Assembly: GCA_965208835.1 (NCBI GenBank)
Contig: OZ242358.1
Location: 928,001-992,000 of the forward strand
Source of the DNA: Candidatus Latescibacterota bacterium
GTDB lineage: Bacteria; Latescibacterota; UBA2968; GCA-2709665
Reading direction: 5' to 3'
Length of the DNA stretch: 64,000 nt
How positions within the stretch are numbered: position 1 is the first letter of the stretch; the number at the start of each line of letters is the position of its first letter. The position numbers were made by a program, and so were the translations under genes. Below, piece by piece: positions 1-64,000 of the stretch. The notes under the pieces were generated by a model, which saw only the letters and a list, made by a program, of their open reading frames with translations, was not told the DNA's origin and made no database searches.

Positions 1-3000
1 CTCGACGTTGGCAGAACGTGAAAGATCGTCCTCAACGACGTTCGCGGGCAACCGCCCGTTGCCCGCGTCGACGGTAACGGCATGCCGTTCGGAGCCGTTC
101 ACATAGAACGTGGCCTTGACCGCCGGTATCGTCACATTCCTGTCCTGCGGCCCGGTCACGAAGACGCGCAGCAACGCTTTCTCGCCTGCAAGCAGCGGCA
201 CGGGATCGCTCCACGACTGCACCGCCTGGGTCAGGTACACTGAGTGGCCGGCCAGGCACGGCGTAAGACGACGATTCGATATGCCGGCGAACCAATCGTC
301 GAAACGCGGTTCCGCAGGCAGGCACAGGCTCGTGTTTCCCGCCAGCAGGCGCTCGAGCTGGCCGAGCGCGGTGATGCCCGCGGGCACGGGGCCAGACAAC
401 CCGGGGTTCTCGGCGACGATCAGCGACTTGAGACCCGTCAGCCGCGAGTATTCTGGCGGAATCGGACCCGACAGCTCATTCGACCTCACGTCGAGCACCT
501 GCAGCTTGGTAGCGCGCCCCAGTCGCGGCGGCAGGGGTCCTGTGATCCGGTTGTCGGACAGATTCAAATGGATCAGGTTCTGCGCATTTGAGCCCAGGTC
601 CGGAGGAATCGGTCCTGTCAACTCGTTTTTCGACAGACTCATGTGCTCGAGACGTTCCAGGGTGCCAAAATGCGGCGGAATACGGCCGGACAACCGGTTG
701 TCGGAAGCATCCAGGTGACGCAGCGAACGACACTCTCCGAGTTCCCATGGAATCTCGCCTTCGAGCCGGTTGTTGGAGATGTTGAGAGATTCCAAGCGGG
801 GCAGCCCCCTGGCGAGGGCAGGCGGGATCGGACCCGATAAGCGGTTCACGTCCAAATGCAGATTCACAAGGTTTTCCAGATTGCCGAGCCCTTCGGGGAT
901 TGGGCCTCCGAGGCGATTTTGCGAGAGGATGAGCGATTGCAGTTGCAACAGATCCCCCAGAACCGGCGGAATCGGACCAGAGAGCTCATTACTCGAGAGG
1001 TCCAAAGACTCAAGTTTGCGGAGTCTGCCGAGTTCGACGGGAATCGCCCCGCCGAGTTGATTCACCGAAAGGTCGAGTACTCGCAGATCTTCCGAGGCGC
1101 CCAGTTCTAATGGAATCCGGTTGTGAAGCCGGTTGTTGCGGAGCTGAAGCGTCATTAGTGCGGACAACTGCCCGAGTTCCACAGGAACAGTGCCTGACAG
1201 GCGGTTATCGGCCAAGTGCAGCGCCACGACCCGTCCTGAGGCGTCGGTCTCCACGCCGTGCCAATCTCCCAGCGGCGCGTCGGTCAGCCAACCCTCACTT
1301 TTGGTCCAATTCCCGCCATCCGTGCTGCCGTAGACGGTCTCAAGGATCTCCCGGTCCGTGAGGGGGGGACACGGAACACCCGTTCCGGTAACGTGTGCAA
1401 TGCCGCTCAGCCACGACCGGTAGCCTGGATCGTCCGCCACGCACAGGGAGGTACCGCCGTATTCGAGGACTTCCATTGACGTATTGGCCAGCAACAGGGG
1501 CAATCTACCCCTCAGCGCGTTGTGCCCGATCCTGAGTTCGGTCAGGCTGGTGATCTGCCCGAGGACTTCCGGAAGCCGTCCCGACAGCCCGTTGCCGGTC
1601 AGGTCGAGGGCGGAGACCCTCCCGTCCGAACCGGTCGAGACGCCGTGCCATCGGTTCAGGTCCTCATCTCTCGGCCATCCGACGGAACGCGTCCAGCCGG
1701 GACCATTGGCGACTGCGTACAACGCTGCCAATGCACGCTTGTCGACCTCGTCGCAGAACAGGATATCCACCGGGTAATTGCCACGACCGCGGGCTTCCAC
1801 GTCCTGCAGCCATCTCTTGAACTCGGCCGTTGCCGGCAGGCATACGCCTTCAGTTCTTCGGCAACCCAGTGAGTTCAGCTTGTCCAATTTTAGAAAGCTG
1901 CGCGGTATAGAGCCGGTAAGCGGGTTCCCATCCAGGCTGAGGCGAGTCAGGTTGACGAGGTTGCCGAGCTCCGGCGGTACACGGCCCGTCAGGAGATTGG
2001 AGCCAAGCCCCAATGCCTCCAACTTCATGAGGTTGCCGAGCTCCGGCGGAATCGGCCCCGTCAACTCATTGATACCCAGAAACAGGATTCTAAGTTGCTT
2101 ACATTCGGCCAGCCGCGACGGAATTCGGCCCGTCAACTGATTGGTATGCAGCGACAGCCACCGCAACTCGTCGAGGTTCCCCAGTTCGGGCGGAATCGGC
2201 CCCGTTAGATTGTTAAGGGAGAGGGACAGACTCCGAAGGTTGGTGAGGCTGCCCAGTCGCGCCGGGATCGCACCGTCGAGCTCGTTCAAATATAAGCTCA
2301 GTTCCGTTAGCTCGGTGAGCTTGCCCAACTCCGGCGGTATGACGCCTTCCAATTGGTTGCGGTCGAGACGCAGAACTGTGAGCCTGGAAAGTCTGCCCAA
2401 TTCCGGCGGAATTTGACCCGTCAACTGATTGCCATACAGAAACAGGTTTTTCAGCGCGGCAAGGTTGCCCAGCTCCGGCGGTATTGTACCCTGCAGCAGG
2501 TTGCCACCGAGCGACAGGGACATCAAACTTGCAAGTCGGCCGAGTTCCGGTGGGATCGGCCCCGTCAGGCTGTTGTTAAAGAGGACGAGCCTCTCCAAGT
2601 TCGTGAGATCCCCTAGCTCAGGTGGCATCGGTCCCAGGAGGCCATTGCCGGGGAATTGTCCTCGTTCTTCGTCCCAGACGCCGCGCAAATCAAGCACGAT
2701 CACTCGCCCTGACGCGTCCGTTTCCACCCCGAACCAATCCCCAAGCGGCGCGCCGGTCAGCCAGTTGGTGTTGTCGATCCAGTTCGGTCCGTCGGTCGCA
2801 TTGTACAGCGCAACCAGCGCCGCGCGGTCCTCGCTGACCGAACCGCGAGGGCGGTCTTCGCAGTTGGTCCCGAATACCCCTGCAAAGGCCAGGAAATCTG
2901 ACAGATCAATGGCCCCGCTGCCGTTCAGGTCCAGACGCGTGTTGTAGTTGGCGTCTCCTGACCTGGCGCCGAAGCCGCCGGCAAAGGCCAGGAAGTCCGC

Positions 3001-3153
3001 GAGGTTGACCTTCCCGTCCCCATTGAAATCACCGGGACAGTTCGCGGACTGCGCAGACGCGGCAGGCGGTTTTATAACGCTGATGTCTCCGGTCCACGTT
3101 GCAACGACAAGAGCCAATGTCGCGAAAATGCCTATAACCAGAACGCTCCGCAT
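1..3153 (-). CDS. Secreted dockerin/EF-hand + plant-type LRR protein, paralog of 3195..7805; 3' end runs off the window
   Basis: Absent from the ORF track because there is no stop in the window. Read manually: ATG at 3153 after AGGAGG, MRSVLVIGIFATLALVVATW...CPGDFNGDGKVNLADFLAFAGGFG, then LRRs and the YLTQAVQSWSDPVPLLAGE block that precedes the peptidase domain in the paralog. The antisense shadow ORFs stay in one frame, so no frameshift is evident. Confidence 0.9.
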   Translation of the reverse strand, partial: MRSVLVIGIFATLALVVATWTGDISVIKPPAASAQSANCPGDFNGDGKVNLADFLAFAGGFGARSGDANYNTRLDLNGSGAIDLSDFLAFAGVFGTNCEDRPRGSVSEDRAALVALYNATDGPNWIDNTNWLTGAPLGDWFGVETDASGRVIVLDLRGVWDEERGQFPGNGLLGPMPPELGDLTNLERLVLFNNSLTGPIPPELGRLASLMSLSLGGNLLQGTIPPELGNLAALKNLFLYGNQLTGQIPPELGRLSRLTVLRLDRNQLEGVIPPELGKLTELTELSLYLNELDGAIPARLGSLTNLRSLSLSLNNLTGPIPPELGNLDELRWLSLHTNQLTGRIPSRLAECKQLRILFLGINELTGPIPPELGNLMKLEALGLGSNLLTGRVPPELGNLVNLTRLSLDGNPLTGSIPRSFLKLDKLNSLGCRRTEGVCLPATAEFKRWLQDVEARGRGNYPVDILFCDEVDKRALAALYAVANGPGWTRSVGWPRDEDLNRWHGVSTGSDGRVSALDLTGNGLSGRLPEVLGQITSLTELRIGHNALRGRLPLLLANTSMEVLEYGGTSLCVADDPGYRSWLSGIAHVTGTGVPCPPLTDREILETVYGSTDGGNWTKSEGWLTDAPLGDWHGVETDASGRVVALHLADNRLSGTVPVELGQLSALMTLQLRNNRLHNRIPLELGASEDLRVLDLSVNQLGGAIPVELGRLRKLESLDLSSNELSGPIPPVLGDLLQLQSLILSQNRLGGPIPEGLGNLENLVNLHLDVNRLSGPIPPALARGLPRLESLNISNNRLEGEIPWELGECRSLRHLDASDNRLSGRIPPHFGTLERLEHMSLSKNELTGPIPPDLGSNAQNLIHLNLSDNRITGPLPPRLGRATKLQVLDVRSNELSGPIPPEYSRLTGLKSLIVAENPGLSGPVPAGITALGQLERLLAGNTSLCLPAEPRFDDWFAGISNRRLTPCLAGHSVYLTQAVQSWSDPVPLLAGEKALLRVFVTGPQDRNVTIPAVKATFYVNGSERHAVTVDAGNGRLPANVVEDDLSRSANVE

Positions 3154-3194
3154 TTCTTCCTCCTATGACTCGTCACTGAAACATTGCTCACTCC

Positions 3195-6100
3195 TCACCG
3201 AAGATCTGGGATACCCCGGCTGAAGAGCACTTCCGTTCCAGGCTTGGCCGCGAAGGCGCCTTCCGCCGCCTGTGCCGCTTCCTCCGCGGTAAGGTCCGAC
3301 AGGAAGCCGCGTACCTGGCCCGATTTCAGATCGCGCAGGATGGCCATCGGACGGTCCGTGCTCCCGTCCAGCGTGGCTGAGCCACCGGGACCGGACAGTG
3401 TGATGCTCGCCAGGCTGCCGGCCCACTCGGGCTGCATAGGCAGGGTGAATACGAAGCTGGTTTCTTTGCCCTCGGCGTCTGCAGTGACCGGCATATCGAA
3501 CGCGTATGAGAAGACGGGCGTCCCATCAGCGGTCGCTCCCTCCACGGTATACTCCCCGCCTGCTGACGGCAGCGACGGCGAGGACTCAACGACGAAGGTG
3601 GGATCCAGATACGGGACCCCGTCCTTGTCCCGTCCGCCCCAAAGCAGGAGAGTTGGAACAGGATCGATCCGTGTTGCCAGTTTTGCCGCCGCGTCGACGC
3701 CCTCGACCAGACGGTGGCGGAGCGCCTTGTTGAAGTGGTAGTCGCTGATCCAGTAATCGCCACTCAGGCAGTACGACATGATTTCAGGCGTGCTTGGCAT
3801 CACAAGCGCCTTCTCCACCAAGTCGTATCCCCACGCTCCCGTATTTCCGAGTTCATAAGGAAACCAGGGGTCGACATCGTCCGGATTGCCACAGGGGGCG
3901 TGTTGTAGCCCGAGGTTGTGTCCGAGTTCGTGCGCCATGATCGAGGCATCAAGGATTGACACGCTGGTCGGCCGGCCCAAGTCCGCCACTCCCGGCGGGA
4001 GCACGTAGTACCAGTTAGAGCCACCGATCCTCGGCGGCGATTCCATTGCGCCCATCCAGTATCCCGTGCCACCCTCCATGAGGCGAATTGCATTGGTTTG
4101 TCCAAGCAGCCGGTGCGGGTCACGGAAGGACGTGGTAACAGGCTCGTGCGCCGCGACAGCCAACTCTGAAATCGGAAGCATCCGACGCATGTCGGCGAGC
4201 AACTCGTGACCGACGGGGTCCTCCGCCATCGCCCGGACGGACTCACCAATGGACAAGTCCGGTTCGGTCTCGTGGAGAAGCGGGACAAGCGTCAGGTGCA
4301 AGGGTGGGACGGCCCGCACGTCTGCAGCCATGCGGCCTTCCGCGGGAATCCGCTTCGTCACGCCGAGCGACGGATCCAGGGCACCTGCCGGGTCGACTTC
4401 GATCACCATCTCCATGCCGGGAGAGATGATCCTGGCTGGTATCTCGGCGTTGGCCGATAACGCTAGATCGCTCTCGGTCACTTTTATCGGAATGGAGCGG
4501 GAACCGGGGTCAATGCGTACAATGTGCCGCTCGGCGCCGTCCACATAGAAGGTGGCTCGTACGTCGGGCATTGTGACCGTGCCGCTACCGGGCGCTGTCA
4601 CGAAGACCCGCAGCAGTGCGGGCTCGCCAGCCAGCAGCGGAACGGGATCGTCCCAGGATTGTACGGTCTGGGTCAGATATACCGCGGCGCCCCCTTCGCA
4701 GCGGACCAGACGCCGTTCGGGTATGGCGCCGAACCATGCATCGAAACCGGCGTCCGCGGGCCGGCAAAGTCCCGTGCTTCCCGTCATCAACAGCTCCAGG
4801 CGTCCAAGCGCCGTGATGGCAGAAGGCAGCGGTCCCGTCAGATCAGGGTTGTCCGCGAGAACCAGCGATTTCAGCAGCGTGAGGTTGCCGAATTCAGGCG
4901 GTACCGGCCCGGAAAGGGAGTTGGACCGCAGATCGAGTTTCACCAGCTTGCCGGCGCGGCCCAGTTCGGCGGGCAACCGCCCGGTCAACCGGTTGTCACC
5001 GAGAACCAGTTCGGCGAGGTTCGCAAGTGCGCCCAGCCTGGAAGGAATCGGACCCGAGAGTTGGTTTTCGGCCAGATTCACCCAGGCCAGTTTGGCGACG
5101 CGGCCGATCTCCTCCGGAATTCCGCCGCTGAGTTGATTCGACTTGAGGGACAATCGCTCCAGCCGGTTAAGATTGCCAAATTCCGGCGGGATAGATCCCG
5201 AGAGTTGGTTATCGGCCAGATTCAATCTGGCCAGGTTGGAGAGACGGCCGATCTCCTCCGGAATTCCCCCGCTGAGTTGATTCGACTTGAGGGACAATCG
5301 CTCCAAACGGTTCAGAGACCCAATATTTGGCGGGATAGATCCCGAGAGTTGGTTATCGGCCAGACTCAGTATGACCAGGTTGGCAAGACGGCCGATCTCA
5401 TCCGGAATCCCGCCACTGAAGTGATTCCAACCGAGTTCGAGCTGCTCCAGACGGCCCAGCGCGCCAACCTTTTGCGGAATCGGGCCGGATAGGTTGTTCG
5501 AGGCCAGATCCAACACGCGCAACTCGGACAGCTGACCTATTTCCTGCGGAATCGCATCCGAAAGCTTATTGCCGTGCAGGTTCAGGTCTGTCAGTTTCGA
5601 CAACGCGCCGACTTCTGCCGGAATCGGCCCCGTTAGCGTGTTGTTGTTAAGTTTCAGTGAGCGTAGCTCGGAAAGCCGACCTATTTCCTGAGGGATCGCA
5701 TCCGAAAGCCGGTTGCTGCCGAGGCGAAGGTGGATCAGGGCAGACAACGCGCCGATTTCGGACGGAATCGACCCGGACAAACCGTTGTTCGCCAAGTTAA
5801 GTCCTATGACCCGTCCTTCTGCATCGGCTTCTACGCCGTGCCACTGCGCCAGCGGGGCATCGGTCATCCAGCGTGTACTCTCGCGCCAGTTCGGACCGTC
5901 CGTTCCACGGTACAACCACTCGAGCGCCTCGCGTTCGGTGAGTGGCGGACACTGCACGCCCGTTCCCCGGTGGCGTGGGATGCCGTTCAGCCACCGGCGG
6001 AAGCCGGCGTCGTCCGCCACGCAAAGGGCCGTCCCGGCGTAGTCGAACTGCTCCAACCGCAGGTCTGCAAGTGACAGGGGCACACGGCCGCTCAGCACGT

Positions 6101-7805
6101 TCCCCCCAATCCTCAATTCCGTCAGGCCAGCGAGCAGCCCCATCGCGTCCGGAAGGTGGCCCGTCAGCCCGTTGTCCGTCAGATCGATTCCAGAGACTCG
6201 TCCGTTCGAATCGGTCGTCACGCCGTGCCACCGGTCAAAATCATCGTCTTCGAGCCAGCCGTCGGAACGCGTCCACCGCTCGCCGATGGTGGCTGCGTAA
6301 AGGCGTTTCAGGGCCTGTACATCGATTTCATTGCACCACGGGATATCCACGGCGCGTTGGACTCCGCCACGGGCCTCCACCTGCCGCGCCCATGCCCTGA
6401 ACGCGTCCGTGGCCGGCATGCATACGCCGCGAGTCTGTCGGCAGCCGAGGGTGATTAGACTGTTCAGTCCGGCAATGGTGTGGGGAAGTGAACCCGACAG
6501 TTGACTACCGCTAATCGTAAGTTCCACCAATCGGCGAAGATTCCCGAGTTCCGGCGGAACCGGGCCAGTCAATCGATTGCCGCCCAAGTCAAGCCGCTCC
6601 AACCGAACCAGGTTTCCGAGCTCCGGTGGGACCGGGCCGGTCAGTTGATTCCGACCCAGGTCCAGGCGATGCAACTCGGCAAGGTTGCCCAACTCGGGCG
6701 GGATCGGGCCCGTGAGTTGACTGCCACCCAGCGTCAGGACTTGCAACCCGGCAAGGCTCCCCAGCCAAGTCGGGATCCGGCCCGTTAGCGTATTGCCGTG
6801 GAGATCCAAACTGGTTAGTTGCTTTCGGTCGGCCAACCAGGGCGGAATCGGGCCCGTCAGCTCGTTGTTGCGCAGCGAAAGGACATTCAGCTCGGAAAGG
6901 CTGCCCAGTTCGGACGGAATCGGGCCCGTCAACTCGTTGCTGTCGAGGTCCAGTATTTCCAACTCGGCAAGGTTGCCCAGTTCGGACGGAATCGGCCCTG
7001 TCAGGTTGTTCCATCTTAAATCCAGATCCCTAAGTTTCGTGAGGCGGCCCAGTTCGGAAGGGATCTGACGCCTTAACTGGTTGTGGCCTAGGTCCAGACG
7101 TTGCAACTCGGTAAGGTTACCCATTTCCGACGGAATTGGCCCCGTGAGTCGATTGTACAGGAGGCTAAGCCGCCTGAGGTTCCTGAGATTCCCGAGTTCC
7201 GCGGGTATCCAGCCCGTGAGGTCGTTGTTTGTGATGAAGAGCGACTCCAGTCTGTCCAGTTTGCCCAGTTGCGGCGGAATGGGTCCTTGCAGGCCATGGG
7301 GCACCCACCGTTGCTTTTCTTCACTAAAGGTTCCGGAAAAATACACCCCCACAACCCGCCCTGAAGCGTCCGTCTCCACCCCATACCATTCCCCCAGCGG
7401 CGCATCGGTCAGCCAGTTGGTGTTGTCAATCCAGTTCGGTCCGTCGGTCGCATTGTACAACGCCACCAGCGCCGCGCGGTCGCCGCTGACCGAACCGCGA
7501 GGGCGGTCCTCGCACGAGGTCCCGAATACGCCAGCGAACGCCAGAAAATCCGACAGATCGATCGCGCCGCTACCGTCCAGATCCAAACGCGAGTTGAAAT
7601 TGGCATCCCCCGACCTTGCGCCAAAACCGCCGGCAAAGGCGAGGAAGTCCGCGAGGTTCACCTTCCCGTCCCCGTTGAAGTCGCCGGGGCACGTCGCGGA
7701 CTGCGCAGACACGGATTGCGGCTTTATTACGCCGATATCAACTGTCCACGTCGCGGCGACAACGGCCAATGTCGCGAAAATGCATATAACCAGGATCCTT
7801 CCCAT
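3195..7805 (-). CDS. Secreted dockerin/EF-hand + LRR blocks + C-terminal metzincin (M66-like) zinc metallopeptidase
   Basis: Signal peptide; DFNGDGKVNLADF EF-hand pair; three ALxxLYxATxGxxW cap motifs; 24-aa LxxLxLxxNxLSGxIP repeats; HELGHNLGLQH zinc motif with a downstream IMSY Met-turn. ATG 7805 has a GGAG RBS (track starts at 7817). Confidence 0.9.
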   Translation of the reverse strand: MGRILVICIFATLAVVAATWTVDIGVIKPQSVSAQSATCPGDFNGDGKVNLADFLAFAGGFGARSGDANFNSRLDLDGSGAIDLSDFLAFAGVFGTSCEDRPRGSVSGDRAALVALYNATDGPNWIDNTNWLTDAPLGEWYGVETDASGRVVGVYFSGTFSEEKQRWVPHGLQGPIPPQLGKLDRLESLFITNNDLTGWIPAELGNLRNLRRLSLLYNRLTGPIPSEMGNLTELQRLDLGHNQLRRQIPSELGRLTKLRDLDLRWNNLTGPIPSELGNLAELEILDLDSNELTGPIPSELGSLSELNVLSLRNNELTGPIPPWLADRKQLTSLDLHGNTLTGRIPTWLGSLAGLQVLTLGGSQLTGPIPPELGNLAELHRLDLGRNQLTGPVPPELGNLVRLERLDLGGNRLTGPVPPELGNLRRLVELTISGSQLSGSLPHTIAGLNSLITLGCRQTRGVCMPATDAFRAWARQVEARGGVQRAVDIPWCNEIDVQALKRLYAATIGERWTRSDGWLEDDDFDRWHGVTTDSNGRVSGIDLTDNGLTGHLPDAMGLLAGLTELRIGGNVLSGRVPLSLADLRLEQFDYAGTALCVADDAGFRRWLNGIPRHRGTGVQCPPLTEREALEWLYRGTDGPNWRESTRWMTDAPLAQWHGVEADAEGRVIGLNLANNGLSGSIPSEIGALSALIHLRLGSNRLSDAIPQEIGRLSELRSLKLNNNTLTGPIPAEVGALSKLTDLNLHGNKLSDAIPQEIGQLSELRVLDLASNNLSGPIPQKVGALGRLEQLELGWNHFSGGIPDEIGRLANLVILSLADNQLSGSIPPNIGSLNRLERLSLKSNQLSGGIPEEIGRLSNLARLNLADNQLSGSIPPEFGNLNRLERLSLKSNQLSGGIPEEIGRVAKLAWVNLAENQLSGPIPSRLGALANLAELVLGDNRLTGRLPAELGRAGKLVKLDLRSNSLSGPVPPEFGNLTLLKSLVLADNPDLTGPLPSAITALGRLELLMTGSTGLCRPADAGFDAWFGAIPERRLVRCEGGAAVYLTQTVQSWDDPVPLLAGEPALLRVFVTAPGSGTVTMPDVRATFYVDGAERHIVRIDPGSRSIPIKVTESDLALSANAEIPARIISPGMEMVIEVDPAGALDPSLGVTKRIPAEGRMAADVRAVPPLHLTLVPLLHETEPDLSIGESVRAMAEDPVGHELLADMRRMLPISELAVAAHEPVTTSFRDPHRLLGQTNAIRLMEGGTGYWMGAMESPPRIGGSNWYYVLPPGVADLGRPTSVSILDASIMAHELGHNLGLQHAPCGNPDDVDPWFPYELGNTGAWGYDLVEKALVMPSTPEIMSYCLSGDYWISDYHFNKALRHRLVEGVDAAAKLATRIDPVPTLLLWGGRDKDGVPYLDPTFVVESSPSLPSAGGEYTVEGATADGTPVFSYAFDMPVTADAEGKETSFVFTLPMQPEWAGSLASITLSGPGGSATLDGSTDRPMAILRDLKSGQVRGFLSDLTAEEAAQAAEGAFAAKPGTEVLFSRGIPDLR

Positions 7806-8399
7806 GGCAGTCTCCAATTGCTCGTTAACGGTACGTTGACTTGAGAGAGCGCTGACGTCCGAGCGAGCGCCCGCTACGAATTGAGTAGCCGCCGGATGTA
7901 TTGGCGGGAGCAGTAAAGAGTTGACATCTATTTCGCCGGCCCTTCGACTGGCTCAGGGACCGGCTCAGATTGAATTCGTACGATGAAAGCGTTTCGAGGA
8001 CAGCGGTTTCACGAGCGGTCGTCCGTCGAAGGGACACGCGACAGCGCCGTAGTTGGATTGATCCGATGTAGGGCGTACTGGGGTGTATACCTTCGCGAAT
8101 CTCGAAGGTGCGGATCGACGGACGATGCGAAGAATGGGAATAGAAAGGAGTGCGGCTTGTTAACGGAGGATAGTCAATCGACCAAGCCGGTGATTCATGA
8201 TTGCCCGACGGGGATGCCAGGCTGAAGGCTGTCTCTGGCGGTGGAATCCTGAATCGCAATAATGGCCCGCTGCTGCTTTGGTCGGTGGCGTCCCGTGACG
8301 ACATTCTGGCTCGAATCTTCGGACGATATCGCTTGAGGATTATTCTGCGACGCTATGGGAAACGAATGTGTTGCAATTTGCGTCAGTACGGATGACATG

Positions 8400-8464
8400 A
8401 TAGCGATTTTTTCTTGGATTATCACTGAAATATTGACCAATTTCGATGATTTATTGGTGAATTA
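8400..8464. promoter_or_regulatory. Phased 11-bp direct-repeat operator array, copy A
   Basis: ATAGCGATTTT TTCTTGGATTA TCACTGAAATA TTGACCAATT TCGATGATTTA TTGGTGAATTA; aligns with copies B, C and D. Confidence 0.65.
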
Positions 8465-8698
8465 TCGTGTTTTTCGCCAGACGAGAGACGGATTTGCAGC
8501 AGCGATTCGAAATACATCTGGTTGATTTCGATAACGATCAGGGAGTCAGCGGGGAACCGACGCCAGGGGATGGAAGGGCGGTTGTGCTGCCTGAAGGGCT
8601 GTGTGAATGACAGACGCGCACGTACATTTGTAGGATGCAGGTGGCCGTTGTGCTGCCTCTAAGGTATCGCCAGATGCACATCTCTCGGGGATGATCCA

Positions 8699-8897
8699 AT
8701 GCTGCAGTAGATCCTTCGTCGGCCCTGGGGGCCTCCTCAGGATGACAGTGGGGGACACGGGGGCCTAATCGAGGAAGGGTGTGCGAGAGGGGGCGGAGGT
8801 GCTGCGTCTCAGGTATCGACACGTGCAAGTCGTGGAGAGATCATCTCATGCTGCAGTAGATCCTTCGTCGGCCTGGAGGCCTCCTCAGGATGACAGT
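8699..8897. repeat. Two copies of a ~50-bp REP-like imperfect palindrome
   Basis: ATGCTGCAGTAGATCCTTCGTCGGCC-n-GGCCTCCTCAGGATGACAGT at 8699-8749 and 8848-8897. Confidence 0.75.
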
Positions 8898-8993
8898 ATT
8901 GGCGACGAGGCGCAATCGAGGCGGGCAGACAGGAATGTCCGCCCCACCTTCACGATACGTCGCACTGGGTCTGCGTCATACTACAATGCGCCC

Positions 8994-9926
8994 TTACGAC
9001 CCGCTGGATTTCCCGAAATTCGCGGCGAACGTCAGAAAGTCCTGGAAATCCACGTCGCCGTCACCGTCGAGGTCTCCTAGCAGACCACTTTGTCCCGGTG
9101 TGCTTTCCGTTGTCATTTCAGAAGTCCAACGGACACTGCCGTCTTCCGCCAGGGTTTCCGCGGCGCCGTTTCCGTTGTCATCCACAAACGCTCTGAACTT
9201 CCCTGCCGAAATCGCCAGCGTGCCGTTGCCGTCGGGATCCGCGCTGAGCGTTCCGATCGGCAGACCTGACTCACTGAGGGTAAACAGGAAGCCGTTGCCG
9301 TTTGCATCGGCGCCCAGGGCGGAAGCGGGGTTCCCGTTCCCGTTAAAAACCGTCATCGCCGCATCTCCGGATTCGCCGAAGAAAAACCCGGCAACAGCCC
9401 CCGACCCGCCGCTGACGTTCAGAAATCCATTGCCCTGGTCCGTTTCGTCTGCGCCCAGGACCGCGACGACCCGATCAGTCGAGTTCAGGACGCTAAACAA
9501 GCCACCTCCGGAATCGCCTGAGCCGGCCAGTACACGGTACTTTCCCTTACTATCGCGGATGGCCAGCACGCCGTCCCCTGCCTCGTCGAAACCCAGGAAC
9601 GCGACAACGTTACCCGCTTCATTTACAATCTGCAACCTGCCGATCTTCAGGACTTCGTCAGCAGCCAGGGCCGTTTTGCTCAACCCGCCGTCCCCGGACT
9701 CAGGGGAGAATGTCCACTTCGAAACGACGTCCGCCGAAGCCCTGTCCGGGAATGACCCCGGAACCGGTACCAATGCGGGTCCTAACTCTTTTAACCATTT
9801 CGACGCAGTACTCAATGCAGGTGAAGTACTGAATAGAAACAAAAGGAGCAAGCCGATGATCGCGCGTTTCTGCCAATGCAATCGACGTTCCAGATTATCC
9901 ATTCTCCGTACGTCTGCCCGGTACAC
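8994..9926 (-). CDS. Secreted/membrane-anchored Gly-rich beta-repeat protein with C-terminal dockerin/EF-hand tag
   Basis: GTG start after AAGGAGG; hydrophobic N-terminal segment; repeated G-x-L-x(n)-N-x-x-G units; C-terminal GDLDGDGDVDFQDFLTFAANFG. Confidence 0.8.
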   Translation of the reverse strand: MYRADVRRMDNLERRLHWQKRAIIGLLLLFLFSTSPALSTASKWLKELGPALVPVPGSFPDRASADVVSKWTFSPESGDGGLSKTALAADEVLKIGRLQIVNEAGNVVAFLGFDEAGDGVLAIRDSKGKYRVLAGSGDSGGGLFSVLNSTDRVVAVLGADETDQGNGFLNVSGGSGAVAGFFFGESGDAAMTVFNGNGNPASALGADANGNGFLFTLSESGLPIGTLSADPDGNGTLAISAGKFRAFVDDNGNGAAETLAEDGSVRWTSEMTTESTPGQSGLLGDLDGDGDVDFQDFLTFAANFGKSSGS

Positions 9927-10117
9927 AACTGTACCTCCTTACGGTTATGTTGTTTACGTGCATCTTCAATAACGAACTCGAGAGTTCTCTCGCGCTTCGG
10001 AAGTCTTCGTCGCTGCGCGTTGATGCTGTTTCTTTCGAACTGACGATGCCACGTGGCGATGTCACACGCTTGCATGGTTGCGGTCTAAAAGGGTATCGTC
10101 CAATCAGCATGACTACA

Positions 10118-10182
10118 ATAAGGAATTTTGGTTGGGATAGTTCTGAAATTTCGGTATATTTCGATGATTTATTGATGAATAT
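10118..10182. promoter_or_regulatory. Phased 11-bp direct-repeat operator array, copy B (divergent promoter region)
   Basis: ATAAGGAATTT TGGTTGGGATA GTTCTGAAATT TCGGTATATT TCGATGATTTA TTGATGAATAT, between the divergent genes starting at 9926 and 10306. Confidence 0.7.
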
Positions 10183-10305
10183 TGCTGCAATTTGCGCCAT
10201 CGTTGCCGCGTCCGTGCGACGTTGGCTGGATTTCACTTCAGTCTCTTCAGGTGGCGCACATCCAGTCAATCGGGATGCGTCCTGAGGGCACGGGAGGAGA
10301 GAAGC

Positions 10306-12693
10306 ATGCAACTCGCTGAGAAGCTTCAGACAGAGAACAGAAAGCTGCGGGATCGCCTTTCACGATTGAGCCAGGCGAGTCAGCGCATTAACGAAAGCCT
10401 TGATTTTGAAACGGTACTGCAGGGTGTGGTGGACAGCGCCAGGTCCGTGACGGACGCCAGTTACTGCGTGGCTACGCTACATGACGACGAAGGACAGGTA
10501 CAGGAATTTCTCGTCTCAGGAATGCCGTCCCACTGGGTCGGACAAATGCAGAGCTTCCCGGCGTCGCCGCCGCTGCACGAGTACCTCCGCGGAATTGAGG
10601 AGCCCCTGCGTTTGCGAGACTTATACAGCCACGTCGGGGCGCTCGGCCTCCCCATCGTCCGGGCTCCCGGGTCGACTGCCGAAACCATTTCGTTTATGTC
10701 CGCGCCAATCCGACACCGTGGTGAGAGCGTCGGCCATTTCTTCCTGGCGGGAAAGGCGAGCGGTCCGGAGTTTACCGATGAAGACGAAGAGACGCTGGTC
10801 ATGTTTGCTTCCCAGGCCGCTCTGGTTATTGCCAACGCCCGGCGCTACCGGGACCAGCAACGGGCCATGGCCGACCGCGAAGCCGTCGTCAATACCGCCC
10901 CGGTGGGTGTGGTTGTCTTTGACGCAATCAGCGGAGAGCCGGTGTCTTTCAATCGTGAGGCGGTAAGGCTCGTGGAAGGCTTGCTGAATGGTGAGCCTGG
11001 ATTGGAGAATCTTCTGGAAGTTGTGACGATCCGCCGCGCCGACGGGCGTCAGGTATCCCTGAAGGAACTGTCCATTGCCCAGGCAATGAGCGAAGGCGAG
11101 ACGGTACGTGCCGAGGAGGTCGTTTTCGAGGTGCCGGACGGACGAAGCGTTAAGGCGCTCATGAACGCCACACCCATTCGCGCTGACGACGGACGGGTGA
11201 CGTCATTTGTCGTGACCCTTCAGGACATGGCGCCTTTGGATGAACTGGAGTTGATGCGGGCTGAATTCCTTGCCAAGATCAGCCACGATCTGCGTGCGCC
11301 GCTGGCCGCCATCAAGGGTTCCGCTGAGACCGCACTGGGCGACACGTTCCCGTTCCGGCAGGCCGAGATGGTCCAGTTCTTGCGGATAATCAGCGAGCAG
11401 GCCGACCAGATGGGCGTTCTGATCAACGATTTATTGGACGTGACGCGGATCGAGACGGGGACCCTGGTCGTCAGCCCGGTACCTGTACTGGTTACCGGAC
11501 TGCTGGACCAGGCCCGGAATACGTTTCTGAATGGATGGAACCGCGACAATGTTCACGTCGACATGGCCTCCGGCCTCCCGCCCGTATTGGCAGATCCGGG
11601 TCGGATCGTGCAGGTTGTGGTAAACCTGTTGACGAATGCAGCGCGGAATTCACCCGAAGGGTCTCCGATTCGGGTAAGTGCCATGCAGGAGGGCGATAAT
11701 GTGTCGGTCAGTGTCATCGACCAGGGTCGGGGTTTGTCTCCTGAACAGATGGCGCACCTCTTTCGCAAGTCGCCTCGTCACGATCGGGACGAGGTCTCCA
11801 GGGAAGATCCGAGGTCCGGCTGGGGCCTCTCCATATGCCGGGGTATCGTCGAAGCCCACGGCGGCCGCATCTTTGCCGAGAGCGAGGGGCCCGACAAGGG
11901 AACCCGGTTCAGATTCACCATACCGATTGCCGAGGGCGTCGAAAAACCCGTCGGTAGAGGTACCGTTCCGTCCGTCGCAGGCGCACGAATCCCGGGAAAT
12001 CCACCGGCCAAAATCCTCGTCGTGGACGATGACCCGCAAACGCTGCGCAGCGTCCGAGAAGCCCTGTCGAACGCCGGTTACGTTCCGGTCGTTACCGGAG
12101 ATGCGAACGAGGCGATTGCCCTGTTCAAAGAACACAGTCCCCAACTGGCCCTGCTGGACCTCGTGCTCCCGGGCAGCGACGGGGTCGAGTTGATGCGTGG
12201 CATCGTCGAAAAGGCAGACGTGCCGGTTATTTTCCTTTCCGCCTATGGGCACGAAGACGCCATTGCACGGGCCCTGGACAGCGGTGCTGCCGATTATCTC
12301 GTCAAGCCGTTCTCACCTACGGAACTGGCGGCCAGGATCAGGGCCGCCATTCGTAAGCACACGGTCCCTCGTTTGGTCGTGCCATCGGAGCCGTTTCTGC
12401 GTGGGAAGCTGAAGGTCGACTACGCTCGACGAAGGGTGACGATTTCCGGGACGCCCGTGGATCTGACAAGAATTGAGTATTTCGTTCTCCAGGAACTTGC
12501 GGTGAACGCCGGTCGGACGGTCTTCTACGAAGACATTCTGGGACGTATCTGGGCCAGGCGGGGCACCGACGACAGGCGGCCACTCCACGCCGCGGTCAAA
12601 AACATCCGGCGAAAGCTGGGTGACGATGCGAAGAACCCCAAATGGATTTTTAACGAACCGCGGGTCGGTTATCGCCTTGGAAAGACAGAATAG
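10306..12693 (+). CDS. Cytoplasmic hybrid regulator: GAF-PAS-HisKA-HATPase-REC-OmpR/PhoB winged-helix fusion (KdpD/KdpE-like modules)
   Basis: GAF (EFTDEDEETL), PAS, H-box ISHDLRAPL, N-box NLLTNAA, DQGRG, receiver ILVVDDD...LLDL...YLVKPF, wHTH LTRIEY...IRRKLGDD...GYRL. ATG 10306 follows GGAGGAG (track starts at 10192). Confidence 0.92.
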   Translation: MQLAEKLQTENRKLRDRLSRLSQASQRINESLDFETVLQGVVDSARSVTDASYCVATLHDDEGQVQEFLVSGMPSHWVGQMQSFPASPPLHEYLRGIEEPLRLRDLYSHVGALGLPIVRAPGSTAETISFMSAPIRHRGESVGHFFLAGKASGPEFTDEDEETLVMFASQAALVIANARRYRDQQRAMADREAVVNTAPVGVVVFDAISGEPVSFNREAVRLVEGLLNGEPGLENLLEVVTIRRADGRQVSLKELSIAQAMSEGETVRAEEVVFEVPDGRSVKALMNATPIRADDGRVTSFVVTLQDMAPLDELELMRAEFLAKISHDLRAPLAAIKGSAETALGDTFPFRQAEMVQFLRIISEQADQMGVLINDLLDVTRIETGTLVVSPVPVLVTGLLDQARNTFLNGWNRDNVHVDMASGLPPVLADPGRIVQVVVNLLTNAARNSPEGSPIRVSAMQEGDNVSVSVIDQGRGLSPEQMAHLFRKSPRHDRDEVSREDPRSGWGLSICRGIVEAHGGRIFAESEGPDKGTRFRFTIPIAEGVEKPVGRGTVPSVAGARIPGNPPAKILVVDDDPQTLRSVREALSNAGYVPVVTGDANEAIALFKEHSPQLALLDLVLPGSDGVELMRGIVEKADVPVIFLSAYGHEDAIARALDSGAADYLVKPFSPTELAARIRAAIRKHTVPRLVVPSEPFLRGKLKVDYARRRVTISGTPVDLTRIEYFVLQELAVNAGRTVFYEDILGRIWARRGTDDRRPLHAAVKNIRRKLGDDAKNPKWIFNEPRVGYRLGKTE

Positions 12694-12757
12694 CGATGCC
12701 CGCCGTCGGCCAGGCGGAAGCGGATCCGGAACGACCCGGCAGCCTGGGTGCGGCAAT

Positions 12758-15700
12758 TCAGAAGTCCCGGAAAAGGGAGAGCCCGAAGCGATAGTCTCCG
12801 CCCCTGCCCCTTGTGACGGACTCTCCATTGGCGGCGCTCCGTCCCGAAAGGCGATATTCGCCGAGCAGCTCCAGCCGCAGATTCCTTGCGAGAAAACCCG
12901 GGGACCGGTCCGGACCTTCCACCACGTTGAGTCGCAGGCCGCCGCCCAGGCGGTGTAATCCCATGTCGTTCACGTCCAGTTCGACAAAGGGCTCCATCCC
13001 GCCCCTGCCTTTCTGGGTCCTCAGTCCGTAACCCAGGGCCGCACGCGTGCGGCCGGGACGCCAGTCCAGCGCCTCGCGTCCGCCCGCGGCGCTGCGGTAA
13101 GCCATCGTCCTTTCACCTTTCCACAGTGCCTCGACGCCGCTGCCGGCATTCTCTCCCCACGCCGGCGACAGCGACAGCGTCAGTCCCCTGTTATCGGATC
13201 CCGGGTCCAGACCAAGCGCCAGGCTCAGGCCGCGTTCTCTGAAGTCCCGGTCCTGATGCGCCGCCAGCCAGCGAGAACGGATCTCCACGTCCAGGCCGAT
13301 GCGGCGATTTGCAATGGAGAGCGCCCCGGCCAGTTCGGCACCCAAGCCCGTGTCGACGTCGCCGCCGTCAAGGCGTGCGCCCAGCGCCAGACTCAGATCC
13401 ATCCGCGTGTCTGGCGTTACGGACCATCCGGTGCTGCCGTTGACCATCATGCGAACGCGTCGGGCGTCACCTGCGGTTGCCCGCAGCCCGGCCAGGGCCT
13501 CGGAGCTGGTGCTCACCGCGAAGGCGTCCGCCGTCAACGCCAGGTCGACCTTCCTCACCCGCATCAGGTCCATCCTCCCGCCGAGCGCGGCGGACCGGCT
13601 GCTGATGTCCGTAACGATCGTACTGCTGCCCGTCCCCGCCAGCGGGCCGCCGTAGCCGCTGTTGAGTTCGGCGTCGCCCCTGCCGAAGCCCAGCATACCC
13701 CACAGGCCCAGCTTCCCGGTGGGGGACCAATGGAGGTAGGGACGCAGGCTGGTCAGTCGCGTGTGCCATTCGCCCGTACTCGCACCGGCATTGTCGAAGT
13801 CCTGCGTGCCATCGCTGTACGAGGCCGCCACACCCAGGGCGAACCTGTTTCCCCAGCGGTAATCGGCCCCGACGTACGCCGCCGTGACACCGCCGCCCAT
13901 GCGGTTATTCGATCCGGAGTCACCGGTATACCGGCTGCCGGTTCCTCGACCCCATAGCGTCCATCCACTCCATCCGGTTCCGGGACGGTCCATTGCGATC
14001 TGAAAGGAACTCCGCGTCAGAATACTCCGCCCGGAGGGCGCCCTCAGTGTGGGTTGAACGGCGTCCGGATCGGACGTTATCGCGGACAGCCCAGCCTGCG
14101 CTGCTGTTCCGGTCGCTGAACTGGAAGCCGGAACGTCCAGCGGTATGCCAAACATTCGTGCGGCAACGTGCGCCCACTCCATGGCATTGAACGCCTGCCC
14201 GAGGACAAGCCTGCTGCCATCGATTGTGGCTCGCAGCGCCCGTGACGTGGCTTCGAAGTGGCCGGTGATCGCATCCACGGCCTGGCTCAGCACCGTCCTG
14301 CCGAATGCCGCCAGCGAAAGCTCCAGCACGCGGGCGCGGTTGGACTGAAGATTTTCCACTATGACGGCGAAGGAGAGTGTCGCGCTCAGGCCAGACGGAT
14401 CGCGAGCCGTCACCGTAACGCGGGCGGTCGAGACCGCTACGGGCGAGAGGGCGATCACTCTGTCCGCCAAGCTGACGTTTACAATGCCGTTATCCGACGA
14501 CGCTTCGTAGGTCAGCGGGTCCCCGTCCGGGTCTGTGAACAGACCCGTCAGGTCGACCCGTCCGTTGGTGCCCATCGTCAGCACCTGGTCCGGGATGGTT
14601 CCCGTCACCGATGGTCCCAGATTCACTCCTGTTATCAAGATTCTCACCGTGGCTTCATCGCTTCTGGCGCCTCGGCTGTCTTCAACCCGATAGGTGAAAC
14701 GGTCTTCGGCCACCCTGCTTCCGTCGTGGATGTAGATGAAAGTCCCGTTCTCAAACAGCGTGAGTGACCCGTAATTGGGCGCCTCGACGAGGATTGCAGT
14801 CAACGTGCTCCAGTCGTCTTCAGCGTCCACGTCGTTGGCCAGTACGCTGATGTGTCCATCATCGGTTTCGGTTGCCGAAACACTGTTCGCCAGCGGCGCA
14901 ATCTTCGCGCCCGCCTCCGGTTCCGGTATATCGAAATCTTCGGGTGGCGTCGCGGACGGATTTCGCGTAACATCACGGGTGTCGCCGTTCCATAAGGACG
15001 TTGCCCTGCGGCCCCGGAAAACCGTTACGACGTCGTCCACCGCCACCGGCGCTGTGTTGACCCGCGTTCGACCGGTTCCGGAAGCCGACCAGGCGCCCGC
15101 ACCCTCCGCATTCTTCGCCCTGACTTGCACCTCGTAATCTGCGCCGGACTCCAGCCCCCGGATCGCCGCCATGGTCTTCGTGCCCGTGAACGGGTGGGAC
15201 GTCCAGTCCGCAGCGCCCTGCTTGCGGTACTGAACGTCGTAGTCGCTGATGGCCGGGCCGGTGTTCGCCGGCGGCCGCCAGTCCAACCGAAGGCTTTCCA
15301 GCGAGGCACCGGTGACCCTCGGCGCCGAGGGTGCGGCAGGCGGCTCGGCCGCGTCGGTGACGTTGATGGTCACCTCGATGACGCTGCTGCCCTCTCTTCC
15401 GTCATTGACGGTCACCGTAACCACGTAGGACAGGGGTCCCGCTTCGTAGTCCAGGGAAGCACCCTTGGAAACCGATATCTGACCGGTATCCGAATCGATG
15501 GCGAAGGCATCCGACCCTGACAGGGTATAGCTCAGGACATCACCGTTCGGATCCGTTGCCGCGACCGGTTCCCCGACCGTTCCGCCGGCGGGGGTATTCT
15601 CAGCCACTGCGCGCGTGGTTGCGGCGCCGGCGTCGAAGCCAGGCGGCTCGTTGTGGCCGTCGTCTATGATCGTGCCCGTTACGGGGTCGCCCACCGTCAC

Positions 15701-18700
15701 CCCGGAGGGCGCGCGGGAGACTCGCAGACTGACGGTGAAGGTCTCGTTTCCTTCAATGGCGTCGTCCTCCTTCGTCTCCACGGTGAACGTGTGCGCTTCG
15801 CCCGCCGTGCCGCTGAACCTGAGCGGGGATACGTTGGCCGTATAGTCGACGCCTGCCGTCGCTGTCCCGTCGCTGAAAACGGGCGTCAGCGTCAGACCGC
15901 CCTGGACCGGCCGGTTCAGCGTTACCTTGAAGGTCATCCCGTCGCCTTCAGATGCGTTCGCGTCTCCGCTCGCCACCGTTGGGCTGCCTCCGACGGTCCC
16001 GCCGTCGTCGTCTATGATCGTGCCGGTTACGGGATTGCCCACCGTCACCCCGGACGGCGCATCGGACACCCGCAGACTGACGGTGAAGGTCTCGTTTTCT
16101 TCAACGGCCTCGTCCTCCTTCGTCTCCGCGGTGAACGTGTGCGTTTCACCCGCCGTGCCGACGAAGGTGAGCGGCGCCGTGTTGGCCGTATAGTCGATTC
16201 CCGACGTCGCGGTCCCGTCGCTGAAAACGGGCGTCAGCGTCAGACCGCCCTGAACCGGCCGTTTCAGCGTTATCTTAAAGGTCACCCCGTCGCCTTCAGA
16301 TGCCTCCGCGTCCCCGATCGTAACCGTGAGCTTGCCTCTGACGGTCCCTCCGTCGTTGTCTCTAAGCGTGCCGGTCGCGGTGTCCGTTGTCACGCCGGAG
16401 GTCGACGTCCCGGAGATGCCAAGGCTTACCGTAAACGTCTCGTCATTCTCAACAACCTCGTCGTCTGTGGCAGCCACCGTGAACGTGTGCTTTTCACCCA
16501 CCGTCCCGGTGAAGCGAATGGGCGCAGCGTTTGCCGTGTAGTCCACGCCTTCGACTGCCGTCCCGTCGCGGAAGCCGGGGGTGACAGTGAGACCGCCCGA
16601 TACCGCCCGGTTCAACTTTATTGTGAAGGTCAGTACCTCCCCCTCGACCGCGCTGGCGCTCGAGACCGTCACCGTCACCGTCTCTCCAGGCGCGGAAGGG
16701 CCCAGGGTCGAGGCGCGACCGCTGTCCGACCACTCGCCGGCGCCTTCCACGTTTCTTGCCAGCACCTGAACCTCGTAGGTGGAAGCCGCCTTCAGGCCGG
16801 TGAGGGTTGTGCCGGCGCCCGCGCCGTCAAACGCATGGTCTCGCCATTCCGTAGTGCCCGCTTCTCTGTACCGAACGTCGTAATCCGTGACGGGCGCACC
16901 GTTGTCGGCAGGCGGATTCCAACTGACGACCAGCGACACTCTTGGGTCGCTCGCTGACCGGGCGACCGAAGGCGTGCCCGGCGCGTTCGGCGGCGACGCG
17001 TCGGTCACGTTGACCGTAACGTGAAGTATGCCCGTGTGACCATGCCCGTCGTCCACAGTGACCGTCAGGTCGCCGTACGAGTTTCTCGTCTCGAAGTCCA
17101 GCGGTTCCCTTGTCCTCAGCTGGCCGGTGGCCGGATCCAGGGCGAAAGCGGGTGCGTCCGACCCGCCAAGTGAATATGAGAGCGGGTCGTCTTCGGCGTC
17201 CGTCGCCAGAAAGGGCCCGCCTATGTCCGTGTGCGGCGGCGTGTTCTCGACCACGAAGCGGATGGCTGTATCGCCCTCGTCGAAAACCGGCGGCGCGTCG
17301 TTATCCAGGATGGTCACCGTCGCCGTACGCTGGCTCACCGAGACTTTGCGGGTCACTTCCCTGGCGACCGAGGGCTCGCCCAGCTCCACCTGGAAGCTTT
17401 CCAGGTCCTCGTGTTCGTCGTCGTCGAGGATGGTGATTTCGATCATAGTCTCAGTCTGTCCGGCTGCAAGAGTGACGGTACCCGAGCTGGGTTTATGCTC
17501 GTGTTTCGTGCCGCTCTCCGCGACGGATAGCTTCGAAGCGGACGTCGAGCTCGAGCTGCTCCACGGCACTTCGACCGTACCGCCCACGGACTCGGTGATC
17601 CTGACCGGGAGTTCCACAATCAGACCCTCCTCCACCGGGTCTTCAGGTTCGTGAACGGAGACGTAGACGGTACCACCGCCGTTGTTTCCCTGGGGGTTCC
17701 GCCTGTTGACGTTCGCCAGCACCGAGAACTGGCTTGCCGCTTCATTGCCGTTGCCCGCAACGTCAATAGCTGCGTTCGCGGCCACGTCCGCGGTCACGGT
17801 TCCGGTGGCTGCCGGCGTGATGGTGGCTGTGTAAGTGTCGCTAGATCCGGAGAACCCCGTGACCGACCCGTTCCCCGCCGTGACGTCTCCCTGTTCGAAC
17901 CCCGTAACCGGCTCGGAGAAGGTGATCGTTGTTACGAACGGGCCGTTCTGCGTAGTGGCCGGACCGCTGATGCTGACAGTCGGCGCGTCGAGGTCCGCCT
18001 GCACGGAGAACTGGCTCGCCGCTGCATTGCCTTTGTCATCAGAATCAACGGCCACGTTCGCGGCCACGTCCGCCGTCACCGTACCGCTCGCCGCAGGCGT
18101 AATCGAGGCCGTGTAACTGGAGCCTGAACCGGAAAATGCGGTCACCGCTCCGTTGCCGACCGATATCTCGGGCCGCTCGAACCCGGTGACGTCCTCCGAG
18201 AAGGTGATCGTTGCGTCAAATGGACCTTTCTGCACATCAGTCGGGCCGCTGATGCTGACGGTCGGCACGCCTTCGTCGTCGATGACGGTTCCGGTGGCCG
18301 TATTCGTCGCCGTCACCGGCAACGTCGTCCCCGAGACGCTCAGGCTCACCGTGAACGTCTCGTTCGCCTCGTCGTCCTCATCCTCGGTCGTCGACACGTT
18401 AAAACTATGCGTTTCCCCCGCCGTCCCGGCAAAGCTGAGCGCGGCCGTGTTTTCCGTGTAATCCGTGCCCTTCGTGGCCGTGCCGCCGTCGAAGCCGGGG
18501 GTCACGCTGAAGCCGCCCGTCACCGCCTTGTCCGCAGCCACGGTAAACGATATTTCGTCCCCCTCCGAGGCCGAAGCATCAGCAATCGTCAGGATCGCGG
18601 TGTCGTCGTTGCTGATCGTCCCCGTCGCTGTATCGGTTGCCGTCACCGTTTCCGTCGTGCCGGAGACGGTAAGGCCGACGGTGAACGATACGTCAGCTTC

Positions 18701-21700
18701 CACCACGTCGTCTTCGGCTGTCGCAACGGTAAAGCTCCGTGACTCCTCCGCCGTCCCGCTGAAGCTGAGCGCGTTCGTATTTTCTGTATAGTCCGTTCCC
18801 TTTGTCGCCGTTCCGTCGGTGAAGCTCGGCGTGACCGTCAGACCGCCGGAGACCGCGTGGTCCAGTGTCACGGTGAAGGTGATCCCGTCTCCCTCTTCGG
18901 CCGATGCATCCGCGATCGTCAGAATCGGAAAGTCGTCGTTGGTGATGGTGCCGGTGGCCGTATCGGTCGCCGTTACCGTCTCAGTCGTGCCGGAGACAGT
19001 CAGGCTGACGGTAAACGTCTCGTCGACTTCCACCGCCGCGTCCTCGGTCGTGGCTACGGTGAAGGTCTTCGACTCATCCGCCGAACCGGTGAAGCTGAGC
19101 GCAGCGGTGTTTTCCGTGTAGTCCGTACCCTTCGTCGCCGTGACGTCCGTGAAGCTCGGGGACACCGTAAAACCGCCGGAAACGGCCTGATCCAGCGTCA
19201 CGGTGAACGTGATTCCGTTCCCCTCTTCGGCCGATACGTCCGCGATCGTCAGTGCCGGCGCGTCGTCGTTGTTGATCGTTCCCGTCGCCGTGTCGGTTGC
19301 CGTGACCGTTTCCGTTGTCCCCGAGACGGTGAGGCTGACGGTGAACGTCTCGTTGGGCTCGTCGTCGTCGTCGTCGGTCGTCGCCACAATGAAGGTTTTG
19401 TTCTCGCCCGCCGTGCCGGCAAAGGTGAGCGCCGATGTGTTGGCCGTGTAGTCCGTGCCCTTCGTCGCCGTGCCGTCGGTGAAGCTCGGGGTTACGGTGA
19501 AGCCGCCGGAGACCGCGTGGTCCAGCGTCACCGTGAAGGTAATCGCGTTCCCTTCTTCAGCCGACGTGTCCGCAATCGTTACCGCCGGATAGTCGTCGTT
19601 GGTAATCGTCCCCTCCGCCGTATCGGTCGCCTGGACGGTGCCCCTCGCTCCTGAAACGCTCAGGCTCACCGTGAACGTCTCGTCCGACTCGATGTCCGTG
19701 TCCTCGGTTGTGGAAACGGTGAAGGTCTGCGTCTCGCCCGCCGTGCCGGTGAAGCTGACCGCCGAGGTGTTGGCCGTGTAATCCGTACCCTTGGTGGCGG
19801 TGCCGCCGGCGTAACTCGGGGTCACGCTGAAGCCGCTCGCCACCGCATTGTCCACCTCCAGGGTGAACTCGATCTCGTCACCCTCGGCCGCGCTCGTGTC
19901 CGCGATCGTTACAATCGCGGTGTCATCGTCGTTGATCGTCCCCGTGGCGGGGCCGCTGGCCGACAAGGCGGAAGGCACCGGCGGAAGAGGCCCGTCCCCG
20001 GGCAGGGGACCGATGGAGTAGGCGATGTTGAAGGTCTCCGCCCCTTCGACGACCTCGTCCTGGTGGATGGCGACCCAGTTCCTGTCGAGTGACCGTTTTT
20101 CTCCGGCGTTGCCGGTGAAGTTGAGAGACACCAGGTTCGCGCCGAAGTCGGTCGTGGAAAAGTTGTTCCCGTCCGGGTCAATCGTGGCGGTGCCGGCAGA
20201 CGCTCTCAGGTACAGCCGGAAGCCGCCCTGCACCGCCCTGTTCAGCGTCGCACTCGCTGCCACCTCGGTGTAGAGGTTGCCGTTTACCGTATAGCTGTAG
20301 CCCGAACCGCCCTCAGTGCCGGATACGGCCGCGACCGTCACGGTCGCATTGTCGTCGTTGGTGATCGTTCCCTCTGCCGTATCGGTTGCCGTGACGGTTT
20401 GGGTGGTCCCGGAGACGCTGAGGCTGACGGTGAAGGTCTCGTCGTGTTCCACGACCGCGTCCTCGGTCGTCGTCACGGAGAAGGTTTTGTTCTCGCCCGC
20501 CGTGCCGGCAAAGGTGAGCGCCGATGTGTTGGCCGTGTAGTCCGTGCCCTTTACCGCGGTACCGCCGGCGAAGCCCGGCGTCACCGTCAGACCGCCGGAA
20601 ACCGCTCTGTCCAGCGTTACCGTGAAGGTGATCCCGTCCCCTTCCTCGGCTGATGCGTCGGCGATCGTCACCGCCGGAAAGTCGTCGTTGGTGATCGTCC
20701 CCTCCGCCGTGTCGGACGCGCTGACGGTACCCTGCGCCCCTGAGACGCTCAGGCTGACCGTGAACGTCTCGTCCGACTCGATGTCCGTGTCCTCGGTGGT
20801 GGATACGGTAAAGGTCTGGGTCTCGCTCGCCGTTCCCGTGAAGCTGACCGCAGATGTGTTGGCCGTGTAGTCCGTGCCCTTCACGGCCGTACCGCCGCTG
20901 AAGCTCGGGGTTACGCTGAAGCCGGACGCCACCGCCTTGTCCACCGACACCGTGAACTCGATTCCGTCTCCCTCGGAGGCTGACGCGTCCGCGATGGTCA
21001 CGGTTGCGGTGTCGTCGTCGTTGATCGTCCCGGTGGCCGGTCCGCTGGCCGTCAAGCCGGAAGGCACCTGCGGGAGGACGGGCCCGTCCCCGGGCAGGGG
21101 ACCGATGGAGTAGGCGATGTTGAAGGTCTCCGCCCCTTCGACGACCTCGTCCTGGTGGATGGCGACCCAGTTCCTGTCGAGTGACCGTTTTTCTCCGGCG
21201 TTGCCGGTGAAGTTGAGAGACACCAGGTTCGCGCCGAAGTCGGTCGTGGAAAAGTTGTTCCCGTCCGGGTCAATCGTGGCGGTGCCGGCAGACGCTCTCA
21301 GGTACAGCCGGAAGCCGCCCTGCACCGCCCTGTTCAGCGTCGCACTCGCTGCCACCTCGGTGTAGAGGTTGCCGTTTACCGTATAGCTGTAGCCCGAACC
21401 GCCCTCAGTGCCGGATACGGCCGCGACCGTCACGGTCGCATTGTCGTCGTTGGTGATCGTTCCCTCTGCCGTATCGGTTGCCGTGACGGTTTGGGTGGTC
21501 CCGGAGACGCTGAGGCTGACGGTGAAGGTCTCGTCGTGTTCCACGACCGCGTCCTCGGTCGTCGTCACGGAGAAGGTTTTGTTCTCGCCCGCCGTGCCGG
21601 CAAAGGTGAGCGCCGATGTGTTGGCCGTGTAGTCCGTGCCCTTTACCGCGGTACCGCCGGCGAAGCCCGGCGTCACCGTCAGACCGCCGGAAACCGCTCT

Positions 21701-24118
21701 GTCCAGCGTTACCGTGAAGGTGATCCCGTCCCCTTCCTCGGCTGATGCGTCGGCGATCGTCACCGCCGGAAAGTCGTCGTTGGTGATCGTCCCCTCCGCC
21801 GTGTCGGACGCGCTGACGGTACCCTGCGCCCCTGAGACGCTCAGGCTGACCGTGAACGTCTCGTCCGACTCGATGTCTGTGTCCTCGGTGGTGGATACGG
21901 TAAAGGTCTGGGTCTCGCTCGCCGTTCCCGTGAAGCTGACCGCAGATGTGTTGGCCGTGTAGTCCGTGCCCTTCACGGCCGTACCGCCGCTGAAGCTCGG
22001 GGTTACGCTGAAGCCGGACGCCACCGCCTTGTCCACCGACACCGTGAACTCGATTCCGTCTCCCTCGGAGGCTGACGCGTCCGCGATCGTAACCGTCGCG
22101 GTGTCATCGTCGTTGATCGTGCCGGTGGCGGGCCCGCTGGCCGTCAAGCCGGAAGGCACCTGCGGGAGGACGGGCCCGTCCCCGGGCAGGGGACCGATGG
22201 AGTAGGCGATGTTGAAGGTCTCCGCCCCTTCGACGACCTCGTCCTGGTGGATGGCGACCCAGTTCCTGTCGAGTGACCGTTTTTCTCCGGCGTTGCCGGT
22301 GAAGTTGAGAGACACCAGGTTCGCGCCGAAGTCGGTCGTGGAAAAGTTGTTCCCGTCCGGGTCAATCGTGGCGGTGCCGGCAGACGCTCTCAGGTACAGC
22401 CGGAAGCCGCCCTGCACCGCCCTGTTCAGCGTCGCACTCGCTGCCACCTCGGTGTAGAGGTTGCCGTTTACCGTATAGCTGTAGCCCGAACCGCCCTCAG
22501 TGCCGGATACGGCCGCGACCGTCACGGTCGCATTGTCGTCGTTGGTGATCGTTCCCTCTGCCGTATCGGTTGCCGTGACGGTTTGGGTGGTCCCGGAGAC
22601 GCTGAGGCTGACGGTGAAGGTCTCGTCGTGTTCCACGACCGCGTCCTCGGTCGTCGTCACGGAGAAGGTTTTGTTCTCGCCCGCCGTGCCGGCAAAGGTG
22701 AGCGCCGATGTGTTGGCCGTGTAGTCCGTGCCCTTTACCGCGGTACCGCCGGCGAAGCCCGGCGTCACCGTCAGACCGCCGGAAACCGCTCTGTCCAGCG
22801 TTACCGTGAAGGTGATCCCGTCCCCTTCCTCGGCTGATGCGTCGGCGATCGTCACCGCCGGAAAGTCGTCGTTGGTGATCGTCCCCTCCGCCGTATCGGT
22901 CGCCTGGACGGTGCCCCTCGCCCCTGAGACGCTCAGGCTGACCGTGAACGTCTCGTCCGACTCGATGTCCTGGTCCTCGGTGGTGGCCACGGTGAGGGTC
23001 TGCGTCTCTCCCGCGGTGCCGGTGAAGCTGATCGCAGCCGTGTTCTCCGTGTAGTCCGTGCTCTTCGTAGCCGTGCCGCCGGCGAAGCCCGGGGTCACGC
23101 TGAAGCCGCTTGCCACCGCCTTGTCCACTGCCACGGTGAACTCGATCGCGTCACCCTCGGAGGCTGACGCGTCCGCGATGGTCACGGTTGCGGTGTCGTC
23201 GTCGTTGATCGTCCCGGTGGCCGGTCCGCTGGCCGTCAAGCCGGAAGGCACCTGCGGGAGGACGGGCCCGTCCCCGGGCAGGGGACCGATGGAGTAGGCG
23301 ATGTTGAAGGTCTCCGCCCCTTCGACGACCTCGTCCTGGTGGATGGCGACCCAGTTCCTGTCGAGTGACCGTTTTTCTCCGGCGTTGCCGGTGAAGTTGA
23401 GAGACACCAGGTTCGCGCCGAAGTCGGTCGTGGAAAAGTTGTTCCCGTCCGGGTCAATCGTGGCGGTGCCGGCAGACGCTCTCAGGTACAGCCGGAAGCC
23501 GCCCTGCACCGCCCTGTTCAGCGTCGCACTCGCTGCCACCTCGGTGTAGAGGTTGCCGTTTACCGTATAGCTGTAGCCCGAACCGCCCTCAGTGCCGGAT
23601 ACGGCCGCGACCGTCACGGTCGCATTGTCGTCGTTGGTGATCGTTCCCTCTGCCGTATCGGTTGCCGTGACGGTTTGGGTGGTCCCGGAGACGCTGAGGC
23701 TGACGGTGAAGGTCTCGTCGTGTTCCACGACCGCGTCCTCGGTCGTCGTCACGGAGAAGGTTTTGTTCTCGCCCGCCGTGCCGGCAAAGGTGAGCGCCGA
23801 TGTGTTGGCCGTGTAGTCCGTGCCCTTTACCGCGGTACCGCCGGCGAAGCCCGGCGTCACCGTCAGACCGCCGGAAACCGCTCTGTCCAGCGTTACCGTG
23901 AAGGTGATCCCGTCCCCTTCCGCCGCGCTCGCGTTTGCGATCGTCACCGCAGGATTGCTCGATTGCCCTGCGACCGGCCCGACGAAGAACGCCGCTACAA
24001 CCAGGCAGGCCGTGGCTGCCACAGCGGCGGTCGCAGTCAAGCCGTTGAGCGTGCTGAAAATCCTGCAGTAAGTAAATTGGGACAATCGCGTGAGGTTTGT
24101 TGAATGCGGGACCCGCAT
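12758..24118 (-). CDS. Giant adhesin (3786 aa): Calx-beta repeats, Ig-like, cadherin-like and FN3 domains, C-terminal autotransporter-like beta-barrel
   Basis: Long signal peptide; many TIADASAxEG...DETFTVSL...GTIxNDD Calx-beta units; LDFET/LDYEA cadherin motifs; FN3 YDVxYR...YEVQV; C-terminal WTLWGRG...YLHW barrel region ending in F; AAGGAG RBS. Confidence 0.93.
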   Translation of the reverse strand: MRVPHSTNLTRLSQFTYCRIFSTLNGLTATAAVAATACLVVAAFFVGPVAGQSSNPAVTIANASAAEGDGITFTVTLDRAVSGGLTVTPGFAGGTAVKGTDYTANTSALTFAGTAGENKTFSVTTTEDAVVEHDETFTVSLSVSGTTQTVTATDTAEGTITNDDNATVTVAAVSGTEGGSGYSYTVNGNLYTEVAASATLNRAVQGGFRLYLRASAGTATIDPDGNNFSTTDFGANLVSLNFTGNAGEKRSLDRNWVAIHQDEVVEGAETFNIAYSIGPLPGDGPVLPQVPSGLTASGPATGTINDDDTATVTIADASASEGDAIEFTVAVDKAVASGFSVTPGFAGGTATKSTDYTENTAAISFTGTAGETQTLTVATTEDQDIESDETFTVSLSVSGARGTVQATDTAEGTITNDDFPAVTIADASAEEGDGITFTVTLDRAVSGGLTVTPGFAGGTAVKGTDYTANTSALTFAGTAGENKTFSVTTTEDAVVEHDETFTVSLSVSGTTQTVTATDTAEGTITNDDNATVTVAAVSGTEGGSGYSYTVNGNLYTEVAASATLNRAVQGGFRLYLRASAGTATIDPDGNNFSTTDFGANLVSLNFTGNAGEKRSLDRNWVAIHQDEVVEGAETFNIAYSIGPLPGDGPVLPQVPSGLTASGPATGTINDDDTATVTIADASASEGDGIEFTVSVDKAVASGFSVTPSFSGGTAVKGTDYTANTSAVSFTGTASETQTFTVSTTEDTDIESDETFTVSLSVSGAQGTVSASDTAEGTITNDDFPAVTIADASAEEGDGITFTVTLDRAVSGGLTVTPGFAGGTAVKGTDYTANTSALTFAGTAGENKTFSVTTTEDAVVEHDETFTVSLSVSGTTQTVTATDTAEGTITNDDNATVTVAAVSGTEGGSGYSYTVNGNLYTEVAASATLNRAVQGGFRLYLRASAGTATIDPDGNNFSTTDFGANLVSLNFTGNAGEKRSLDRNWVAIHQDEVVEGAETFNIAYSIGPLPGDGPVLPQVPSGLTASGPATGTINDDDTATVTIADASASEGDGIEFTVSVDKAVASGFSVTPSFSGGTAVKGTDYTANTSAVSFTGTASETQTFTVSTTEDTDIESDETFTVSLSVSGAQGTVSASDTAEGTITNDDFPAVTIADASAEEGDGITFTVTLDRAVSGGLTVTPGFAGGTAVKGTDYTANTSALTFAGTAGENKTFSVTTTEDAVVEHDETFTVSLSVSGTTQTVTATDTAEGTITNDDNATVTVAAVSGTEGGSGYSYTVNGNLYTEVAASATLNRAVQGGFRLYLRASAGTATIDPDGNNFSTTDFGANLVSLNFTGNAGEKRSLDRNWVAIHQDEVVEGAETFNIAYSIGPLPGDGPLPPVPSALSASGPATGTINDDDTAIVTIADTSAAEGDEIEFTLEVDNAVASGFSVTPSYAGGTATKGTDYTANTSAVSFTGTAGETQTFTVSTTEDTDIESDETFTVSLSVSGARGTVQATDTAEGTITNDDYPAVTIADTSAEEGNAITFTVTLDHAVSGGFTVTPSFTDGTATKGTDYTANTSALTFAGTAGENKTFIVATTDDDDDEPNETFTVSLTVSGTTETVTATDTATGTINNDDAPALTIADVSAEEGNGITFTVTLDQAVSGGFTVSPSFTDVTATKGTDYTENTAALSFTGSADESKTFTVATTEDAAVEVDETFTVSLTVSGTTETVTATDTATGTITNDDFPILTIADASAEEGDGITFTVTLDHAVSGGLTVTPSFTDGTATKGTDYTENTNALSFSGTAEESRSFTVATAEDDVVEADVSFTVGLTVSGTTETVTATDTATGTISNDDTAILTIADASASEGDEISFTVAADKAVTGGFSVTPGFDGGTATKGTDYTENTAALSFAGTAGETHSFNVSTTEDEDDEANETFTVSLSVSGTTLPVTATNTATGTVIDDEGVPTVSISGPTDVQKGPFDATITFSEDVTGFERPEISVGNGAVTAFSGSGSSYTASITPAASGTVTADVAANVAVDSDDKGNAAASQFSVQADLDAPTVSISGPATTQNGPFVTTITFSEPVTGFEQGDVTAGNGSVTGFSGSSDTYTATITPAATGTVTADVAANAAIDVAGNGNEAASQFSVLANVNRRNPQGNNGGGTVYVSVHEPEDPVEEGLIVELPVRITESVGGTVEVPWSSSSSTSASKLSVAESGTKHEHKPSSGTVTLAAGQTETMIEITILDDDEHEDLESFQVELGEPSVAREVTRKVSVSQRTATVTILDNDAPPVFDEGDTAIRFVVENTPPHTDIGGPFLATDAEDDPLSYSLGGSDAPAFALDPATGQLRTREPLDFETRNSYGDLTVTVDDGHGHTGILHVTVNVTDASPPNAPGTPSVARSASDPRVSLVVSWNPPADNGAPVTDYDVRYREAGTTEWRDHAFDGAGAGTTLTGLKAASTYEVQVLARNVEGAGEWSDSGRASTLGPSAPGETVTVTVSSASAVEGEVLTFTIKLNRAVSGGLTVTPGFRDGTAVEGVDYTANAAPIRFTGTVGEKHTFTVAATDDEVVENDETFTVSLGISGTSTSGVTTDTATGTLRDNDGGTVRGKLTVTIGDAEASEGDGVTFKITLKRPVQGGLTLTPVFSDGTATSGIDYTANTAPLTFVGTAGETHTFTAETKEDEAVEENETFTVSLRVSDAPSGVTVGNPVTGTIIDDDGGTVGGSPTVASGDANASEGDGMTFKVTLNRPVQGGLTLTPVFSDGTATAGVDYTANVSPLRFSGTAGEAHTFTVETKEDDAIEGNETFTVSLRVSRAPSGVTVGDPVTGTIIDDGHNEPPGFDAGAATTRAVAENTPAGGTVGEPVAATDPNGDVLSYTLSGSDAFAIDSDTGQISVSKGASLDYEAGPLSYVVTVTVNDGREGSSVIEVTINVTDAAEPPAAPSAPRVTGASLESLRLDWRPPANTGPAISDYDVQYRKQGAADWTSHPFTGTKTMAAIRGLESGADYEVQVRAKNAEGAGAWSASGTGRTRVNTAPVAVDDVVTVFRGRRATSLWNGDTRDVTRNPSATPPEDFDIPEPEAGAKIAPLANSVSATETDDGHISVLANDVDAEDDWSTLTAILVEAPNYGSLTLFENGTFIYIHDGSRVAEDRFTYRVEDSRGARSDEATVRILITGVNLGPSVTGTIPDQVLTMGTNGRVDLTGLFTDPDGDPLTYEASSDNGIVNVSLADRVIALSPVAVSTARVTVTARDPSGLSATLSFAVIVENLQSNRARVLELSLAAFGRTVLSQAVDAITGHFEATSRALRATIDGSRLVLGQAFNAMEWAHVAARMFGIPLDVPASSSATGTAAQAGLSAITSDPDAVQPTLRAPSGRSILTRSSFQIAMDRPGTGWSGWTLWGRGTGSRYTGDSGSNNRMGGGVTAAYVGADYRWGNRFALGVAASYSDGTQDFDNAGASTGEWHTRLTSLRPYLHWSPTGKLGLWGMLGFGRGDAELNSGYGGPLAGTGSSTIVTDISSRSAALGGRMDLMRVRKVDLALTADAFAVSTSSEALAGLRATAGDARRVRMMVNGSTGWSVTPDTRMDLSLALGARLDGGDVDTGLGAELAGALSIANRRIGLDVEIRSRWLAAHQDRDFRERGLSLALGLDPGSDNRGLTLSLSPAWGENAGSGVEALWKGERTMAYRSAAGGREALDWRPGRTRAALGYGLRTQKGRGGMEPFVELDVNDMGLHRLGGGLRLNVVEGPDRSPGFLARNLRLELLGEYRLSGRSAANGESVTRGRGGDYRFGLSLFRDF
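19583..23950 (-). repeat. Four near-identical 1092-bp (364-aa) intragenic tandem repeats
   Basis: Identical shadow ORFs recur at 20025/21117/22209/23301 (period 1092); each unit is three Calx-beta domains. Confidence 0.93.
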
Positions 24119-24190
24119 CGGCCGGCTCCTTCTGGTGATGGATGATTGCCGTCCGCAAGGGCGCGGACAGTTTCAGTCGCCATCACATAT

Positions 24191-24207
24191 TGCAGAAGCC
24201 GTGCCAA
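24191..24207 (-). promoter_or_regulatory. Sigma54 -24/-12 promoter of adhesin 1
   Basis: TTGGCACGGCTTCTGCA (GG-N10-GC) about 75 bp upstream of the ATG. Confidence 0.8.
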
Positions 24208-24378
24208 CGTAGAGGATTATTCATAAGTATCTATATTTAAAATGCTTATGTACATAGTTGCCATGAGGGCCTTTTGTTTGAAGATGTCTCGAAACGAAAC
24301 GGCGAAGCGCTTGCCGCATAATCCAAGTTATAATTAAGATACATAATTACAATGAGTTATGTTAAACTTGCATTGATC

Positions 24379-24414
24379 CGTCTCAATTTGAAACACGAGT
24401 CTCAATTTGAGACG
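24379..24414. promoter_or_regulatory. Tandem palindromic enhancer (UAS) sites for a sigma54 activator
   Basis: GTCTCAATTTGAAAC and GTCTCAATTTGAGAC, 19 bp apart; conserved upstream of adhesin 2. Confidence 0.7.
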
Positions 24415-25036
24415 GAAGCGCGCCTCACAATGTACACAACGAACACGAAATCTGACCAGGGCGGTCGTTCGCCGGCCTGCTCGCACGGGCCCGGGAAAAC
24501 CGCCCAGGTAACGTCGCTCCCGAAGAGCCCCGAACAGAAACGGCCGAGGCCGGAATGACCGTGGCTGCATTTGCAGACGATGGCAAGAGAAGACTATATC
24601 GGATTCCGACCTCGATGATCCAGTGGGCTGGAAACCCGACCCTGATGGTGTTTTCGCCATCAGGATGCGAGGAGGCCAATAAGAACGAACTGCCACCGGC
24701 TACGAGGGCATATATCAAATAAAATATGTTACCTTGACAATCGTCGAACCCGTGGGGCAGATGTCCCGGATCCTGTTTGCGAACGACGTTGATTCGGCCG
24801 GGACGCACGGGGTTGAGCGTCCCGTTATCGGAAACAGATCGCCCCGGCTGCGTTTTATGCGAACCGGGGCGGATTATCCGTTGCGTACTGTCGTCCGGTG
24901 GCAACGGCGTTTCGGTTAACATATCTTTTTTAATATGGTTCCGAAGCGGTCCTTGTGCGTGTCGGATTTGCCGGACTCAGTCTGCCAACGACACGGGTAA
25001 GCGCCTTGCACGAATCCGATAATGCGACGATCGGGC

Positions 25037-28000
25037 TCAGAAGTTCCGGAACAGCGTGAGCCCGACGCGATAGTCGGGAGTACCGACACCAGCCCGGGAA
25101 GCTGTACTGCCGAAATTATGTCCGGGCGGGCGAAATTCACCGAGCAACTCCAACTGCAGGTCCCTGGTCAGAGCACCGGCAGACCCGTTGGAAGCGCCTG
25201 GGACGTTGACGCGCAGACCGCCTCCGAAGCGGTGTAATCCCAGGTCTTCCACGTCCAGTTCGACAAAGGGCTCCAGCCGCCCGCGGCCTCCCCATGGATC
25301 CAGTCCGTAGCCCAGGGTTGCGCGGGTCCGTTTGGGACGCCAGTCCAAACCCTCCTGTCCGTTGCTTTCGTTGCGGTATGCCATCATCCTCTCGCCATTC
25401 CACAGCGACTCGACGCCTCTGGCAGCATTCTCTCCCCACGCCGGCGTCAGTGCCAAATTCAATCCCTTCCTGTCAGCGCCCGGGTCCAGTCGCAGCGCCA
25501 GGCTGAGTCCGCCTTCTCTGAAGTCCCGGTCCCGGTGCGCGGCCAGCCAGTGTGAGCGTACCTCCACGTCGAGGCCGATGCGTCGATTTGAAAGCGAGAG
25601 CGCCCCGGACAGTTCGGCGCCAAGGCCCGCTTCGACGTCGCCGCCGTCCACGCGGGCGCCCAGCGCCAGGCTCAAATCCATCCGCGAGTCCGGCGTAACG
25701 AGCCAACCCGTGCTCCCGTTGACCATCATGCGAACGCGCCGGGCGTCGCCGGTGGTAGCCCGCAATCCCGCCACGGCCTCGGATACGGTAGTCACGGCGA
25801 AGGCGTCCGCCGTCAACGCCAGGTCGACGTTACCCACCCGCGTCAGGTCCATTCGCCCGCCGAGCGCCGCGGACCGGCTGCTGATGTCCGTCTCGACCGT
25901 ACTGCTGCCCGTCCCTACCAGTGGGCCGCCGTAGCCGCTGTTCAGTTCTGCGTCGCCCCTGCCGAAGCCCAGCATCCCCCACAGGCCCAGCTTCCCGGTT
26001 GGGGACCAGTGCAGGTAGGGACGCAGGCTGGCCAGTCGCGTTTGCCATTTGCCCGTACTCTCGCCGGCGTTGTCGAAGTCCTGCAGGCCGTCGCTGTACG
26101 AGGCGGCCACACCCAAGGTGAGTTTCGAACTCCAGTGGTAGTCCGCCCCGACGTACGCCGCCGTGACCCTGCCATCCATGCGATTGTCCGATTGGGCGTC
26201 GCCTGCATACCTGCTGCCGGCGCCCCGGCCCCAGAGCGTCCATCCGTTTTCAGCGGAACCGGTCCGGTCCATCGCCATACGGAATGAGCTTCGGGTCAGT
26301 ATGCTCCGCCCGGAGGGTGCCTTCAACGTGGGTCGGGCGGCGTCCGGATCCGACGTCACCCCAGGCAGACCGGCCGGCGCCGCCGTTGCGATAGCGGACC
26401 TGGAAGCGTGTGCATCCAGCGGGATGCCGAACAGACGAGCGGCAACGTGTACCCATTCCATGGCATTGAACGCCTGTCCGAGGACGAGCCTGCCGCCATC
26501 CAGCGTGGCTCGAAGGGCCCGGGACGTGGATTCGAAGCGCCCGGCGATCGCATCCACGGCCTGGCTCACCACCGTCCGGCCGAGGGCCGCCAGGGACAGC
26601 TCGAGTGTGCGGGCGCGGTTGGTCTGGGCGTTCTCCACCGCGACGGCGAAGGACAGTTTTGCGCTCAGGCCATAGGGGTCGCGAGCTGTCACCGTAACGC
26701 GTGCAGTCGACACGGCCACGGGCGTGAGGGTGATCACTCCGTCCACGAGGCTGAGCTTGATGATGCCGTTATCCGACGACGCTTCGTAGGCAAGCGGATC
26801 CCCGTCCGGGTCTGTGAACAGACCCGTCAGGTCGACCCTTCCGTTCGCGCCCATCGTCAGCACCTGGTCCGGGATGGTTCCCGTCACCGAGGGCCCGAGG
26901 TTCACGCCAGTTATCAGAATGGTCACCGTGGCCTCATCGCTGCCGGCGCCCCTGCTGTCCATCACGCGATAGGTGAAGCGGTCTTCGGCGGCCCTGCTGC
27001 CGTCGTGCGTATAGACGAAGGTCCCGTTCTCATACAGCTTCAGTGTACCGTGTAGGGGCGCCTCGACGAGAATTGCCGTGAGCAGACTCCAGTCGTCTTC
27101 GGCGTCCACGTCGTTGGCGAGTACACTGATGTGCCCGTCATCGGTTTCGGTTGCCGAACTGCTGTTCGCCAGCGGCGCAATCTTCGCGCCCGCCTCCGGT
27201 TCCGGTATGTCGAAATCTTCGGGTGGCGTCGCAGACGGATTTCGCGTAACATCACGGGTGTCGCCGGTCGATAAGGACGTTGCCCTGCGTCCCCGGAAAA
27301 CCGTTACGACGTCGTCCACCGCCACCGGCGCGGTGTTGACCCGGGTTCGACCGCTGCCAGGCTCCGACCAGGCGCCCGCGCCCTCCGCGTTCTTTGCCCT
27401 GACTTGCACCTCGTAATTCGCGCCGGGTTCCAGTCCCTGGATCTCCGACGTGTTCTTCGTGCCCGTGAACGCGTGGTACGTCCAGTTTGCAGCATCCTGC
27501 TTTCGGTACTGTACGTCATAGTCGCTCACCGCCGGACCCGTGTTCTCGGGAGCCCGCCAGTGTACCTGAACGCTCGACAGGGAGGCGCCGGTGACTCTCG
27601 GCGCCCCGGGCGCGGCAGGGGGCTCGGCCACGTCGGTGATGCTGATGGCGACCTCGATGATGTCATTGCCGTCTCTTCCGTCATTGACCGTCACCGTAAC
27701 CGCGTAGGAGAGGGGGCCCGCCTCGTAGTCTAGCGAGGCCCCTTCAGAAACCGTTATCTGTCCGGTTTCCGTATCGATGGCGAAGGCATCCGACCCCGAC
27801 AGGGTATAGCTCAGTGTATCACCGTTCGCGTCCGTTGCCGAGACCGGTTCGCCGACCGGGCCGCCGGCGGGGGTATTCTCGGCTACTGCGCGCGTGGTCG
27901 CGTGGCCGGCGTCGTCGAAGTCCGGCGATTCGTTCCGGCCGTCGTCGTCGATGATCGTGCCGGTTACGGGCTTGCCTGCCGTCACCCCGGACGGCGCGTC

Positions 28001-31000
28001 GGACACCTGCAGACTGACGGTGAAGGTCTCGTTTTCTTCAACGGCGTCGTCCTCCGTCGTCGCCACGGTGAACGTGTGCGCTTCCCCCGCCACGCCGGTG
28101 AAGGTGAGCGGCGCCGTATCGGCCGTGTAGTCGATTCCCGACGTCGCGGTCCCGTCGCTGAAAACAGGAGTCAGCGTCAGACCACCCTGCACCGCCCGGT
28201 TCAGCGTCACCCTGAAGGTCATCCCGTCGCCTTCAGGTGCGTTCGCGTCTTTGCTCGCCACCGTGGGGTTGCCTCCGACGGTCCCGCCGTCGTCGTCTAT
28301 AATCGTGCCGGTTACGGGATTGCCCACCGTCACCCCGGACGGCGCATCGGACACCCGCAGACTGACGGTGAAGGTCTCGTTTTCTTCAACGGCCTCGTCC
28401 TCCTTCGTCGCCACGGTGAACGTGTGCGCTTCCCTCGCCGTGCCGGCAAAGGTGAGCGGCGCCGTGTTGGCCGTATAGTCGATACCCGCTGTCGCGGTCC
28501 CGTCCTTGAATACAGGCGTGACAGTCAAGCCGCCTTGAACCGCCTGGTTCAGCGTTACCCTGAAGGTCAGCCCATCGCCTTCAGACGCTTTCCTGCTCCC
28601 GGTTGATACGGTCCCAGTGTCGTCGTCTGTAATCGTGCCGGTCGCAGCGCCCGCTGTCAATCCGGACGCCGAGGTGCCGGAGATGTCCAGGCGTACCGTG
28701 AACTTCTCGTTGTACTCGACAATCTCATCCTGGATCGTCGTCACATCAAACGTGTGTCTCTCGCCCTTCGTCCCTTCGAAACGCATGCCCGTTGCGTTCG
28801 CGGTGTAGTCCGTTCCCCGAGTGGCCGTACGGTCGTTGAATCGGGGCGAGACCTTCGCAGTGTAGCCCGTTCCCCGTGTTGCCGTCCCGTCGCTGAAGCG
28901 GGGTGTAACCGTCAGCCCGCCCTGTACCGCCCGGTTCAGGGTCACCGCAAAGGTCAATGCCGCGCCCTCCGTAGCGCCTGCGCTTAAAGTCGTCACCGTC
29001 TCCCTTGGTACGGAAGGGTCGAGGGTCGAGCCGCGACCGCTGTCCGACCACTCGCCGGCGCCTTCGGCGTTTTTCGCCCGCACCTGAACTTCGAAGGTGG
29101 AGGCCCACTTCAGGGTGGTGAGGGTGGCGCCAACGCCCGCGCCCTCAAACGCATGTTCTCTCCATGCCGTTGTGCCCGCTTCTCTGTACCGCACGTCGTA
29201 ATCGGTGACCGGCGCGCCGTTATCGGCAGGCGGATTCCAAATGACGTCCAGCGAACTCTCGGGATCGGTCGATGAACGGACCACGGTCGGCGCGCGGGGC
29301 GCGTCCGGCGGCGAAGTGTCGGTCACGTGGACGGTGAGGGACAAGACGTCCGTATGACTGTGCCCGTCGTCCACGGTTACCGTCAGCCCGTCGTACGAGT
29401 TTCTTGTCTCGAAGTCCAGTGGTTCCCTTGTCCTCAGCTGGCCGGTGGCCGGATCCAGCGTGAAAACAGGTGCGTCCGCCCCGGCAAGTGTATATGAAAG
29501 CGGGTCGTCTTCAGCGTCCGTCGCCAGGAAGGGCCCGCCGATGGCCGTACCCGGCGGCGTGTTCTCGACGACGGAGCGGGTGGCCGTATCGCCCTCGTCG
29601 AAAACCGGCGGCGCGTCGTTGTCCAATATGGTCACCGTGGCGGTCCTTTGGCTCACTGACACCTTGCGGGTCACTTCGCTGGCTACCGTGGGCTTGCCAA
29701 GCGCAATCTGGAATCTCTCCAGGTCCTCGTGTTCTTCGTCGTCAAGGATGATGATCTCGATGGTTGTCTCCGTCTGTCCGGCCGCAAGAGTGGCGGTGCC
29801 TGAGCTGGGCTCATGCTCGTGTTTAGACTCGCTTTCCGCGACGGATAGCTTTGACCCGAGCGCCGCACCCAAGGTGTACCAAGGCACCCGGACCGTGCCC
29901 TCGACGGACTCGGTAATCCTGACAGGGAGTTCCACGATCAGACCCTCTTCCACCGGGTCTTCAGGTTCATGCACGGAGACGTAGACGGTACCGCCGTCGT
30001 AATTCCCGGGGGCGATCCGTGAGCCGTCGTCGTCGGTGATGGTGCCGGTGGCGTTGCCGGCGCTCACCCCGGATGGAGCATCGGACACCGCCAGACTCAA
30101 TGTGAACGTCTCGTCCTCCTCCTCCGCCTCATCCTCGATGGTCGACACCGTGAAAGTACGCGCCTCGTCCGCGGCGCCGATGAAACTGAGCGACGACGTA
30201 TTCTCCGTGTAGTCGACGCCTGCCGTCGCGGTCACGTCGCCGAAGAGCGGCGTCACCGTGAGGCCCCCCTGAACCGCTCTTGCCAGCCTCACCGTGAACG
30301 AAAGCGCCTCGCCCTCGATGGCTGTCGCGTCCGACAAGGTCAGGGTCGGTGCGGAAACGCCGCCGGCATCGTCGTCCGTGATCGTCCCCGTCGCCGTGCC
30401 GGTGCCCGTTACCTTCGCCGTCGTGCCCGAGACTGCCAGGCTTACTGCAAATGTCTCTGCCGCTTCCACAACCTCGTCCTCGATCGTCTGTACCGTGAAC
30501 GTCTGTTCTTCGCCCGCTTTGCCAGTGAAACTGAGCGGGGTCGTGTCCGGCGTATAGTCTTCGTCCACACTGGCCGTGCCGGCTGCGAAGACCGGCGTTA
30601 CCGTCAACCCGCCGGGCACCGCATTGCCCAGCTTCACCATGAACGAAAGCGCCTCGCCCTCGGCGGCCGTTGCGTCGGACACGGTCACTTCGCTCGACGC
30701 GGTCACCGTGATTCTGAACGTCGTGTCGTCAAGCTGTCCGTTGACATTGGCCGCTTTGATATCCACGGTGTAGGTCTGCACTGTGGCGTCCGCCGACACG
30801 GTGCCCCCAACTTTCCTCGACGTATACGACAACCCTGAAGGCAGACCCCCTACTGTCACCGTCGGCAGGTTGTCTTCGAATGGCGTCACGGGATCGGCAT
30901 TGCCAAAAGCCCTTTTAGCGCCTCCCGGCGACTCGCCGACGCCGGTGTTTATCACCGGGATCCCGAAAGAGGTGATCGTCTCACCCTGAGCATACGTCTT

Positions 31001-34000
31001 GTCTCCGGGCTTTATGATTTGCAGCACCGGTTTCGAAGCGTCCAGACTCACAGTCACAGTAAACTGGTCCGCCGCGGTATTGCCGCTGCCCACGGCATCT
31101 CTGGCAGCGTTCGCGGCCACGTCCACCGTCACCAATCCGGTTGCAGCGGGCGTGATTGTGGCGCCGTAGCTGTCTCCTGAACCGGAAAAAGCCGACACGG
31201 TCCCTTTGCCCACTTTCACGTCCCCCTGCCCAAACTGGACCACAGACTCCGAGAATGTGATGCTCACGTTAAATGCGCCGGTCTGCGTCGCAGCAGGGCC
31301 CGTGATGCTGACGGACGGACGATCCACGTCCACCTGAACGGAGAATCGGGTTGCTGCCGTGTTGCCGTTTCCCGCCGCATCCCTGGCCACTCGCGCCGCG
31401 ACGTCCGCCGTTACCGCTCCGGTGGCGGCCGGCGTGATGGTGGCGGTGTATCTGTTGCCCGAACCGGAGAAAGCCGTCACGGACCCGTTGCCGACTGTAA
31501 CATCCCCTTGTTCGAATCCGGTGATGTCCTCCGAGAAGCTGATCGTTGCGTCGAACGGACCGTTCTGAGCATCACTCGGCCCCGCGATGCCGACCGATGG
31601 CGCTTCCAGGTCAGCCCGCACCGAAAATTGGACCGCCGCCTCGTTGCCGTTGCCCGCGGCGCCAGCGGCAACGTCTGCCGGCACATCCACAGTCACCGTG
31701 CCGGTGGCTGCCGGCGTGATGGTTGCGGTATAGCTGCCTCCCGAACCGGTGAGAGCCGTCACGGACCCGTTGCCGACTGTCACATCGCCCTGCAAGAACC
31801 CGTTGACGGATTCCGAGAAGGTGATCCTCACGTCAAATGCACCGTTCTGAGCATCCGCCGGGCCTGCAATGGTGACAGCCACTGCCTCTGTCACCGTGAT
31901 CGTAAAGGTCCCCGTCACGGCTGCGTTAACGCCGTCGCTGGCCGAAACCGTGACGGTGTAGTCCTGCGCGGTTGCGTCGGCGGAGATCGTGCCCTGCAAC
32001 AGGGCGTCCGTGTAGGACAAGCCCGACGGCAGGCCCGATACCGTCAGGGTCACCTCGTCACCGTCGACGTCGGTCACCTTGAAATCGATCGCGGTGATCG
32101 TCTCCCCCTGCTCGTACGTCTTGTCGCCCGGCAACGTTATCTCCGGAAGCCTGTTCGCAGGCGGCGTGCCGGCCGCCGCTGTGACCGTGATCACGAAAGA
32201 AGCCGTCACCGCCGCGTTCACGCCGTCACTGGCCGAAACCGTGACGGTGTAGTCCTGCGCGGTTGCGTCGGCGGAGACCGTGCCCTGCAACAGGGCGTCC
32301 GTGTAGGACAGTCCGGAGGCCAGGCCCGACACGGTTGTGGTCACCTCGTCACCGTCGACGTCGGTCACCTTGAAGTCGATCGCGGTGATCGTCTCCCCTT
32401 GCTCGTACGTCTTGTCACCCGGCACCGTGATCTCCGGAGGGCTGTTCGGCGGCGCCGTGGTCACGGGCTCGGTCACGGTGATCGTGAAGAACCCCGTGAC
32501 TGCGGCGTTCACGCCGTCACTGGCGGAGACCGTGACCGTGTAATCCTGCGCCGCCGCATCGGCGGACACCGTGCCTTGCAGGAGCGAGTTCGTGTAGGAC
32601 AACCCGGAAGGCAGCCCCGACACGGTTGTGGTCACCTCGTCACCGTCAACGTCGGTGACCTTGAAGTCGATCGCAGCGATGGTCTCGCCCTGCTCGTAGG
32701 TCTTGTTTCCCGGTACCGAGATCTCCGGAGGGCTGTTCGCCGGCGGCGTGGTCGCGGGCTCGGTCACGGTGATGGTGAAGGACCCGGTGACTGCCGCGTT
32801 CACGCCGTCATTGGCCGAGACCGTGACGGTGTAGTCCTGGGCCGTTGCGCCGGCGGAGACCGTGCCCTGCACCAGGGAGTTCGTGTAGGACAGCCCGGAT
32901 GGCAGCCCGGACACCGTTGTGGTCACCTCGTCACCGTCTTCATCGGTCACCTTGAAGTCGATCGCGGTGATCGTCTCTCCCTGCTCGTACGTCTTGTCGC
33001 CCGGCACCGTGATCACCGGAGGCCTGTTCGCAGGCGGCGTGCTGGCCGACGCTGTGACCGTGATGGTGAAGGACCCGGTGACTGCCGCGTTCACGCCGTC
33101 ATTGGCCGAAACCGCGACGGTGTAGTCCTGCGCGGTTGCGCTGGAGGAGACCGTGCCCTGCACCAGTGAGTTCGTGTAGGCCAGCCCGGAGGGCAGCCCG
33201 GACACCGTTGTGGTCACCTCGTCACCGTCTTCATCGGTGACCTTGAAGTCGATCGCGGTGATCGTCTCTCCCTGCTCGTACGTCTTGTCGCCCGGCACCG
33301 TGATCACCGGAGGCCTGTTCGCAGGCGGCGTGCTGGCCGACGCTGTGACCGTGATGGTGAAGGACCCGGTGACTGCCGCGTTCACGCCGTCGTCGGCGGA
33401 GACCGTGACGGTGTAGTCCTGGGCCGCCGCGCTGGCGGACACGGTACCCTGCACGATGCCGCTGGTGTAAGACAACCCGGACGGCAGGCCAGACATTGTC
33501 AGCCTCACCGGGTCGCCGTCCGCGTCGCTCACAGTGGGCCAGAAAGCCTTGATCGTCTCTCCCCGCTCATACGTCTTGTCGCCCGGGACCGAGATCTGCG
33601 GCGGACTGTTCGCCGGCGGCGTGGTCGCGGGCTCGGTCACGGTGATGGTGAAGGACCCCGTCACGGCGGCGTTCACGCCGTCATTGGCCGAAACGGTGAC
33701 GGTGTAGTCCTGGGCGGTTGCGCTGGCGGAGACCGTGCCCTGCAGGAGAGAGTTCGTGTAGGACAGCCCGGATGGCAGCCCCGACACGGTTGTGGTGACC
33801 TCGTCACCGTCAACGTCGGTGACCTTGAAGTCGATCGCGGTGATCGTCTGGCCCTGCTCGTACGTCTTGTCGCCCGGCACGGTTATCTCCGGCGCCGAGT
33901 TCGGCACCGTAACCGTGATGGTGAAGGTCCCCGTCACGGCGGCGTTCACGCCGTCGTCGGCGGAGACCGTGACGGTGTAGTCCTGCGCCGCCGCGCTGGC

Positions 34001-35728
34001 GGAGACCGTGCCCTGCACCAGGGAGTTCGTGTAGGACAGCCCGGATGTTGTGGTGACCTCGTCACCGTCTTCATCGGTCACCTTGAAGTCGATCGCGGTG
34101 ATCGTCTGGCCCTGTTCGTACGTCTTGTCGCCCGGCACCGAAATCTGCGGAGGGCTATTCGCCGGCGGCGTGGTCGCGGGCTCGGTCACGGTGATGGTGA
34201 AGGACCCGGTGACTGCCGCGTTCACGCCGTCATTGGCCGAGACCGTGACGGTGTAATCCTGCGCCGTCGCGCTGACGGAGACCGTGCCCTGCACCCGGGA
34301 ATTCGTGTAGGACAGTCCTGAGGGCAACCCGGACACCGTTGTGGTCACCTCGTCACCGTCAACGTCGGTGACCTTGAAGTCGATCGCGGTGATCGTCTGG
34401 CCCTGCTCGTACGTCTTGTCGCCCGGCACGATTATCTCCGGCGCCGAGTTCGGCACCGTAACCGTGATGGTGAAGGACCCCGTTACGGCCGCGTTCACGC
34501 CGTCATCGGCGGAGACCGTGACGGTGTAGTCCTGCGCCGTCGCGCTGACGGAGACCGTGCCCTGCACCAGGGAGTTCGTGTAGGACAGTCCTGAGGGCAA
34601 CCCGGACACCGTTGTGGTCACCTCGTCACCGTCAACGTCGGTGACCTTGAAATCGATCGCAGTGATGGTCTCTCCCTGCTCGTACGTCTTGTCGCCCGGC
34701 ACCGAGATCTGCGGAGGGCTGTTCGCCGGCGGCGTGGTCGCGGGCTCGGTCACGGTGATGGTGAAGGACCCCGTCACGGCGGCGTTCACGCCGTCATTGG
34801 CCGAAACCGAGACGGTGTAGTCCTGCGCCGTCGCGCTGACGGAGACCGTGCCCTGCACCAGTGAGTTCGTGTAGGACAGCCCGGAGGGCAGCCCGGACAC
34901 CGTTGTGGTGACCTCGTCACCGTCTTCATCGGTGACCTTGAAATCGATCGCGGTGATCGTCTGGCCCTGCTCGTACGTCTTATTGCCCGGCACCGAAATC
35001 TGCGGAGGGCTGTTCGCCGGCGGCGTGGTCGCGGGCTCGGTCACGGTGATGGTGAAGGACCCCGTGACCGTCGCGTTCACCCCGTCGCTGGCCGAGACCG
35101 TGACGGTGTAGTCCTGCGCGGTTGCGCTGACGGAGACCGTGCCCTGCACTAGGGAGTTCGTGTAGGACAGCCCGGAGGGCAGCCCGGACACCGTTGTGGT
35201 GACCTCGTCACCGTCGAGGTCGGTGACCTTGAAGTCGATCGCGGTGATCGTCTCACCCTGCTCATACGTCTGGTTGCCCGGGATGGTTATCTCCGGCGCC
35301 GAGTTGGGCACCGTCACCGTGATGGTGAAGGTCCCAGTGACTGCGGCGTTCACGCCGTCATTGGCCGAAACCGAGACGGTGTAGTCCTGCGCCGTTGCGC
35401 TGGCGGAGACCGTGCCCTGCAGGAGGGAGTTCGTGTAGGACAAACCCGACGGCAGGCCCGACACCGTTGTGGTCACCTCGTCACCGTCGAGGTCGGTGAC
35501 CTTGAAGTCGATCGCGGTGATCGTCTGGCCCTGTTCGTATGTCTTGTCGCCCGGGACCGAGATCTCCGGCGGACTGTTCGCGGCCGCGCTGGTGGGAAGC
35601 GTCAACAGCATGACAGCTCCGAACAGGCACGCCAACACCCTGGCCCTGGAACGGCAAACCCGGGAGCGCTTCCGTATTGTTAACTGGTCTGAAAATTCCA
35701 AGAGACTTGCTGAACATCCAACGTGCAT
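25037..35728 (-). CDS. Giant adhesin (3563 aa): tandem putative-Ig (He_PIG-like) repeats, Ig-like, Calx-beta, cadherin-like and FN3 domains, autotransporter-like barrel
   Basis: About 13 tandem N-terminal NSPPxIxVPGDKTYEQG...SGLPSGLSY...FTITVT repeats; the C-terminal half is homologous to 12758..24118; ends in FRNF. Confidence 0.93.
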   Translation of the reverse strand: MHVGCSASLLEFSDQLTIRKRSRVCRSRARVLACLFGAVMLLTLPTSAAANSPPEISVPGDKTYEQGQTITAIDFKVTDLDGDEVTTTVSGLPSGLSYTNSLLQGTVSASATAQDYTVSVSANDGVNAAVTGTFTITVTVPNSAPEITIPGNQTYEQGETITAIDFKVTDLDGDEVTTTVSGLPSGLSYTNSLVQGTVSVSATAQDYTVTVSASDGVNATVTGSFTITVTEPATTPPANSPPQISVPGNKTYEQGQTITAIDFKVTDEDGDEVTTTVSGLPSGLSYTNSLVQGTVSVSATAQDYTVSVSANDGVNAAVTGSFTITVTEPATTPPANSPPQISVPGDKTYEQGETITAIDFKVTDVDGDEVTTTVSGLPSGLSYTNSLVQGTVSVSATAQDYTVTVSADDGVNAAVTGSFTITVTVPNSAPEIIVPGDKTYEQGQTITAIDFKVTDVDGDEVTTTVSGLPSGLSYTNSRVQGTVSVSATAQDYTVTVSANDGVNAAVTGSFTITVTEPATTPPANSPPQISVPGDKTYEQGQTITAIDFKVTDEDGDEVTTTSGLSYTNSLVQGTVSASAAAQDYTVTVSADDGVNAAVTGTFTITVTVPNSAPEITVPGDKTYEQGQTITAIDFKVTDVDGDEVTTTVSGLPSGLSYTNSLLQGTVSASATAQDYTVTVSANDGVNAAVTGSFTITVTEPATTPPANSPPQISVPGDKTYERGETIKAFWPTVSDADGDPVRLTMSGLPSGLSYTSGIVQGTVSASAAAQDYTVTVSADDGVNAAVTGSFTITVTASASTPPANRPPVITVPGDKTYEQGETITAIDFKVTDEDGDEVTTTVSGLPSGLAYTNSLVQGTVSSSATAQDYTVAVSANDGVNAAVTGSFTITVTASASTPPANRPPVITVPGDKTYEQGETITAIDFKVTDEDGDEVTTTVSGLPSGLSYTNSLVQGTVSAGATAQDYTVTVSANDGVNAAVTGSFTITVTEPATTPPANSPPEISVPGNKTYEQGETIAAIDFKVTDVDGDEVTTTVSGLPSGLSYTNSLLQGTVSADAAAQDYTVTVSASDGVNAAVTGFFTITVTEPVTTAPPNSPPEITVPGDKTYEQGETITAIDFKVTDVDGDEVTTTVSGLASGLSYTDALLQGTVSADATAQDYTVTVSASDGVNAAVTASFVITVTAAAGTPPANRLPEITLPGDKTYEQGETITAIDFKVTDVDGDEVTLTVSGLPSGLSYTDALLQGTISADATAQDYTVTVSASDGVNAAVTGTFTITVTEAVAVTIAGPADAQNGAFDVRITFSESVNGFLQGDVTVGNGSVTALTGSGGSYTATITPAATGTVTVDVPADVAAGAAGNGNEAAVQFSVRADLEAPSVGIAGPSDAQNGPFDATISFSEDITGFEQGDVTVGNGSVTAFSGSGNRYTATITPAATGAVTADVAARVARDAAGNGNTAATRFSVQVDVDRPSVSITGPAATQTGAFNVSITFSESVVQFGQGDVKVGKGTVSAFSGSGDSYGATITPAATGLVTVDVAANAARDAVGSGNTAADQFTVTVSLDASKPVLQIIKPGDKTYAQGETITSFGIPVINTGVGESPGGAKRAFGNADPVTPFEDNLPTVTVGGLPSGLSYTSRKVGGTVSADATVQTYTVDIKAANVNGQLDDTTFRITVTASSEVTVSDATAAEGEALSFMVKLGNAVPGGLTVTPVFAAGTASVDEDYTPDTTPLSFTGKAGEEQTFTVQTIEDEVVEAAETFAVSLAVSGTTAKVTGTGTATGTITDDDAGGVSAPTLTLSDATAIEGEALSFTVRLARAVQGGLTVTPLFGDVTATAGVDYTENTSSLSFIGAADEARTFTVSTIEDEAEEEDETFTLSLAVSDAPSGVSAGNATGTITDDDGSRIAPGNYDGGTVYVSVHEPEDPVEEGLIVELPVRITESVEGTVRVPWYTLGAALGSKLSVAESESKHEHEPSSGTATLAAGQTETTIEIIILDDEEHEDLERFQIALGKPTVASEVTRKVSVSQRTATVTILDNDAPPVFDEGDTATRSVVENTPPGTAIGGPFLATDAEDDPLSYTLAGADAPVFTLDPATGQLRTREPLDFETRNSYDGLTVTVDDGHSHTDVLSLTVHVTDTSPPDAPRAPTVVRSSTDPESSLDVIWNPPADNGAPVTDYDVRYREAGTTAWREHAFEGAGVGATLTTLKWASTFEVQVRAKNAEGAGEWSDSGRGSTLDPSVPRETVTTLSAGATEGAALTFAVTLNRAVQGGLTVTPRFSDGTATRGTGYTAKVSPRFNDRTATRGTDYTANATGMRFEGTKGERHTFDVTTIQDEIVEYNEKFTVRLDISGTSASGLTAGAATGTITDDDTGTVSTGSRKASEGDGLTFRVTLNQAVQGGLTVTPVFKDGTATAGIDYTANTAPLTFAGTAREAHTFTVATKEDEAVEENETFTVSLRVSDAPSGVTVGNPVTGTIIDDDGGTVGGNPTVASKDANAPEGDGMTFRVTLNRAVQGGLTLTPVFSDGTATSGIDYTADTAPLTFTGVAGEAHTFTVATTEDDAVEENETFTVSLQVSDAPSGVTAGKPVTGTIIDDDGRNESPDFDDAGHATTRAVAENTPAGGPVGEPVSATDANGDTLSYTLSGSDAFAIDTETGQITVSEGASLDYEAGPLSYAVTVTVNDGRDGNDIIEVAISITDVAEPPAAPGAPRVTGASLSSVQVHWRAPENTGPAVSDYDVQYRKQDAANWTYHAFTGTKNTSEIQGLEPGANYEVQVRAKNAEGAGAWSEPGSGRTRVNTAPVAVDDVVTVFRGRRATSLSTGDTRDVTRNPSATPPEDFDIPEPEAGAKIAPLANSSSATETDDGHISVLANDVDAEDDWSLLTAILVEAPLHGTLKLYENGTFVYTHDGSRAAEDRFTYRVMDSRGAGSDEATVTILITGVNLGPSVTGTIPDQVLTMGANGRVDLTGLFTDPDGDPLAYEASSDNGIIKLSLVDGVITLTPVAVSTARVTVTARDPYGLSAKLSFAVAVENAQTNRARTLELSLAALGRTVVSQAVDAIAGRFESTSRALRATLDGGRLVLGQAFNAMEWVHVAARLFGIPLDAHASRSAIATAAPAGLPGVTSDPDAARPTLKAPSGRSILTRSSFRMAMDRTGSAENGWTLWGRGAGSRYAGDAQSDNRMDGRVTAAYVGADYHWSSKLTLGVAASYSDGLQDFDNAGESTGKWQTRLASLRPYLHWSPTGKLGLWGMLGFGRGDAELNSGYGGPLVGTGSSTVETDISSRSAALGGRMDLTRVGNVDLALTADAFAVTTVSEAVAGLRATTGDARRVRMMVNGSTGWLVTPDSRMDLSLALGARVDGGDVEAGLGAELSGALSLSNRRIGLDVEVRSHWLAAHRDRDFREGGLSLALRLDPGADRKGLNLALTPAWGENAARGVESLWNGERMMAYRNESNGQEGLDWRPKRTRATLGYGLDPWGGRGRLEPFVELDVEDLGLHRFGGGLRVNVPGASNGSAGALTRDLQLELLGEFRPPGHNFGSTASRAGVGTPDYRVGLTLFRNF
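31880..35580 (-). repeat. Tandem ~273-291-bp putative-Ig repeats
   Basis: Recurrent shadow ORFs at 32337-35469 with 258-291 bp spacing; boundaries approximate. Confidence 0.88.
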
Positions 35729-35799
35729 CGGCCCACTCCGTTTGGCAATGGATGATTGCAGCCCGCGAGGGCCGGCGGATTTATCGTTCCGTCATCGCA

Positions 35800-35816
35800 A
35801 GCACAAGCCGTGCCAA
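35800..35816 (-). promoter_or_regulatory. Sigma54 -24/-12 promoter of adhesin 2
   Basis: TTGGCACGGCTTGTGCT (GG-N10-GC), at an equivalent position to the adhesin 1 promoter. Confidence 0.75.
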
Positions 35817-35993
35817 AGCCGTCGGATATTCTCAAGTCTCTTTAAACAAGGAACTTATGAACATTTCTTCGCAGAGCAGCCAGGAGTCGATATCGTTTCA
35901 AAATGGAACGAAGGCGCAGCGATTACGCCAGTCGTAGTCCGCACAAGATAAATAAATACAGTTAGTTATACAGAAATCCATCTGGCCCCACAC

Positions 35994-36023
35994 AAATCGA
36001 AACACGAGTCTCAATTTGAGACA
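35994..36023. promoter_or_regulatory. Palindromic UAS upstream of adhesin 2
   Basis: ...GAAACACGAGTCTCAATTTGAGACA; the core palindrome starts 192 bp from the -24 end of the promoter, exactly as for adhesin 1. Confidence 0.7.
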
Positions 36024-36409
36024 AACAACAACCGGAAGAATGAACCCTGACAGAAAGCAGGACAACCAGACCGGTCACTCGAGTGCGTGCCCGGCCGGCC
36101 CGGGAACGTGAACATGATATCGCCTCCCTGTTCTCGCGAGTTGCGATCCCCACGGCACGGAGTTTCAGGTCCAAAAGCGTGGCTTTTCTTGTAACAGGTG
36201 AATACACAATGCTGTCTTCTCAGTTCAGGCCCATCGAGACGGGATTCGCCAGGTCCCTGACGAACGACCCGGCGCCGATCCAGAACGTATATATTAAATA
36301 AGTTATGTCTATTCGAAAAACGAGAAAAAGGGATCAAAATGACATATTGTTTATAGTATGTATATGAATCGACCATCAATCCGGCGGCGCACATGATTGA
36401 CAGCACCTG

Positions 36410-36472
36410 ATTCTCTTCAAGATAAAGCCCGGTGCAATCTCTGATTGCACCGGGCTTTATCTTGAAGAGAAT
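36410..36472. terminator. Perfect 30-bp inverted repeat, probable terminator of the kinase-activator-small protein operon
   Basis: ATTCTCTTCAAGATAAAGCCCGGTGCAATC-TCT-GATTGCACCGGGCTTTATCTTGAAGAGAAT. Confidence 0.65.
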
Positions 36473-36522
36473 GGCCGGACGACGCTTACATCCTCTCCCT
36501 TTCGGAATCGAGCCGGATCAGG

Positions 36523-36693
36523 TCAGGTCGGTGGTCCGGTTGCCTGAAGGAAGATCCACAGGACTCTCCATTTATGTTCCCTGCAGGGAGGAAATCGTTG
36601 TCCTTTTCGGACTACGATTCGATCCTTGCAGGGGCATAGGCCAAAGGCCCGGTAGGTCCCGGCGGTCTGACAGGTTTGTCCGGTTTTTGGCAT
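36523..36693 (-). CDS. 56-aa Cys/His small protein, YjzC-like (copy 1)
   Basis: MPKTGQTCQTAGTYRAFGLCPCKDRIVVRKGQRFPPCREHKWRVLW...; KTGxxxxxxGxY...GxxFPPC...W pattern; paralog at 42452. Confidence 0.75.
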   Translation of the reverse strand: MPKTGQTCQTAGTYRAFGLCPCKDRIVVRKGQRFPPCREHKWRVLWIFLQATGPPT

Positions 36694-36719
36694 CTCTATG
36701 TTCTTAATTCTGTACTGGT

Positions 36720-38615
36720 TCAACCACGGTCAATCAGGTTGTATTTCTTCAATTTCCGGTATAGCGTTGCGCGACCGAGACCGAGGGCTCGCGCCGCTTC
36801 GGTTACGTTGTTGTCCGACGCCTCGAGGGCGTTGACCAGCGCCTGCCGCTCGACTTCCGCCAGAGGGAGGACTGACGCCGGCGCCGCGCCGCCCTTTCCG
36901 GAATCTACAATTGGCGAGAGTTGCGGCGGCAGGTTATTCACCTGCAGAACGTCGGTTGTCTCCAGCAATACGGCGCGCTCGATGGCGTTCTCGAGTTCGC
37001 GAACGTTGCCCGGCCAATTGTACTGCAACAACAGGCGCAGCGCGGCAGTGGAAATACCACTGATGGATTTACCGTTGCTTTTCGTGTGCTTTTCGAGGAA
37101 GTGTTTCGCCAATAACGGGATATCTTCGCGGCGCTCCCGCAGCGGGGGAATCGCGATCGGGAAGACGGAAACGCGATAGAACAGGTCTTCCCGGAACCTG
37201 CCTGTCTTAACCGCATCCTCCAGGTCCTTGTTGGTGGCAGCGACCAGCCGGATGTCTACAGGGATCGGAGTCGTTGTTCCGACGCGCTGTATCTCCCGCT
37301 CCTGCAGGACGCGCAGCAATTTGGCCTGCAGGGCCAGGTCCATGTCTCCGATCTCGTCGAGGAAGACCGTTCCCCCCATCGCTCGTTCAAAGACACCGAT
37401 CCTCCGCCTCGTCGCCCCGGTAAAGGCGCCCTCTTCGTGTCCGAACAATTCACTTTCGATAAGGGCCTCCGGAATGGCGGCACAATTGACGGCCTGGAAC
37501 GCCCCCCCTTTCCTCAAGCTGTTGAAGTGAAAGGACTTGGCGACGAGTTCCTTACCGGTTCCGCTTTCGCCCTGAATAAGCACGGTGATATCGCTCTCGG
37601 CAGCCTGCTTCACCAGCGCGTATACCTGCTGCATCGGAGGGCTGGAGCCGACCATGCCTGAGAAGGAATACGTCGTCTTGAGTTCGGTGCGCAAACGAAG
37701 GACTTCGGCCTTCATTCGCTCCACCTGGATCTCTCTGGACACGTCGCGGTAAACGTAAAGATCGCCGATGATGTCCCCCTCGACGTCACTCACCGGGGCC
37801 ACGGACCGATAGAACAGGCGCTCGCTGGGCAAGTTGCCCGACTTGGCCCTTTCCACGATCTTACCCTTGCTTCCGAAGATGAACCTCCCCTCCATATCAG
37901 TCAGATCGGGTTCGCGGAATCTCTCATCGAACCGCTCGCTGAAGGCTTGTGGAGACATCTTCCTCAATTCGCTCTTCGTGACGTCCAGGACCCTTTCGTA
38001 CCGGCGATTGGCGAACACCAGGTTTCCGGTGACGTCGTACATGGCCAGGGCGTCACCGGTTGAATCGAGCACAGCTTCGAGGCGGTCATGACTGGTGGTC
38101 AGCTGCCGTCGTTTTTGCTCCAATTCCTGTTCTACATTCCACTTTCCGACCAGTGAAAGCGTTATCTGCTGGATTTCCTCGCGGGCAAAGGGCTTTCGGA
38201 TATAGAGAACCTTATGGAGCAACTCCATATCCTCGATAATTTCCACCAGCGTCTTGTCCGTGTAGGCCGTCATGATGACAACCTCAAGGTCGCGGTCGAC
38301 TTTTCTTACGCGGCGGATCGTCTGGATCCCGTCAATCCCCGGCGGCATTCTGATGTCCACGAATGCGACGGCAATCGGTCGGCCGGCATCCTTCTCCGCC
38401 TCAACAACCTCACAGGCCTCCTCACCGCTGTTCACGTGCAGAAGCTCGAATTCAGGAAGAAACGACTCGTTCTTTTGCTGCGTGAACGCTGACGCCAGCT
38501 CATCCGTAACGGTTTCCACGAATCGGGGTTTCAACATTTCCGCAAAGTCGTCGTGAATTTCCTTCTGGTCATCCACAATCAACACGCGACGATTCCTGAG
38601 ATTACTGAAATCCAT
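36720..38615 (-). CDS. Sigma54-dependent activator: REC-PAS-AAA+-Fis HTH
   Basis: Receiver VLIVDD...FVDIRMPPG...IRKPF; PAS; GESGTGKE; GAFTGA; WPGNVREL; [19 protein letters not shown]. Confidence 0.95.
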
Positions 38616-38737
38616 CGAATACCTCTGTAATTATCGTCCTGCGTTGCGTATCGTTCGGCCGCGGCAGCAGTTCCTGGTTACGGCGGCGACGCAACGTCTG
38701 CCGTGGTGTCCCATCACACGTGACTACCGGCGGTGAC

Positions 38738-41700
38738 TCAAGAAAGCGAATCTCCCTCATCAGCCTCTGACTTGGGCATCAACGAGGAGAGCCGCAGCTT
38801 GACACGCATTGTGGTACCCTTGCCGTTACCGGCACTTATCGGGTTAATCTGCCCGCCGGAACCGATTATGAAATTCGCGATGGAGTGAAGACCCAGCCCG
38901 CTCCCCACCTCTTTCGTCGTGTATCCTGCCGCGAAGATGATCTTCAGTCGCTTTTCTTCTATGCCGATGCCGTTGTCAATCACATCGATGACAAGGTAAT
39001 CGTCCTGAATGTAGGACCGGATATGAATGCGGGGTTTCGCCTGGAGTCCGCCCGTTCTCTCGAGTTCGTCGATGGCTTCAATGGCGTTCTTGACGAGATT
39101 GACCAGCATCTGATGAAACTTGCTCTCCTGGATTCGAATCTCGTCCGGCGCATTCCCGCAGTCGACTTCGACCTGAACGCTTCTCTTATTGAGTGAGTCC
39201 TGTAGCAACGTGGTGGCGTCCGAGATGGCCTTGAGAAGGTCGACGTCTTTGCGCGCGAGGGCTCCCGTATCGAGTGCGCGTTGGGTTCGGATGATATCGA
39301 CGATATGCGCAGCACGGCTTTCTACACGTCCGACCGTCTGAACGAGCTGTTCATTCTGCGTGGCAAAGTCCCGGGCGAGGCCGAGAATGAACGGGAACAC
39401 CTTCTGACCCTGCGGGTCTGATTTCAAATAAGAGATCCAGTCGTCCCGATGTTCCTCTATCGCCGCCGCAAGCGCAGATATGCGATGAACGAGCTCGTTT
39501 CCCGACAACTCCCCTTGAATCGTCCCCAGACCTGTGGCGACGCTATTGATGGCGTTTCCGATGTTGTGGAGGATCGTATCCACAATTTCCAGCCTTCCCT
39601 GCGCGAACGCCTGAGAAAGGGCTTCTTCCGCGAGTATGCGCTCGGTGACGTCCCTGAATACGATCACGCCGCCCTTGGCGATACCCGACTCGTCGTGAAG
39701 GGGTCTCCCGCTGACGCTGATGTAGACGCCTTCCGGCACGCTCGGATTGCGGATGAACATCTCCACCTCATCGCATGGTTCGCCCTGGATGGCGCGGACG
39801 AGCGGAAGTTCGTCCATCGGATAGGGAGTCTCCCTGTCGGAAAAGAAAATACCGTACTGGTCCGTCCATTGATCGGGGGCCGTTTCCGTCATGCCGATTC
39901 CGACCATCCGCTCCGCACTTGGATTGAAGATCGTGAAGTTCCCGTTTTCGTCGGCCACGACCACGCCGTCGCTGATGCTGTTGAATATCGTTTCCATCGC
40001 CTGGGTCTGCGTCCGCAGATTTTCGGCCGTTTTCTGGAGATCGCTCTCCGCCGTCTTCAGCCTGGTTACATCCCGCAAGGTAATCACGCCGCCCCTGATC
40101 CTGTGTGAATCGTCCCGCAGGGGTCTCCCGTTTACGCTGATGTATACACCGTCCGGCCTTTCCCTGTTGCGGACGAACAGTTCGACGTTGTCCGTTGACT
40201 CGCCCTGAACCGCGCGGGTGAGCGGTAGCTTTTCCGTTGGAAACAGCGTTTCCGAGTCCGGATGGAAGAGGCCATATATGTGGGACCGTCTCGAAAAGTC
40301 GGCGTCCGGAATCTGCAATCCGAGGATGTTTCTCGCGCCCGGACTGAAAATCAGGTAGTCTCCCGCCTCGTCGACGACGATGACACCGTCGCTGATGCTG
40401 TTGAAGACCGTTTCCATGAGATGGGTCTGCTCCTGAAGGTCGCGGACGGTTGTCTTCAGCTTCGACTCGGTCGACTTCTGAACGGTGACGTCCCGCAGTA
40501 CGATGACGCCGCCCTCGATCTCGCCGGAATCGTCCTGAAGCGGGCGGCCGCTTACGCTGATGTATACACCGTCCGGTCTTTCCTGATTGCGGATGAACAA
40601 CTCGACGTCATCGGTTACTTCGCCATGCATGGCGCGGACGAGCGGAAGTTCGTCGGATGGAACGGGTGTTTTCTGATCCGGATAGAACGTTCCGTATTCC
40701 TTTGACCATTGATCGGTCGGGCTATCCGTCGGTCCCATGCCCACGATTTCTCTCGCGCTGGGATTGACGAAGAGGAACTCTCCTTCCTTGCCTGTCACCA
40801 CGATACCGTCGCTGACGCTTCTGAAAACCGTTTCCATGAGCAGGGCCTGCCTCTTCAGCTCGCTGATGGTTTCCAACAGTTTTGCTTCCTGCTCTTTGTG
40901 CCTTGTTATGTCGCTGAAAACGACCACAGCAGCTTTGACTTTTCCACCGGTACCGTTGGCGCCCCGTATAAACCGTCCCCTGGCGCTGACGTAGGTACCT
41001 CCCGGCTTTTTATCGTTGCGCACGAAGTATTCGAGATCGTCCGTATTTTCTCCCTTCAGAGCGCGTACAAGGGGCAGTTGTTCAGTTGGAACGGGAGTTT
41101 CCATATCGAGATAAAACGCGCCGTATGTGTCGGACCATTCATCGGGCGTTGCATCCATCTGACCCTTGCCGAGAATGCGCTCCGCACTGGGGTTGAACAG
41201 GAGCAGTTTACCCTCCGCATCGGCGACCACCACGCCCTCATCCATATTGTCGAAGACGGTTTTCATGAGCTGGCTCCGGTCGTGCAGTTCGGAGACCGTC
41301 TGTTCCAGACGGGCTTCGGTTTCAGTGATCTGTTCCAGGGCGCTCTCCAGTTGTTGCCGCTCGCTTTCGAGCTGTTCGTTGTTGGCCAGGAGGTGGTCAT
41401 ACAGACGTTGGCTGGAAAATTCGTGGCCCCACGCTATGATTGAAACGAAGACAAACCCGACGAGGAACCTGATAACTTGCTCGGTTTCGTAGGCGAACGT
41501 GCCGGCCAGCCCCGGCGCCAGCAACAACACGGCCGCTACCAGAGAGAAGAAACCTGTCAGAATTCCGCCTTCGCGTCTGCCAAGGAAAAAGAAAAACAGC
41601 AAGGGCATCAGGATGTGAAAATAGAGGAAGTTATGTGTGAAAGCGGAAAGCCAAAGCAGCCCGATCCCGACTCCCAACAGGACGACGCGATAGGATTTTC

Positions 41701-41896
41701 GAGCTTCCGCGCCCAGCAGGAGTCCGGCCAGGCCGCCAGCCACGAGCAACGTTATGACACTGTGGGTCCACATCGCCAGTAACTCACCGCTCAGGTAGTT
41801 GCGAACTGTATAGCCGACAAGGACCATCAAACCGACCGTGCAGGCGACAACGAAAACCTGTTTCCTGTGTCGGGCTTGCGCGTTCCTGGAATCCAT
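38738..41896 (-). CDS. Membrane sensor histidine kinase with four tandem PAS domains
   Basis: About 6 N-terminal hydrophobic segments, coiled coil, four homologous PAS repeats, H-box ILHNIGNAINS, NLVKNA, DNGIG, GSGLGL. ATG 41896 chosen (track starts at 41968). Confidence 0.92.
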   Translation of the reverse strand: MDSRNAQARHRKQVFVVACTVGLMVLVGYTVRNYLSGELLAMWTHSVITLLVAGGLAGLLLGAEARKSYRVVLLGVGIGLLWLSAFTHNFLYFHILMPLLFFFFLGRREGGILTGFFSLVAAVLLLAPGLAGTFAYETEQVIRFLVGFVFVSIIAWGHEFSSQRLYDHLLANNEQLESERQQLESALEQITETEARLEQTVSELHDRSQLMKTVFDNMDEGVVVADAEGKLLLFNPSAERILGKGQMDATPDEWSDTYGAFYLDMETPVPTEQLPLVRALKGENTDDLEYFVRNDKKPGGTYVSARGRFIRGANGTGGKVKAAVVVFSDITRHKEQEAKLLETISELKRQALLMETVFRSVSDGIVVTGKEGEFLFVNPSAREIVGMGPTDSPTDQWSKEYGTFYPDQKTPVPSDELPLVRAMHGEVTDDVELFIRNQERPDGVYISVSGRPLQDDSGEIEGGVIVLRDVTVQKSTESKLKTTVRDLQEQTHLMETVFNSISDGVIVVDEAGDYLIFSPGARNILGLQIPDADFSRRSHIYGLFHPDSETLFPTEKLPLTRAVQGESTDNVELFVRNRERPDGVYISVNGRPLRDDSHRIRGGVITLRDVTRLKTAESDLQKTAENLRTQTQAMETIFNSISDGVVVADENGNFTIFNPSAERMVGIGMTETAPDQWTDQYGIFFSDRETPYPMDELPLVRAIQGEPCDEVEMFIRNPSVPEGVYISVSGRPLHDESGIAKGGVIVFRDVTERILAEEALSQAFAQGRLEIVDTILHNIGNAINSVATGLGTIQGELSGNELVHRISALAAAIEEHRDDWISYLKSDPQGQKVFPFILGLARDFATQNEQLVQTVGRVESRAAHIVDIIRTQRALDTGALARKDVDLLKAISDATTLLQDSLNKRSVQVEVDCGNAPDEIRIQESKFHQMLVNLVKNAIEAIDELERTGGLQAKPRIHIRSYIQDDYLVIDVIDNGIGIEEKRLKIIFAAGYTTKEVGSGLGLHSIANFIIGSGGQINPISAGNGKGTTMRVKLRLSSLMPKSEADEGDSLS

Positions 41897-42091
41897 TTTC
41901 AACTTCCTCCGCGGTCCGGCTTGCGCGGGACCATAGTCCTGTTTCCTGAATCTCCCGCCAGTTGGCAAACTGTCTCCGGGACAGCACCCCGGATCTCATG
42001 AAACCGGTATTTCCGGTCGATCCCCATCCAGCGGGTTTCACGACGGCTTGGTTGGAGACTTCCACGAGTCGTTCAATTGCAAGGTGATAAC

Positions 42092-42156
42092 TTAACGATT
42101 CTTTGTCGAATTATTGTTGAATTATTGAACCTTTCTGATGATTTATTGATGAATTT
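42092..42156. promoter_or_regulatory. Phased 11-bp direct-repeat operator array, copy C
   Basis: TTAACGATTCT TTGTCGAATTA TTGTTGAATTA TTGAACCTTT CTGATGATTTA TTGATGAATTT. Confidence 0.7.
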
Positions 42157-42279
42157 TGGCCGAATCTGCACCGCCGGGGCCCAAACCTGCGAAATACAGG
42201 TTGAAACAGCCTCAGGAGATCGACGGCTTCGCCAATACAAGGTGAAGAGGCAGGAGTGCGGGAGCACGGGGTGGAGCGC

Positions 42280-42420
42280 ACGTAACTGACCGGCGGAATC
42301 AAGAAAGATGACAGGCTGCCTGGCGGCCTTTCCATATCGCACGACGGGTGCGGTGGATCAAGGGTCCTGCTGAATGGAGGTGAGGACAGGTGGGTGGGAT
42401 AAGACGATGAGGGTCCCGTG
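42280..42420 (+). pseudogene. Decayed 5' remnant of a hybrid-regulator gene (paralog of 10306..12693)
   Basis: ACG TAA CTG ACC GGC GGA ATC..., compared with intact ATG CAA CTC... and relic D ATG CAA CTG ACC GAC GGA ATT; exactly 188 bp after the start of box C. End approximate. Confidence 0.5.
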
Positions 42421-42451
42421 ACGGTGCGCCGGCGTATGCCGCCGGATCAAG

Positions 42452-42622
42452 CTACGGACGTTGTCCGATTCCTTGAATAAACACCCACAGAACTCTCCAT
42501 CCATGTTCTCTGCATGGTGGAAAGCGTTGTCCCTTTTCAAGGATGACTCGATCCTTGCAGGGGCATAGGCCGAACGCTCTGTAAATCCCCGTTGTCTGGC
42601 AGATTTGTCCGGTTTTTGACAT
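42452..42622 (-). CDS. 56-aa Cys/His small protein, YjzC-like (copy 2; not in the ORF track)
   Basis: MSKTGQICQTTGIYRAFGLCPCKDRVILEKGQRFPPCREHGWRVLWVFIQGIGQRP; 40/56 identical to copy 1, same length, with synonymous and conservative changes. Confidence 0.75.
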   Translation of the reverse strand: MSKTGQICQTTGIYRAFGLCPCKDRVILEKGQRFPPCREHGWRVLWVFIQGIGQRP

Positions 42623-42944
42623 CCTTAACAAGCAAAAGGGAACGGCAGGTCAACGGTTGATTTTGAGGTGGCCTTCATAAACGCGGTTGCCCTACCGCGT
42701 GGATTGATGTATCGCAGCGGCCTGGTAGCGATATGATTCCGTGTACCGGAGTTAAAGTCCCGGCGTAGCCTGCTTGTCGCCGATTCGACTGGACGGTACT
42801 GTCATAGACTCCTTCTGACCATTCATGCAGGTCCAGCGTCCGCTCGACGGAGTCAACATTGGTTTCGGTGTAACCGACCTTTCTTGCTGCTTTTAGGGCA
42901 AGACCGCGCCCTTCCCGACTATACCTGGCACTGCTGGCCGAAAT

Positions 42945-43127
42945 CTACAATTCCTCCCCCGGCCCCTCCGCCCAATCTTCGTACTTTGATCGCTTTGTCT
43001 TATGCCTGTCACATATCCGGTTCTCAGGTCCGGTACTCTTAAACATCCTCCCGCAGCTCAGGCACTTTCGCATCTTGCGTTTGCCGCCGTCAATGAAATC
43101 TCTGCCGCGCCAGGTCGGACGGTTCAT
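42945..43127 (-). CDS. 60-aa zinc-ribbon-like small protein
   Basis: RKCLSCGRMFKSTGPENRICDRH (CxxC...CxxH); first gene downstream of box D. Confidence 0.7.
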   Translation of the reverse strand: MNRPTWRGRDFIDGGKRKMRKCLSCGRMFKSTGPENRICDRHKTKRSKYEDWAEGPGEEL

Positions 43128-43220
43128 AGCGAGGGTTCCTGAAAAAAGCTGACGATGTGTTGACGCGGCAATCGGCTCGTTCAGCGCTCGGTTTTACGTG
43201 CTTGTCAAGGCTACGCCAAT

Positions 43221-43285
43221 TTAACGATTCTTTGTTGAATCAGTGTTGAAATCTTGGACGTTTTTGATGATTTATCGATGAATTC
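43221..43285. promoter_or_regulatory. Phased 11-bp direct-repeat operator array, copy D
   Basis: TTAACGATTCT TTGTTGAATCA GTGTTGAAATC TTGGACGTTT TTGATGATTTA TCGATGAATTC. Confidence 0.7.
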
Positions 43286-43407
43286 TTGGGTATTTTACCA
43301 AAGTCAGGCTCCCAATCCGCGAGCTGCACGTTGATTTGGCGGGGGGCGTCTTGCATCATCGACGATTCAGGCAGAACGGAAGGGAATACGGGGAATGGAA
43401 GTCCCGC

Positions 43408-43670
43408 ATGCAACTGACCGACGGAATTCCGGCAGGGTACAGACCGTTTGGAGGCAATTCTGCAATCGGACGACGGGCGGGCTCACTGTACCCATAGAGC
43501 GCTGACGCACTGATCGCCAACGACTGTGCGAAGGCGGAGGGACGCCCACGCGGTCACGCGGCTGCATCGCATCGCCGTGGACCGCGCTCGCTGAAGAGCT
43601 GGCGATGACTTCAGGCTGGCGCTGGAAGGACTTAAAGATGAAAGGGGCGGGATAAGACGATGAGGGTTGT
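43408..43670 (+). pseudogene. Decayed 5' remnant of a hybrid-regulator gene
   Basis: ATGCAACTGACCGACGGAATTCCGGCAGGGTACAGA vs intact ATGCAACTCGCTGAGAAGCTTCAGACAGAGAACAGA; 187 bp after box D; early stop codon. End approximate. Confidence 0.55.
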
Positions 43671-43676
43671 GTAAAG

Positions 43677-43704
43677 GCGGGACAGACGTTTATGTCTGTC
43701 CCGC
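43677..43704. repeat. 11-bp hairpin (REP-like or terminator)
   Basis: GCGGGACAGAC-GTTTAT-GTCTGTCCCGC; a related element GCGGGCAGACAGGAATGTCCGCCCCAC lies at 8921-8947. Confidence 0.55.
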
Positions 43705-43836
43705 ATTAATGCGCTTCCTGACATTCTGGACGATACTGACGGAGCGTGTCATTCTGTATTCTCCTCATTTCGTGGCAGCCCGTTTTTGATTTTTCTTCCC
43801 TCTTCCATATCCCCGTCTCTTCGGTTACTCTTCCTT

Positions 43837-44745
43837 CTACCTCTTCCTCTTTCCCTCCATCCCTACCACCGGAAACGACTCCGTGAATTTCTGAAACTCC
43901 ATCCACGCATGGTCCGCCGCGTACCCGTTCGGAACCGCATCGGTCTTTTCGCAACGTTTGTAGACCACGCGGACGTGAAGCGAGACCGGTTCGTCTATCT
44001 CTAGTCCGCACGTCTCCCACGCGAAATCCCACGCCGGGTTGCTCTGCCCCGGCAGCAGGGATTGCCCCGCGCCCGAAGGCGAGATGAAGAACCGGAAGCC
44101 TGGATAATCGTCAGCCATAATCTGGAACATCATCCCGCGGATCATCCCGAAATAGAACGGATAATCGAAGGTACGACCGGAATCCGAGTGGCTGAAGTTT
44201 CTCCGCCCGTCAAGTGACGCCGTGGCCGGCTCCTGTCCCCAGGGTTCCCGTTCGGCCGCGTCCAGACCGGTCGGGAAAACCATCGCGCCCTGCCCGTGGA
44301 CCGGATTGAAGTAGTGCGTCCACAGGCCCCTTTCGATAAAGTGAATGCCCTTTTCCGCCGGCGAGTTTACGTAACAGCACCAGCTGAATGACGCGCGATC
44401 CTGCGGCCGGTGCCCGGAGCGGGCGGTCGCCGTCATCTCATAGTCGATGTAGTGCGGCGCGACGAGGCGATAGATCCCCCGCGTTTCCACATAGTTGCTC
44501 GCCTCGCCCGCTTCCTTGTACAACTCGACCGACGATTCGCCTAACCGCCGAACCGAAGGCCGGGTACCCCTGTGGTGACCGAAAAGTAGAATCCCGTTGC
44601 CCTGAGACACGGCCGTATGCCTGTCTTTGATGGATGTCAGAAACCAGACGCCGCTGTGCTCGTGTCGTCCCGCGCCGTGGTCCGTATCGTCCCCCACAAC
44701 CGCCCGCAGCTCACCGGCTGATATGAAGTGACAATGTTCGCTCAC
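43837..44745 (-). CDS. Hypothetical protein (aromatic-rich, possibly a galactose-mutarotase-like beta-sandwich)
   Basis: 302-aa ORF with AAGGAG RBS; ISPSGAG...NPAWDF motif; the fold is a guess. Confidence 0.7.
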   Translation of the reverse strand: MSEHCHFISAGELRAVVGDDTDHGAGRHEHSGVWFLTSIKDRHTAVSQGNGILLFGHHRGTRPSVRRLGESSVELYKEAGEASNYVETRGIYRLVAPHYIDYEMTATARSGHRPQDRASFSWCCYVNSPAEKGIHFIERGLWTHYFNPVHGQGAMVFPTGLDAAEREPWGQEPATASLDGRRNFSHSDSGRTFDYPFYFGMIRGMMFQIMADDYPGFRFFISPSGAGQSLLPGQSNPAWDFAWETCGLEIDEPVSLHVRVVYKRCEKTDAVPNGYAADHAWMEFQKFTESFPVVGMEGKRKR

Positions 44746-44892
44746 GTCGTTCTCCTTGTTGGCGAAGGAAGGAAGAAGGAAGAGGAAAAGGCGGTTAAAG
44801 CGAGGCGCCGAATTTTTAAAATCGCTATTGCGCCTTTCGTTTCTGGATTACTCTCCCGTCTTACCGCTCAAAATTGGCGCCCTGGCAGAACC

Positions 44893-45112
44893 CTAAAACT
44901 CAAACGACACCGGGGCTCGCATACCTCTGTTCAGCGACCGCCAGGGCATGGTCCCTCTCGGACAGGGGTTTCCGCAGGCTAAGCATCGTGGTTTTCGTGT
45001 CACCGATCTTATCGGGCTCTCCGTCGGGGAGTTCTTCGGCGAACACGGACACGCTCGGCGCAAGGATATCCAAAAGCATGCTTGCAATAAGAAGAGGCGC
45101 GGTTGATTTCAT
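44893..45112 (-). pseudogene. Internally deleted relic of the 46267..47391 family
   Basis: Signal peptide MKSTAPLLIASMLL... in one frame; the family-like C-terminus NRGMRAPVSFEF* (cf. DKGLRAALSFNF*) in another frame. Confidence 0.6.
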
Positions 45113-45137
45113 GGAATCTCCGAGGTTGAGTCTGGCA

Positions 45138-46052
45138 TTAATGTGCCAAATGGAGGAAGATTATCGTGCTCCTTAGCAGTTCCGAAGTACGTGCTCGCTG
45201 ATCCCTGGAGACGATGACGGTCTCAATATCGTCAAATGTTATTTCAAGTTTTTGCCGGCGTCCAAATGAGTTCTTTCCGCCGACAAGGGATTGAATCACG
45301 ATTCTATCGGCATACCTGTCGACGATCCTTCCAGCTGCCCTTCGTCCTGCGCCGCCGGAAGTGTAGTCGACGTGAACAAACAACCCTTCCTCAAGCATCG
45401 AAGGATTCAGGTCCCAACGCGACATTTGGACGATGCTGCTTTCGTTCCACTTTTGCCACCGCTCCATGGCCTGCGGGGAATTGGCAGATGCGAGTGTGTC
45501 GATCTCAGCGGCCGCAATCTTCGCCGTCTCAGTCTGCTCGGTCCCGGATTCGACCCAAATGCCATCCGGCGCTACCTCCAGGACCTTTCCGAATGACGCC
45601 CTCTTGAGACCCCGCCACGTATAGGCCGCGTGCACATACGATCCGGATGCAAGCTTAGTCAGGTCGAGATCTTTGCGGGACATGACGGTGATCTTCTCCG
45701 CGGCCAGCCGGGCATTCAGCCACGATTCGAATGAAAGCCGGTTTTCCGCGACGGCCAGAATGTCAATTTCGCCGAACGCTATTTTTCGCGTTTTCGATGG
45801 CGCGGCCTCGGATTCGATAGTGATACCGTCCGGTTCGATTTGCACAATTCGGCCCCACGCGGACGCTTCGATTCCTTCCGCCTTGTAAGCGGCGTATGCG
45901 TACAAACCCATCTTGAGCGTCGTGGGGTCCACTTCTCCGCGCGACATTACCATTACACCCTTAACCTCGGGCTTCTGTGCGGCGTGCGAGACGGGCAGAG
46001 CGGCAATGCTCGTCAGGATGGCTGAGATCATTGTCGGGGCAGTTAACTTCAT
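45138..46052 (-). CDS. Secreted protein with three ~80-aa repeats; paralog of 46267..47391, probably C-terminally truncated
   Basis: Signal peptide; GAGGTG RBS; repeats VMSRxxLD...GxYVHxxY...GRI...IxFxxID; lacks the Gly-zipper and terminal-F region. Confidence 0.75.
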   Translation of the reverse strand: MKLTAPTMISAILTSIAALPVSHAAQKPEVKGVMVMSRGEVDPTTLKMGLYAYAAYKAEGIEASAWGRIVQIEPDGITIESEAAPSKTRKIAFGEIDILAVAENRLSFESWLNARLAAEKITVMSRKDLDLTKLASGSYVHAAYTWRGLKRASFGKVLEVAPDGIWVESGTEQTETAKIAAAEIDTLASANSPQAMERWQKWNESSIVQMSRWDLNPSMLEEGLFVHVDYTSGGAGRRAAGRIVDRYADRIVIQSLVGGKNSFGRRQKLEITFDDIETVIVSRDQRARTSELLRSTIIFLHLAH

Positions 46053-46266
46053 AGATCCACCTCGTTGAAATAACGTCCGTTCAGTCCGTCTCTACCAGGG
46101 TACAAAGAACGAGGGTCAATGGAAGAGGAAAACGCGGTTCTGTCGAGGCGCAGGACGCGGGAGTTCTCTCTCACTCCTTTCGTTCTGGACTTCCCCCGCG
46201 TCCTGCATCCCACGTCTTGCCGCCTTTCGCTTTTTTAGTGACTCGCCTCCGTCTCCCCGGCAGACG

Positions 46267-47391
46267 CTAAAAGTTGAACGACAGCGCGGCTCGAAGTCCT
46301 TTATCCCTTGTGGGCGCGATGCTCAGATTGATCCGCGAAGGAGAAACTTCGACCCATTTTTCATTAATTGTCCTGGCGCCGGCCAGGGTGCCTGAGACTG
46401 TCGCGAGAGGCACCACCAGTACGGCGTAGAAGAATCGGTCGGCGCGATCCCTCTCTCCAACTTCCCCTCTTCGATCGTCGTCAAATACATCATATGGATA
46501 TATCAGAAGTGCAGCGCCAAGTCCGGCAATAGCCCCTATGGCCATGCCCTTGATCGTGTTTCGATGACGACCCATGCTGACTTCCAGATCTTTGACTAAA
46601 GCACGGGGGACCCGTTCGGTACCGCGTTCGGACAGGATCTCAAGCGTGTCCTGGACGGAGCCTGCGAACCGTCCGATCATCCATTCCGGCGATATCGATG
46701 GCGCCTTCAGCCGGACCCTGGGACCCTGCAGTTCACGCATGGACTCTCTGGCTGTCCGCCAACGATTCATGTCGTCGCGTTTGCGGGTTACAATGAGTCG
46801 TTCGATTTCGTCTGAGCGGATCGTCCATGGGACTCCGGATCTCCTGTCGGGTTTGATTGCGATATGATTCGTGCCTTTGCGCACGATCACTCCCGTAGCT
46901 GAGCGGTCGATCCCGGTGGACCGGTAATCGACGTGTGCGTGCCATCCGATTCTCAGCTCTTCGAAATCGAGTTTTTCACCGGACAACACCGTCATCGAGG
47001 TCGCTTGTACCTGCAACATCTCACGCCTGGCCATTCGCCACAGTTCGATCGCTCCAGGGTTGTCGGAGACGGCGAGAACGGAAATATCGTCAAACGCGAC
47101 CTCCCACCCCGTCCCTCCACCCGCCGCGATGACGACACGTTCCGAATCGCAGGAGAAAATCCGGCCCATCGCCGCACTTTCGGCTTCATTCAAATTGAAT
47201 ACCACGTACGCATACAATCCGGGCGCCAGCTTATTCAAATCAAGTTCCGTGCCGGGCATTACCGTAACCGCCTTCGCATGGAGTCTCTGAATGGCCGCTT
47301 CCGCAGCCGAATCCGGGGCCGCTTGAACAACGGACGGGATAATCGCACTAAACACCATTGTCGCGGTAAGGACGAGTGCGGCAAACTTCAC
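46267..47391 (-). CDS. Secreted repeat protein with Gly-zipper-like hydrophobic hairpin and terminal aromatic beta-signal-like tail
   Basis: GTG start with GGAGG RBS; signal peptide; two copies of the same repeat; GMAIGAIAGLGA; ends GLRAALSFNF. Confidence 0.8.
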   Translation of the reverse strand: MKFAALVLTATMVFSAIIPSVVQAAPDSAAEAAIQRLHAKAVTVMPGTELDLNKLAPGLYAYVVFNLNEAESAAMGRIFSCDSERVVIAAGGGTGWEVAFDDISVLAVSDNPGAIELWRMARREMLQVQATSMTVLSGEKLDFEELRIGWHAHVDYRSTGIDRSATGVIVRKGTNHIAIKPDRRSGVPWTIRSDEIERLIVTRKRDDMNRWRTARESMRELQGPRVRLKAPSISPEWMIGRFAGSVQDTLEILSERGTERVPRALVKDLEVSMGRHRNTIKGMAIGAIAGLGAALLIYPYDVFDDDRRGEVGERDRADRFFYAVLVVPLATVSGTLAGARTINEKWVEVSPSRINLSIAPTRDKGLRAALSFNF

Positions 47392-47454
47392 GATCTTCCT
47401 CCAGTGTCTTTCGGGAAACGAACCGATGTACCGATCAATGAATTCTTACGATGC

Positions 47455-48486
47455 TTACCCGTGGTGCAATGACGCTGTCGTCTCCACTCGTTCGAGACCA
47501 TCTTTCTCCTTCGGCGTCCTGAACCGGATCGTGCGTGACCCCAGAAGGAGCAGAAGCAGGCCGAACAGCATCCAGAAGATCTTCCGGATCCGCCGGACGA
47601 TGCCCACGGCCAGTCCGGTCCCCGGTTCCAGTCCCATCAGATGGAAGAGAAACACGTGTCCGCCTTCGAAGACCCCCATGCCGTAGGGGACAAATCCGAA
47701 AACCACATTGATCACCATCATCAGCGAGTGGAACAGGTAAACCGAAACCAGCGGCATCGGCTCGCCCAGGACATGCAGGATCACGTAGATCTCCAGCGTT
47801 CCGAGGCCCCATGTCATCAGGTGCATCCCCAGCAGGCCCGCCAGACGCCACCCGTTCAGCCGGTAGAACGCAGCCAGATTCCGATCGATTTCCCCCACCC
47901 GGTCGCGGTAGCGCGCCACAAACGTGATCCGCATTCTAACCAGCAGGTTCACAAGCCCCGTGAAGGGATTGCGTCGCTGTCTCACGACGGCCAGGACGAC
48001 GCCGACGATCGCGATTGTCAGTGCGGCAAATAGCGCCCAACGGATTTCCTCCGGAAATACGTAGCGGTGAAGGCCCGCCAGAACGCCGCCCAGAACGAAG
48101 AGAACACCGCTGACCATCTCGCCCGTCTTGGTGAGCACGAGAGACGACACCCCGGCGGTCACGCCCATTCTCTCACGCAGCATCATGACCTTGGCGACTT
48201 CCTTGCTGATCTGCGATGCCGGCATCACGTTGCCCAGGGCTTCGCCGACCAGTTTCACCCAGAGCAACGGTCTCATTCGAGGCCTTTCGGTCCCGCTGTT
48301 AAAACTCTCTCTCCAGGCGCAGACGTTGTTAATATAGGCCGCCAGGGTAATTCCAATAATTGGGACATAACCCCAGCCCATCATCACCACGTGCTGCCAC
48401 ACCGCCGGTTCACCGAGCTGGTGAAGCAGCACGCCGAGGCATGCCAGGCCCAGCAGCCAGAGCAGTATATAGGCTTCCTGTTTCAT
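47455..48486 (-). CDS. Lysylphosphatidylglycerol synthase TM/flippase-like (UPF0104) membrane protein
   Basis: Multi-pass TM; GEALGNVMPA...EVAK; VPYGMGVFEG; IVRRIR. ATG 48486 follows GAGGAG. Confidence 0.85.
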   Translation of the reverse strand: MKQEAYILLWLLGLACLGVLLHQLGEPAVWQHVVMMGWGYVPIIGITLAAYINNVCAWRESFNSGTERPRMRPLLWVKLVGEALGNVMPASQISKEVAKVMMLRERMGVTAGVSSLVLTKTGEMVSGVLFVLGGVLAGLHRYVFPEEIRWALFAALTIAIVGVVLAVVRQRRNPFTGLVNLLVRMRITFVARYRDRVGEIDRNLAAFYRLNGWRLAGLLGMHLMTWGLGTLEIYVILHVLGEPMPLVSVYLFHSLMMVINVVFGFVPYGMGVFEGGHVFLFHLMGLEPGTGLAVGIVRRIRKIFWMLFGLLLLLLGSRTIRFRTPKEKDGLERVETTASLHHG

Positions 48487-48511
48487 CGCGTACTCCTCGG
48501 ATACCGATCCG

Positions 48512-49159
48512 TTAGATGACAACCCTCTTTGCCGCCGTGATCACCGGAATTCCCCGTATCGCGCAAAGGGCGACGGTCAGGTAGGTGGCCGCGAGCGCGA
48601 CCGTCTCCACTCCCGATTCCAGCCCGGGCGCCAGGCTGGACGAGTGTTGTGCCGCGTTCAGGATAAACAACGCGACAAACGCGATGACCTTCGCAACGCC
48701 GTACGTCGCCCTGCTTGTGCGGGAGGCGACCAGGCCGTGACCGATGCGCGACCGCATCATCGTAGTCTCTCCAAATGCGGTCTGGCCCTGCGAGAGCGCG
48801 CAACTCCGAATGGCGTCCGTCACGAATCCCCTGCTGAGTACGACCAGGGGCACCCAGAGGGGGACCAGATGCAGCCACGCGAACACCACCCACCACACGT
48901 TCTCCGCAATCCGGTCCCCCACGATGTCGAGCAGGCCGCCCACATTGCTTTCGCATCCCAGCCGGCGCGCGGCGTACCCATCCAACCAGTCCATCAACAG
49001 AGCCCCGAACGCCAGGGGAACCGCAATCCAGGCGAGCACGGTATCTCCGGTGACCGCAAAGGCCGCCGCCAGAAACAGGCAGACGACCCGGAAGACGGTA
49101 ATCAGGTTTGCAACATGGCGTTGAAGGGTGGCTGCGAACGTCGATGTTTGTGTTGACAT
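48512..49159 (-). CDS. CDP-alcohol phosphatidyltransferase family protein
   Basis: ANLITVFR; DWLDGYAARRLGCESNVGGLLDIVGD signature; AGGAGGAGG RBS. Confidence 0.92.
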   Translation of the reverse strand: MSTQTSTFAATLQRHVANLITVFRVVCLFLAAAFAVTGDTVLAWIAVPLAFGALLMDWLDGYAARRLGCESNVGGLLDIVGDRIAENVWWVVFAWLHLVPLWVPLVVLSRGFVTDAIRSCALSQGQTAFGETTMMRSRIGHGLVASRTSRATYGVAKVIAFVALFILNAAQHSSSLAPGLESGVETVALAATYLTVALCAIRGIPVITAAKRVVI

Positions 49160-49188
49160 CACCTCCTCCTTTCCTGCAGCACACTCTC

Positions 49189-49204
49189 CGCAAACCCCGT
49201 GCCA
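49189..49204 (-). promoter_or_regulatory. Sigma54 promoter of the lipid-modification pair
   Basis: TGGCACGGGGTTTGCG; candidate UAS TGCACCTGCAA...TTGCATGCA at about 49283-49310; activator gene adjacent. Confidence 0.8.
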
Positions 49205-49371
49205 CAACCAATTGGGCCCAACAACGAGCCGATATCAGGGAAATCCGACTCCAAAAACGGATGACAGGTGCCATCCGAAACTTGCACCTGCAATACGCGG
49301 GTTGCATGCAAAACGCCGCTGGAAGAAAAAAACCGGAGACACGAGATGTGTCTCCGGACGGAGATCGCCAA

Positions 49372-49530
49372 AAGGCGGTGAGACGGTAGAAAAAATGCGG
49401 GTAGAGGGAAGAGGGTAGACGGGAGAAGAAGCCCTTGCCGGTTTGTTCCTCCGACTTGCCTGCGGCAAAAAAGAATTCCTTTACGGCATCCGATCTCTCC
49501 CCTCTCCCGTCTCACGTCTTCCCGGTTTTT
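49372..49530. repeat. Heptamer-armed inverted-repeat element (copy 1)
   Basis: Left arm of AGACGGT/AGAGGGT heptamers, right arm of TCTCCCG/TCTCACG heptamers; homologous to 53165-53302. Confidence 0.65.
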
Positions 49531-49603
49531 CAAGGAACGCGCCGTAGGCAGGGAATTTGGGGAGAGGTGGATTTTGAATCTGGTTTCCGCTTGTTGCTGA
49601 GAG

Positions 49604-51001
49604 CTATCTGTATATCTCTGGATCGATCCCGAGTTCCCTGACTTTCTGCTGCAGCGCCTGGCGTTTCATGCCGATTGCCGGCGCGGTTCGACTCATATTG
49701 CCCTTGTGGTGTTCCAGCGCCGACCGGATGAAAGCGGCTTCGAAGGCCTGCACGGACTCCTGTTTTGCGACCTGAAACAATACGCCTTTGCGCCAGCCGG
49801 TGGCTCCGGCGCCCCGGGATTCCGCACCGTCCGCCCGGATTTCCTCTGGAAGCAGGTCTCCGCTCAGCACCGAACCTTCGGCGAAGATGACCGCACGCTC
49901 GACGGCGTGCATCAGTTCGCGAATATTGCCGGGCCAGGCGTAGGCCGCCAGATTTTTCATCGTATCGACCGGAACCTCCGTAACGGCTTTCCCGTGCGTT
50001 CGATTGCAGGAATCCAGATAGTGCCGGACAAGCAGGGGGATATCCTCGCGGCGGTCGCGCAGCGGGGGGAGGAAGATATCCACCACTTTCAGGCGGTAGT
50101 AAAGGTCCTCCCGGAATCTCCCCCGCGAGATCTCGTCGGGAAGGTCCCGATTGGTGGCGCTGATCATCCGTACGTCCACCGCCACCGTTTCCGAGCCGCC
50201 AAGCCGTTCGAATCTCTGCTCCTGGAGCACGCGCAACAGCTTCGCCTGGGTTTCGAGATGCATGTCCCCGATTTCATCCAGAAAGAGCGTTCCGCCGTCC
50301 GCGAGCTCGAATTTGCCCTGCCGCCTTGACGCAGCGCCGGTAAATGCGCCTTTCTCATGTCCGAACAGTTCGCTTTCGATCAACTCGGTGGGCAGAGCTG
50401 CGGCATTCACCGCGACAAACGGGCGGTCTTTTCGCCCGCCCTGTTCGTGAATCGCCCGCGCCACGAGTTCTTTGCCCGTCCCGCTTTCGCCGTTAATCAG
50501 CACGGCGGCGTCGGTCCCGGCCACCTTGCCGATCATGTCGCAGACACGATCCATGGCGAGGCTGCGGCCAATCAACGATCCGAAACCGGAGTGTCGACGG
50601 ATCTCGTCGCGAAGCGTTTCATTCTCCCGCCGCAAACGAACGGTCTCGAGCACATTCTGCACGAGGCATCGAAGTTCATCCACGTCGTAAGGCTTGCTCA
50701 CGTAGTCGTACGCGCCTGCCTTCATCGCATCCACGGCAATGCGCTCCGATCCGTACGCCGTCATCATGATGACCGGCGGCGGGTTTCCCTGTTCGGCCAA
50801 CTGCTTCACCAGCGTCAGGCCATCCACTCTGGGCATCTGGATATCGCAGATCACCAGATCCGGACCGCCGCGCGCGATTTCCTCAAGCGCTGCCGTTCCG
50901 TCTTCCGCTTCGACAACCTCGCATGACAGCGCCGCGAGCGCCCGCTTCAGACCTAGCCTCGCGGCCGGTTCATCGTCAACAACCAGAATCTTATGCCGCA
51001 T
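49604..51001 (-). CDS. Sigma54-dependent response regulator (NtrC/AtoC family)
   Basis: ILVVDDE...DIQMP...SKPY; GESGTGKE; GAFTGA; C-terminal HTH. ATG 51001 overlaps the end of the kinase gene. Confidence 0.95.
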   Translation of the reverse strand: MRHKILVVDDEPAARLGLKRALAALSCEVVEAEDGTAALEEIARGGPDLVICDIQMPRVDGLTLVKQLAEQGNPPPVIMMTAYGSERIAVDAMKAGAYDYVSKPYDVDELRCLVQNVLETVRLRRENETLRDEIRRHSGFGSLIGRSLAMDRVCDMIGKVAGTDAAVLINGESGTGKELVARAIHEQGGRKDRPFVAVNAAALPTELIESELFGHEKGAFTGAASRRQGKFELADGGTLFLDEIGDMHLETQAKLLRVLQEQRFERLGGSETVAVDVRMISATNRDLPDEISRGRFREDLYYRLKVVDIFLPPLRDRREDIPLLVRHYLDSCNRTHGKAVTEVPVDTMKNLAAYAWPGNIRELMHAVERAVIFAEGSVLSGDLLPEEIRADGAESRGAGATGWRKGVLFQVAKQESVQAFEAAFIRSALEHHKGNMSRTAPAIGMKRQALQQKVRELGIDPEIYR

Positions 51002-53114
51002 CGTCCACTCCAGGAATTTGAACCTCGAACACCGCCCCGGCCTGCTCTCCATTCACAACTGTAATCAACCCTCCCATGCGTTCCACGTCCCGTTTGACGG
51101 TAGCAAGCCCCAGGCCCGTCCCCGAAGCCTTTGTGGTATAGAACGGTTCAAAGACGTGCGAGAGTGCTTCCCGTGAAATCCCCGGGCCGGTATCCGAAAC
51201 CCACACCGAGACGCTCCCGTTCGAGCGCCCCGCCCTCACCGTAAGCCGCCGGTCCGCCGTCTGTTCCGAGTCATCCATCGCCTGGATTCCGTTCAGGATC
51301 AGATTGAAAAACACCTCTTTCAAATCTTCAGGATCTCCGGAAACCACCAGGCCGCCGACAACCTCGGACCGTATTTGCACATTACGCCGTTCCGCCTCGT
51401 GCGAAAGGATCAGGACGACGTCGTCGAGTACAACCTTGATGTCCACGGGCTCGAGTGTATCCCCGTGTTTCGGCTGTGCAAACCTGAGGAGCCGGTCCAC
51501 CACGCGGCCCAGCCGGTCGATTTCGTTCAACACGACTGTCAGATCGCCGGCCTTGTCCGGGTCGTTCTCCAGGTCTTCCCGAAGTACGGTGGTAATTGCC
51601 TTCATCGAGCTCAATGGGTTCTTCACCTCGTGAGCGATGCTCGCCGAAAGCAGTCCCAGCGCCGAGAGCCGCTCCGCCTCGTACATGCGCCGTTCCAGCT
51701 GCAGCCGCCGCTCCACGAGGCGTGTATTCTCCACCGCAAGCGCAACCTGATTGCACAGGGTGCCGAGCAGTTCCCATTCCTCCGATGAATACGGCACACT
51801 GCGTTTTTTCTCTCCGAGGCAGAGGAACCCGGCGAGCTTTTCCTCCTGCAACACGGGTATGCACAGACGGACGCCCTGTCCCTCGAGTACCGCGGCGAGC
51901 ACGGGACGATGCAACTCGCCCACGTCCAGTGCCCGCCGATGGACCAACATCCAATCCGCAACCTGCCGAACCTGCTCATGTTTCCCTTTACTTCGACTGA
52001 ACGGCGCCGCTGGCGGATCGAACCCGGTCAGTCCGCTTCCCGAGATTACCTTCACGTCATCGACGTGCCCGTCCTCGCTGTCGAACAACACCAGTGAAAC
52101 GACGTGCACCTTGAGCACGGTACCCACGGCGTCCACAACTGCCTTCAACCGGCTCTCCAGCGCATCCGGCACGTTCAGCGTCTGGCTCAGCGTCCTCAGT
52201 AGATGCTGGTACTGGTACCGTGCTTTAAAGAACAGCCGGTTGATTGCCCCCTGCAATCGATTCTTGACCGGCTGAAAGAGAAAGATCAGCAGCGAGATCA
52301 GCACCGCTTCAACGACTTCCACCCGGAACCCGCCGCCCAGGCGCCCGAGCTCTTCGGCGACGCGCCGGATCACAAGCAGATAGACGGTGAGGACGATACC
52401 GGTCAGCGCGGAATAGAGCAACGCGGGATTCACCACGATCCGGAAAAAGCTGTACCGATAGATGTAGTAGCCCAGAATGTAGGCCGGCGCGATGGGCGAC
52501 AGAAACAGCACCAGGTCGAGCGCCGGTCCGGCGAGAGGCAGGTTGATTCCCCCCAGGGGATATGCGATGCATGCCAGAATGGCGATACCGGTCAGCGCGA
52601 CCGCCGTGAGCCGGTAGAAGGACCGCTGAACTTCCGTAGTCAATTGCCTGGCAAAACTGCGGCATAGCAAGGCCGCGCACAGAAGCGCGGCAATGGCGTA
52701 TACGCTGAAGGCCACTCGCTTCAGCGGTACTTCCCACAGTCCTATTGCGAATACGATCAAGCCGGGGACGACCGCGACCGGGACGAGATTGCGCCGAAGA
52801 CCATCAACGATCCGGTTCTTTTGTTCATCCGCTGAAATCAGGACCGTCGCCAGCAAGGCTGAGGGTAGGAAGCACGTTCCGAAGCGTGCGACCTGGGACG
52901 CATAGGCCGCCGCGAGAGCGCCCGGCGCCGCCTGTTCTATCAGGATCCGCACCGCATCGCCCGTATACCACAGGGCACCCGCAAAAATCAACAGCAGCAG
53001 CGGAACCGGCGTGCCCCTGCGCTTGATGGCGGATACGAAGATACCCCAGAGCAGCCCGGCGGCGATGGCTCCGCCGACCAGCCAGATCGTGTCATATAGG
53101 GAGAGATTGATCAT
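50991..53114 (-). CDS. Multi-TM GAF sensor histidine kinase (PrsK-like architecture)
   Basis: About 9 hydrophobic segments; GAF (LGEKK...YSSEE); IAHEVKNPL; NLILNG; DTGPG; GTGLGL. Start codon uncertain. Confidence 0.9.
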   Translation of the reverse strand: MINLSLYDTIWLVGGAIAAGLLWGIFVSAIKRRGTPVPLLLLIFAGALWYTGDAVRILIEQAAPGALAAAYASQVARFGTCFLPSALLATVLISADEQKNRIVDGLRRNLVPVAVVPGLIVFAIGLWEVPLKRVAFSVYAIAALLCAALLCRSFARQLTTEVQRSFYRLTAVALTGIAILACIAYPLGGINLPLAGPALDLVLFLSPIAPAYILGYYIYRYSFFRIVVNPALLYSALTGIVLTVYLLVIRRVAEELGRLGGGFRVEVVEAVLISLLIFLFQPVKNRLQGAINRLFFKARYQYQHLLRTLSQTLNVPDALESRLKAVVDAVGTVLKVHVVSLVLFDSEDGHVDDVKVISGSGLTGFDPPAAPFSRSKGKHEQVRQVADWMLVHRRALDVGELHRPVLAAVLEGQGVRLCIPVLQEEKLAGFLCLGEKKRSVPYSSEEWELLGTLCNQVALAVENTRLVERRLQLERRMYEAERLSALGLLSASIAHEVKNPLSSMKAITTVLREDLENDPDKAGDLTVVLNEIDRLGRVVDRLLRFAQPKHGDTLEPVDIKVVLDDVVLILSHEAERRNVQIRSEVVGGLVVSGDPEDLKEVFFNLILNGIQAMDDSEQTADRRLTVRAGRSNGSVSVWVSDTGPGISREALSHVFEPFYTTKASGTGLGLATVKRDVERMGGLITVVNGEQAGAVFEVQIPGVDDAA

Positions 53115-53164
53115 TGTTGGAATTGCAAGCAACTCGGCGAGGGGCCCGGGTGAGAGGCCGCCAT

Positions 53165-53302
53165 AAAGCGGTTAGACGGTAGAGGGTAGACGGTAGAAGA
53201 AATCCTCGCCCGTTATGTAATTCCCTCTTGCCTCCGGCACGAGCAGAGACCTCACAAGGCAAGCTATCTCTCCCATCTATCGTCTCCCGTCTCCCCGCTT
53301 TT
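53165..53302. repeat. Heptamer-armed inverted-repeat element (copy 2)
   Basis: AAAGCGGTTAGACGGTAGAGGGTAGACGGTAGA...TCTATCGTCTCCCGTCTCCCCGCTTTT. Confidence 0.65.
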
Positions 53303-53407
53303 ATGGAAATTAGCCAAATCCCCCGTTGATTTCAACTCAATCCGTCGGCAGCCAACGCGTCCGGTCTGCCGGACAGGCGCCCGCAAACCCGGGAAGTTGC
53401 GGGGGAA

Positions 53408-54211
53408 TCAACTCCCGGTCGACCGGTAGTGGCGGACTCCAAAGCTCCAGACGCGCAGGGCGACGAGCAGGAAGGCCAACCCCGCCATAGGGGACATCCA
53501 CTGCATCCATGTGGTGGACCCAAGGGGATCGGCACGGCCCAGTATTGCGAGGGCGGGAAAGTAGGAGATCCCGGCCAGAGGAACGACGTAGGTGAAGAAG
53601 CGACGGAACCACACGGGGTAGATCACCAAGGGGTACTGGGCGGTCTCCGTGCCGCCGTTGGTAAGGACGTTGGCGATTTCCAGGCCTTCCGTGGTCCAGA
53701 AGGCGAGCGTGGCCTGCAGGATGAACAGGCCCACGAAGAGGCCGACGCCGCCAAGAATTGTGCCCGCTGCGAGGGCGACCGTGGCGGCAGACCAGGTTAC
53801 CTCCAGCGCGTACTGCGCCCAGAGGAACACGGCAAAACCCTGGAGGAACCGTCCTATACGCAGGAGGTGGAGCTCCTGGCCGGCCAGTTGCAGTACGGTA
53901 CTCCGAGGGCGCAGCAACAGCCGGTCGAAATCACCGCTTCTCACCCACCTCCCAAAAGTGTCGAAACCCCGGGCTGTACTTTCGGCAAGGGCGAAGGCAA
54001 TATTGACTATGCCGTAGAGCAGAGCCACTTCGGGAAGGGTCCAGCCCCGGATGCTTCCGAAATGATCGAACAGCACCCAGAGCGCGGCGAAATCCAGACC
54101 GGTCATCAGAAAGTACCCTGCGGCCAGCATCACGAACGAGGCCTGGTATTGCATCTGGCCACGAACGGAGACCGTGATGTAGTGCAAATACAGTCGGAGG
54201 GCATTGCGCAT
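53408..54211 (-). CDS. ABC-2 type exporter permease (DUF990-like)
   Basis: GWTLPEVALLYG; VRSGDFDRLLLRP; YPLVIYP; YRSTGS C-terminus. Confidence 0.9.
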   Translation of the reverse strand: MRNALRLYLHYITVSVRGQMQYQASFVMLAAGYFLMTGLDFAALWVLFDHFGSIRGWTLPEVALLYGIVNIAFALAESTARGFDTFGRWVRSGDFDRLLLRPRSTVLQLAGQELHLLRIGRFLQGFAVFLWAQYALEVTWSAATVALAAGTILGGVGLFVGLFILQATLAFWTTEGLEIANVLTNGGTETAQYPLVIYPVWFRRFFTYVVPLAGISYFPALAILGRADPLGSTTWMQWMSPMAGLAFLLVALRVWSFGVRHYRSTGS

Positions 54212-54215
54212 CGCA

Positions 54216-55007
54216 TTATCCTCCCTGGATGACGAGCCGTCGTGTACCCCGGGCGAGCAGTAGGCGTCCCAGCGTGATCAGAACCAGAGTCCAGGCTATC
54301 TGGTGTACAAAAACCGGAACGATATCCGACGGAGAAATGTGACCCATATAGAGGCGGAATGGGACATCGACAAGGCCGCGGAACGGCAGTATGTTCAGGA
54401 CCGTCTGCGCCCAGTCCGGAAAAAACGGGAGTGGGACGTACATGCCGGAGAAGATCGCGACTGCGGCTACCATCAGCGTGGAGATGCCTTGTCCCGAGAT
54501 GGTCCAGAGCAAGGAGATGTTGAGCAGGTTTGCTATCGAGGCACCGAGCACAAGAGCCCCGAGAGTTGATAGGGCCCATGCGCCGGCAGATGACCATGAG
54601 GCCGGAGGCTGAAGGCCGAAGAAAAGCCCGGCGATGACGAACATCGGAACTGCCCGCAGCAGCGTCGGGGCGGTTCGCCTGGCAAGGTCCCGACAGAACC
54701 AGAAGGCGTACAGGTCCAGGGGCCGGACGAGTTCGTAGGCCACCTCGCCCGACCGGATCATCTCCCTCATTTCCCGGTCGATAATCCAGGGCAGCATGCC
54801 CAGAAGCGCCTGGCCGAGCCAGACGTAGGTGATTACCTCGGTCAGGCTCATCGGCTGCTGGGCCGTGGTGGAGTTGTAGAATGCTGCAAAGAACATCATG
54901 CGGATCAGGCCCCAGAATACCTGGGTGCCCAGTCCCGCAAGGGCCGCCACCCGGTATTGCAGCATCATCCGGAAACGGGCGCCGATCACGGCGGTGTAGG
55001 CTTTCAC
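54216..55007 (-). CDS. ABC-2 type exporter permease
   Basis: GTG start overlapping the ATPase stop; MLQYR; IRSGEVAYELVRP; VIQGG end. Confidence 0.9.
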   Translation of the reverse strand: MKAYTAVIGARFRMMLQYRVAALAGLGTQVFWGLIRMMFFAAFYNSTTAQQPMSLTEVITYVWLGQALLGMLPWIIDREMREMIRSGEVAYELVRPLDLYAFWFCRDLARRTAPTLLRAVPMFVIAGLFFGLQPPASWSSAGAWALSTLGALVLGASIANLLNISLLWTISGQGISTLMVAAVAIFSGMYVPLPFFPDWAQTVLNILPFRGLVDVPFRLYMGHISPSDIVPVFVHQIAWTLVLITLGRLLLARGTRRLVIQGG

Positions 55008-55987
55008 ACCTTCTCCTTTTCGTACATGCGGGCGATGATTTCTTCGATGGGCGGGCTTTCGACGTAGAGATCCCGGACAGGGTGCCGGGCCACGATACGA
55101 CCGATGAGAGTTGCCGCAGATACCTGCTCCGGATCGAAGCTGAGGTGAATCCGGTGTCCAACCCGACTGATAACTTCGGCGTCCGGGTCGTGGACGGTTT
55201 CGGTACCGTCGACGAGGTCCAAGGTGAGCCGCCGTTCCCGGGTGACGCGTTCCGTCATGTCCTTGAGTGTACCGTCGGAGAGGATCCGTCCCTGGCCGAT
55301 GACCATGACGCGCGTACAAAGGGCTTCGATATCGTCCATGTCGTGCGTTGTGAGGATGACGGTAACGCCGCGTTCCCTGTTGAGGCGTTTGACGAAGTCC
55401 CGGACGCCTAGTTTGGAGACGGCGTCCAGACCGATGGTGGGCTCGTCCAGGAAGAGGAGCGGCGGCGAATGGAGCAGGGCCGCGGCCAGGTCGCAGCGCA
55501 TGCGCTGGCCCAGCGAAAGCTGACGAACGGGGACGTCAATCAGCGAGTCCAGGTTTAGCAGTGCTACGAGTTCGTCACGCGTGCGGTTGTACTCTGACTG
55601 CGGGACCCGGTAGATGTCGCGGAGCAGATCGAGAGATTCGATGACAGGCAGGTCCCACCACAGTTGGGTGCGCTGTCCGAAGACGACGCCGATCTCGCGA
55701 ACGTGGGCGATGCGTTCCTTCCATGGTACCCGTCCCAGGATCTCGCAGCGGCCCGAATCGGGCACCAGGATGCCCGAAAGGACCTTGACAGTAGTGGACT
55801 TGCCCGCGCCGTTCGGGCCGATGTAACCGACGAGTTCACCCGGCTGAATGGCAAACGAGATTTCGCCCAGTGCGGTTACCGAGCGATGGCGGCGGTGGAT
55901 TACGCTCCGGACCGCCCCCCATGTACCAGGTTTGCGTTCGGCGATGTGGAAGGTCTTCACGAGGTTTTCAGCGATTATCTGGTGCAT
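55004..55987 (-). CDS. ABC exporter ATP-binding protein (DrrA/NatA-like)
   Basis: GPNGAGKST, LSLGQ, LFLDEPT, TTHDM; ATG 55987 follows GGAGGAG. Confidence 0.93.
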   Translation of the reverse strand: MHQIIAENLVKTFHIAERKPGTWGAVRSVIHRRHRSVTALGEISFAIQPGELVGYIGPNGAGKSTTVKVLSGILVPDSGRCEILGRVPWKERIAHVREIGVVFGQRTQLWWDLPVIESLDLLRDIYRVPQSEYNRTRDELVALLNLDSLIDVPVRQLSLGQRMRCDLAAALLHSPPLLFLDEPTIGLDAVSKLGVRDFVKRLNRERGVTVILTTHDMDDIEALCTRVMVIGQGRILSDGTLKDMTERVTRERRLTLDLVDGTETVHDPDAEVISRVGHRIHLSFDPEQVSAATLIGRIVARHPVRDLYVESPPIEEIIARMYEKEKV

Positions 55988-56036
55988 TGTCCATCTCCTC
56001 CGTGGCCGGCGGACGGGGCAGGCGCCGAAGACAAAC

Positions 56037-56071
56037 AAAAAACCCGTTATCGAGATAACCTCGACAACGGG
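56037..56071 (-). terminator. Intrinsic terminator in the 5' leader of the ABC operon (attenuator candidate)
   Basis: CCCGTTGTCGAG-GTTAT-CTCGATAACGGG-TTTTTT on the minus strand, 50 bp before the ATG. Confidence 0.7.
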
Positions 56072-56592
56072 CATTAGCGGACAACCGGGCCTGACCTTGG
56101 AAAGGCCGCCGTATGTTCAGCCTCCAGGGCACTTCGGTTTTTTCCTGGAGGCACAGGTTGACAATTTCATGTTAAGTATTTTCAAGGACTTATAGGTGAA
56201 CTCACTTATGTTTCGGAAATCTGATCAAGTCGATTGGGAACACTTGGGAAATATACCACATCTCGAAATCGGGGTCAAGACCAATCCTGTCCTGAAGTAG
56301 GAAGCCCTTACGACCTCCCGATCGTCAGATACCCATCCGAAGTGGTCCGCGAACCCACGTCGAGACCTGTCTGCGAGCGATGTACGGATGCGGTCGCGGC
56401 CACCCGAAATTCGCTCTAAATGCCGATACAGAAAACACTTGCGCGCATAATTCAGGCGTGTTATTTTTGTCGGCAACTAGATTAATAGAGTCTGTCGGAG
56501 GCTTTACGGAGCCGTCGCCATTTCGCCCGTTTCCAGTCCTGAAAAACAAAAAAGAGAACGACAGTGAAAGCCCGTCGTTGAATGGATATACG

Positions 56593-57600
56593 ATGAACTA
56601 CCATGCGTACATCACCGTTTCCAGCGAAGACAGGATTCTGAAGTGCCGGATGGATCCTGATACTGGAGACCTCGACTTCGAATACAGCATCCACGCAGAA
56701 GGCGGGCCGGGACCGCTTGCCGTCGACCCACGTCAGAAGTTCCTGTATCTGAGCAGACGCGGAGCGCGCGAGATCTCAGCTTACTCGCTCGATGCAGGCA
56801 CAGGCGGCGTTACCCTGCTGGGCTCGGTTTCCGTGGATGCCGACGCGTGTTATCTGAGTGTGGATCGAAAGGGACGCTTTCTGCTCTCCGCTTCCTATGG
56901 CGGAGGGATGGCGTATGTACACGCCATCCGACAAGACGGGACATTGAGCGAATCGCCCGTCGACTCGACCGTTACGTTGCCGAAAGCCCATTTCATTCTG
57001 ACGGACCCGTCGAACAGTCTTGCATTTTTGCCGCACGTGGGAGAATCCAACACCATTATAGGATTCCGTTTCGACGAGGATGCGGGCACGCTCCGTGAGG
57101 TCTCACGGACGTCCCACGAACCCGATGTGGGTCCCCGGCACCTGGCGTTCCATCCCGATCTGGATGTGGTTTATGCATCCAATGAACAGGGCAGCAGCGT
57201 AACCGCATATTCACTAGACGCCTCATCAGGGGTACTTGAACCTGTGCAGACACTGTCCACCCTGCCTGAAGGCTTCGGCGGTGAAAACACATGCGCGCAG
57301 ATCCACATCCACCCGTCGGGCAGCTTTCTTTATGTTTCCAACCGGGGCCACGACAGCATTGCGTGTTTTGCGGTTGACGGGACGGGCCGTCTCACGGGTA
57401 TCGGCATTCAGCGCACGGAACCGGTGCCCAGAGCATTCGGGATCGACCCCACGGGTAATTTTCTCTATGCGGGCGGCCAGGAGTCCGGCAGACTGGCATC
57501 ATACCGGATTGATGAACACAGCGGCCGGTTGTGTCCGCTAAGGACTTATTCCGTGGGTAAACAGTCCATGTGGGTCCTTATTCTGGCACTGCGGGCTTGA
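56593..57600 (+). CDS. pgl: 6-phosphogluconolactonase / lactonase-family beta-propeller
   Basis: GPRHLAFHP, YASNE, QTLSTLP, LYVSNRGHDSIA, PRAF. ATG 56593 chosen (track starts at 56380). Confidence 0.85.
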   Translation: MNYHAYITVSSEDRILKCRMDPDTGDLDFEYSIHAEGGPGPLAVDPRQKFLYLSRRGAREISAYSLDAGTGGVTLLGSVSVDADACYLSVDRKGRFLLSASYGGGMAYVHAIRQDGTLSESPVDSTVTLPKAHFILTDPSNSLAFLPHVGESNTIIGFRFDEDAGTLREVSRTSHEPDVGPRHLAFHPDLDVVYASNEQGSSVTAYSLDASSGVLEPVQTLSTLPEGFGGENTCAQIHIHPSGSFLYVSNRGHDSIACFAVDGTGRLTGIGIQRTEPVPRAFGIDPTGNFLYAGGQESGRLASYRIDEHSGRLCPLRTYSVGKQSMWVLILALRA

Positions 57601-57782
57601 TAAACGACTGTAGCTATTCGGGATTCTCTACGGCGGTCTCGACATCGCAATCCGGCAGGTTTCCGGCGTTCACGATGGCCGATTCCCTGCGCCCGTTGGC
57701 ACAGAAAATGGCGATTCCGTTCCGGAAAAACGAAAACGCAGTCTAAATGCCTTATTTCCCGTCAATAACGACCCTTAACCTA

Positions 57783-57821
57783 TTGACAAAGTCGGGTTTG
57801 TGACGTAATATATGGTATGAT
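57783..57821 (+). promoter_or_regulatory. Sigma70-type promoter of the cell-wall gene cluster
   Basis: TTGACA-N17-TAATAT, plus a nearby TGGTATGAT extended -10. Confidence 0.5.
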
Positions 57822-57841
57822 ATATTACTCACGATAACAAG

Positions 57842-58624
57842 ATGTTGCGACGGCTGGCCGTGTCCTGTTCGATTTCACGAATATTGCCATGTCTCTTCCG
57901 GTGTGTGGTGCTGGTTTTACTGGCGGCGTGCGCGACTCCAAGCCGGAGGACCGCTCCCCCGTCAGTGGTCGTTAACGAGGATTTCGATCCGCAACGACTC
58001 GACGACGACGACTTCCTGCTGAAACCGCCTGCCGGGGCAGAGACAGCTCAGGTCGATCAGACTGACGCGCCCGTTCCAACTTTCGTTAACGTAGACGGAT
58101 TTCGCGTGCAGATTGCGGTGGTATCCAGTCCGGACCGCGCCGCGACCGTCAAGGACGAGGCGGCAGCAATATTGGGCGCTCCAGTACATATCTACCGTGA
58201 TCCGGACACGGGTCTGTATAAAATACAGGCCGGAAACGGGCGTGCCGCGGCAGAGGTCGAAGCGCTGCTCCGGCGGGCCAAGAGCCAGGGGTACCCTGAA
58301 GCATTTATTGTGCGAACCCGGATCGAACTCCCTCGCGCCGCGGTTTACGGGCCGGAACCGGTGGTCGGATTCCGCGTTCAGGTTTTTGCGGCGTCGAACC
58401 GCGCCGCGGCTGAGAGCGAGATGGCCAACGTCCGGGACACCCTGGGACAGGACGACATTTATATAGAATCCGAGCCTCCGTACTTCAAGGTGCGGATTGG
58501 AAACTTCCGTACGCGGGAAGCCGCGGAAGGGTTCACGGAAAGGCTGCAGACTTACGGATACGATACACCCTTTGTAGTCCGGACACACATAGAAACAACC
58601 ACAGAACAGACAACCGACAACTGA
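57842..58624 (+). CDS. Lipoprotein with two SPOR domains
   Basis: LAAC lipobox; two GFRVQ...YKIQAG/FKVRIGNF domains. Confidence 0.85.
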   Translation: MLRRLAVSCSISRILPCLFRCVVLVLLAACATPSRRTAPPSVVVNEDFDPQRLDDDDFLLKPPAGAETAQVDQTDAPVPTFVNVDGFRVQIAVVSSPDRAATVKDEAAAILGAPVHIYRDPDTGLYKIQAGNGRAAAEVEALLRRAKSQGYPEAFIVRTRIELPRAAVYGPEPVVGFRVQVFAASNRAAAESEMANVRDTLGQDDIYIESEPPYFKVRIGNFRTREAAEGFTERLQTYGYDTPFVVRTHIETTTEQTTDN

Positions 58625-58737
58625 ACGCGTACGGGGATGACCGCGAGCGGTCATGTTGTGGTGGCCGCCGCGAATGCAGGCCTGCTTTGCGCGACCGGTC
58701 CGCTACTCGTTCATCGGAGTCTCCGGTGGCCGTGTTT

Positions 58738-60621
58738 ATGGATCGACTTTTCCAGAATGTCCAGATGAGAGTACGTTCGCTGAACCATGGCGTTGCGCAT
58801 TGCAGCCTTATCCTGGCGTTGCTGCTTTCGGGATGTTCGACCACGAAGCAGGTTTCAACGTTTCCCGAAGCGGAAGCGCCGGCGCAAGCCGCCGGGCCCA
58901 CGGCGACCGTCGCGGATTCCCCGGCGGTCAGAACAGCACGTCCTCGTACGGACCACGAACGACTTCAGCGAGCCCTGGACACACTTGACGAGGTTCGCCG
59001 GAACAGCGCGGCGATATCCGTGGAACGCGTATGTATTCTGCTCACCGATTCCACGGTCACAGGATCACTGACGCAGGTGCGCCACCTCGAACTGCTCAGG
59101 GCGACGTTAAAACGCTATCGGGATGTGCTGCCGCCGTCCGCGCTCGTGCGGCCGAATTCCGTACTGGGGCGGCTGATTGACGCGATTCCCGACAGCCTCG
59201 TTCCTCACTTGCGCGATGATGTTCATTACAAAGATCTCTATGTGCGCAAACTGGCAGGTTCCGCCGACATTCCGGTGGACTACAACGCCGAGGTCGTCAA
59301 GACTATCCGTTATTTCCAGACGACCGCCCGGAAGGCCTTCAAGGCCTGGCTTTCCCGTTCAACTCTCTATGAACCGATGATTCGCAGTTCTCTGCGTGAA
59401 GCGGGTTTGCCCGAGGATCTCGTCTATAAGGCAATGATCGAAAGCGGCTATAACCCGAGAGCCTATTCGCGGGCCAGAGCCGCCGGTATCTGGCAGTTTG
59501 TGAAAGGCACGGCGCGGCTTTACGGTCTCAAAAACAACGGCTGGATCGACGAACGCCGCGACCCCGACAAGTCCACGCGGGCGGCAATCAGGCATATTCA
59601 GCACCTTTACGGGTTGTTCGGAGATTGGCGCCTTGTCATTGCGGCATATAACTGCGGGCAGGGTCGCCTGGATCGTATTATCAGGCGTTCGGGCACGAAC
59701 GATTTCTGGAAGTTGAAGGGCCTTCCACGCGAAACACGCAGGCACGTGCCGCGGTTTATGGCGGCCCTGATTATCTCCAGAGACCCGGAGTGGTTCGGTT
59801 TTCATGACGTCGTCTACCAGGTTCCACCAGAGTACGATGTGGTACCTGTATCGGAGTACGTCCACCTTCGGGTGGCCGCCGAATGCGCGGGAACGACTTA
59901 CGCGCGAATGCGCAGTCTCAATCCCGAGCTCCGTTCAGGTTACACGCCGCCTTCGTCGCGCGGACCCTATGAACTTAGAATTCCCGCGGGTACCGCCGGC
60001 AGGTTCAAGGAAAACTATGCCCGCATTCCACCCGACCGGAAAGCGCGAATGGCCGAACATCGAGTGCGCCGGGGAGAAACCCCCGGCGGCATCGCGCGTG
60101 ACTGGGGCGTTCCAACTCGCACGGTGCTCGAGGCCAACAACATTAGGAATCCAAGACGTCTGCGCGTGGGCACGCTGTTGAAGATCCCGATCTTTCCGAA
60201 TAGCAAATCCAGGCGTACGGCAAGAAACCGTGCGCGCGTGACGGCGCCAGAACCGGACACCCACGGGAAAGTCTCGTACCGTGTAAGGAAGGGGGACACG
60301 CTGTGGGGAATCGGACGCAGGTATGGCGTCACTCCACGTCAGATCCGGGCGTGGAACAACGTCGGGAAGCATATTACGCCAGGAGACCGTCTGGTAATAT
60401 GGAGAAGTGACGCTCCTCAGGTTGCCCTGGCCAATCCTTCGGACCTGCATCGCGGAGATTTCTATATCGTGCGGCAGGGAGATACGCTCTGGGACATTGC
60501 CCGCAGTTTTCGCATCCGCGTCAACGACCTCAAGAAATGGAACCGTATCCGGAAGCCCGCAAGGCTCAGGGTGGGCGCACGGCTCCTGATACGACCATCC
60601 GGACTTCGGTCGGTGGACTGA
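58738..60621 (+). CDS. mltD: MltD-like lytic transglycosylase with three LysM domains
   Basis: LSGC lipobox; IESGYNP...AAGIWQF...AAYNCG...LPRET; three LysM repeats. Start codon uncertain (58687, 58738 or 58765). Confidence 0.88.
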   Translation: MDRLFQNVQMRVRSLNHGVAHCSLILALLLSGCSTTKQVSTFPEAEAPAQAAGPTATVADSPAVRTARPRTDHERLQRALDTLDEVRRNSAAISVERVCILLTDSTVTGSLTQVRHLELLRATLKRYRDVLPPSALVRPNSVLGRLIDAIPDSLVPHLRDDVHYKDLYVRKLAGSADIPVDYNAEVVKTIRYFQTTARKAFKAWLSRSTLYEPMIRSSLREAGLPEDLVYKAMIESGYNPRAYSRARAAGIWQFVKGTARLYGLKNNGWIDERRDPDKSTRAAIRHIQHLYGLFGDWRLVIAAYNCGQGRLDRIIRRSGTNDFWKLKGLPRETRRHVPRFMAALIISRDPEWFGFHDVVYQVPPEYDVVPVSEYVHLRVAAECAGTTYARMRSLNPELRSGYTPPSSRGPYELRIPAGTAGRFKENYARIPPDRKARMAEHRVRRGETPGGIARDWGVPTRTVLEANNIRNPRRLRVGTLLKIPIFPNSKSRRTARNRARVTAPEPDTHGKVSYRVRKGDTLWGIGRRYGVTPRQIRAWNNVGKHITPGDRLVIWRSDAPQVALANPSDLHRGDFYIVRQGDTLWDIARSFRIRVNDLKKWNRIRKPARLRVGARLLIRPSGLRSVD

Positions 60622-60672
60622 GTCAACCTCAAGGATTAAAGGGAGGATTCGCACACGCCTCATCAGTCGCTT

Positions 60673-61182
60673 GTGAAAGTCGTTCGAAATCTTCTGCTCA
60701 TCGCCCTGGCGTTGCTCATTCAGACTTCATGGGCGCATTCGGTCCGAATTCTGGATATCGGGCCGGACCTTGTGATCATCGTACTGGTTTACCTGGGCAT
60801 CTGCGGCGGACAGATTGAAGGCACGCTTTACGGATTCGCATCCGGCTTCCTGCTCGACATCTACAGCCCCGATACAATGGGAGTGAATGCGCTTGCAAAC
60901 AGCGTGGTCGGGTTTTCCGTCGGACACTTCCGGGCGGGCGTCAGTGTCGAAGATTTCCGGGTGCAGGCTTTGCTGCTGTTCCTGGCAGTTGTCTTACACG
61001 ATCTGATCTATTTTTTGTTCGCCAACATTCTCTCGAATCCAGATGCGATAGTGGGATTGATCTTCAGGTTCGGGTTCGGGACGGCATTATACACTGCAGT
61101 CGTTGGAGTCGGCATTTCGCTGGTATTGTCCATTCGCTTCAACAAAGGGATTTACCTCGATGCACGACGACTTTATGGATAA
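60673..61182 (+). CDS. mreD: Rod shape-determining protein MreD
   Basis: PDLVII...GFASGFLLD...GVNAL; directly upstream of mrdA. Confidence 0.88.
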   Translation: MKVVRNLLLIALALLIQTSWAHSVRILDIGPDLVIIVLVYLGICGGQIEGTLYGFASGFLLDIYSPDTMGVNALANSVVGFSVGHFRAGVSVEDFRVQALLLFLAVVLHDLIYFLFANILSNPDAIVGLIFRFGFGTALYTAVVGVGISLVLSIRFNKGIYLDARRLYG

Positions 61183-63052
61183 CGGTTTTCGGAAGACCCG
61201 AACGCGATGGATGATGTCGGTGGTGATCTGCCTGTTCGCCATTCTATTCGTCGGGATATTTCGGCTGCAGATCACAGACAGCGAACGCTACCGCATCCAA
61301 TCCAAGAAGAATACGATGCAGGTCGTGCCCATCGATGCAGGCCGCGGCCTGATACGGGATCGTAACGGCGTGGTTCTCGTAGACAATCGTCCCTCGTACA
61401 CCATCTCCGTGCTTCCTCAGCGACTGCGTCGAAACACCGATCTGACGGTTCGCGGCCACGTAGTCAACAGGCTCAGTCAGGTTGCGGGTCTGCCGGTTCA
61501 ACACATCAACCGAAGACTCACGGACCGAAACCGTCGATTCCACGAGCCGGTAAGGATTTTGCGAGACGTTGGATTCAATATCGTGTCTGTCGTGGAAGAA
61601 GAGCGCCACGATCTGCCTGGCGTGGAGATACAATTCGAATCACGGCGGGGATATCTGAGCTACAATGGCGGCCTTCCCCTGGCGCCCCATATCATCGGGT
61701 ATGTCGGCCTGATGGATGCGAAGACCTATGAGCGCAAGCGTGAGATGGGTTACCGACTCGACGACCAGATCGGCAAGCGGGGCGTTGAACGCATGTGCGA
61801 GTCGGCGTTGAGGGGCCGGGAGGGCATGAGATTCATCGAGGTCGACGCCTTCGGCAGGGAAGTTGGCAGCTTTCCCGACAAGACAACCCGGCCCGTACGT
61901 GGCAACGACATCCTCCTGACCCTGGACTGGCGGCTGCAGCAGGCAGCGGAACTTGCGTTTACCGATTCGCTGAGAGGCAGCCTGGTGGCAATGGATCCGA
62001 ACAACGGAGAGATCCTTGCCATGGTCAGCAAACCCGGCTTTCATCCGCGGTCAATCCGTAACCTTAGCCAATGGCGGACCCTGCAGGCCGACACGTCAAA
62101 TCCCCTTCTGAACCGCAGCATACGGGGCGAATACCCGCCCGCGTCGGTATTCAAGATGATTGCGGCGATTGCCGGCCTGGAAACGGGCCTGATCGATTCG
62201 GAAACGGCGCGTTTCCGACCGTGCAGGGGCAAAATGCGATTCGGTGACAGGTTCTTCCGCTGCCACAACGCCTCAGGGTGTGGCCGGCTGTCGCTGCGAG
62301 GAGCGCTCGTCCGGTCCTGCGACGTTTATTTCTACCAGTTGGGACGCAAGGTTGGCATTGCCAACTGGAGTCGCTACACCAGAATGCTCGGATTCGGTCA
62401 ACCCACGGGGATCGACATCGCTGCCGGAGGCGACGGCGAGGCCGCGGGCCTGGTGACCGACCGTTCGTACTATAAGGAACGTTACGGACACTGGGCGGAA
62501 GGCTACATGTTGAATCTGACAATAGGACAGGGCGAGACATCTGTAACCCCTGTCCAGATTGCCCGTTATATCAGTGCGCTGGCCGTCGGAAAATTGCCCC
62601 GGCCCCACGTCCTTAAGGATACGGCGCGCGAGTCCACGCCGGTTCAGATTTCCGCGCAGACCCTGAAGACCATTCGAAGTATCATGCTGGACGTCGTCGA
62701 GGATCCGTACGGTACCGGAAAACGCGCAAGGGTGGAAGGCGTGCGTGTGGCCGGAAAAACGGGCACCGCACAGAATCCCCACGGTGAGGACCACGCGTGG
62801 TTCACCGCCTTTGCGCCTGCGCACTACCCTGAAATCGTCGTGGCGGTTGTGGTCGAAAACGCGGGTCACGGAGGCGCGGTTGCCGCCCCGATCGCGGGAA
62901 AGGTTCTGGATGCGTATTTTGAGCTGGCACGGCCGAAAAAGAAGGCTGACACCATTGTGGCCGCACGCGTCGATGCCGAAACTGCTCCGGAAGAGAAGGA
63001 CGCCGCGTCCGCACCGCCGGGCAACCCGGCCCCGGGCGTGGTCTTGCGATAA
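61160..63052 (+). CDS. mrdA: Penicillin-binding protein 2
   Basis: RGLIRDRNG; SVFK (SxxK); SCD; KTGTAQ. Start at 61160 or 61175. Confidence 0.93.
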   Translation: MHDDFMDNGFRKTRTRWMMSVVICLFAILFVGIFRLQITDSERYRIQSKKNTMQVVPIDAGRGLIRDRNGVVLVDNRPSYTISVLPQRLRRNTDLTVRGHVVNRLSQVAGLPVQHINRRLTDRNRRFHEPVRILRDVGFNIVSVVEEERHDLPGVEIQFESRRGYLSYNGGLPLAPHIIGYVGLMDAKTYERKREMGYRLDDQIGKRGVERMCESALRGREGMRFIEVDAFGREVGSFPDKTTRPVRGNDILLTLDWRLQQAAELAFTDSLRGSLVAMDPNNGEILAMVSKPGFHPRSIRNLSQWRTLQADTSNPLLNRSIRGEYPPASVFKMIAAIAGLETGLIDSETARFRPCRGKMRFGDRFFRCHNASGCGRLSLRGALVRSCDVYFYQLGRKVGIANWSRYTRMLGFGQPTGIDIAAGGDGEAAGLVTDRSYYKERYGHWAEGYMLNLTIGQGETSVTPVQIARYISALAVGKLPRPHVLKDTARESTPVQISAQTLKTIRSIMLDVVEDPYGTGKRARVEGVRVAGKTGTAQNPHGEDHAWFTAFAPAHYPEIVVAVVVENAGHGGAVAAPIAGKVLDAYFELARPKKKADTIVAARVDAETAPEEKDAASAPPGNPAPGVVLR

Positions 63053-63121
63053 GCCGGGTCCGATGGGTCAATTCAAGCCCGGAATCCCATTCCCCAACTG
63101 ACGTTTCGCAGGAATCTTCAC

Positions 63122-64000
63122 GTGGTCCTTACGCGCATCTTCAAACAGGATTTCGACCTTCCGCTGCTGCTTGCAGTCGTTCTTGCCACACTGTTCGGAA
63201 TCGGTGCGATTTACAGCGCCACCTACAACTGGGAGTACGGCACCGCCGGTAGCATCTACGAAAGGCAGATCATCTGGAGTGCGATTGCCGTAGTCGCGTT
63301 TCTGCTCACCCTGTTCGTCCCGCCCAAATTTTATTACGCCTTTGCGTATATTCTCTACGGCGTTTCAATCTGTCTTCTGGTGCTGGTTCTGCTGTTCGGA
63401 GATAGTCGCTGGTTCGATCTGGGGCCGTTACATATGCAACCGTCCGAACTGGCCAAGATCGCAACCATTCTTGCCCTGGCAAGATACCTCTCCACGCGCA
63501 ATCTGGATCTGGACAGGCCTCGCTCACTTGTCACGTCCTTTTTTCTGGTCTTGCTTCCGGCAGTTCTGGTGTTCAGACAGCCCGATCTGGGCACCGCGCT
63601 GGTCTTCATTTCGGTACTCCTGCCTATGTTATACTGGGCCGGGATGAGACCTGTTGTGCTGTTTTTCCTGATTTCACCCTTCTTGAGCGTCATCTGCGCC
63701 TTCCATTACGTGGCGCTCGTTGTCCTGGTTTTGGCGATTGCCGCGGTCATTTTTCTGGTCCGGCCGCGTCGATTGATGACTGCCGCCATTGTCGTGGTCA
63801 ATCTCGTGGTCGCGGTCGGTGCACCGTATCTCTGGGAGCACAAGCTGCACGACTACCAGCGCAGGCGGATTCTGACCTTTTTGAACCCGGACATGGACAA
63901 ACTCGGCGCGGGCTACCAGGTCATGCAATCCAAAGTGGCAATTGGCTCGGGCGGTTTCAACGGTAAAGGATACTTGCAGGGTACGCAGACAAAACTCTCC
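63122..64000 (+). CDS. rodA: Rod shape-determining protein RodA (runs off the window)
   Basis: Read manually from GTG 63122: IYSAT...SRWFDLG...QPSELAK...QPDLGTA...YQRRRI...[15 protein letters not shown]...GTQ. Confidence 0.93.

Follow-up and report, generated by a model that had tools for sequence, protein, structure and literature searches.

A phased six-unit repeat array, present four times in a 64-kb bacterial locus, resembles operators of the OmpR/PhoB family

Introduction

The half-sites of OmpR at ompF and ompC and those of the PhoB pho box are contiguous and phased, and they lie upstream of the -35 region or replace it. At ompF and ompC, OmpR occupies three contiguous 20-bp sites, equivalent to six protomer positions; the site farthest from the promoter is bound most tightly, and the others fill from there towards the promoter. 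Multi-repeat operators built on 11-bp units are described in the parts of two studies drawn on here: ArcA sites of Escherichia coli comprise two to five repeats, spaced 11 bp centre-to-centre and filled cooperatively in a concentration-dependent manner (PMC3798270), and PhoP operators of Streptomyces coelicolor consist of 11-nt units, of which class III operators hold up to six, a conserved core being flanked by poorly conserved extensions (PMC2275107). The hybrid two-component systems (HTCS) of Bacteroides, as the cited part of another study presents them, join a membrane sensor kinase, a receiver and a DNA-binding output in one polypeptide (PMC11253607).

Here we describe an array whose anatomy matches these multi-repeat OmpR/PhoB-family operators (ArcA, PhoP class III) and which occurs four times in a 64,000-nucleotide stretch of bacterial DNA (the window). 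We read it, tentatively and with a little less than even confidence, as a cis-regulatory operator for OmpR/PhoB-family dimers, whose ligand would be a fused kinase-regulator encoded beside one copy and from which a cascade may lead to giant adhesins.

Results

Four copies of a six-unit direct-repeat array

With up to three mismatches allowed, the 18-nt core GATGATTTATYGRTGAAT matches exactly four times in the window, always on the plus strand (0.09 matches expected), at 8445, 10163, 42137 and 43266; four or more matches arose in none of 100 shuffles. All four are the sites that a first-pass annotation of this DNA had claimed, and their common orientation holds as well. The elements begin 45 nt before the core, at 8400, 10118, 42092 and 43221, and each is a 66-bp AT island of six 11-base direct-repeat units: copy A (8400–8465; core 8445–8462; GC 0.415), copy B (10118–10183; core 10163–10180), copy C (42092–42157; core 42137–42154) and copy D (43221–43286; core 43266–43283). 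All four are intergenic, and by position alone they lie in promoter regions, as operators of the OmpR/PhoB type do; they are the only strong AT islands of intergenic regions that are otherwise GC-rich.

We compared these copies with four orthologues from two related genomes (A', B' and D' in the first relative, C' in the second). Among lags of 5 to 24 nt, self-identity is highest at lag 11, with a mean of 0.48 over the eight copies against ~0.2–0.39 elsewhere; copy C has the clearest repeats (lag-11 identity 0.60). None of 2000 shuffles reached the lag-11 value observed for C; for D, A and B, fractions of 0.0015, 0.0185 and 0.187 did so. The 11-bp period is significant against shuffles (p<0.05) in seven of the eight copies, the exception being copy B. 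That the copy nearest the regulator gene has the weakest periodicity counts against our main explanation. The same six-unit register fits all eight copies across the three genomes; the helical phasing proposed earlier stands, and the single 10-bp step that had been included in the unit spacing is unneeded, since a uniform 11-bp register fits. The units are thus tandem direct repeats at the 10–11 bp centre-to-centre spacing of OmpR/PhoB-type operators.

Each unit consists of a half-site, TG(A/T)TGA(A/T), closed by an A/T tract of 4–6 nt that is itself phased at 11 bp. The two-unit pattern TGNTGAWNNNNTGNTGAW, with at most one mismatch, matches seven times (0.5 expected), six of them within the four elements. 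Conservation is uneven along the array: units u5–u6 are near-invariant in seven of the eight copies (A' departs at three core positions), u2–u3 are moderately conserved, and conservation is low in u1 and u4. An OmpR/PhoB-type operator shows this layout, in which a core of two or more neighbouring conserved units may be flanked by weaker extensions. A matrix built from 32 units revealed no further copy in the window: nothing outside the four elements rose above the shuffle maxima, the best match (17.6 at 37061, within a coding region) staying below a maximum of 19.5, and the best match over three units scoring 15.4 against 16.0.

Conservation at orthologous positions and the wider genome scan

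In three of the four orthologous pairs the element is more conserved than its surroundings. Copy A and its diverged orthologue A' in the first relative are 70% identical over the element and 35% and 42% over the flanks; B and B' are 92% identical against 79% and 83%; and C and C' are 76% identical against 65% and 47%. D and D', the fourth pair, share 64 of 66 positions and are too alike for such a comparison. Placement is conserved too. C' lies ~206 nt from the ATG of a kinase gene (196 nt for C), and in the first relative the regulator gene still adjoins B'; because that genome lacks a 29.7-kb island, the regulator gene also falls within 1.2 kb of D'. In the second relative, the ~190 nt upstream of the zinc-protein gene, which neighbours copy D in the window, hold no array; a possible degraded D-type copy there aligned unconvincingly and was counted as absent, which speaks against our main explanation.

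A wider scan for the exact core, which covered 185,579 species with a single genome apiece and would miss diverged motifs, returned 45 loci, of which three, in two genomes, are true homologues. The other 42 are chance or unrelated coding matches, as judged from their flanks, and include single matches in Bacteroidota, Nitrosopumilus, Aestuariivirga and others. Of the two genomes that this exact-core scan brought up, the first relative has the regulator gene beside an array, and the second is visible over 4 kb only. A text search of the literature found no match to the 17-nt core, and a literature search on this lineage found nothing.

Instead of a protein-binding site, the repeated element might be a structured RNA, a remnant of coding sequence or a miniature mobile element, and copies A, C and C' do give a similar short peptide in one plus-strand frame. 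That frame carries a stop codon in D, however, the two variable core positions alter first and second codon positions, and the 11-nt period is not a multiple of three. Nor does the element behave as a structured RNA or riboswitch: Rfam gave no match at gathering thresholds or at E<=1, and the copies fold differently, with plus-strand z-scores of -0.2 to -0.45 (-2.1 for C). The copies lack inverted repeats and occupy orthologous positions in relatives, against the expectation for a miniature mobile element. We give these non-protein readings hardly any credence, and the possibility, raised in the first-pass annotation, that the element would prove to be a transcribed RNA or coding remnant finds no support.

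Promoter-like signals at the element borders

On the minus strand, a TAnnnT hexamer lies over the outer edge of u1 in all eight copies; on the plus strand, an nAWTYT hexamer lies 8–13 nt past u6 in six of them (B, C, D and their orthologues) and is absent from A and A'. In a sigma-70 core promoter the -35 and -10 hexamers stand 16–18 bp apart; the -10-like hexamers at both borders are accompanied on neither side by an acceptable -35 hexamer, and scans for sigma-70 consensus promoters found no site common to the copies, which counts against our main explanation. Terminator scans likewise found nothing common to them and, on the plus strand after C and D, gave only one weak match, at 42865. Control may run in either direction, and the regulator gene, too, lies in front of copy B.

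Could the elements be promoter modules that no dedicated regulator serves? Their phased A/T tracts would in that case form intrinsically curved, UP-element-like DNA that delivers RNA polymerase to the -10-like hexamers at the borders, in keeping with the tract that closes every unit at an 11-bp phase, with the restriction of AT-rich sequence to the elements in GC-rich intergenic DNA and with the TAnnnT or nAWTYT hexamers themselves. Curvature alone, however, needs no G-containing blocks, and TGATGA and TGAAT are invariant in three genomes while the flanks drift; the missing -35 and the inconsistency of consensus scans between copies weigh in the same direction. We regard such a module as improbable.

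The plus-strand hexamer raises a different possibility. A hexamer placed 8–13 nt past the last unit is a geometry typical of PhoB-activated promoters, and to the right of copies C and D lies a conserved non-coding segment (43287–43560, plus strand, after D; its paralogue at 42158–42430 after C), with paralogous segments also to the right of C' and D'. Copy B might then drive the regulator gene, and C and D might be duplicates of a B promoter plus leader that drive conserved, non-coding plus-strand transcripts of ~200–270 nt, the minus-strand genes not being targets; GCATGCAACT, preceded by a purine-rich stretch, lies 143 nt from the core start in B and 142 nt in D. Such transcripts would run antisense to the zinc-protein gene or converge with it. 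Several observations speak against this arrangement. The segment has no Rfam match and a weak consensus fold (-20 kcal/mol over 325 columns); on the plus strand, C and D are followed by no terminator-like site save the weak one noted above; the plus-side hexamer is missing from A and A'; and BLAST shows no similarity between B and C or D past the core. Moreover, in three of the four intergenic regions only a minus-strand gene is in need of a promoter. A 1-nt indel breaks any reading frame common to the paralogous segments. We consider a plus-strand promoter array quite improbable.

The fused regulator beside copy B

Copy B lies between the divergent start codons at 9902 (minus strand) and 10306 (plus strand) and ends 122 nt before the latter, which opens a gene for a 795-aa protein (10306–12693, plus strand) with the Pfam domain order GAF-PAS-HisKA-HATPase-REC-Trans_reg_C. 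The first-pass annotation had recognized a GAF-PAS-kinase-REC-wHTH fusion here, and both the Pfam domains (Response_reg 2.9e-26, Trans_reg_C 8.1e-14) and comparison with proteins of solved structure bear it out: the nearest solved structures to the REC-wHTH part are MtrA (1.9e-34) and KdpE (1e-30), each aligned over its full length. The translation contains the H-box ISHDLRAPL and the receiver motifs VVDDD, LLDLVLPG and LVKPF, so that the receiver, phospho-acceptor Asp and C-terminal Trans_reg_C domain of an OmpR/PhoB-family response regulator are all present. The protein lacks a hydrophobic N-terminal segment and is soluble, and it reached no NCBIfam equivalog cut-off. Its family is very large: of 8000 candidates scored, at least 7059 reach E<=1e-10, and nearly all of the best 120 relatives have the same domain set. 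Set beside at least 7059 family members, the presence of the exact core in only two other genomes counts against our main explanation.

As predicted from adjacency, this fused regulator is probably the ligand of the array. The same type of operator might be read by another protein, either an OmpR/PhoB regulator encoded outside the window or an AT-preferring nucleoid-associated protein, with the fused regulator only a target. The architecture of the array points to a family rather than to one member, our view covers 64 kb of a genome that may encode further OmpR-family regulators beyond it, and the exact core is nearly absent from the other genomes scanned, for all the size of the fused-regulator family. 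On the other hand, the fused regulator is the sole Trans_reg_C protein, and the only one with a wHTH, among the 31 distinct window ORFs scanned, it stays by B' and near D' in the first relative, and autoregulation from an adjoining site is common in two-component systems. We judge that a different ligand is rather unlikely, and we continue with the fused regulator as the candidate. Its binding as an extended oligomer, proposed earlier, is speculation; the known precedent is three dimers that bind cooperatively.

Neighbouring genes and a putative regulon

Every copy has a minus-strand neighbour, as the first-pass annotation held, but copy B sits in a divergent region and also faces the plus-strand regulator gene. 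The distance from element to minus-strand start codon is not uniform (94 nt for D, 196 nt for C, 216 nt for B and 595 nt for A), and this spread of 94–595 nt counts against our main explanation. A gap of 1.2 kb separates the start of an LRR gene (7805) from the stop of the gene for a 301-aa protein (8994), and copy A is its sole AT island; an ORF within this gap (7825–8304) has a non-coding codon pattern. Copy A adjoins two minus-strand genes for dockerin-LRR surface proteins (3195–7805, and 1–3153, which runs off the window; Pfam LRR_1/LRR_8/Dockerin_1). Adjoining copy B, the 301-aa secreted protein (8994–9902, minus strand) has a signal peptide, and its gene has a better codon-position GC pattern than the antisense ORF 8890–9972. 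Its earlier description as a dockerin protein survives in part: the C-terminal motif GDLDGDGDVDFQDFL is dockerin- or EF-hand-like, but the EF-hand match in Pfam is weak (E=0.039).

Copy C adjoins a PAS histidine kinase gene (38738–41896, minus strand; ATG at 41896, assigned with the help of the orthologous gene), which is paired with a gene for a REC-PAS-sigma-54 activator (36720–38615, minus strand); both were identified with Pfam and NCBIfam. Copy D adjoins a minus-strand gene (42945–43127, ATG at 43127) for a 60-aa CCCH zinc-ribbon-like protein without a Pfam or NCBIfam family. This protein recurs in each of the two relatives and in a single database cluster, with C22, C25, C39 and H42 invariant. 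Only two of the four adjoining transcription units encode surface proteins; the others encode the kinase/activator pair and the zinc protein.

A possible sigma-54 cascade to giant adhesins

The surface-protein regulon of the first-pass annotation would therefore hold only if a predicted sigma-54 cascade is real. The window contains two minus-strand genes for giant adhesins of the Calx-beta/cadherin type, both with sigma-54 boxes and a common palindrome. Before the first (12758–24118) lie a sigma-54-type -24/-12 box (24191–24206) and palindromic upstream sites (24380–24394 and 24399–24413); before the second (25037–35728) lie a sigma-54-type box (35800–35815) and a palindrome (36008–36022), all on the minus strand. 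Together with the position of copy C before the kinase/activator pair, these predicted sites suggest a cascade. The elements themselves are of another kind. None of 18 loose sigma-54 matches (GG-N10-GC) lies in or beside one, the TTGGC...TGC that follows u6 was rejected as a sigma-54 promoter with 8 rather than 10 nt between GG and GC, and a sigma-54 upstream site would be an inverted repeat whereas the elements are direct repeats.

Discussion

The anatomy of the array suggests how it might be filled. Six 11-bp units on one helix face would be occupied cooperatively by dimers of a wHTH response regulator, with u5–u6 as a high-affinity core, u2–u3, three helical turns off, as a second, weaker dimer site, and u1 and u4 as low-information extension sites occupied via protein-protein contacts. 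Acting at copy B, the fused regulator would govern its own gene, that of the divergent 301-aa secreted protein or both. The other copies would place three further targets under its control, with whichever sign: the LRR/dockerin operon (A), the pair of PAS kinase and sigma-54 activator (C) and the 60-aa zinc protein (D). Kinase and activator would then drive the sigma-54 promoters of both giant adhesin genes. A bolder version, which we think doubtful, holds that the array is the first operator for the large family of soluble, ~795-aa regulators, that six units accommodate three pre-tethered dimers, and that the regulator tops a two-tier surface cascade; in that reading, the kinase core would join two chains, and regulators would load as pre-tethered pairs.

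Should binding be confirmed, a class of single-polypeptide two-component proteins that is widespread but unstudied would gain, in these four sites, an operator and a regulon small enough to test. The sites would also tie that class to the expression of LRR/dockerin proteins and giant Calx-beta/cadherin adhesins. If the cascade is true, it would constitute a surface switch in a poorly studied lineage, labelled Gemmatimonadota in public records. Phased 11-bp repeats in which weak extensions flank a strong core are the textbook OmpR/PhoB mechanism and hold no surprise for a specialist.

The units of OmpR sites measure 10 bp and those of the array 11 bp, and we claim no sequence similarity between them. 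Like the HTCS, the fused regulator unites a kinase, a receiver and a DNA-binding module in one chain; the HTCS are described as containing a membrane sensor kinase, whereas the fused regulator has no hydrophobic segment, senses through GAF-PAS and has an OmpR-type wHTH output. The DNA-binding output of HTCS is of the AraC type. ArcA sites, in the part of that study considered, share with the array 11-bp direct repeats of unequal strength and an AT-rich, TGT-type half-site, whereas ArcA regulates globally, from more than 100 sites, mostly as a repressor over sigma-70 promoters, and the array comprises four sites in 64 kb with six units each (PMC3798270). The PhoP operators, as far as the cited part of the study describes them, likewise consist of tandem 11-nt units, up to six in number, with a two- to three-unit core and cooperative extensions in promoter regions (PMC2275107). 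They differ in that the PhoP unit is of the GTTCAYY type whereas the array unit is TG(A/T)TGA(A/T) plus an A/T tract, in that PhoP and its kinase are distinct proteins whereas the candidate here is a kinase-receiver-wHTH fusion, and in that PhoP binding is demonstrated whereas binding to the array is predicted.

An 11-nt repeat shared by four elements

The core GATGATTTATYGRTGAAT lies on the plus strand of all four elements, and a search of the window tolerating up to three mismatches returned exactly four matches (8445, 10163, 42137 and 43266), against 0.09 expected; four were reached in 0 of 100 shuffles. Subtracting 45 nt from these positions reproduces the element starts of the first-pass annotation, 8400, 10118, 42092 and 43221 (66-bp copies A, B, C and D). 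The six units that it ascribed to each element (u1-u6) were borne out when the copies were laid out in 11-nt steps; those of copy C read, in order, TTAACGATTCT, TTGTCGAATTA, TTGTTGAATTA, TTGAACCTTTC, TGATGATTTAT and TGATGAATTTT. Across eight copies (these four and their orthologues A' to D' in two related genomes), self-identity was maximal at lag 11, averaging 0.48 versus 0.19-0.39 for other lags in the range 5-24. Of 2000 shuffles, none equalled the observed lag-11 identity of C; the fraction doing so was 0.0015 for D, 0.0185 for A and 0.187 for B, so that the least periodic copy is the one adjoining the gene for a fused sensor-regulator. Conservation is uneven: u5-u6 form a near-invariant pair, u2-u3 a second pair three turns away, and the remaining two units are weak. 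A two-unit pattern, TGNTGAWNNNNTGNTGAW, gave seven matches with at most one mismatch (0.5 expected), six of them within the four elements, and a window scan with a matrix from 32 units yielded no additional array scoring over shuffle maxima. With a GC content of 0.35-0.42, the elements are the sole strong AT islands of their intergenic regions. The 17-nt core was found in no searchable paper.

Two identities that would have undone an operator reading, a transcribed RNA and a coding remnant, were both rejected. Rfam returned 0 matches, at gathering thresholds and at E<=1 alike, and the copies' folds differ, with z-scores near zero. Read in one plus-strand frame, A, C and C' yield similar peptides; in D this shared frame contains a stop, the two variable core positions fall at codon positions 1 and 2, and a period of 11 nt is not coding-like. 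A sigma-54 promoter was likewise dismissed, with no match inside or adjoining any element and a TTGGC...TGC stretch past u6 that is wrongly spaced.

Conservation in two related genomes

Scanning genome contigs with the pattern TGAAN{14,16}GATGATTTATNGNTGAA produced 45 loci, 42 of which were, judged by their flanks, chance or unrelated coding matches. The other three are homologues of the whole element: B' (locus L036) and D' (L035), which share a contig of a Gemmatimonadota-labelled metagenome-assembled genome (relative 1; ~87-92% identity to the window), and C' (L037) in an uncultured bacterium (relative 2; ~81%). L036 additionally carries A', which has diverged and kept the six-unit register. 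Element identity exceeds that of the left and right flanks for B/B' (0.92 versus 0.79 and 0.83), C/C' (0.76 versus 0.65 and 0.47) and A/A' (0.70 versus 0.35 and 0.42), while D/D' is uninformative (0.97 versus 0.97 and 0.95). By these comparisons the array is under constraint and occupies orthologous positions, and is therefore not a mobile element; inverted repeats are also lacking.

Relative 1 is without a 29.7-kb block (12.7-42.4 kb of the window) that holds the giant adhesin genes, a sigma-54 activator, a PAS kinase and copy C, so that the gene for a 60-aa CCCH protein and D' follow within 1.2 kb of the regulator gene. At the site of the missing block (12700-42430), relative 1 has ~200-nt remnants resembling the 3' ends of the giant genes and window 36512-36694. 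In place of the window's 302-aa gene, relative 1 carries a toxin-antitoxin-like pair (L035 598-1293, on the locus's minus strand), one gene being Gp49/HigB-like (8.2e-22) and the other of the HTH_3 type (6.8e-11). Relative 2 keeps the window's order of kinase, C' and CCCH-protein gene; no array was seen upstream of this last, orthologous gene.

Gene context and direction of control

We mapped genes by Pfam, codon-position GC and comparison with the relatives. Two minus-strand dockerin-LRR genes (1-3153 and 3195-7805; Pfam) are separated from copy A by 595 nt without a credible ORF. Between copies A and B lies a minus-strand gene for a 301-aa secreted protein with a dockerin/EF-hand-like C-terminus (8994-9902), and to the right of B the plus-strand gene for the GAF-PAS-HisKA-HATPase-REC-Trans_reg_C fusion (10306-12693). 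The PAS kinase gene (38738-41896, minus) is left of copy C, which is followed by ~790 nt without a credible gene; the CCCH-protein gene (42945-43127, minus) is left of copy D, beyond which ~550 nt without a credible gene precede the minus-strand 302-aa gene. Distances to the minus-strand start codon are 595 (A), 216 (B), 196 (C) and 94 nt (D). The first-pass annotation had placed every copy upstream of a minus-strand gene. At A, C and D only a minus-strand gene begins; copy B occupies a divergent region, with the 301-aa gene 216 nt to one side and the regulator ATG 122 nt to the other. Parsimony thus favours minus-strand targets at A, C and D, and copy B may serve both divergent genes.

Hexamers at both element edges look -10-like. 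On the minus strand, TAnnnT overlaps the outer edge of u1 in 8/8 copies (TATCAT, TATTGT, TAAGTT, TAAATT and the orthologues; 8397-8402, 10115-10120, 42089-42094 and 43218-43223, pointing leftward). On the plus strand, nAWTYT followed by GC lies 8-13 nt past u6 in six of eight copies, being missing in A and A' (10188-10193, 42162-42167 and 43291-43296, pointing rightward). Transcription from either set would be predicted to begin ~7 nt past the hexamer. Neither has a usable -35 hexamer, and in consensus promoter scans no site recurred across the copies. A -10-like hexamer without a -35 is expected of activator-dependent promoters, but AT-rich DNA can also produce one by chance. Flanking C, D, C' and D' on their right-hand side is a conserved segment of ~200-270 nt that has no common reading frame and a weak consensus fold; it keeps a plus-strand transcript model alive.

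These right-hand flanks hold further shared sequence. A 23-nt block, GGGYGGGATAAGACGATGAGGGT, is common to C (42392-42414) and D (43645-43667) at differing distances from the element. Copies B (10285-10315) and D (43390-43420) share GCATGCAACT, 143 and 142 nt from the core and preceded by a purine-rich stretch; its ATG starts the regulator gene in B and only a 29-codon frame in D. This sharing, which is not significant by BLAST, may be left over from an old duplication that took in both promoter and gene start. The two copies of a 149-bp tandem duplication right of copy A (8577-8921), at 8639-8774 and 8788-8921, have 77% identity; the 16-mer GGCGGTTGTGCTGCCT occurs there three times, and relative 1 has a single copy of the unit to the right of D'. 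A GC-rich inverted repeat at 43674-43707 may be the terminator of the 302-aa gene, whose stop codon (43837) it follows by ~130 nt, but no T run comes after it.

A putative route to the giant adhesins

Between the regulator gene and the gene for a REC-PAS-sigma-54 activator (36720-38615, minus) lie two giant minus-strand Calx-beta/cadherin genes (12758-24118 and 25037-35728). Both have a near-identical TGGCACGGCTT(C/G)TGC box of the sigma-54 -24/-12 type ~73 nt before the ATG (24191-24206 and 35800-35815, minus) and, ~200 nt further upstream, the perfect palindrome GTCTCAATTTGAGAC (24399-24413, within 24380-24413, and 36008-36022, minus), which has no other mismatch-free occurrence in the window. 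Box and palindrome have the form typical of a sigma-54 promoter with its activator site, and the palindrome is a likely binding site for the neighbouring activator. The activator and PAS kinase genes stand directly upstream of the adhesin genes, and copy C precedes the pair. An array regulator could thus act through copy C on the kinase/activator pair, which in turn would drive the adhesin promoters. The giant adhesins would then be indirect regulon members, the best support we can offer for the surface-protein regulon proposed at first reading.

The window has a second GAF-kinase/REC-sigma-54-activator pair (49604-53132, minus), and a good -24/-12 match is found at 49189-49204. The 60-aa CCCH protein, in which C22, C25, C39 and H42 are invariant, is almost an orphan: its homologues are those of the two related loci and a single cluster among 5.8 billion proteins, and neither Pfam nor NCBIfam has a family that matched it.

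Candidate ligand and operator class

Among 31 distinct window ORFs scanned with Pfam (32 entries, one ORF being entered twice), the 795-aa fusion is the only winged-helix protein. Its REC-wHTH part (about residues 565-795) can be aligned over its full length to MtrA (1.9e-34) and KdpE (1e-30). Because H-box and receiver motifs are present and a hydrophobic segment is absent, the fusion is expected to be soluble, a two-component system complete in one protein and free for DNA binding. From its adjacency to copy B we therefore favour it as the candidate ligand, bound as up to three dimers. The exact core occurred in only two other genomes in the contig scan; the regulator family is very large (of 8000 candidates scored, at least 7059 reach E<=1e-10), and its best 120 members are almost all ~795 aa with the same domains. 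That the element is an OmpR/PhoB-type operator and the neighbouring fusion its ligand we put at slightly below an even chance. An operator of the same type bound by some other protein we consider clearly less likely.

Multi-repeat operators are already a well-known kind of feature; the value of these arrays is as a way into a widespread, uncharacterised family of one-polypeptide sensor-regulators. The anatomy of the element is that of OmpR/PhoB-family multi-repeat operators. ArcA sites comprise 2-5 repeats of unequal strength, predominantly at 11-bp spacing and filled cooperatively (PMC3798270); the element shares the 11-bp repeats and their unequal strength but has six of them. Streptomyces PhoP binds units of 11 nt, and binds drastically less when a unit is shortened by one base; its class III operators have up to six units, in which a conserved core is joined by extension units of low conservation that fill cooperatively (PMC2275107). 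Class III operators and our elements thus have in common 11-nt units, up to six in number, and a strong core accompanied by weak units.
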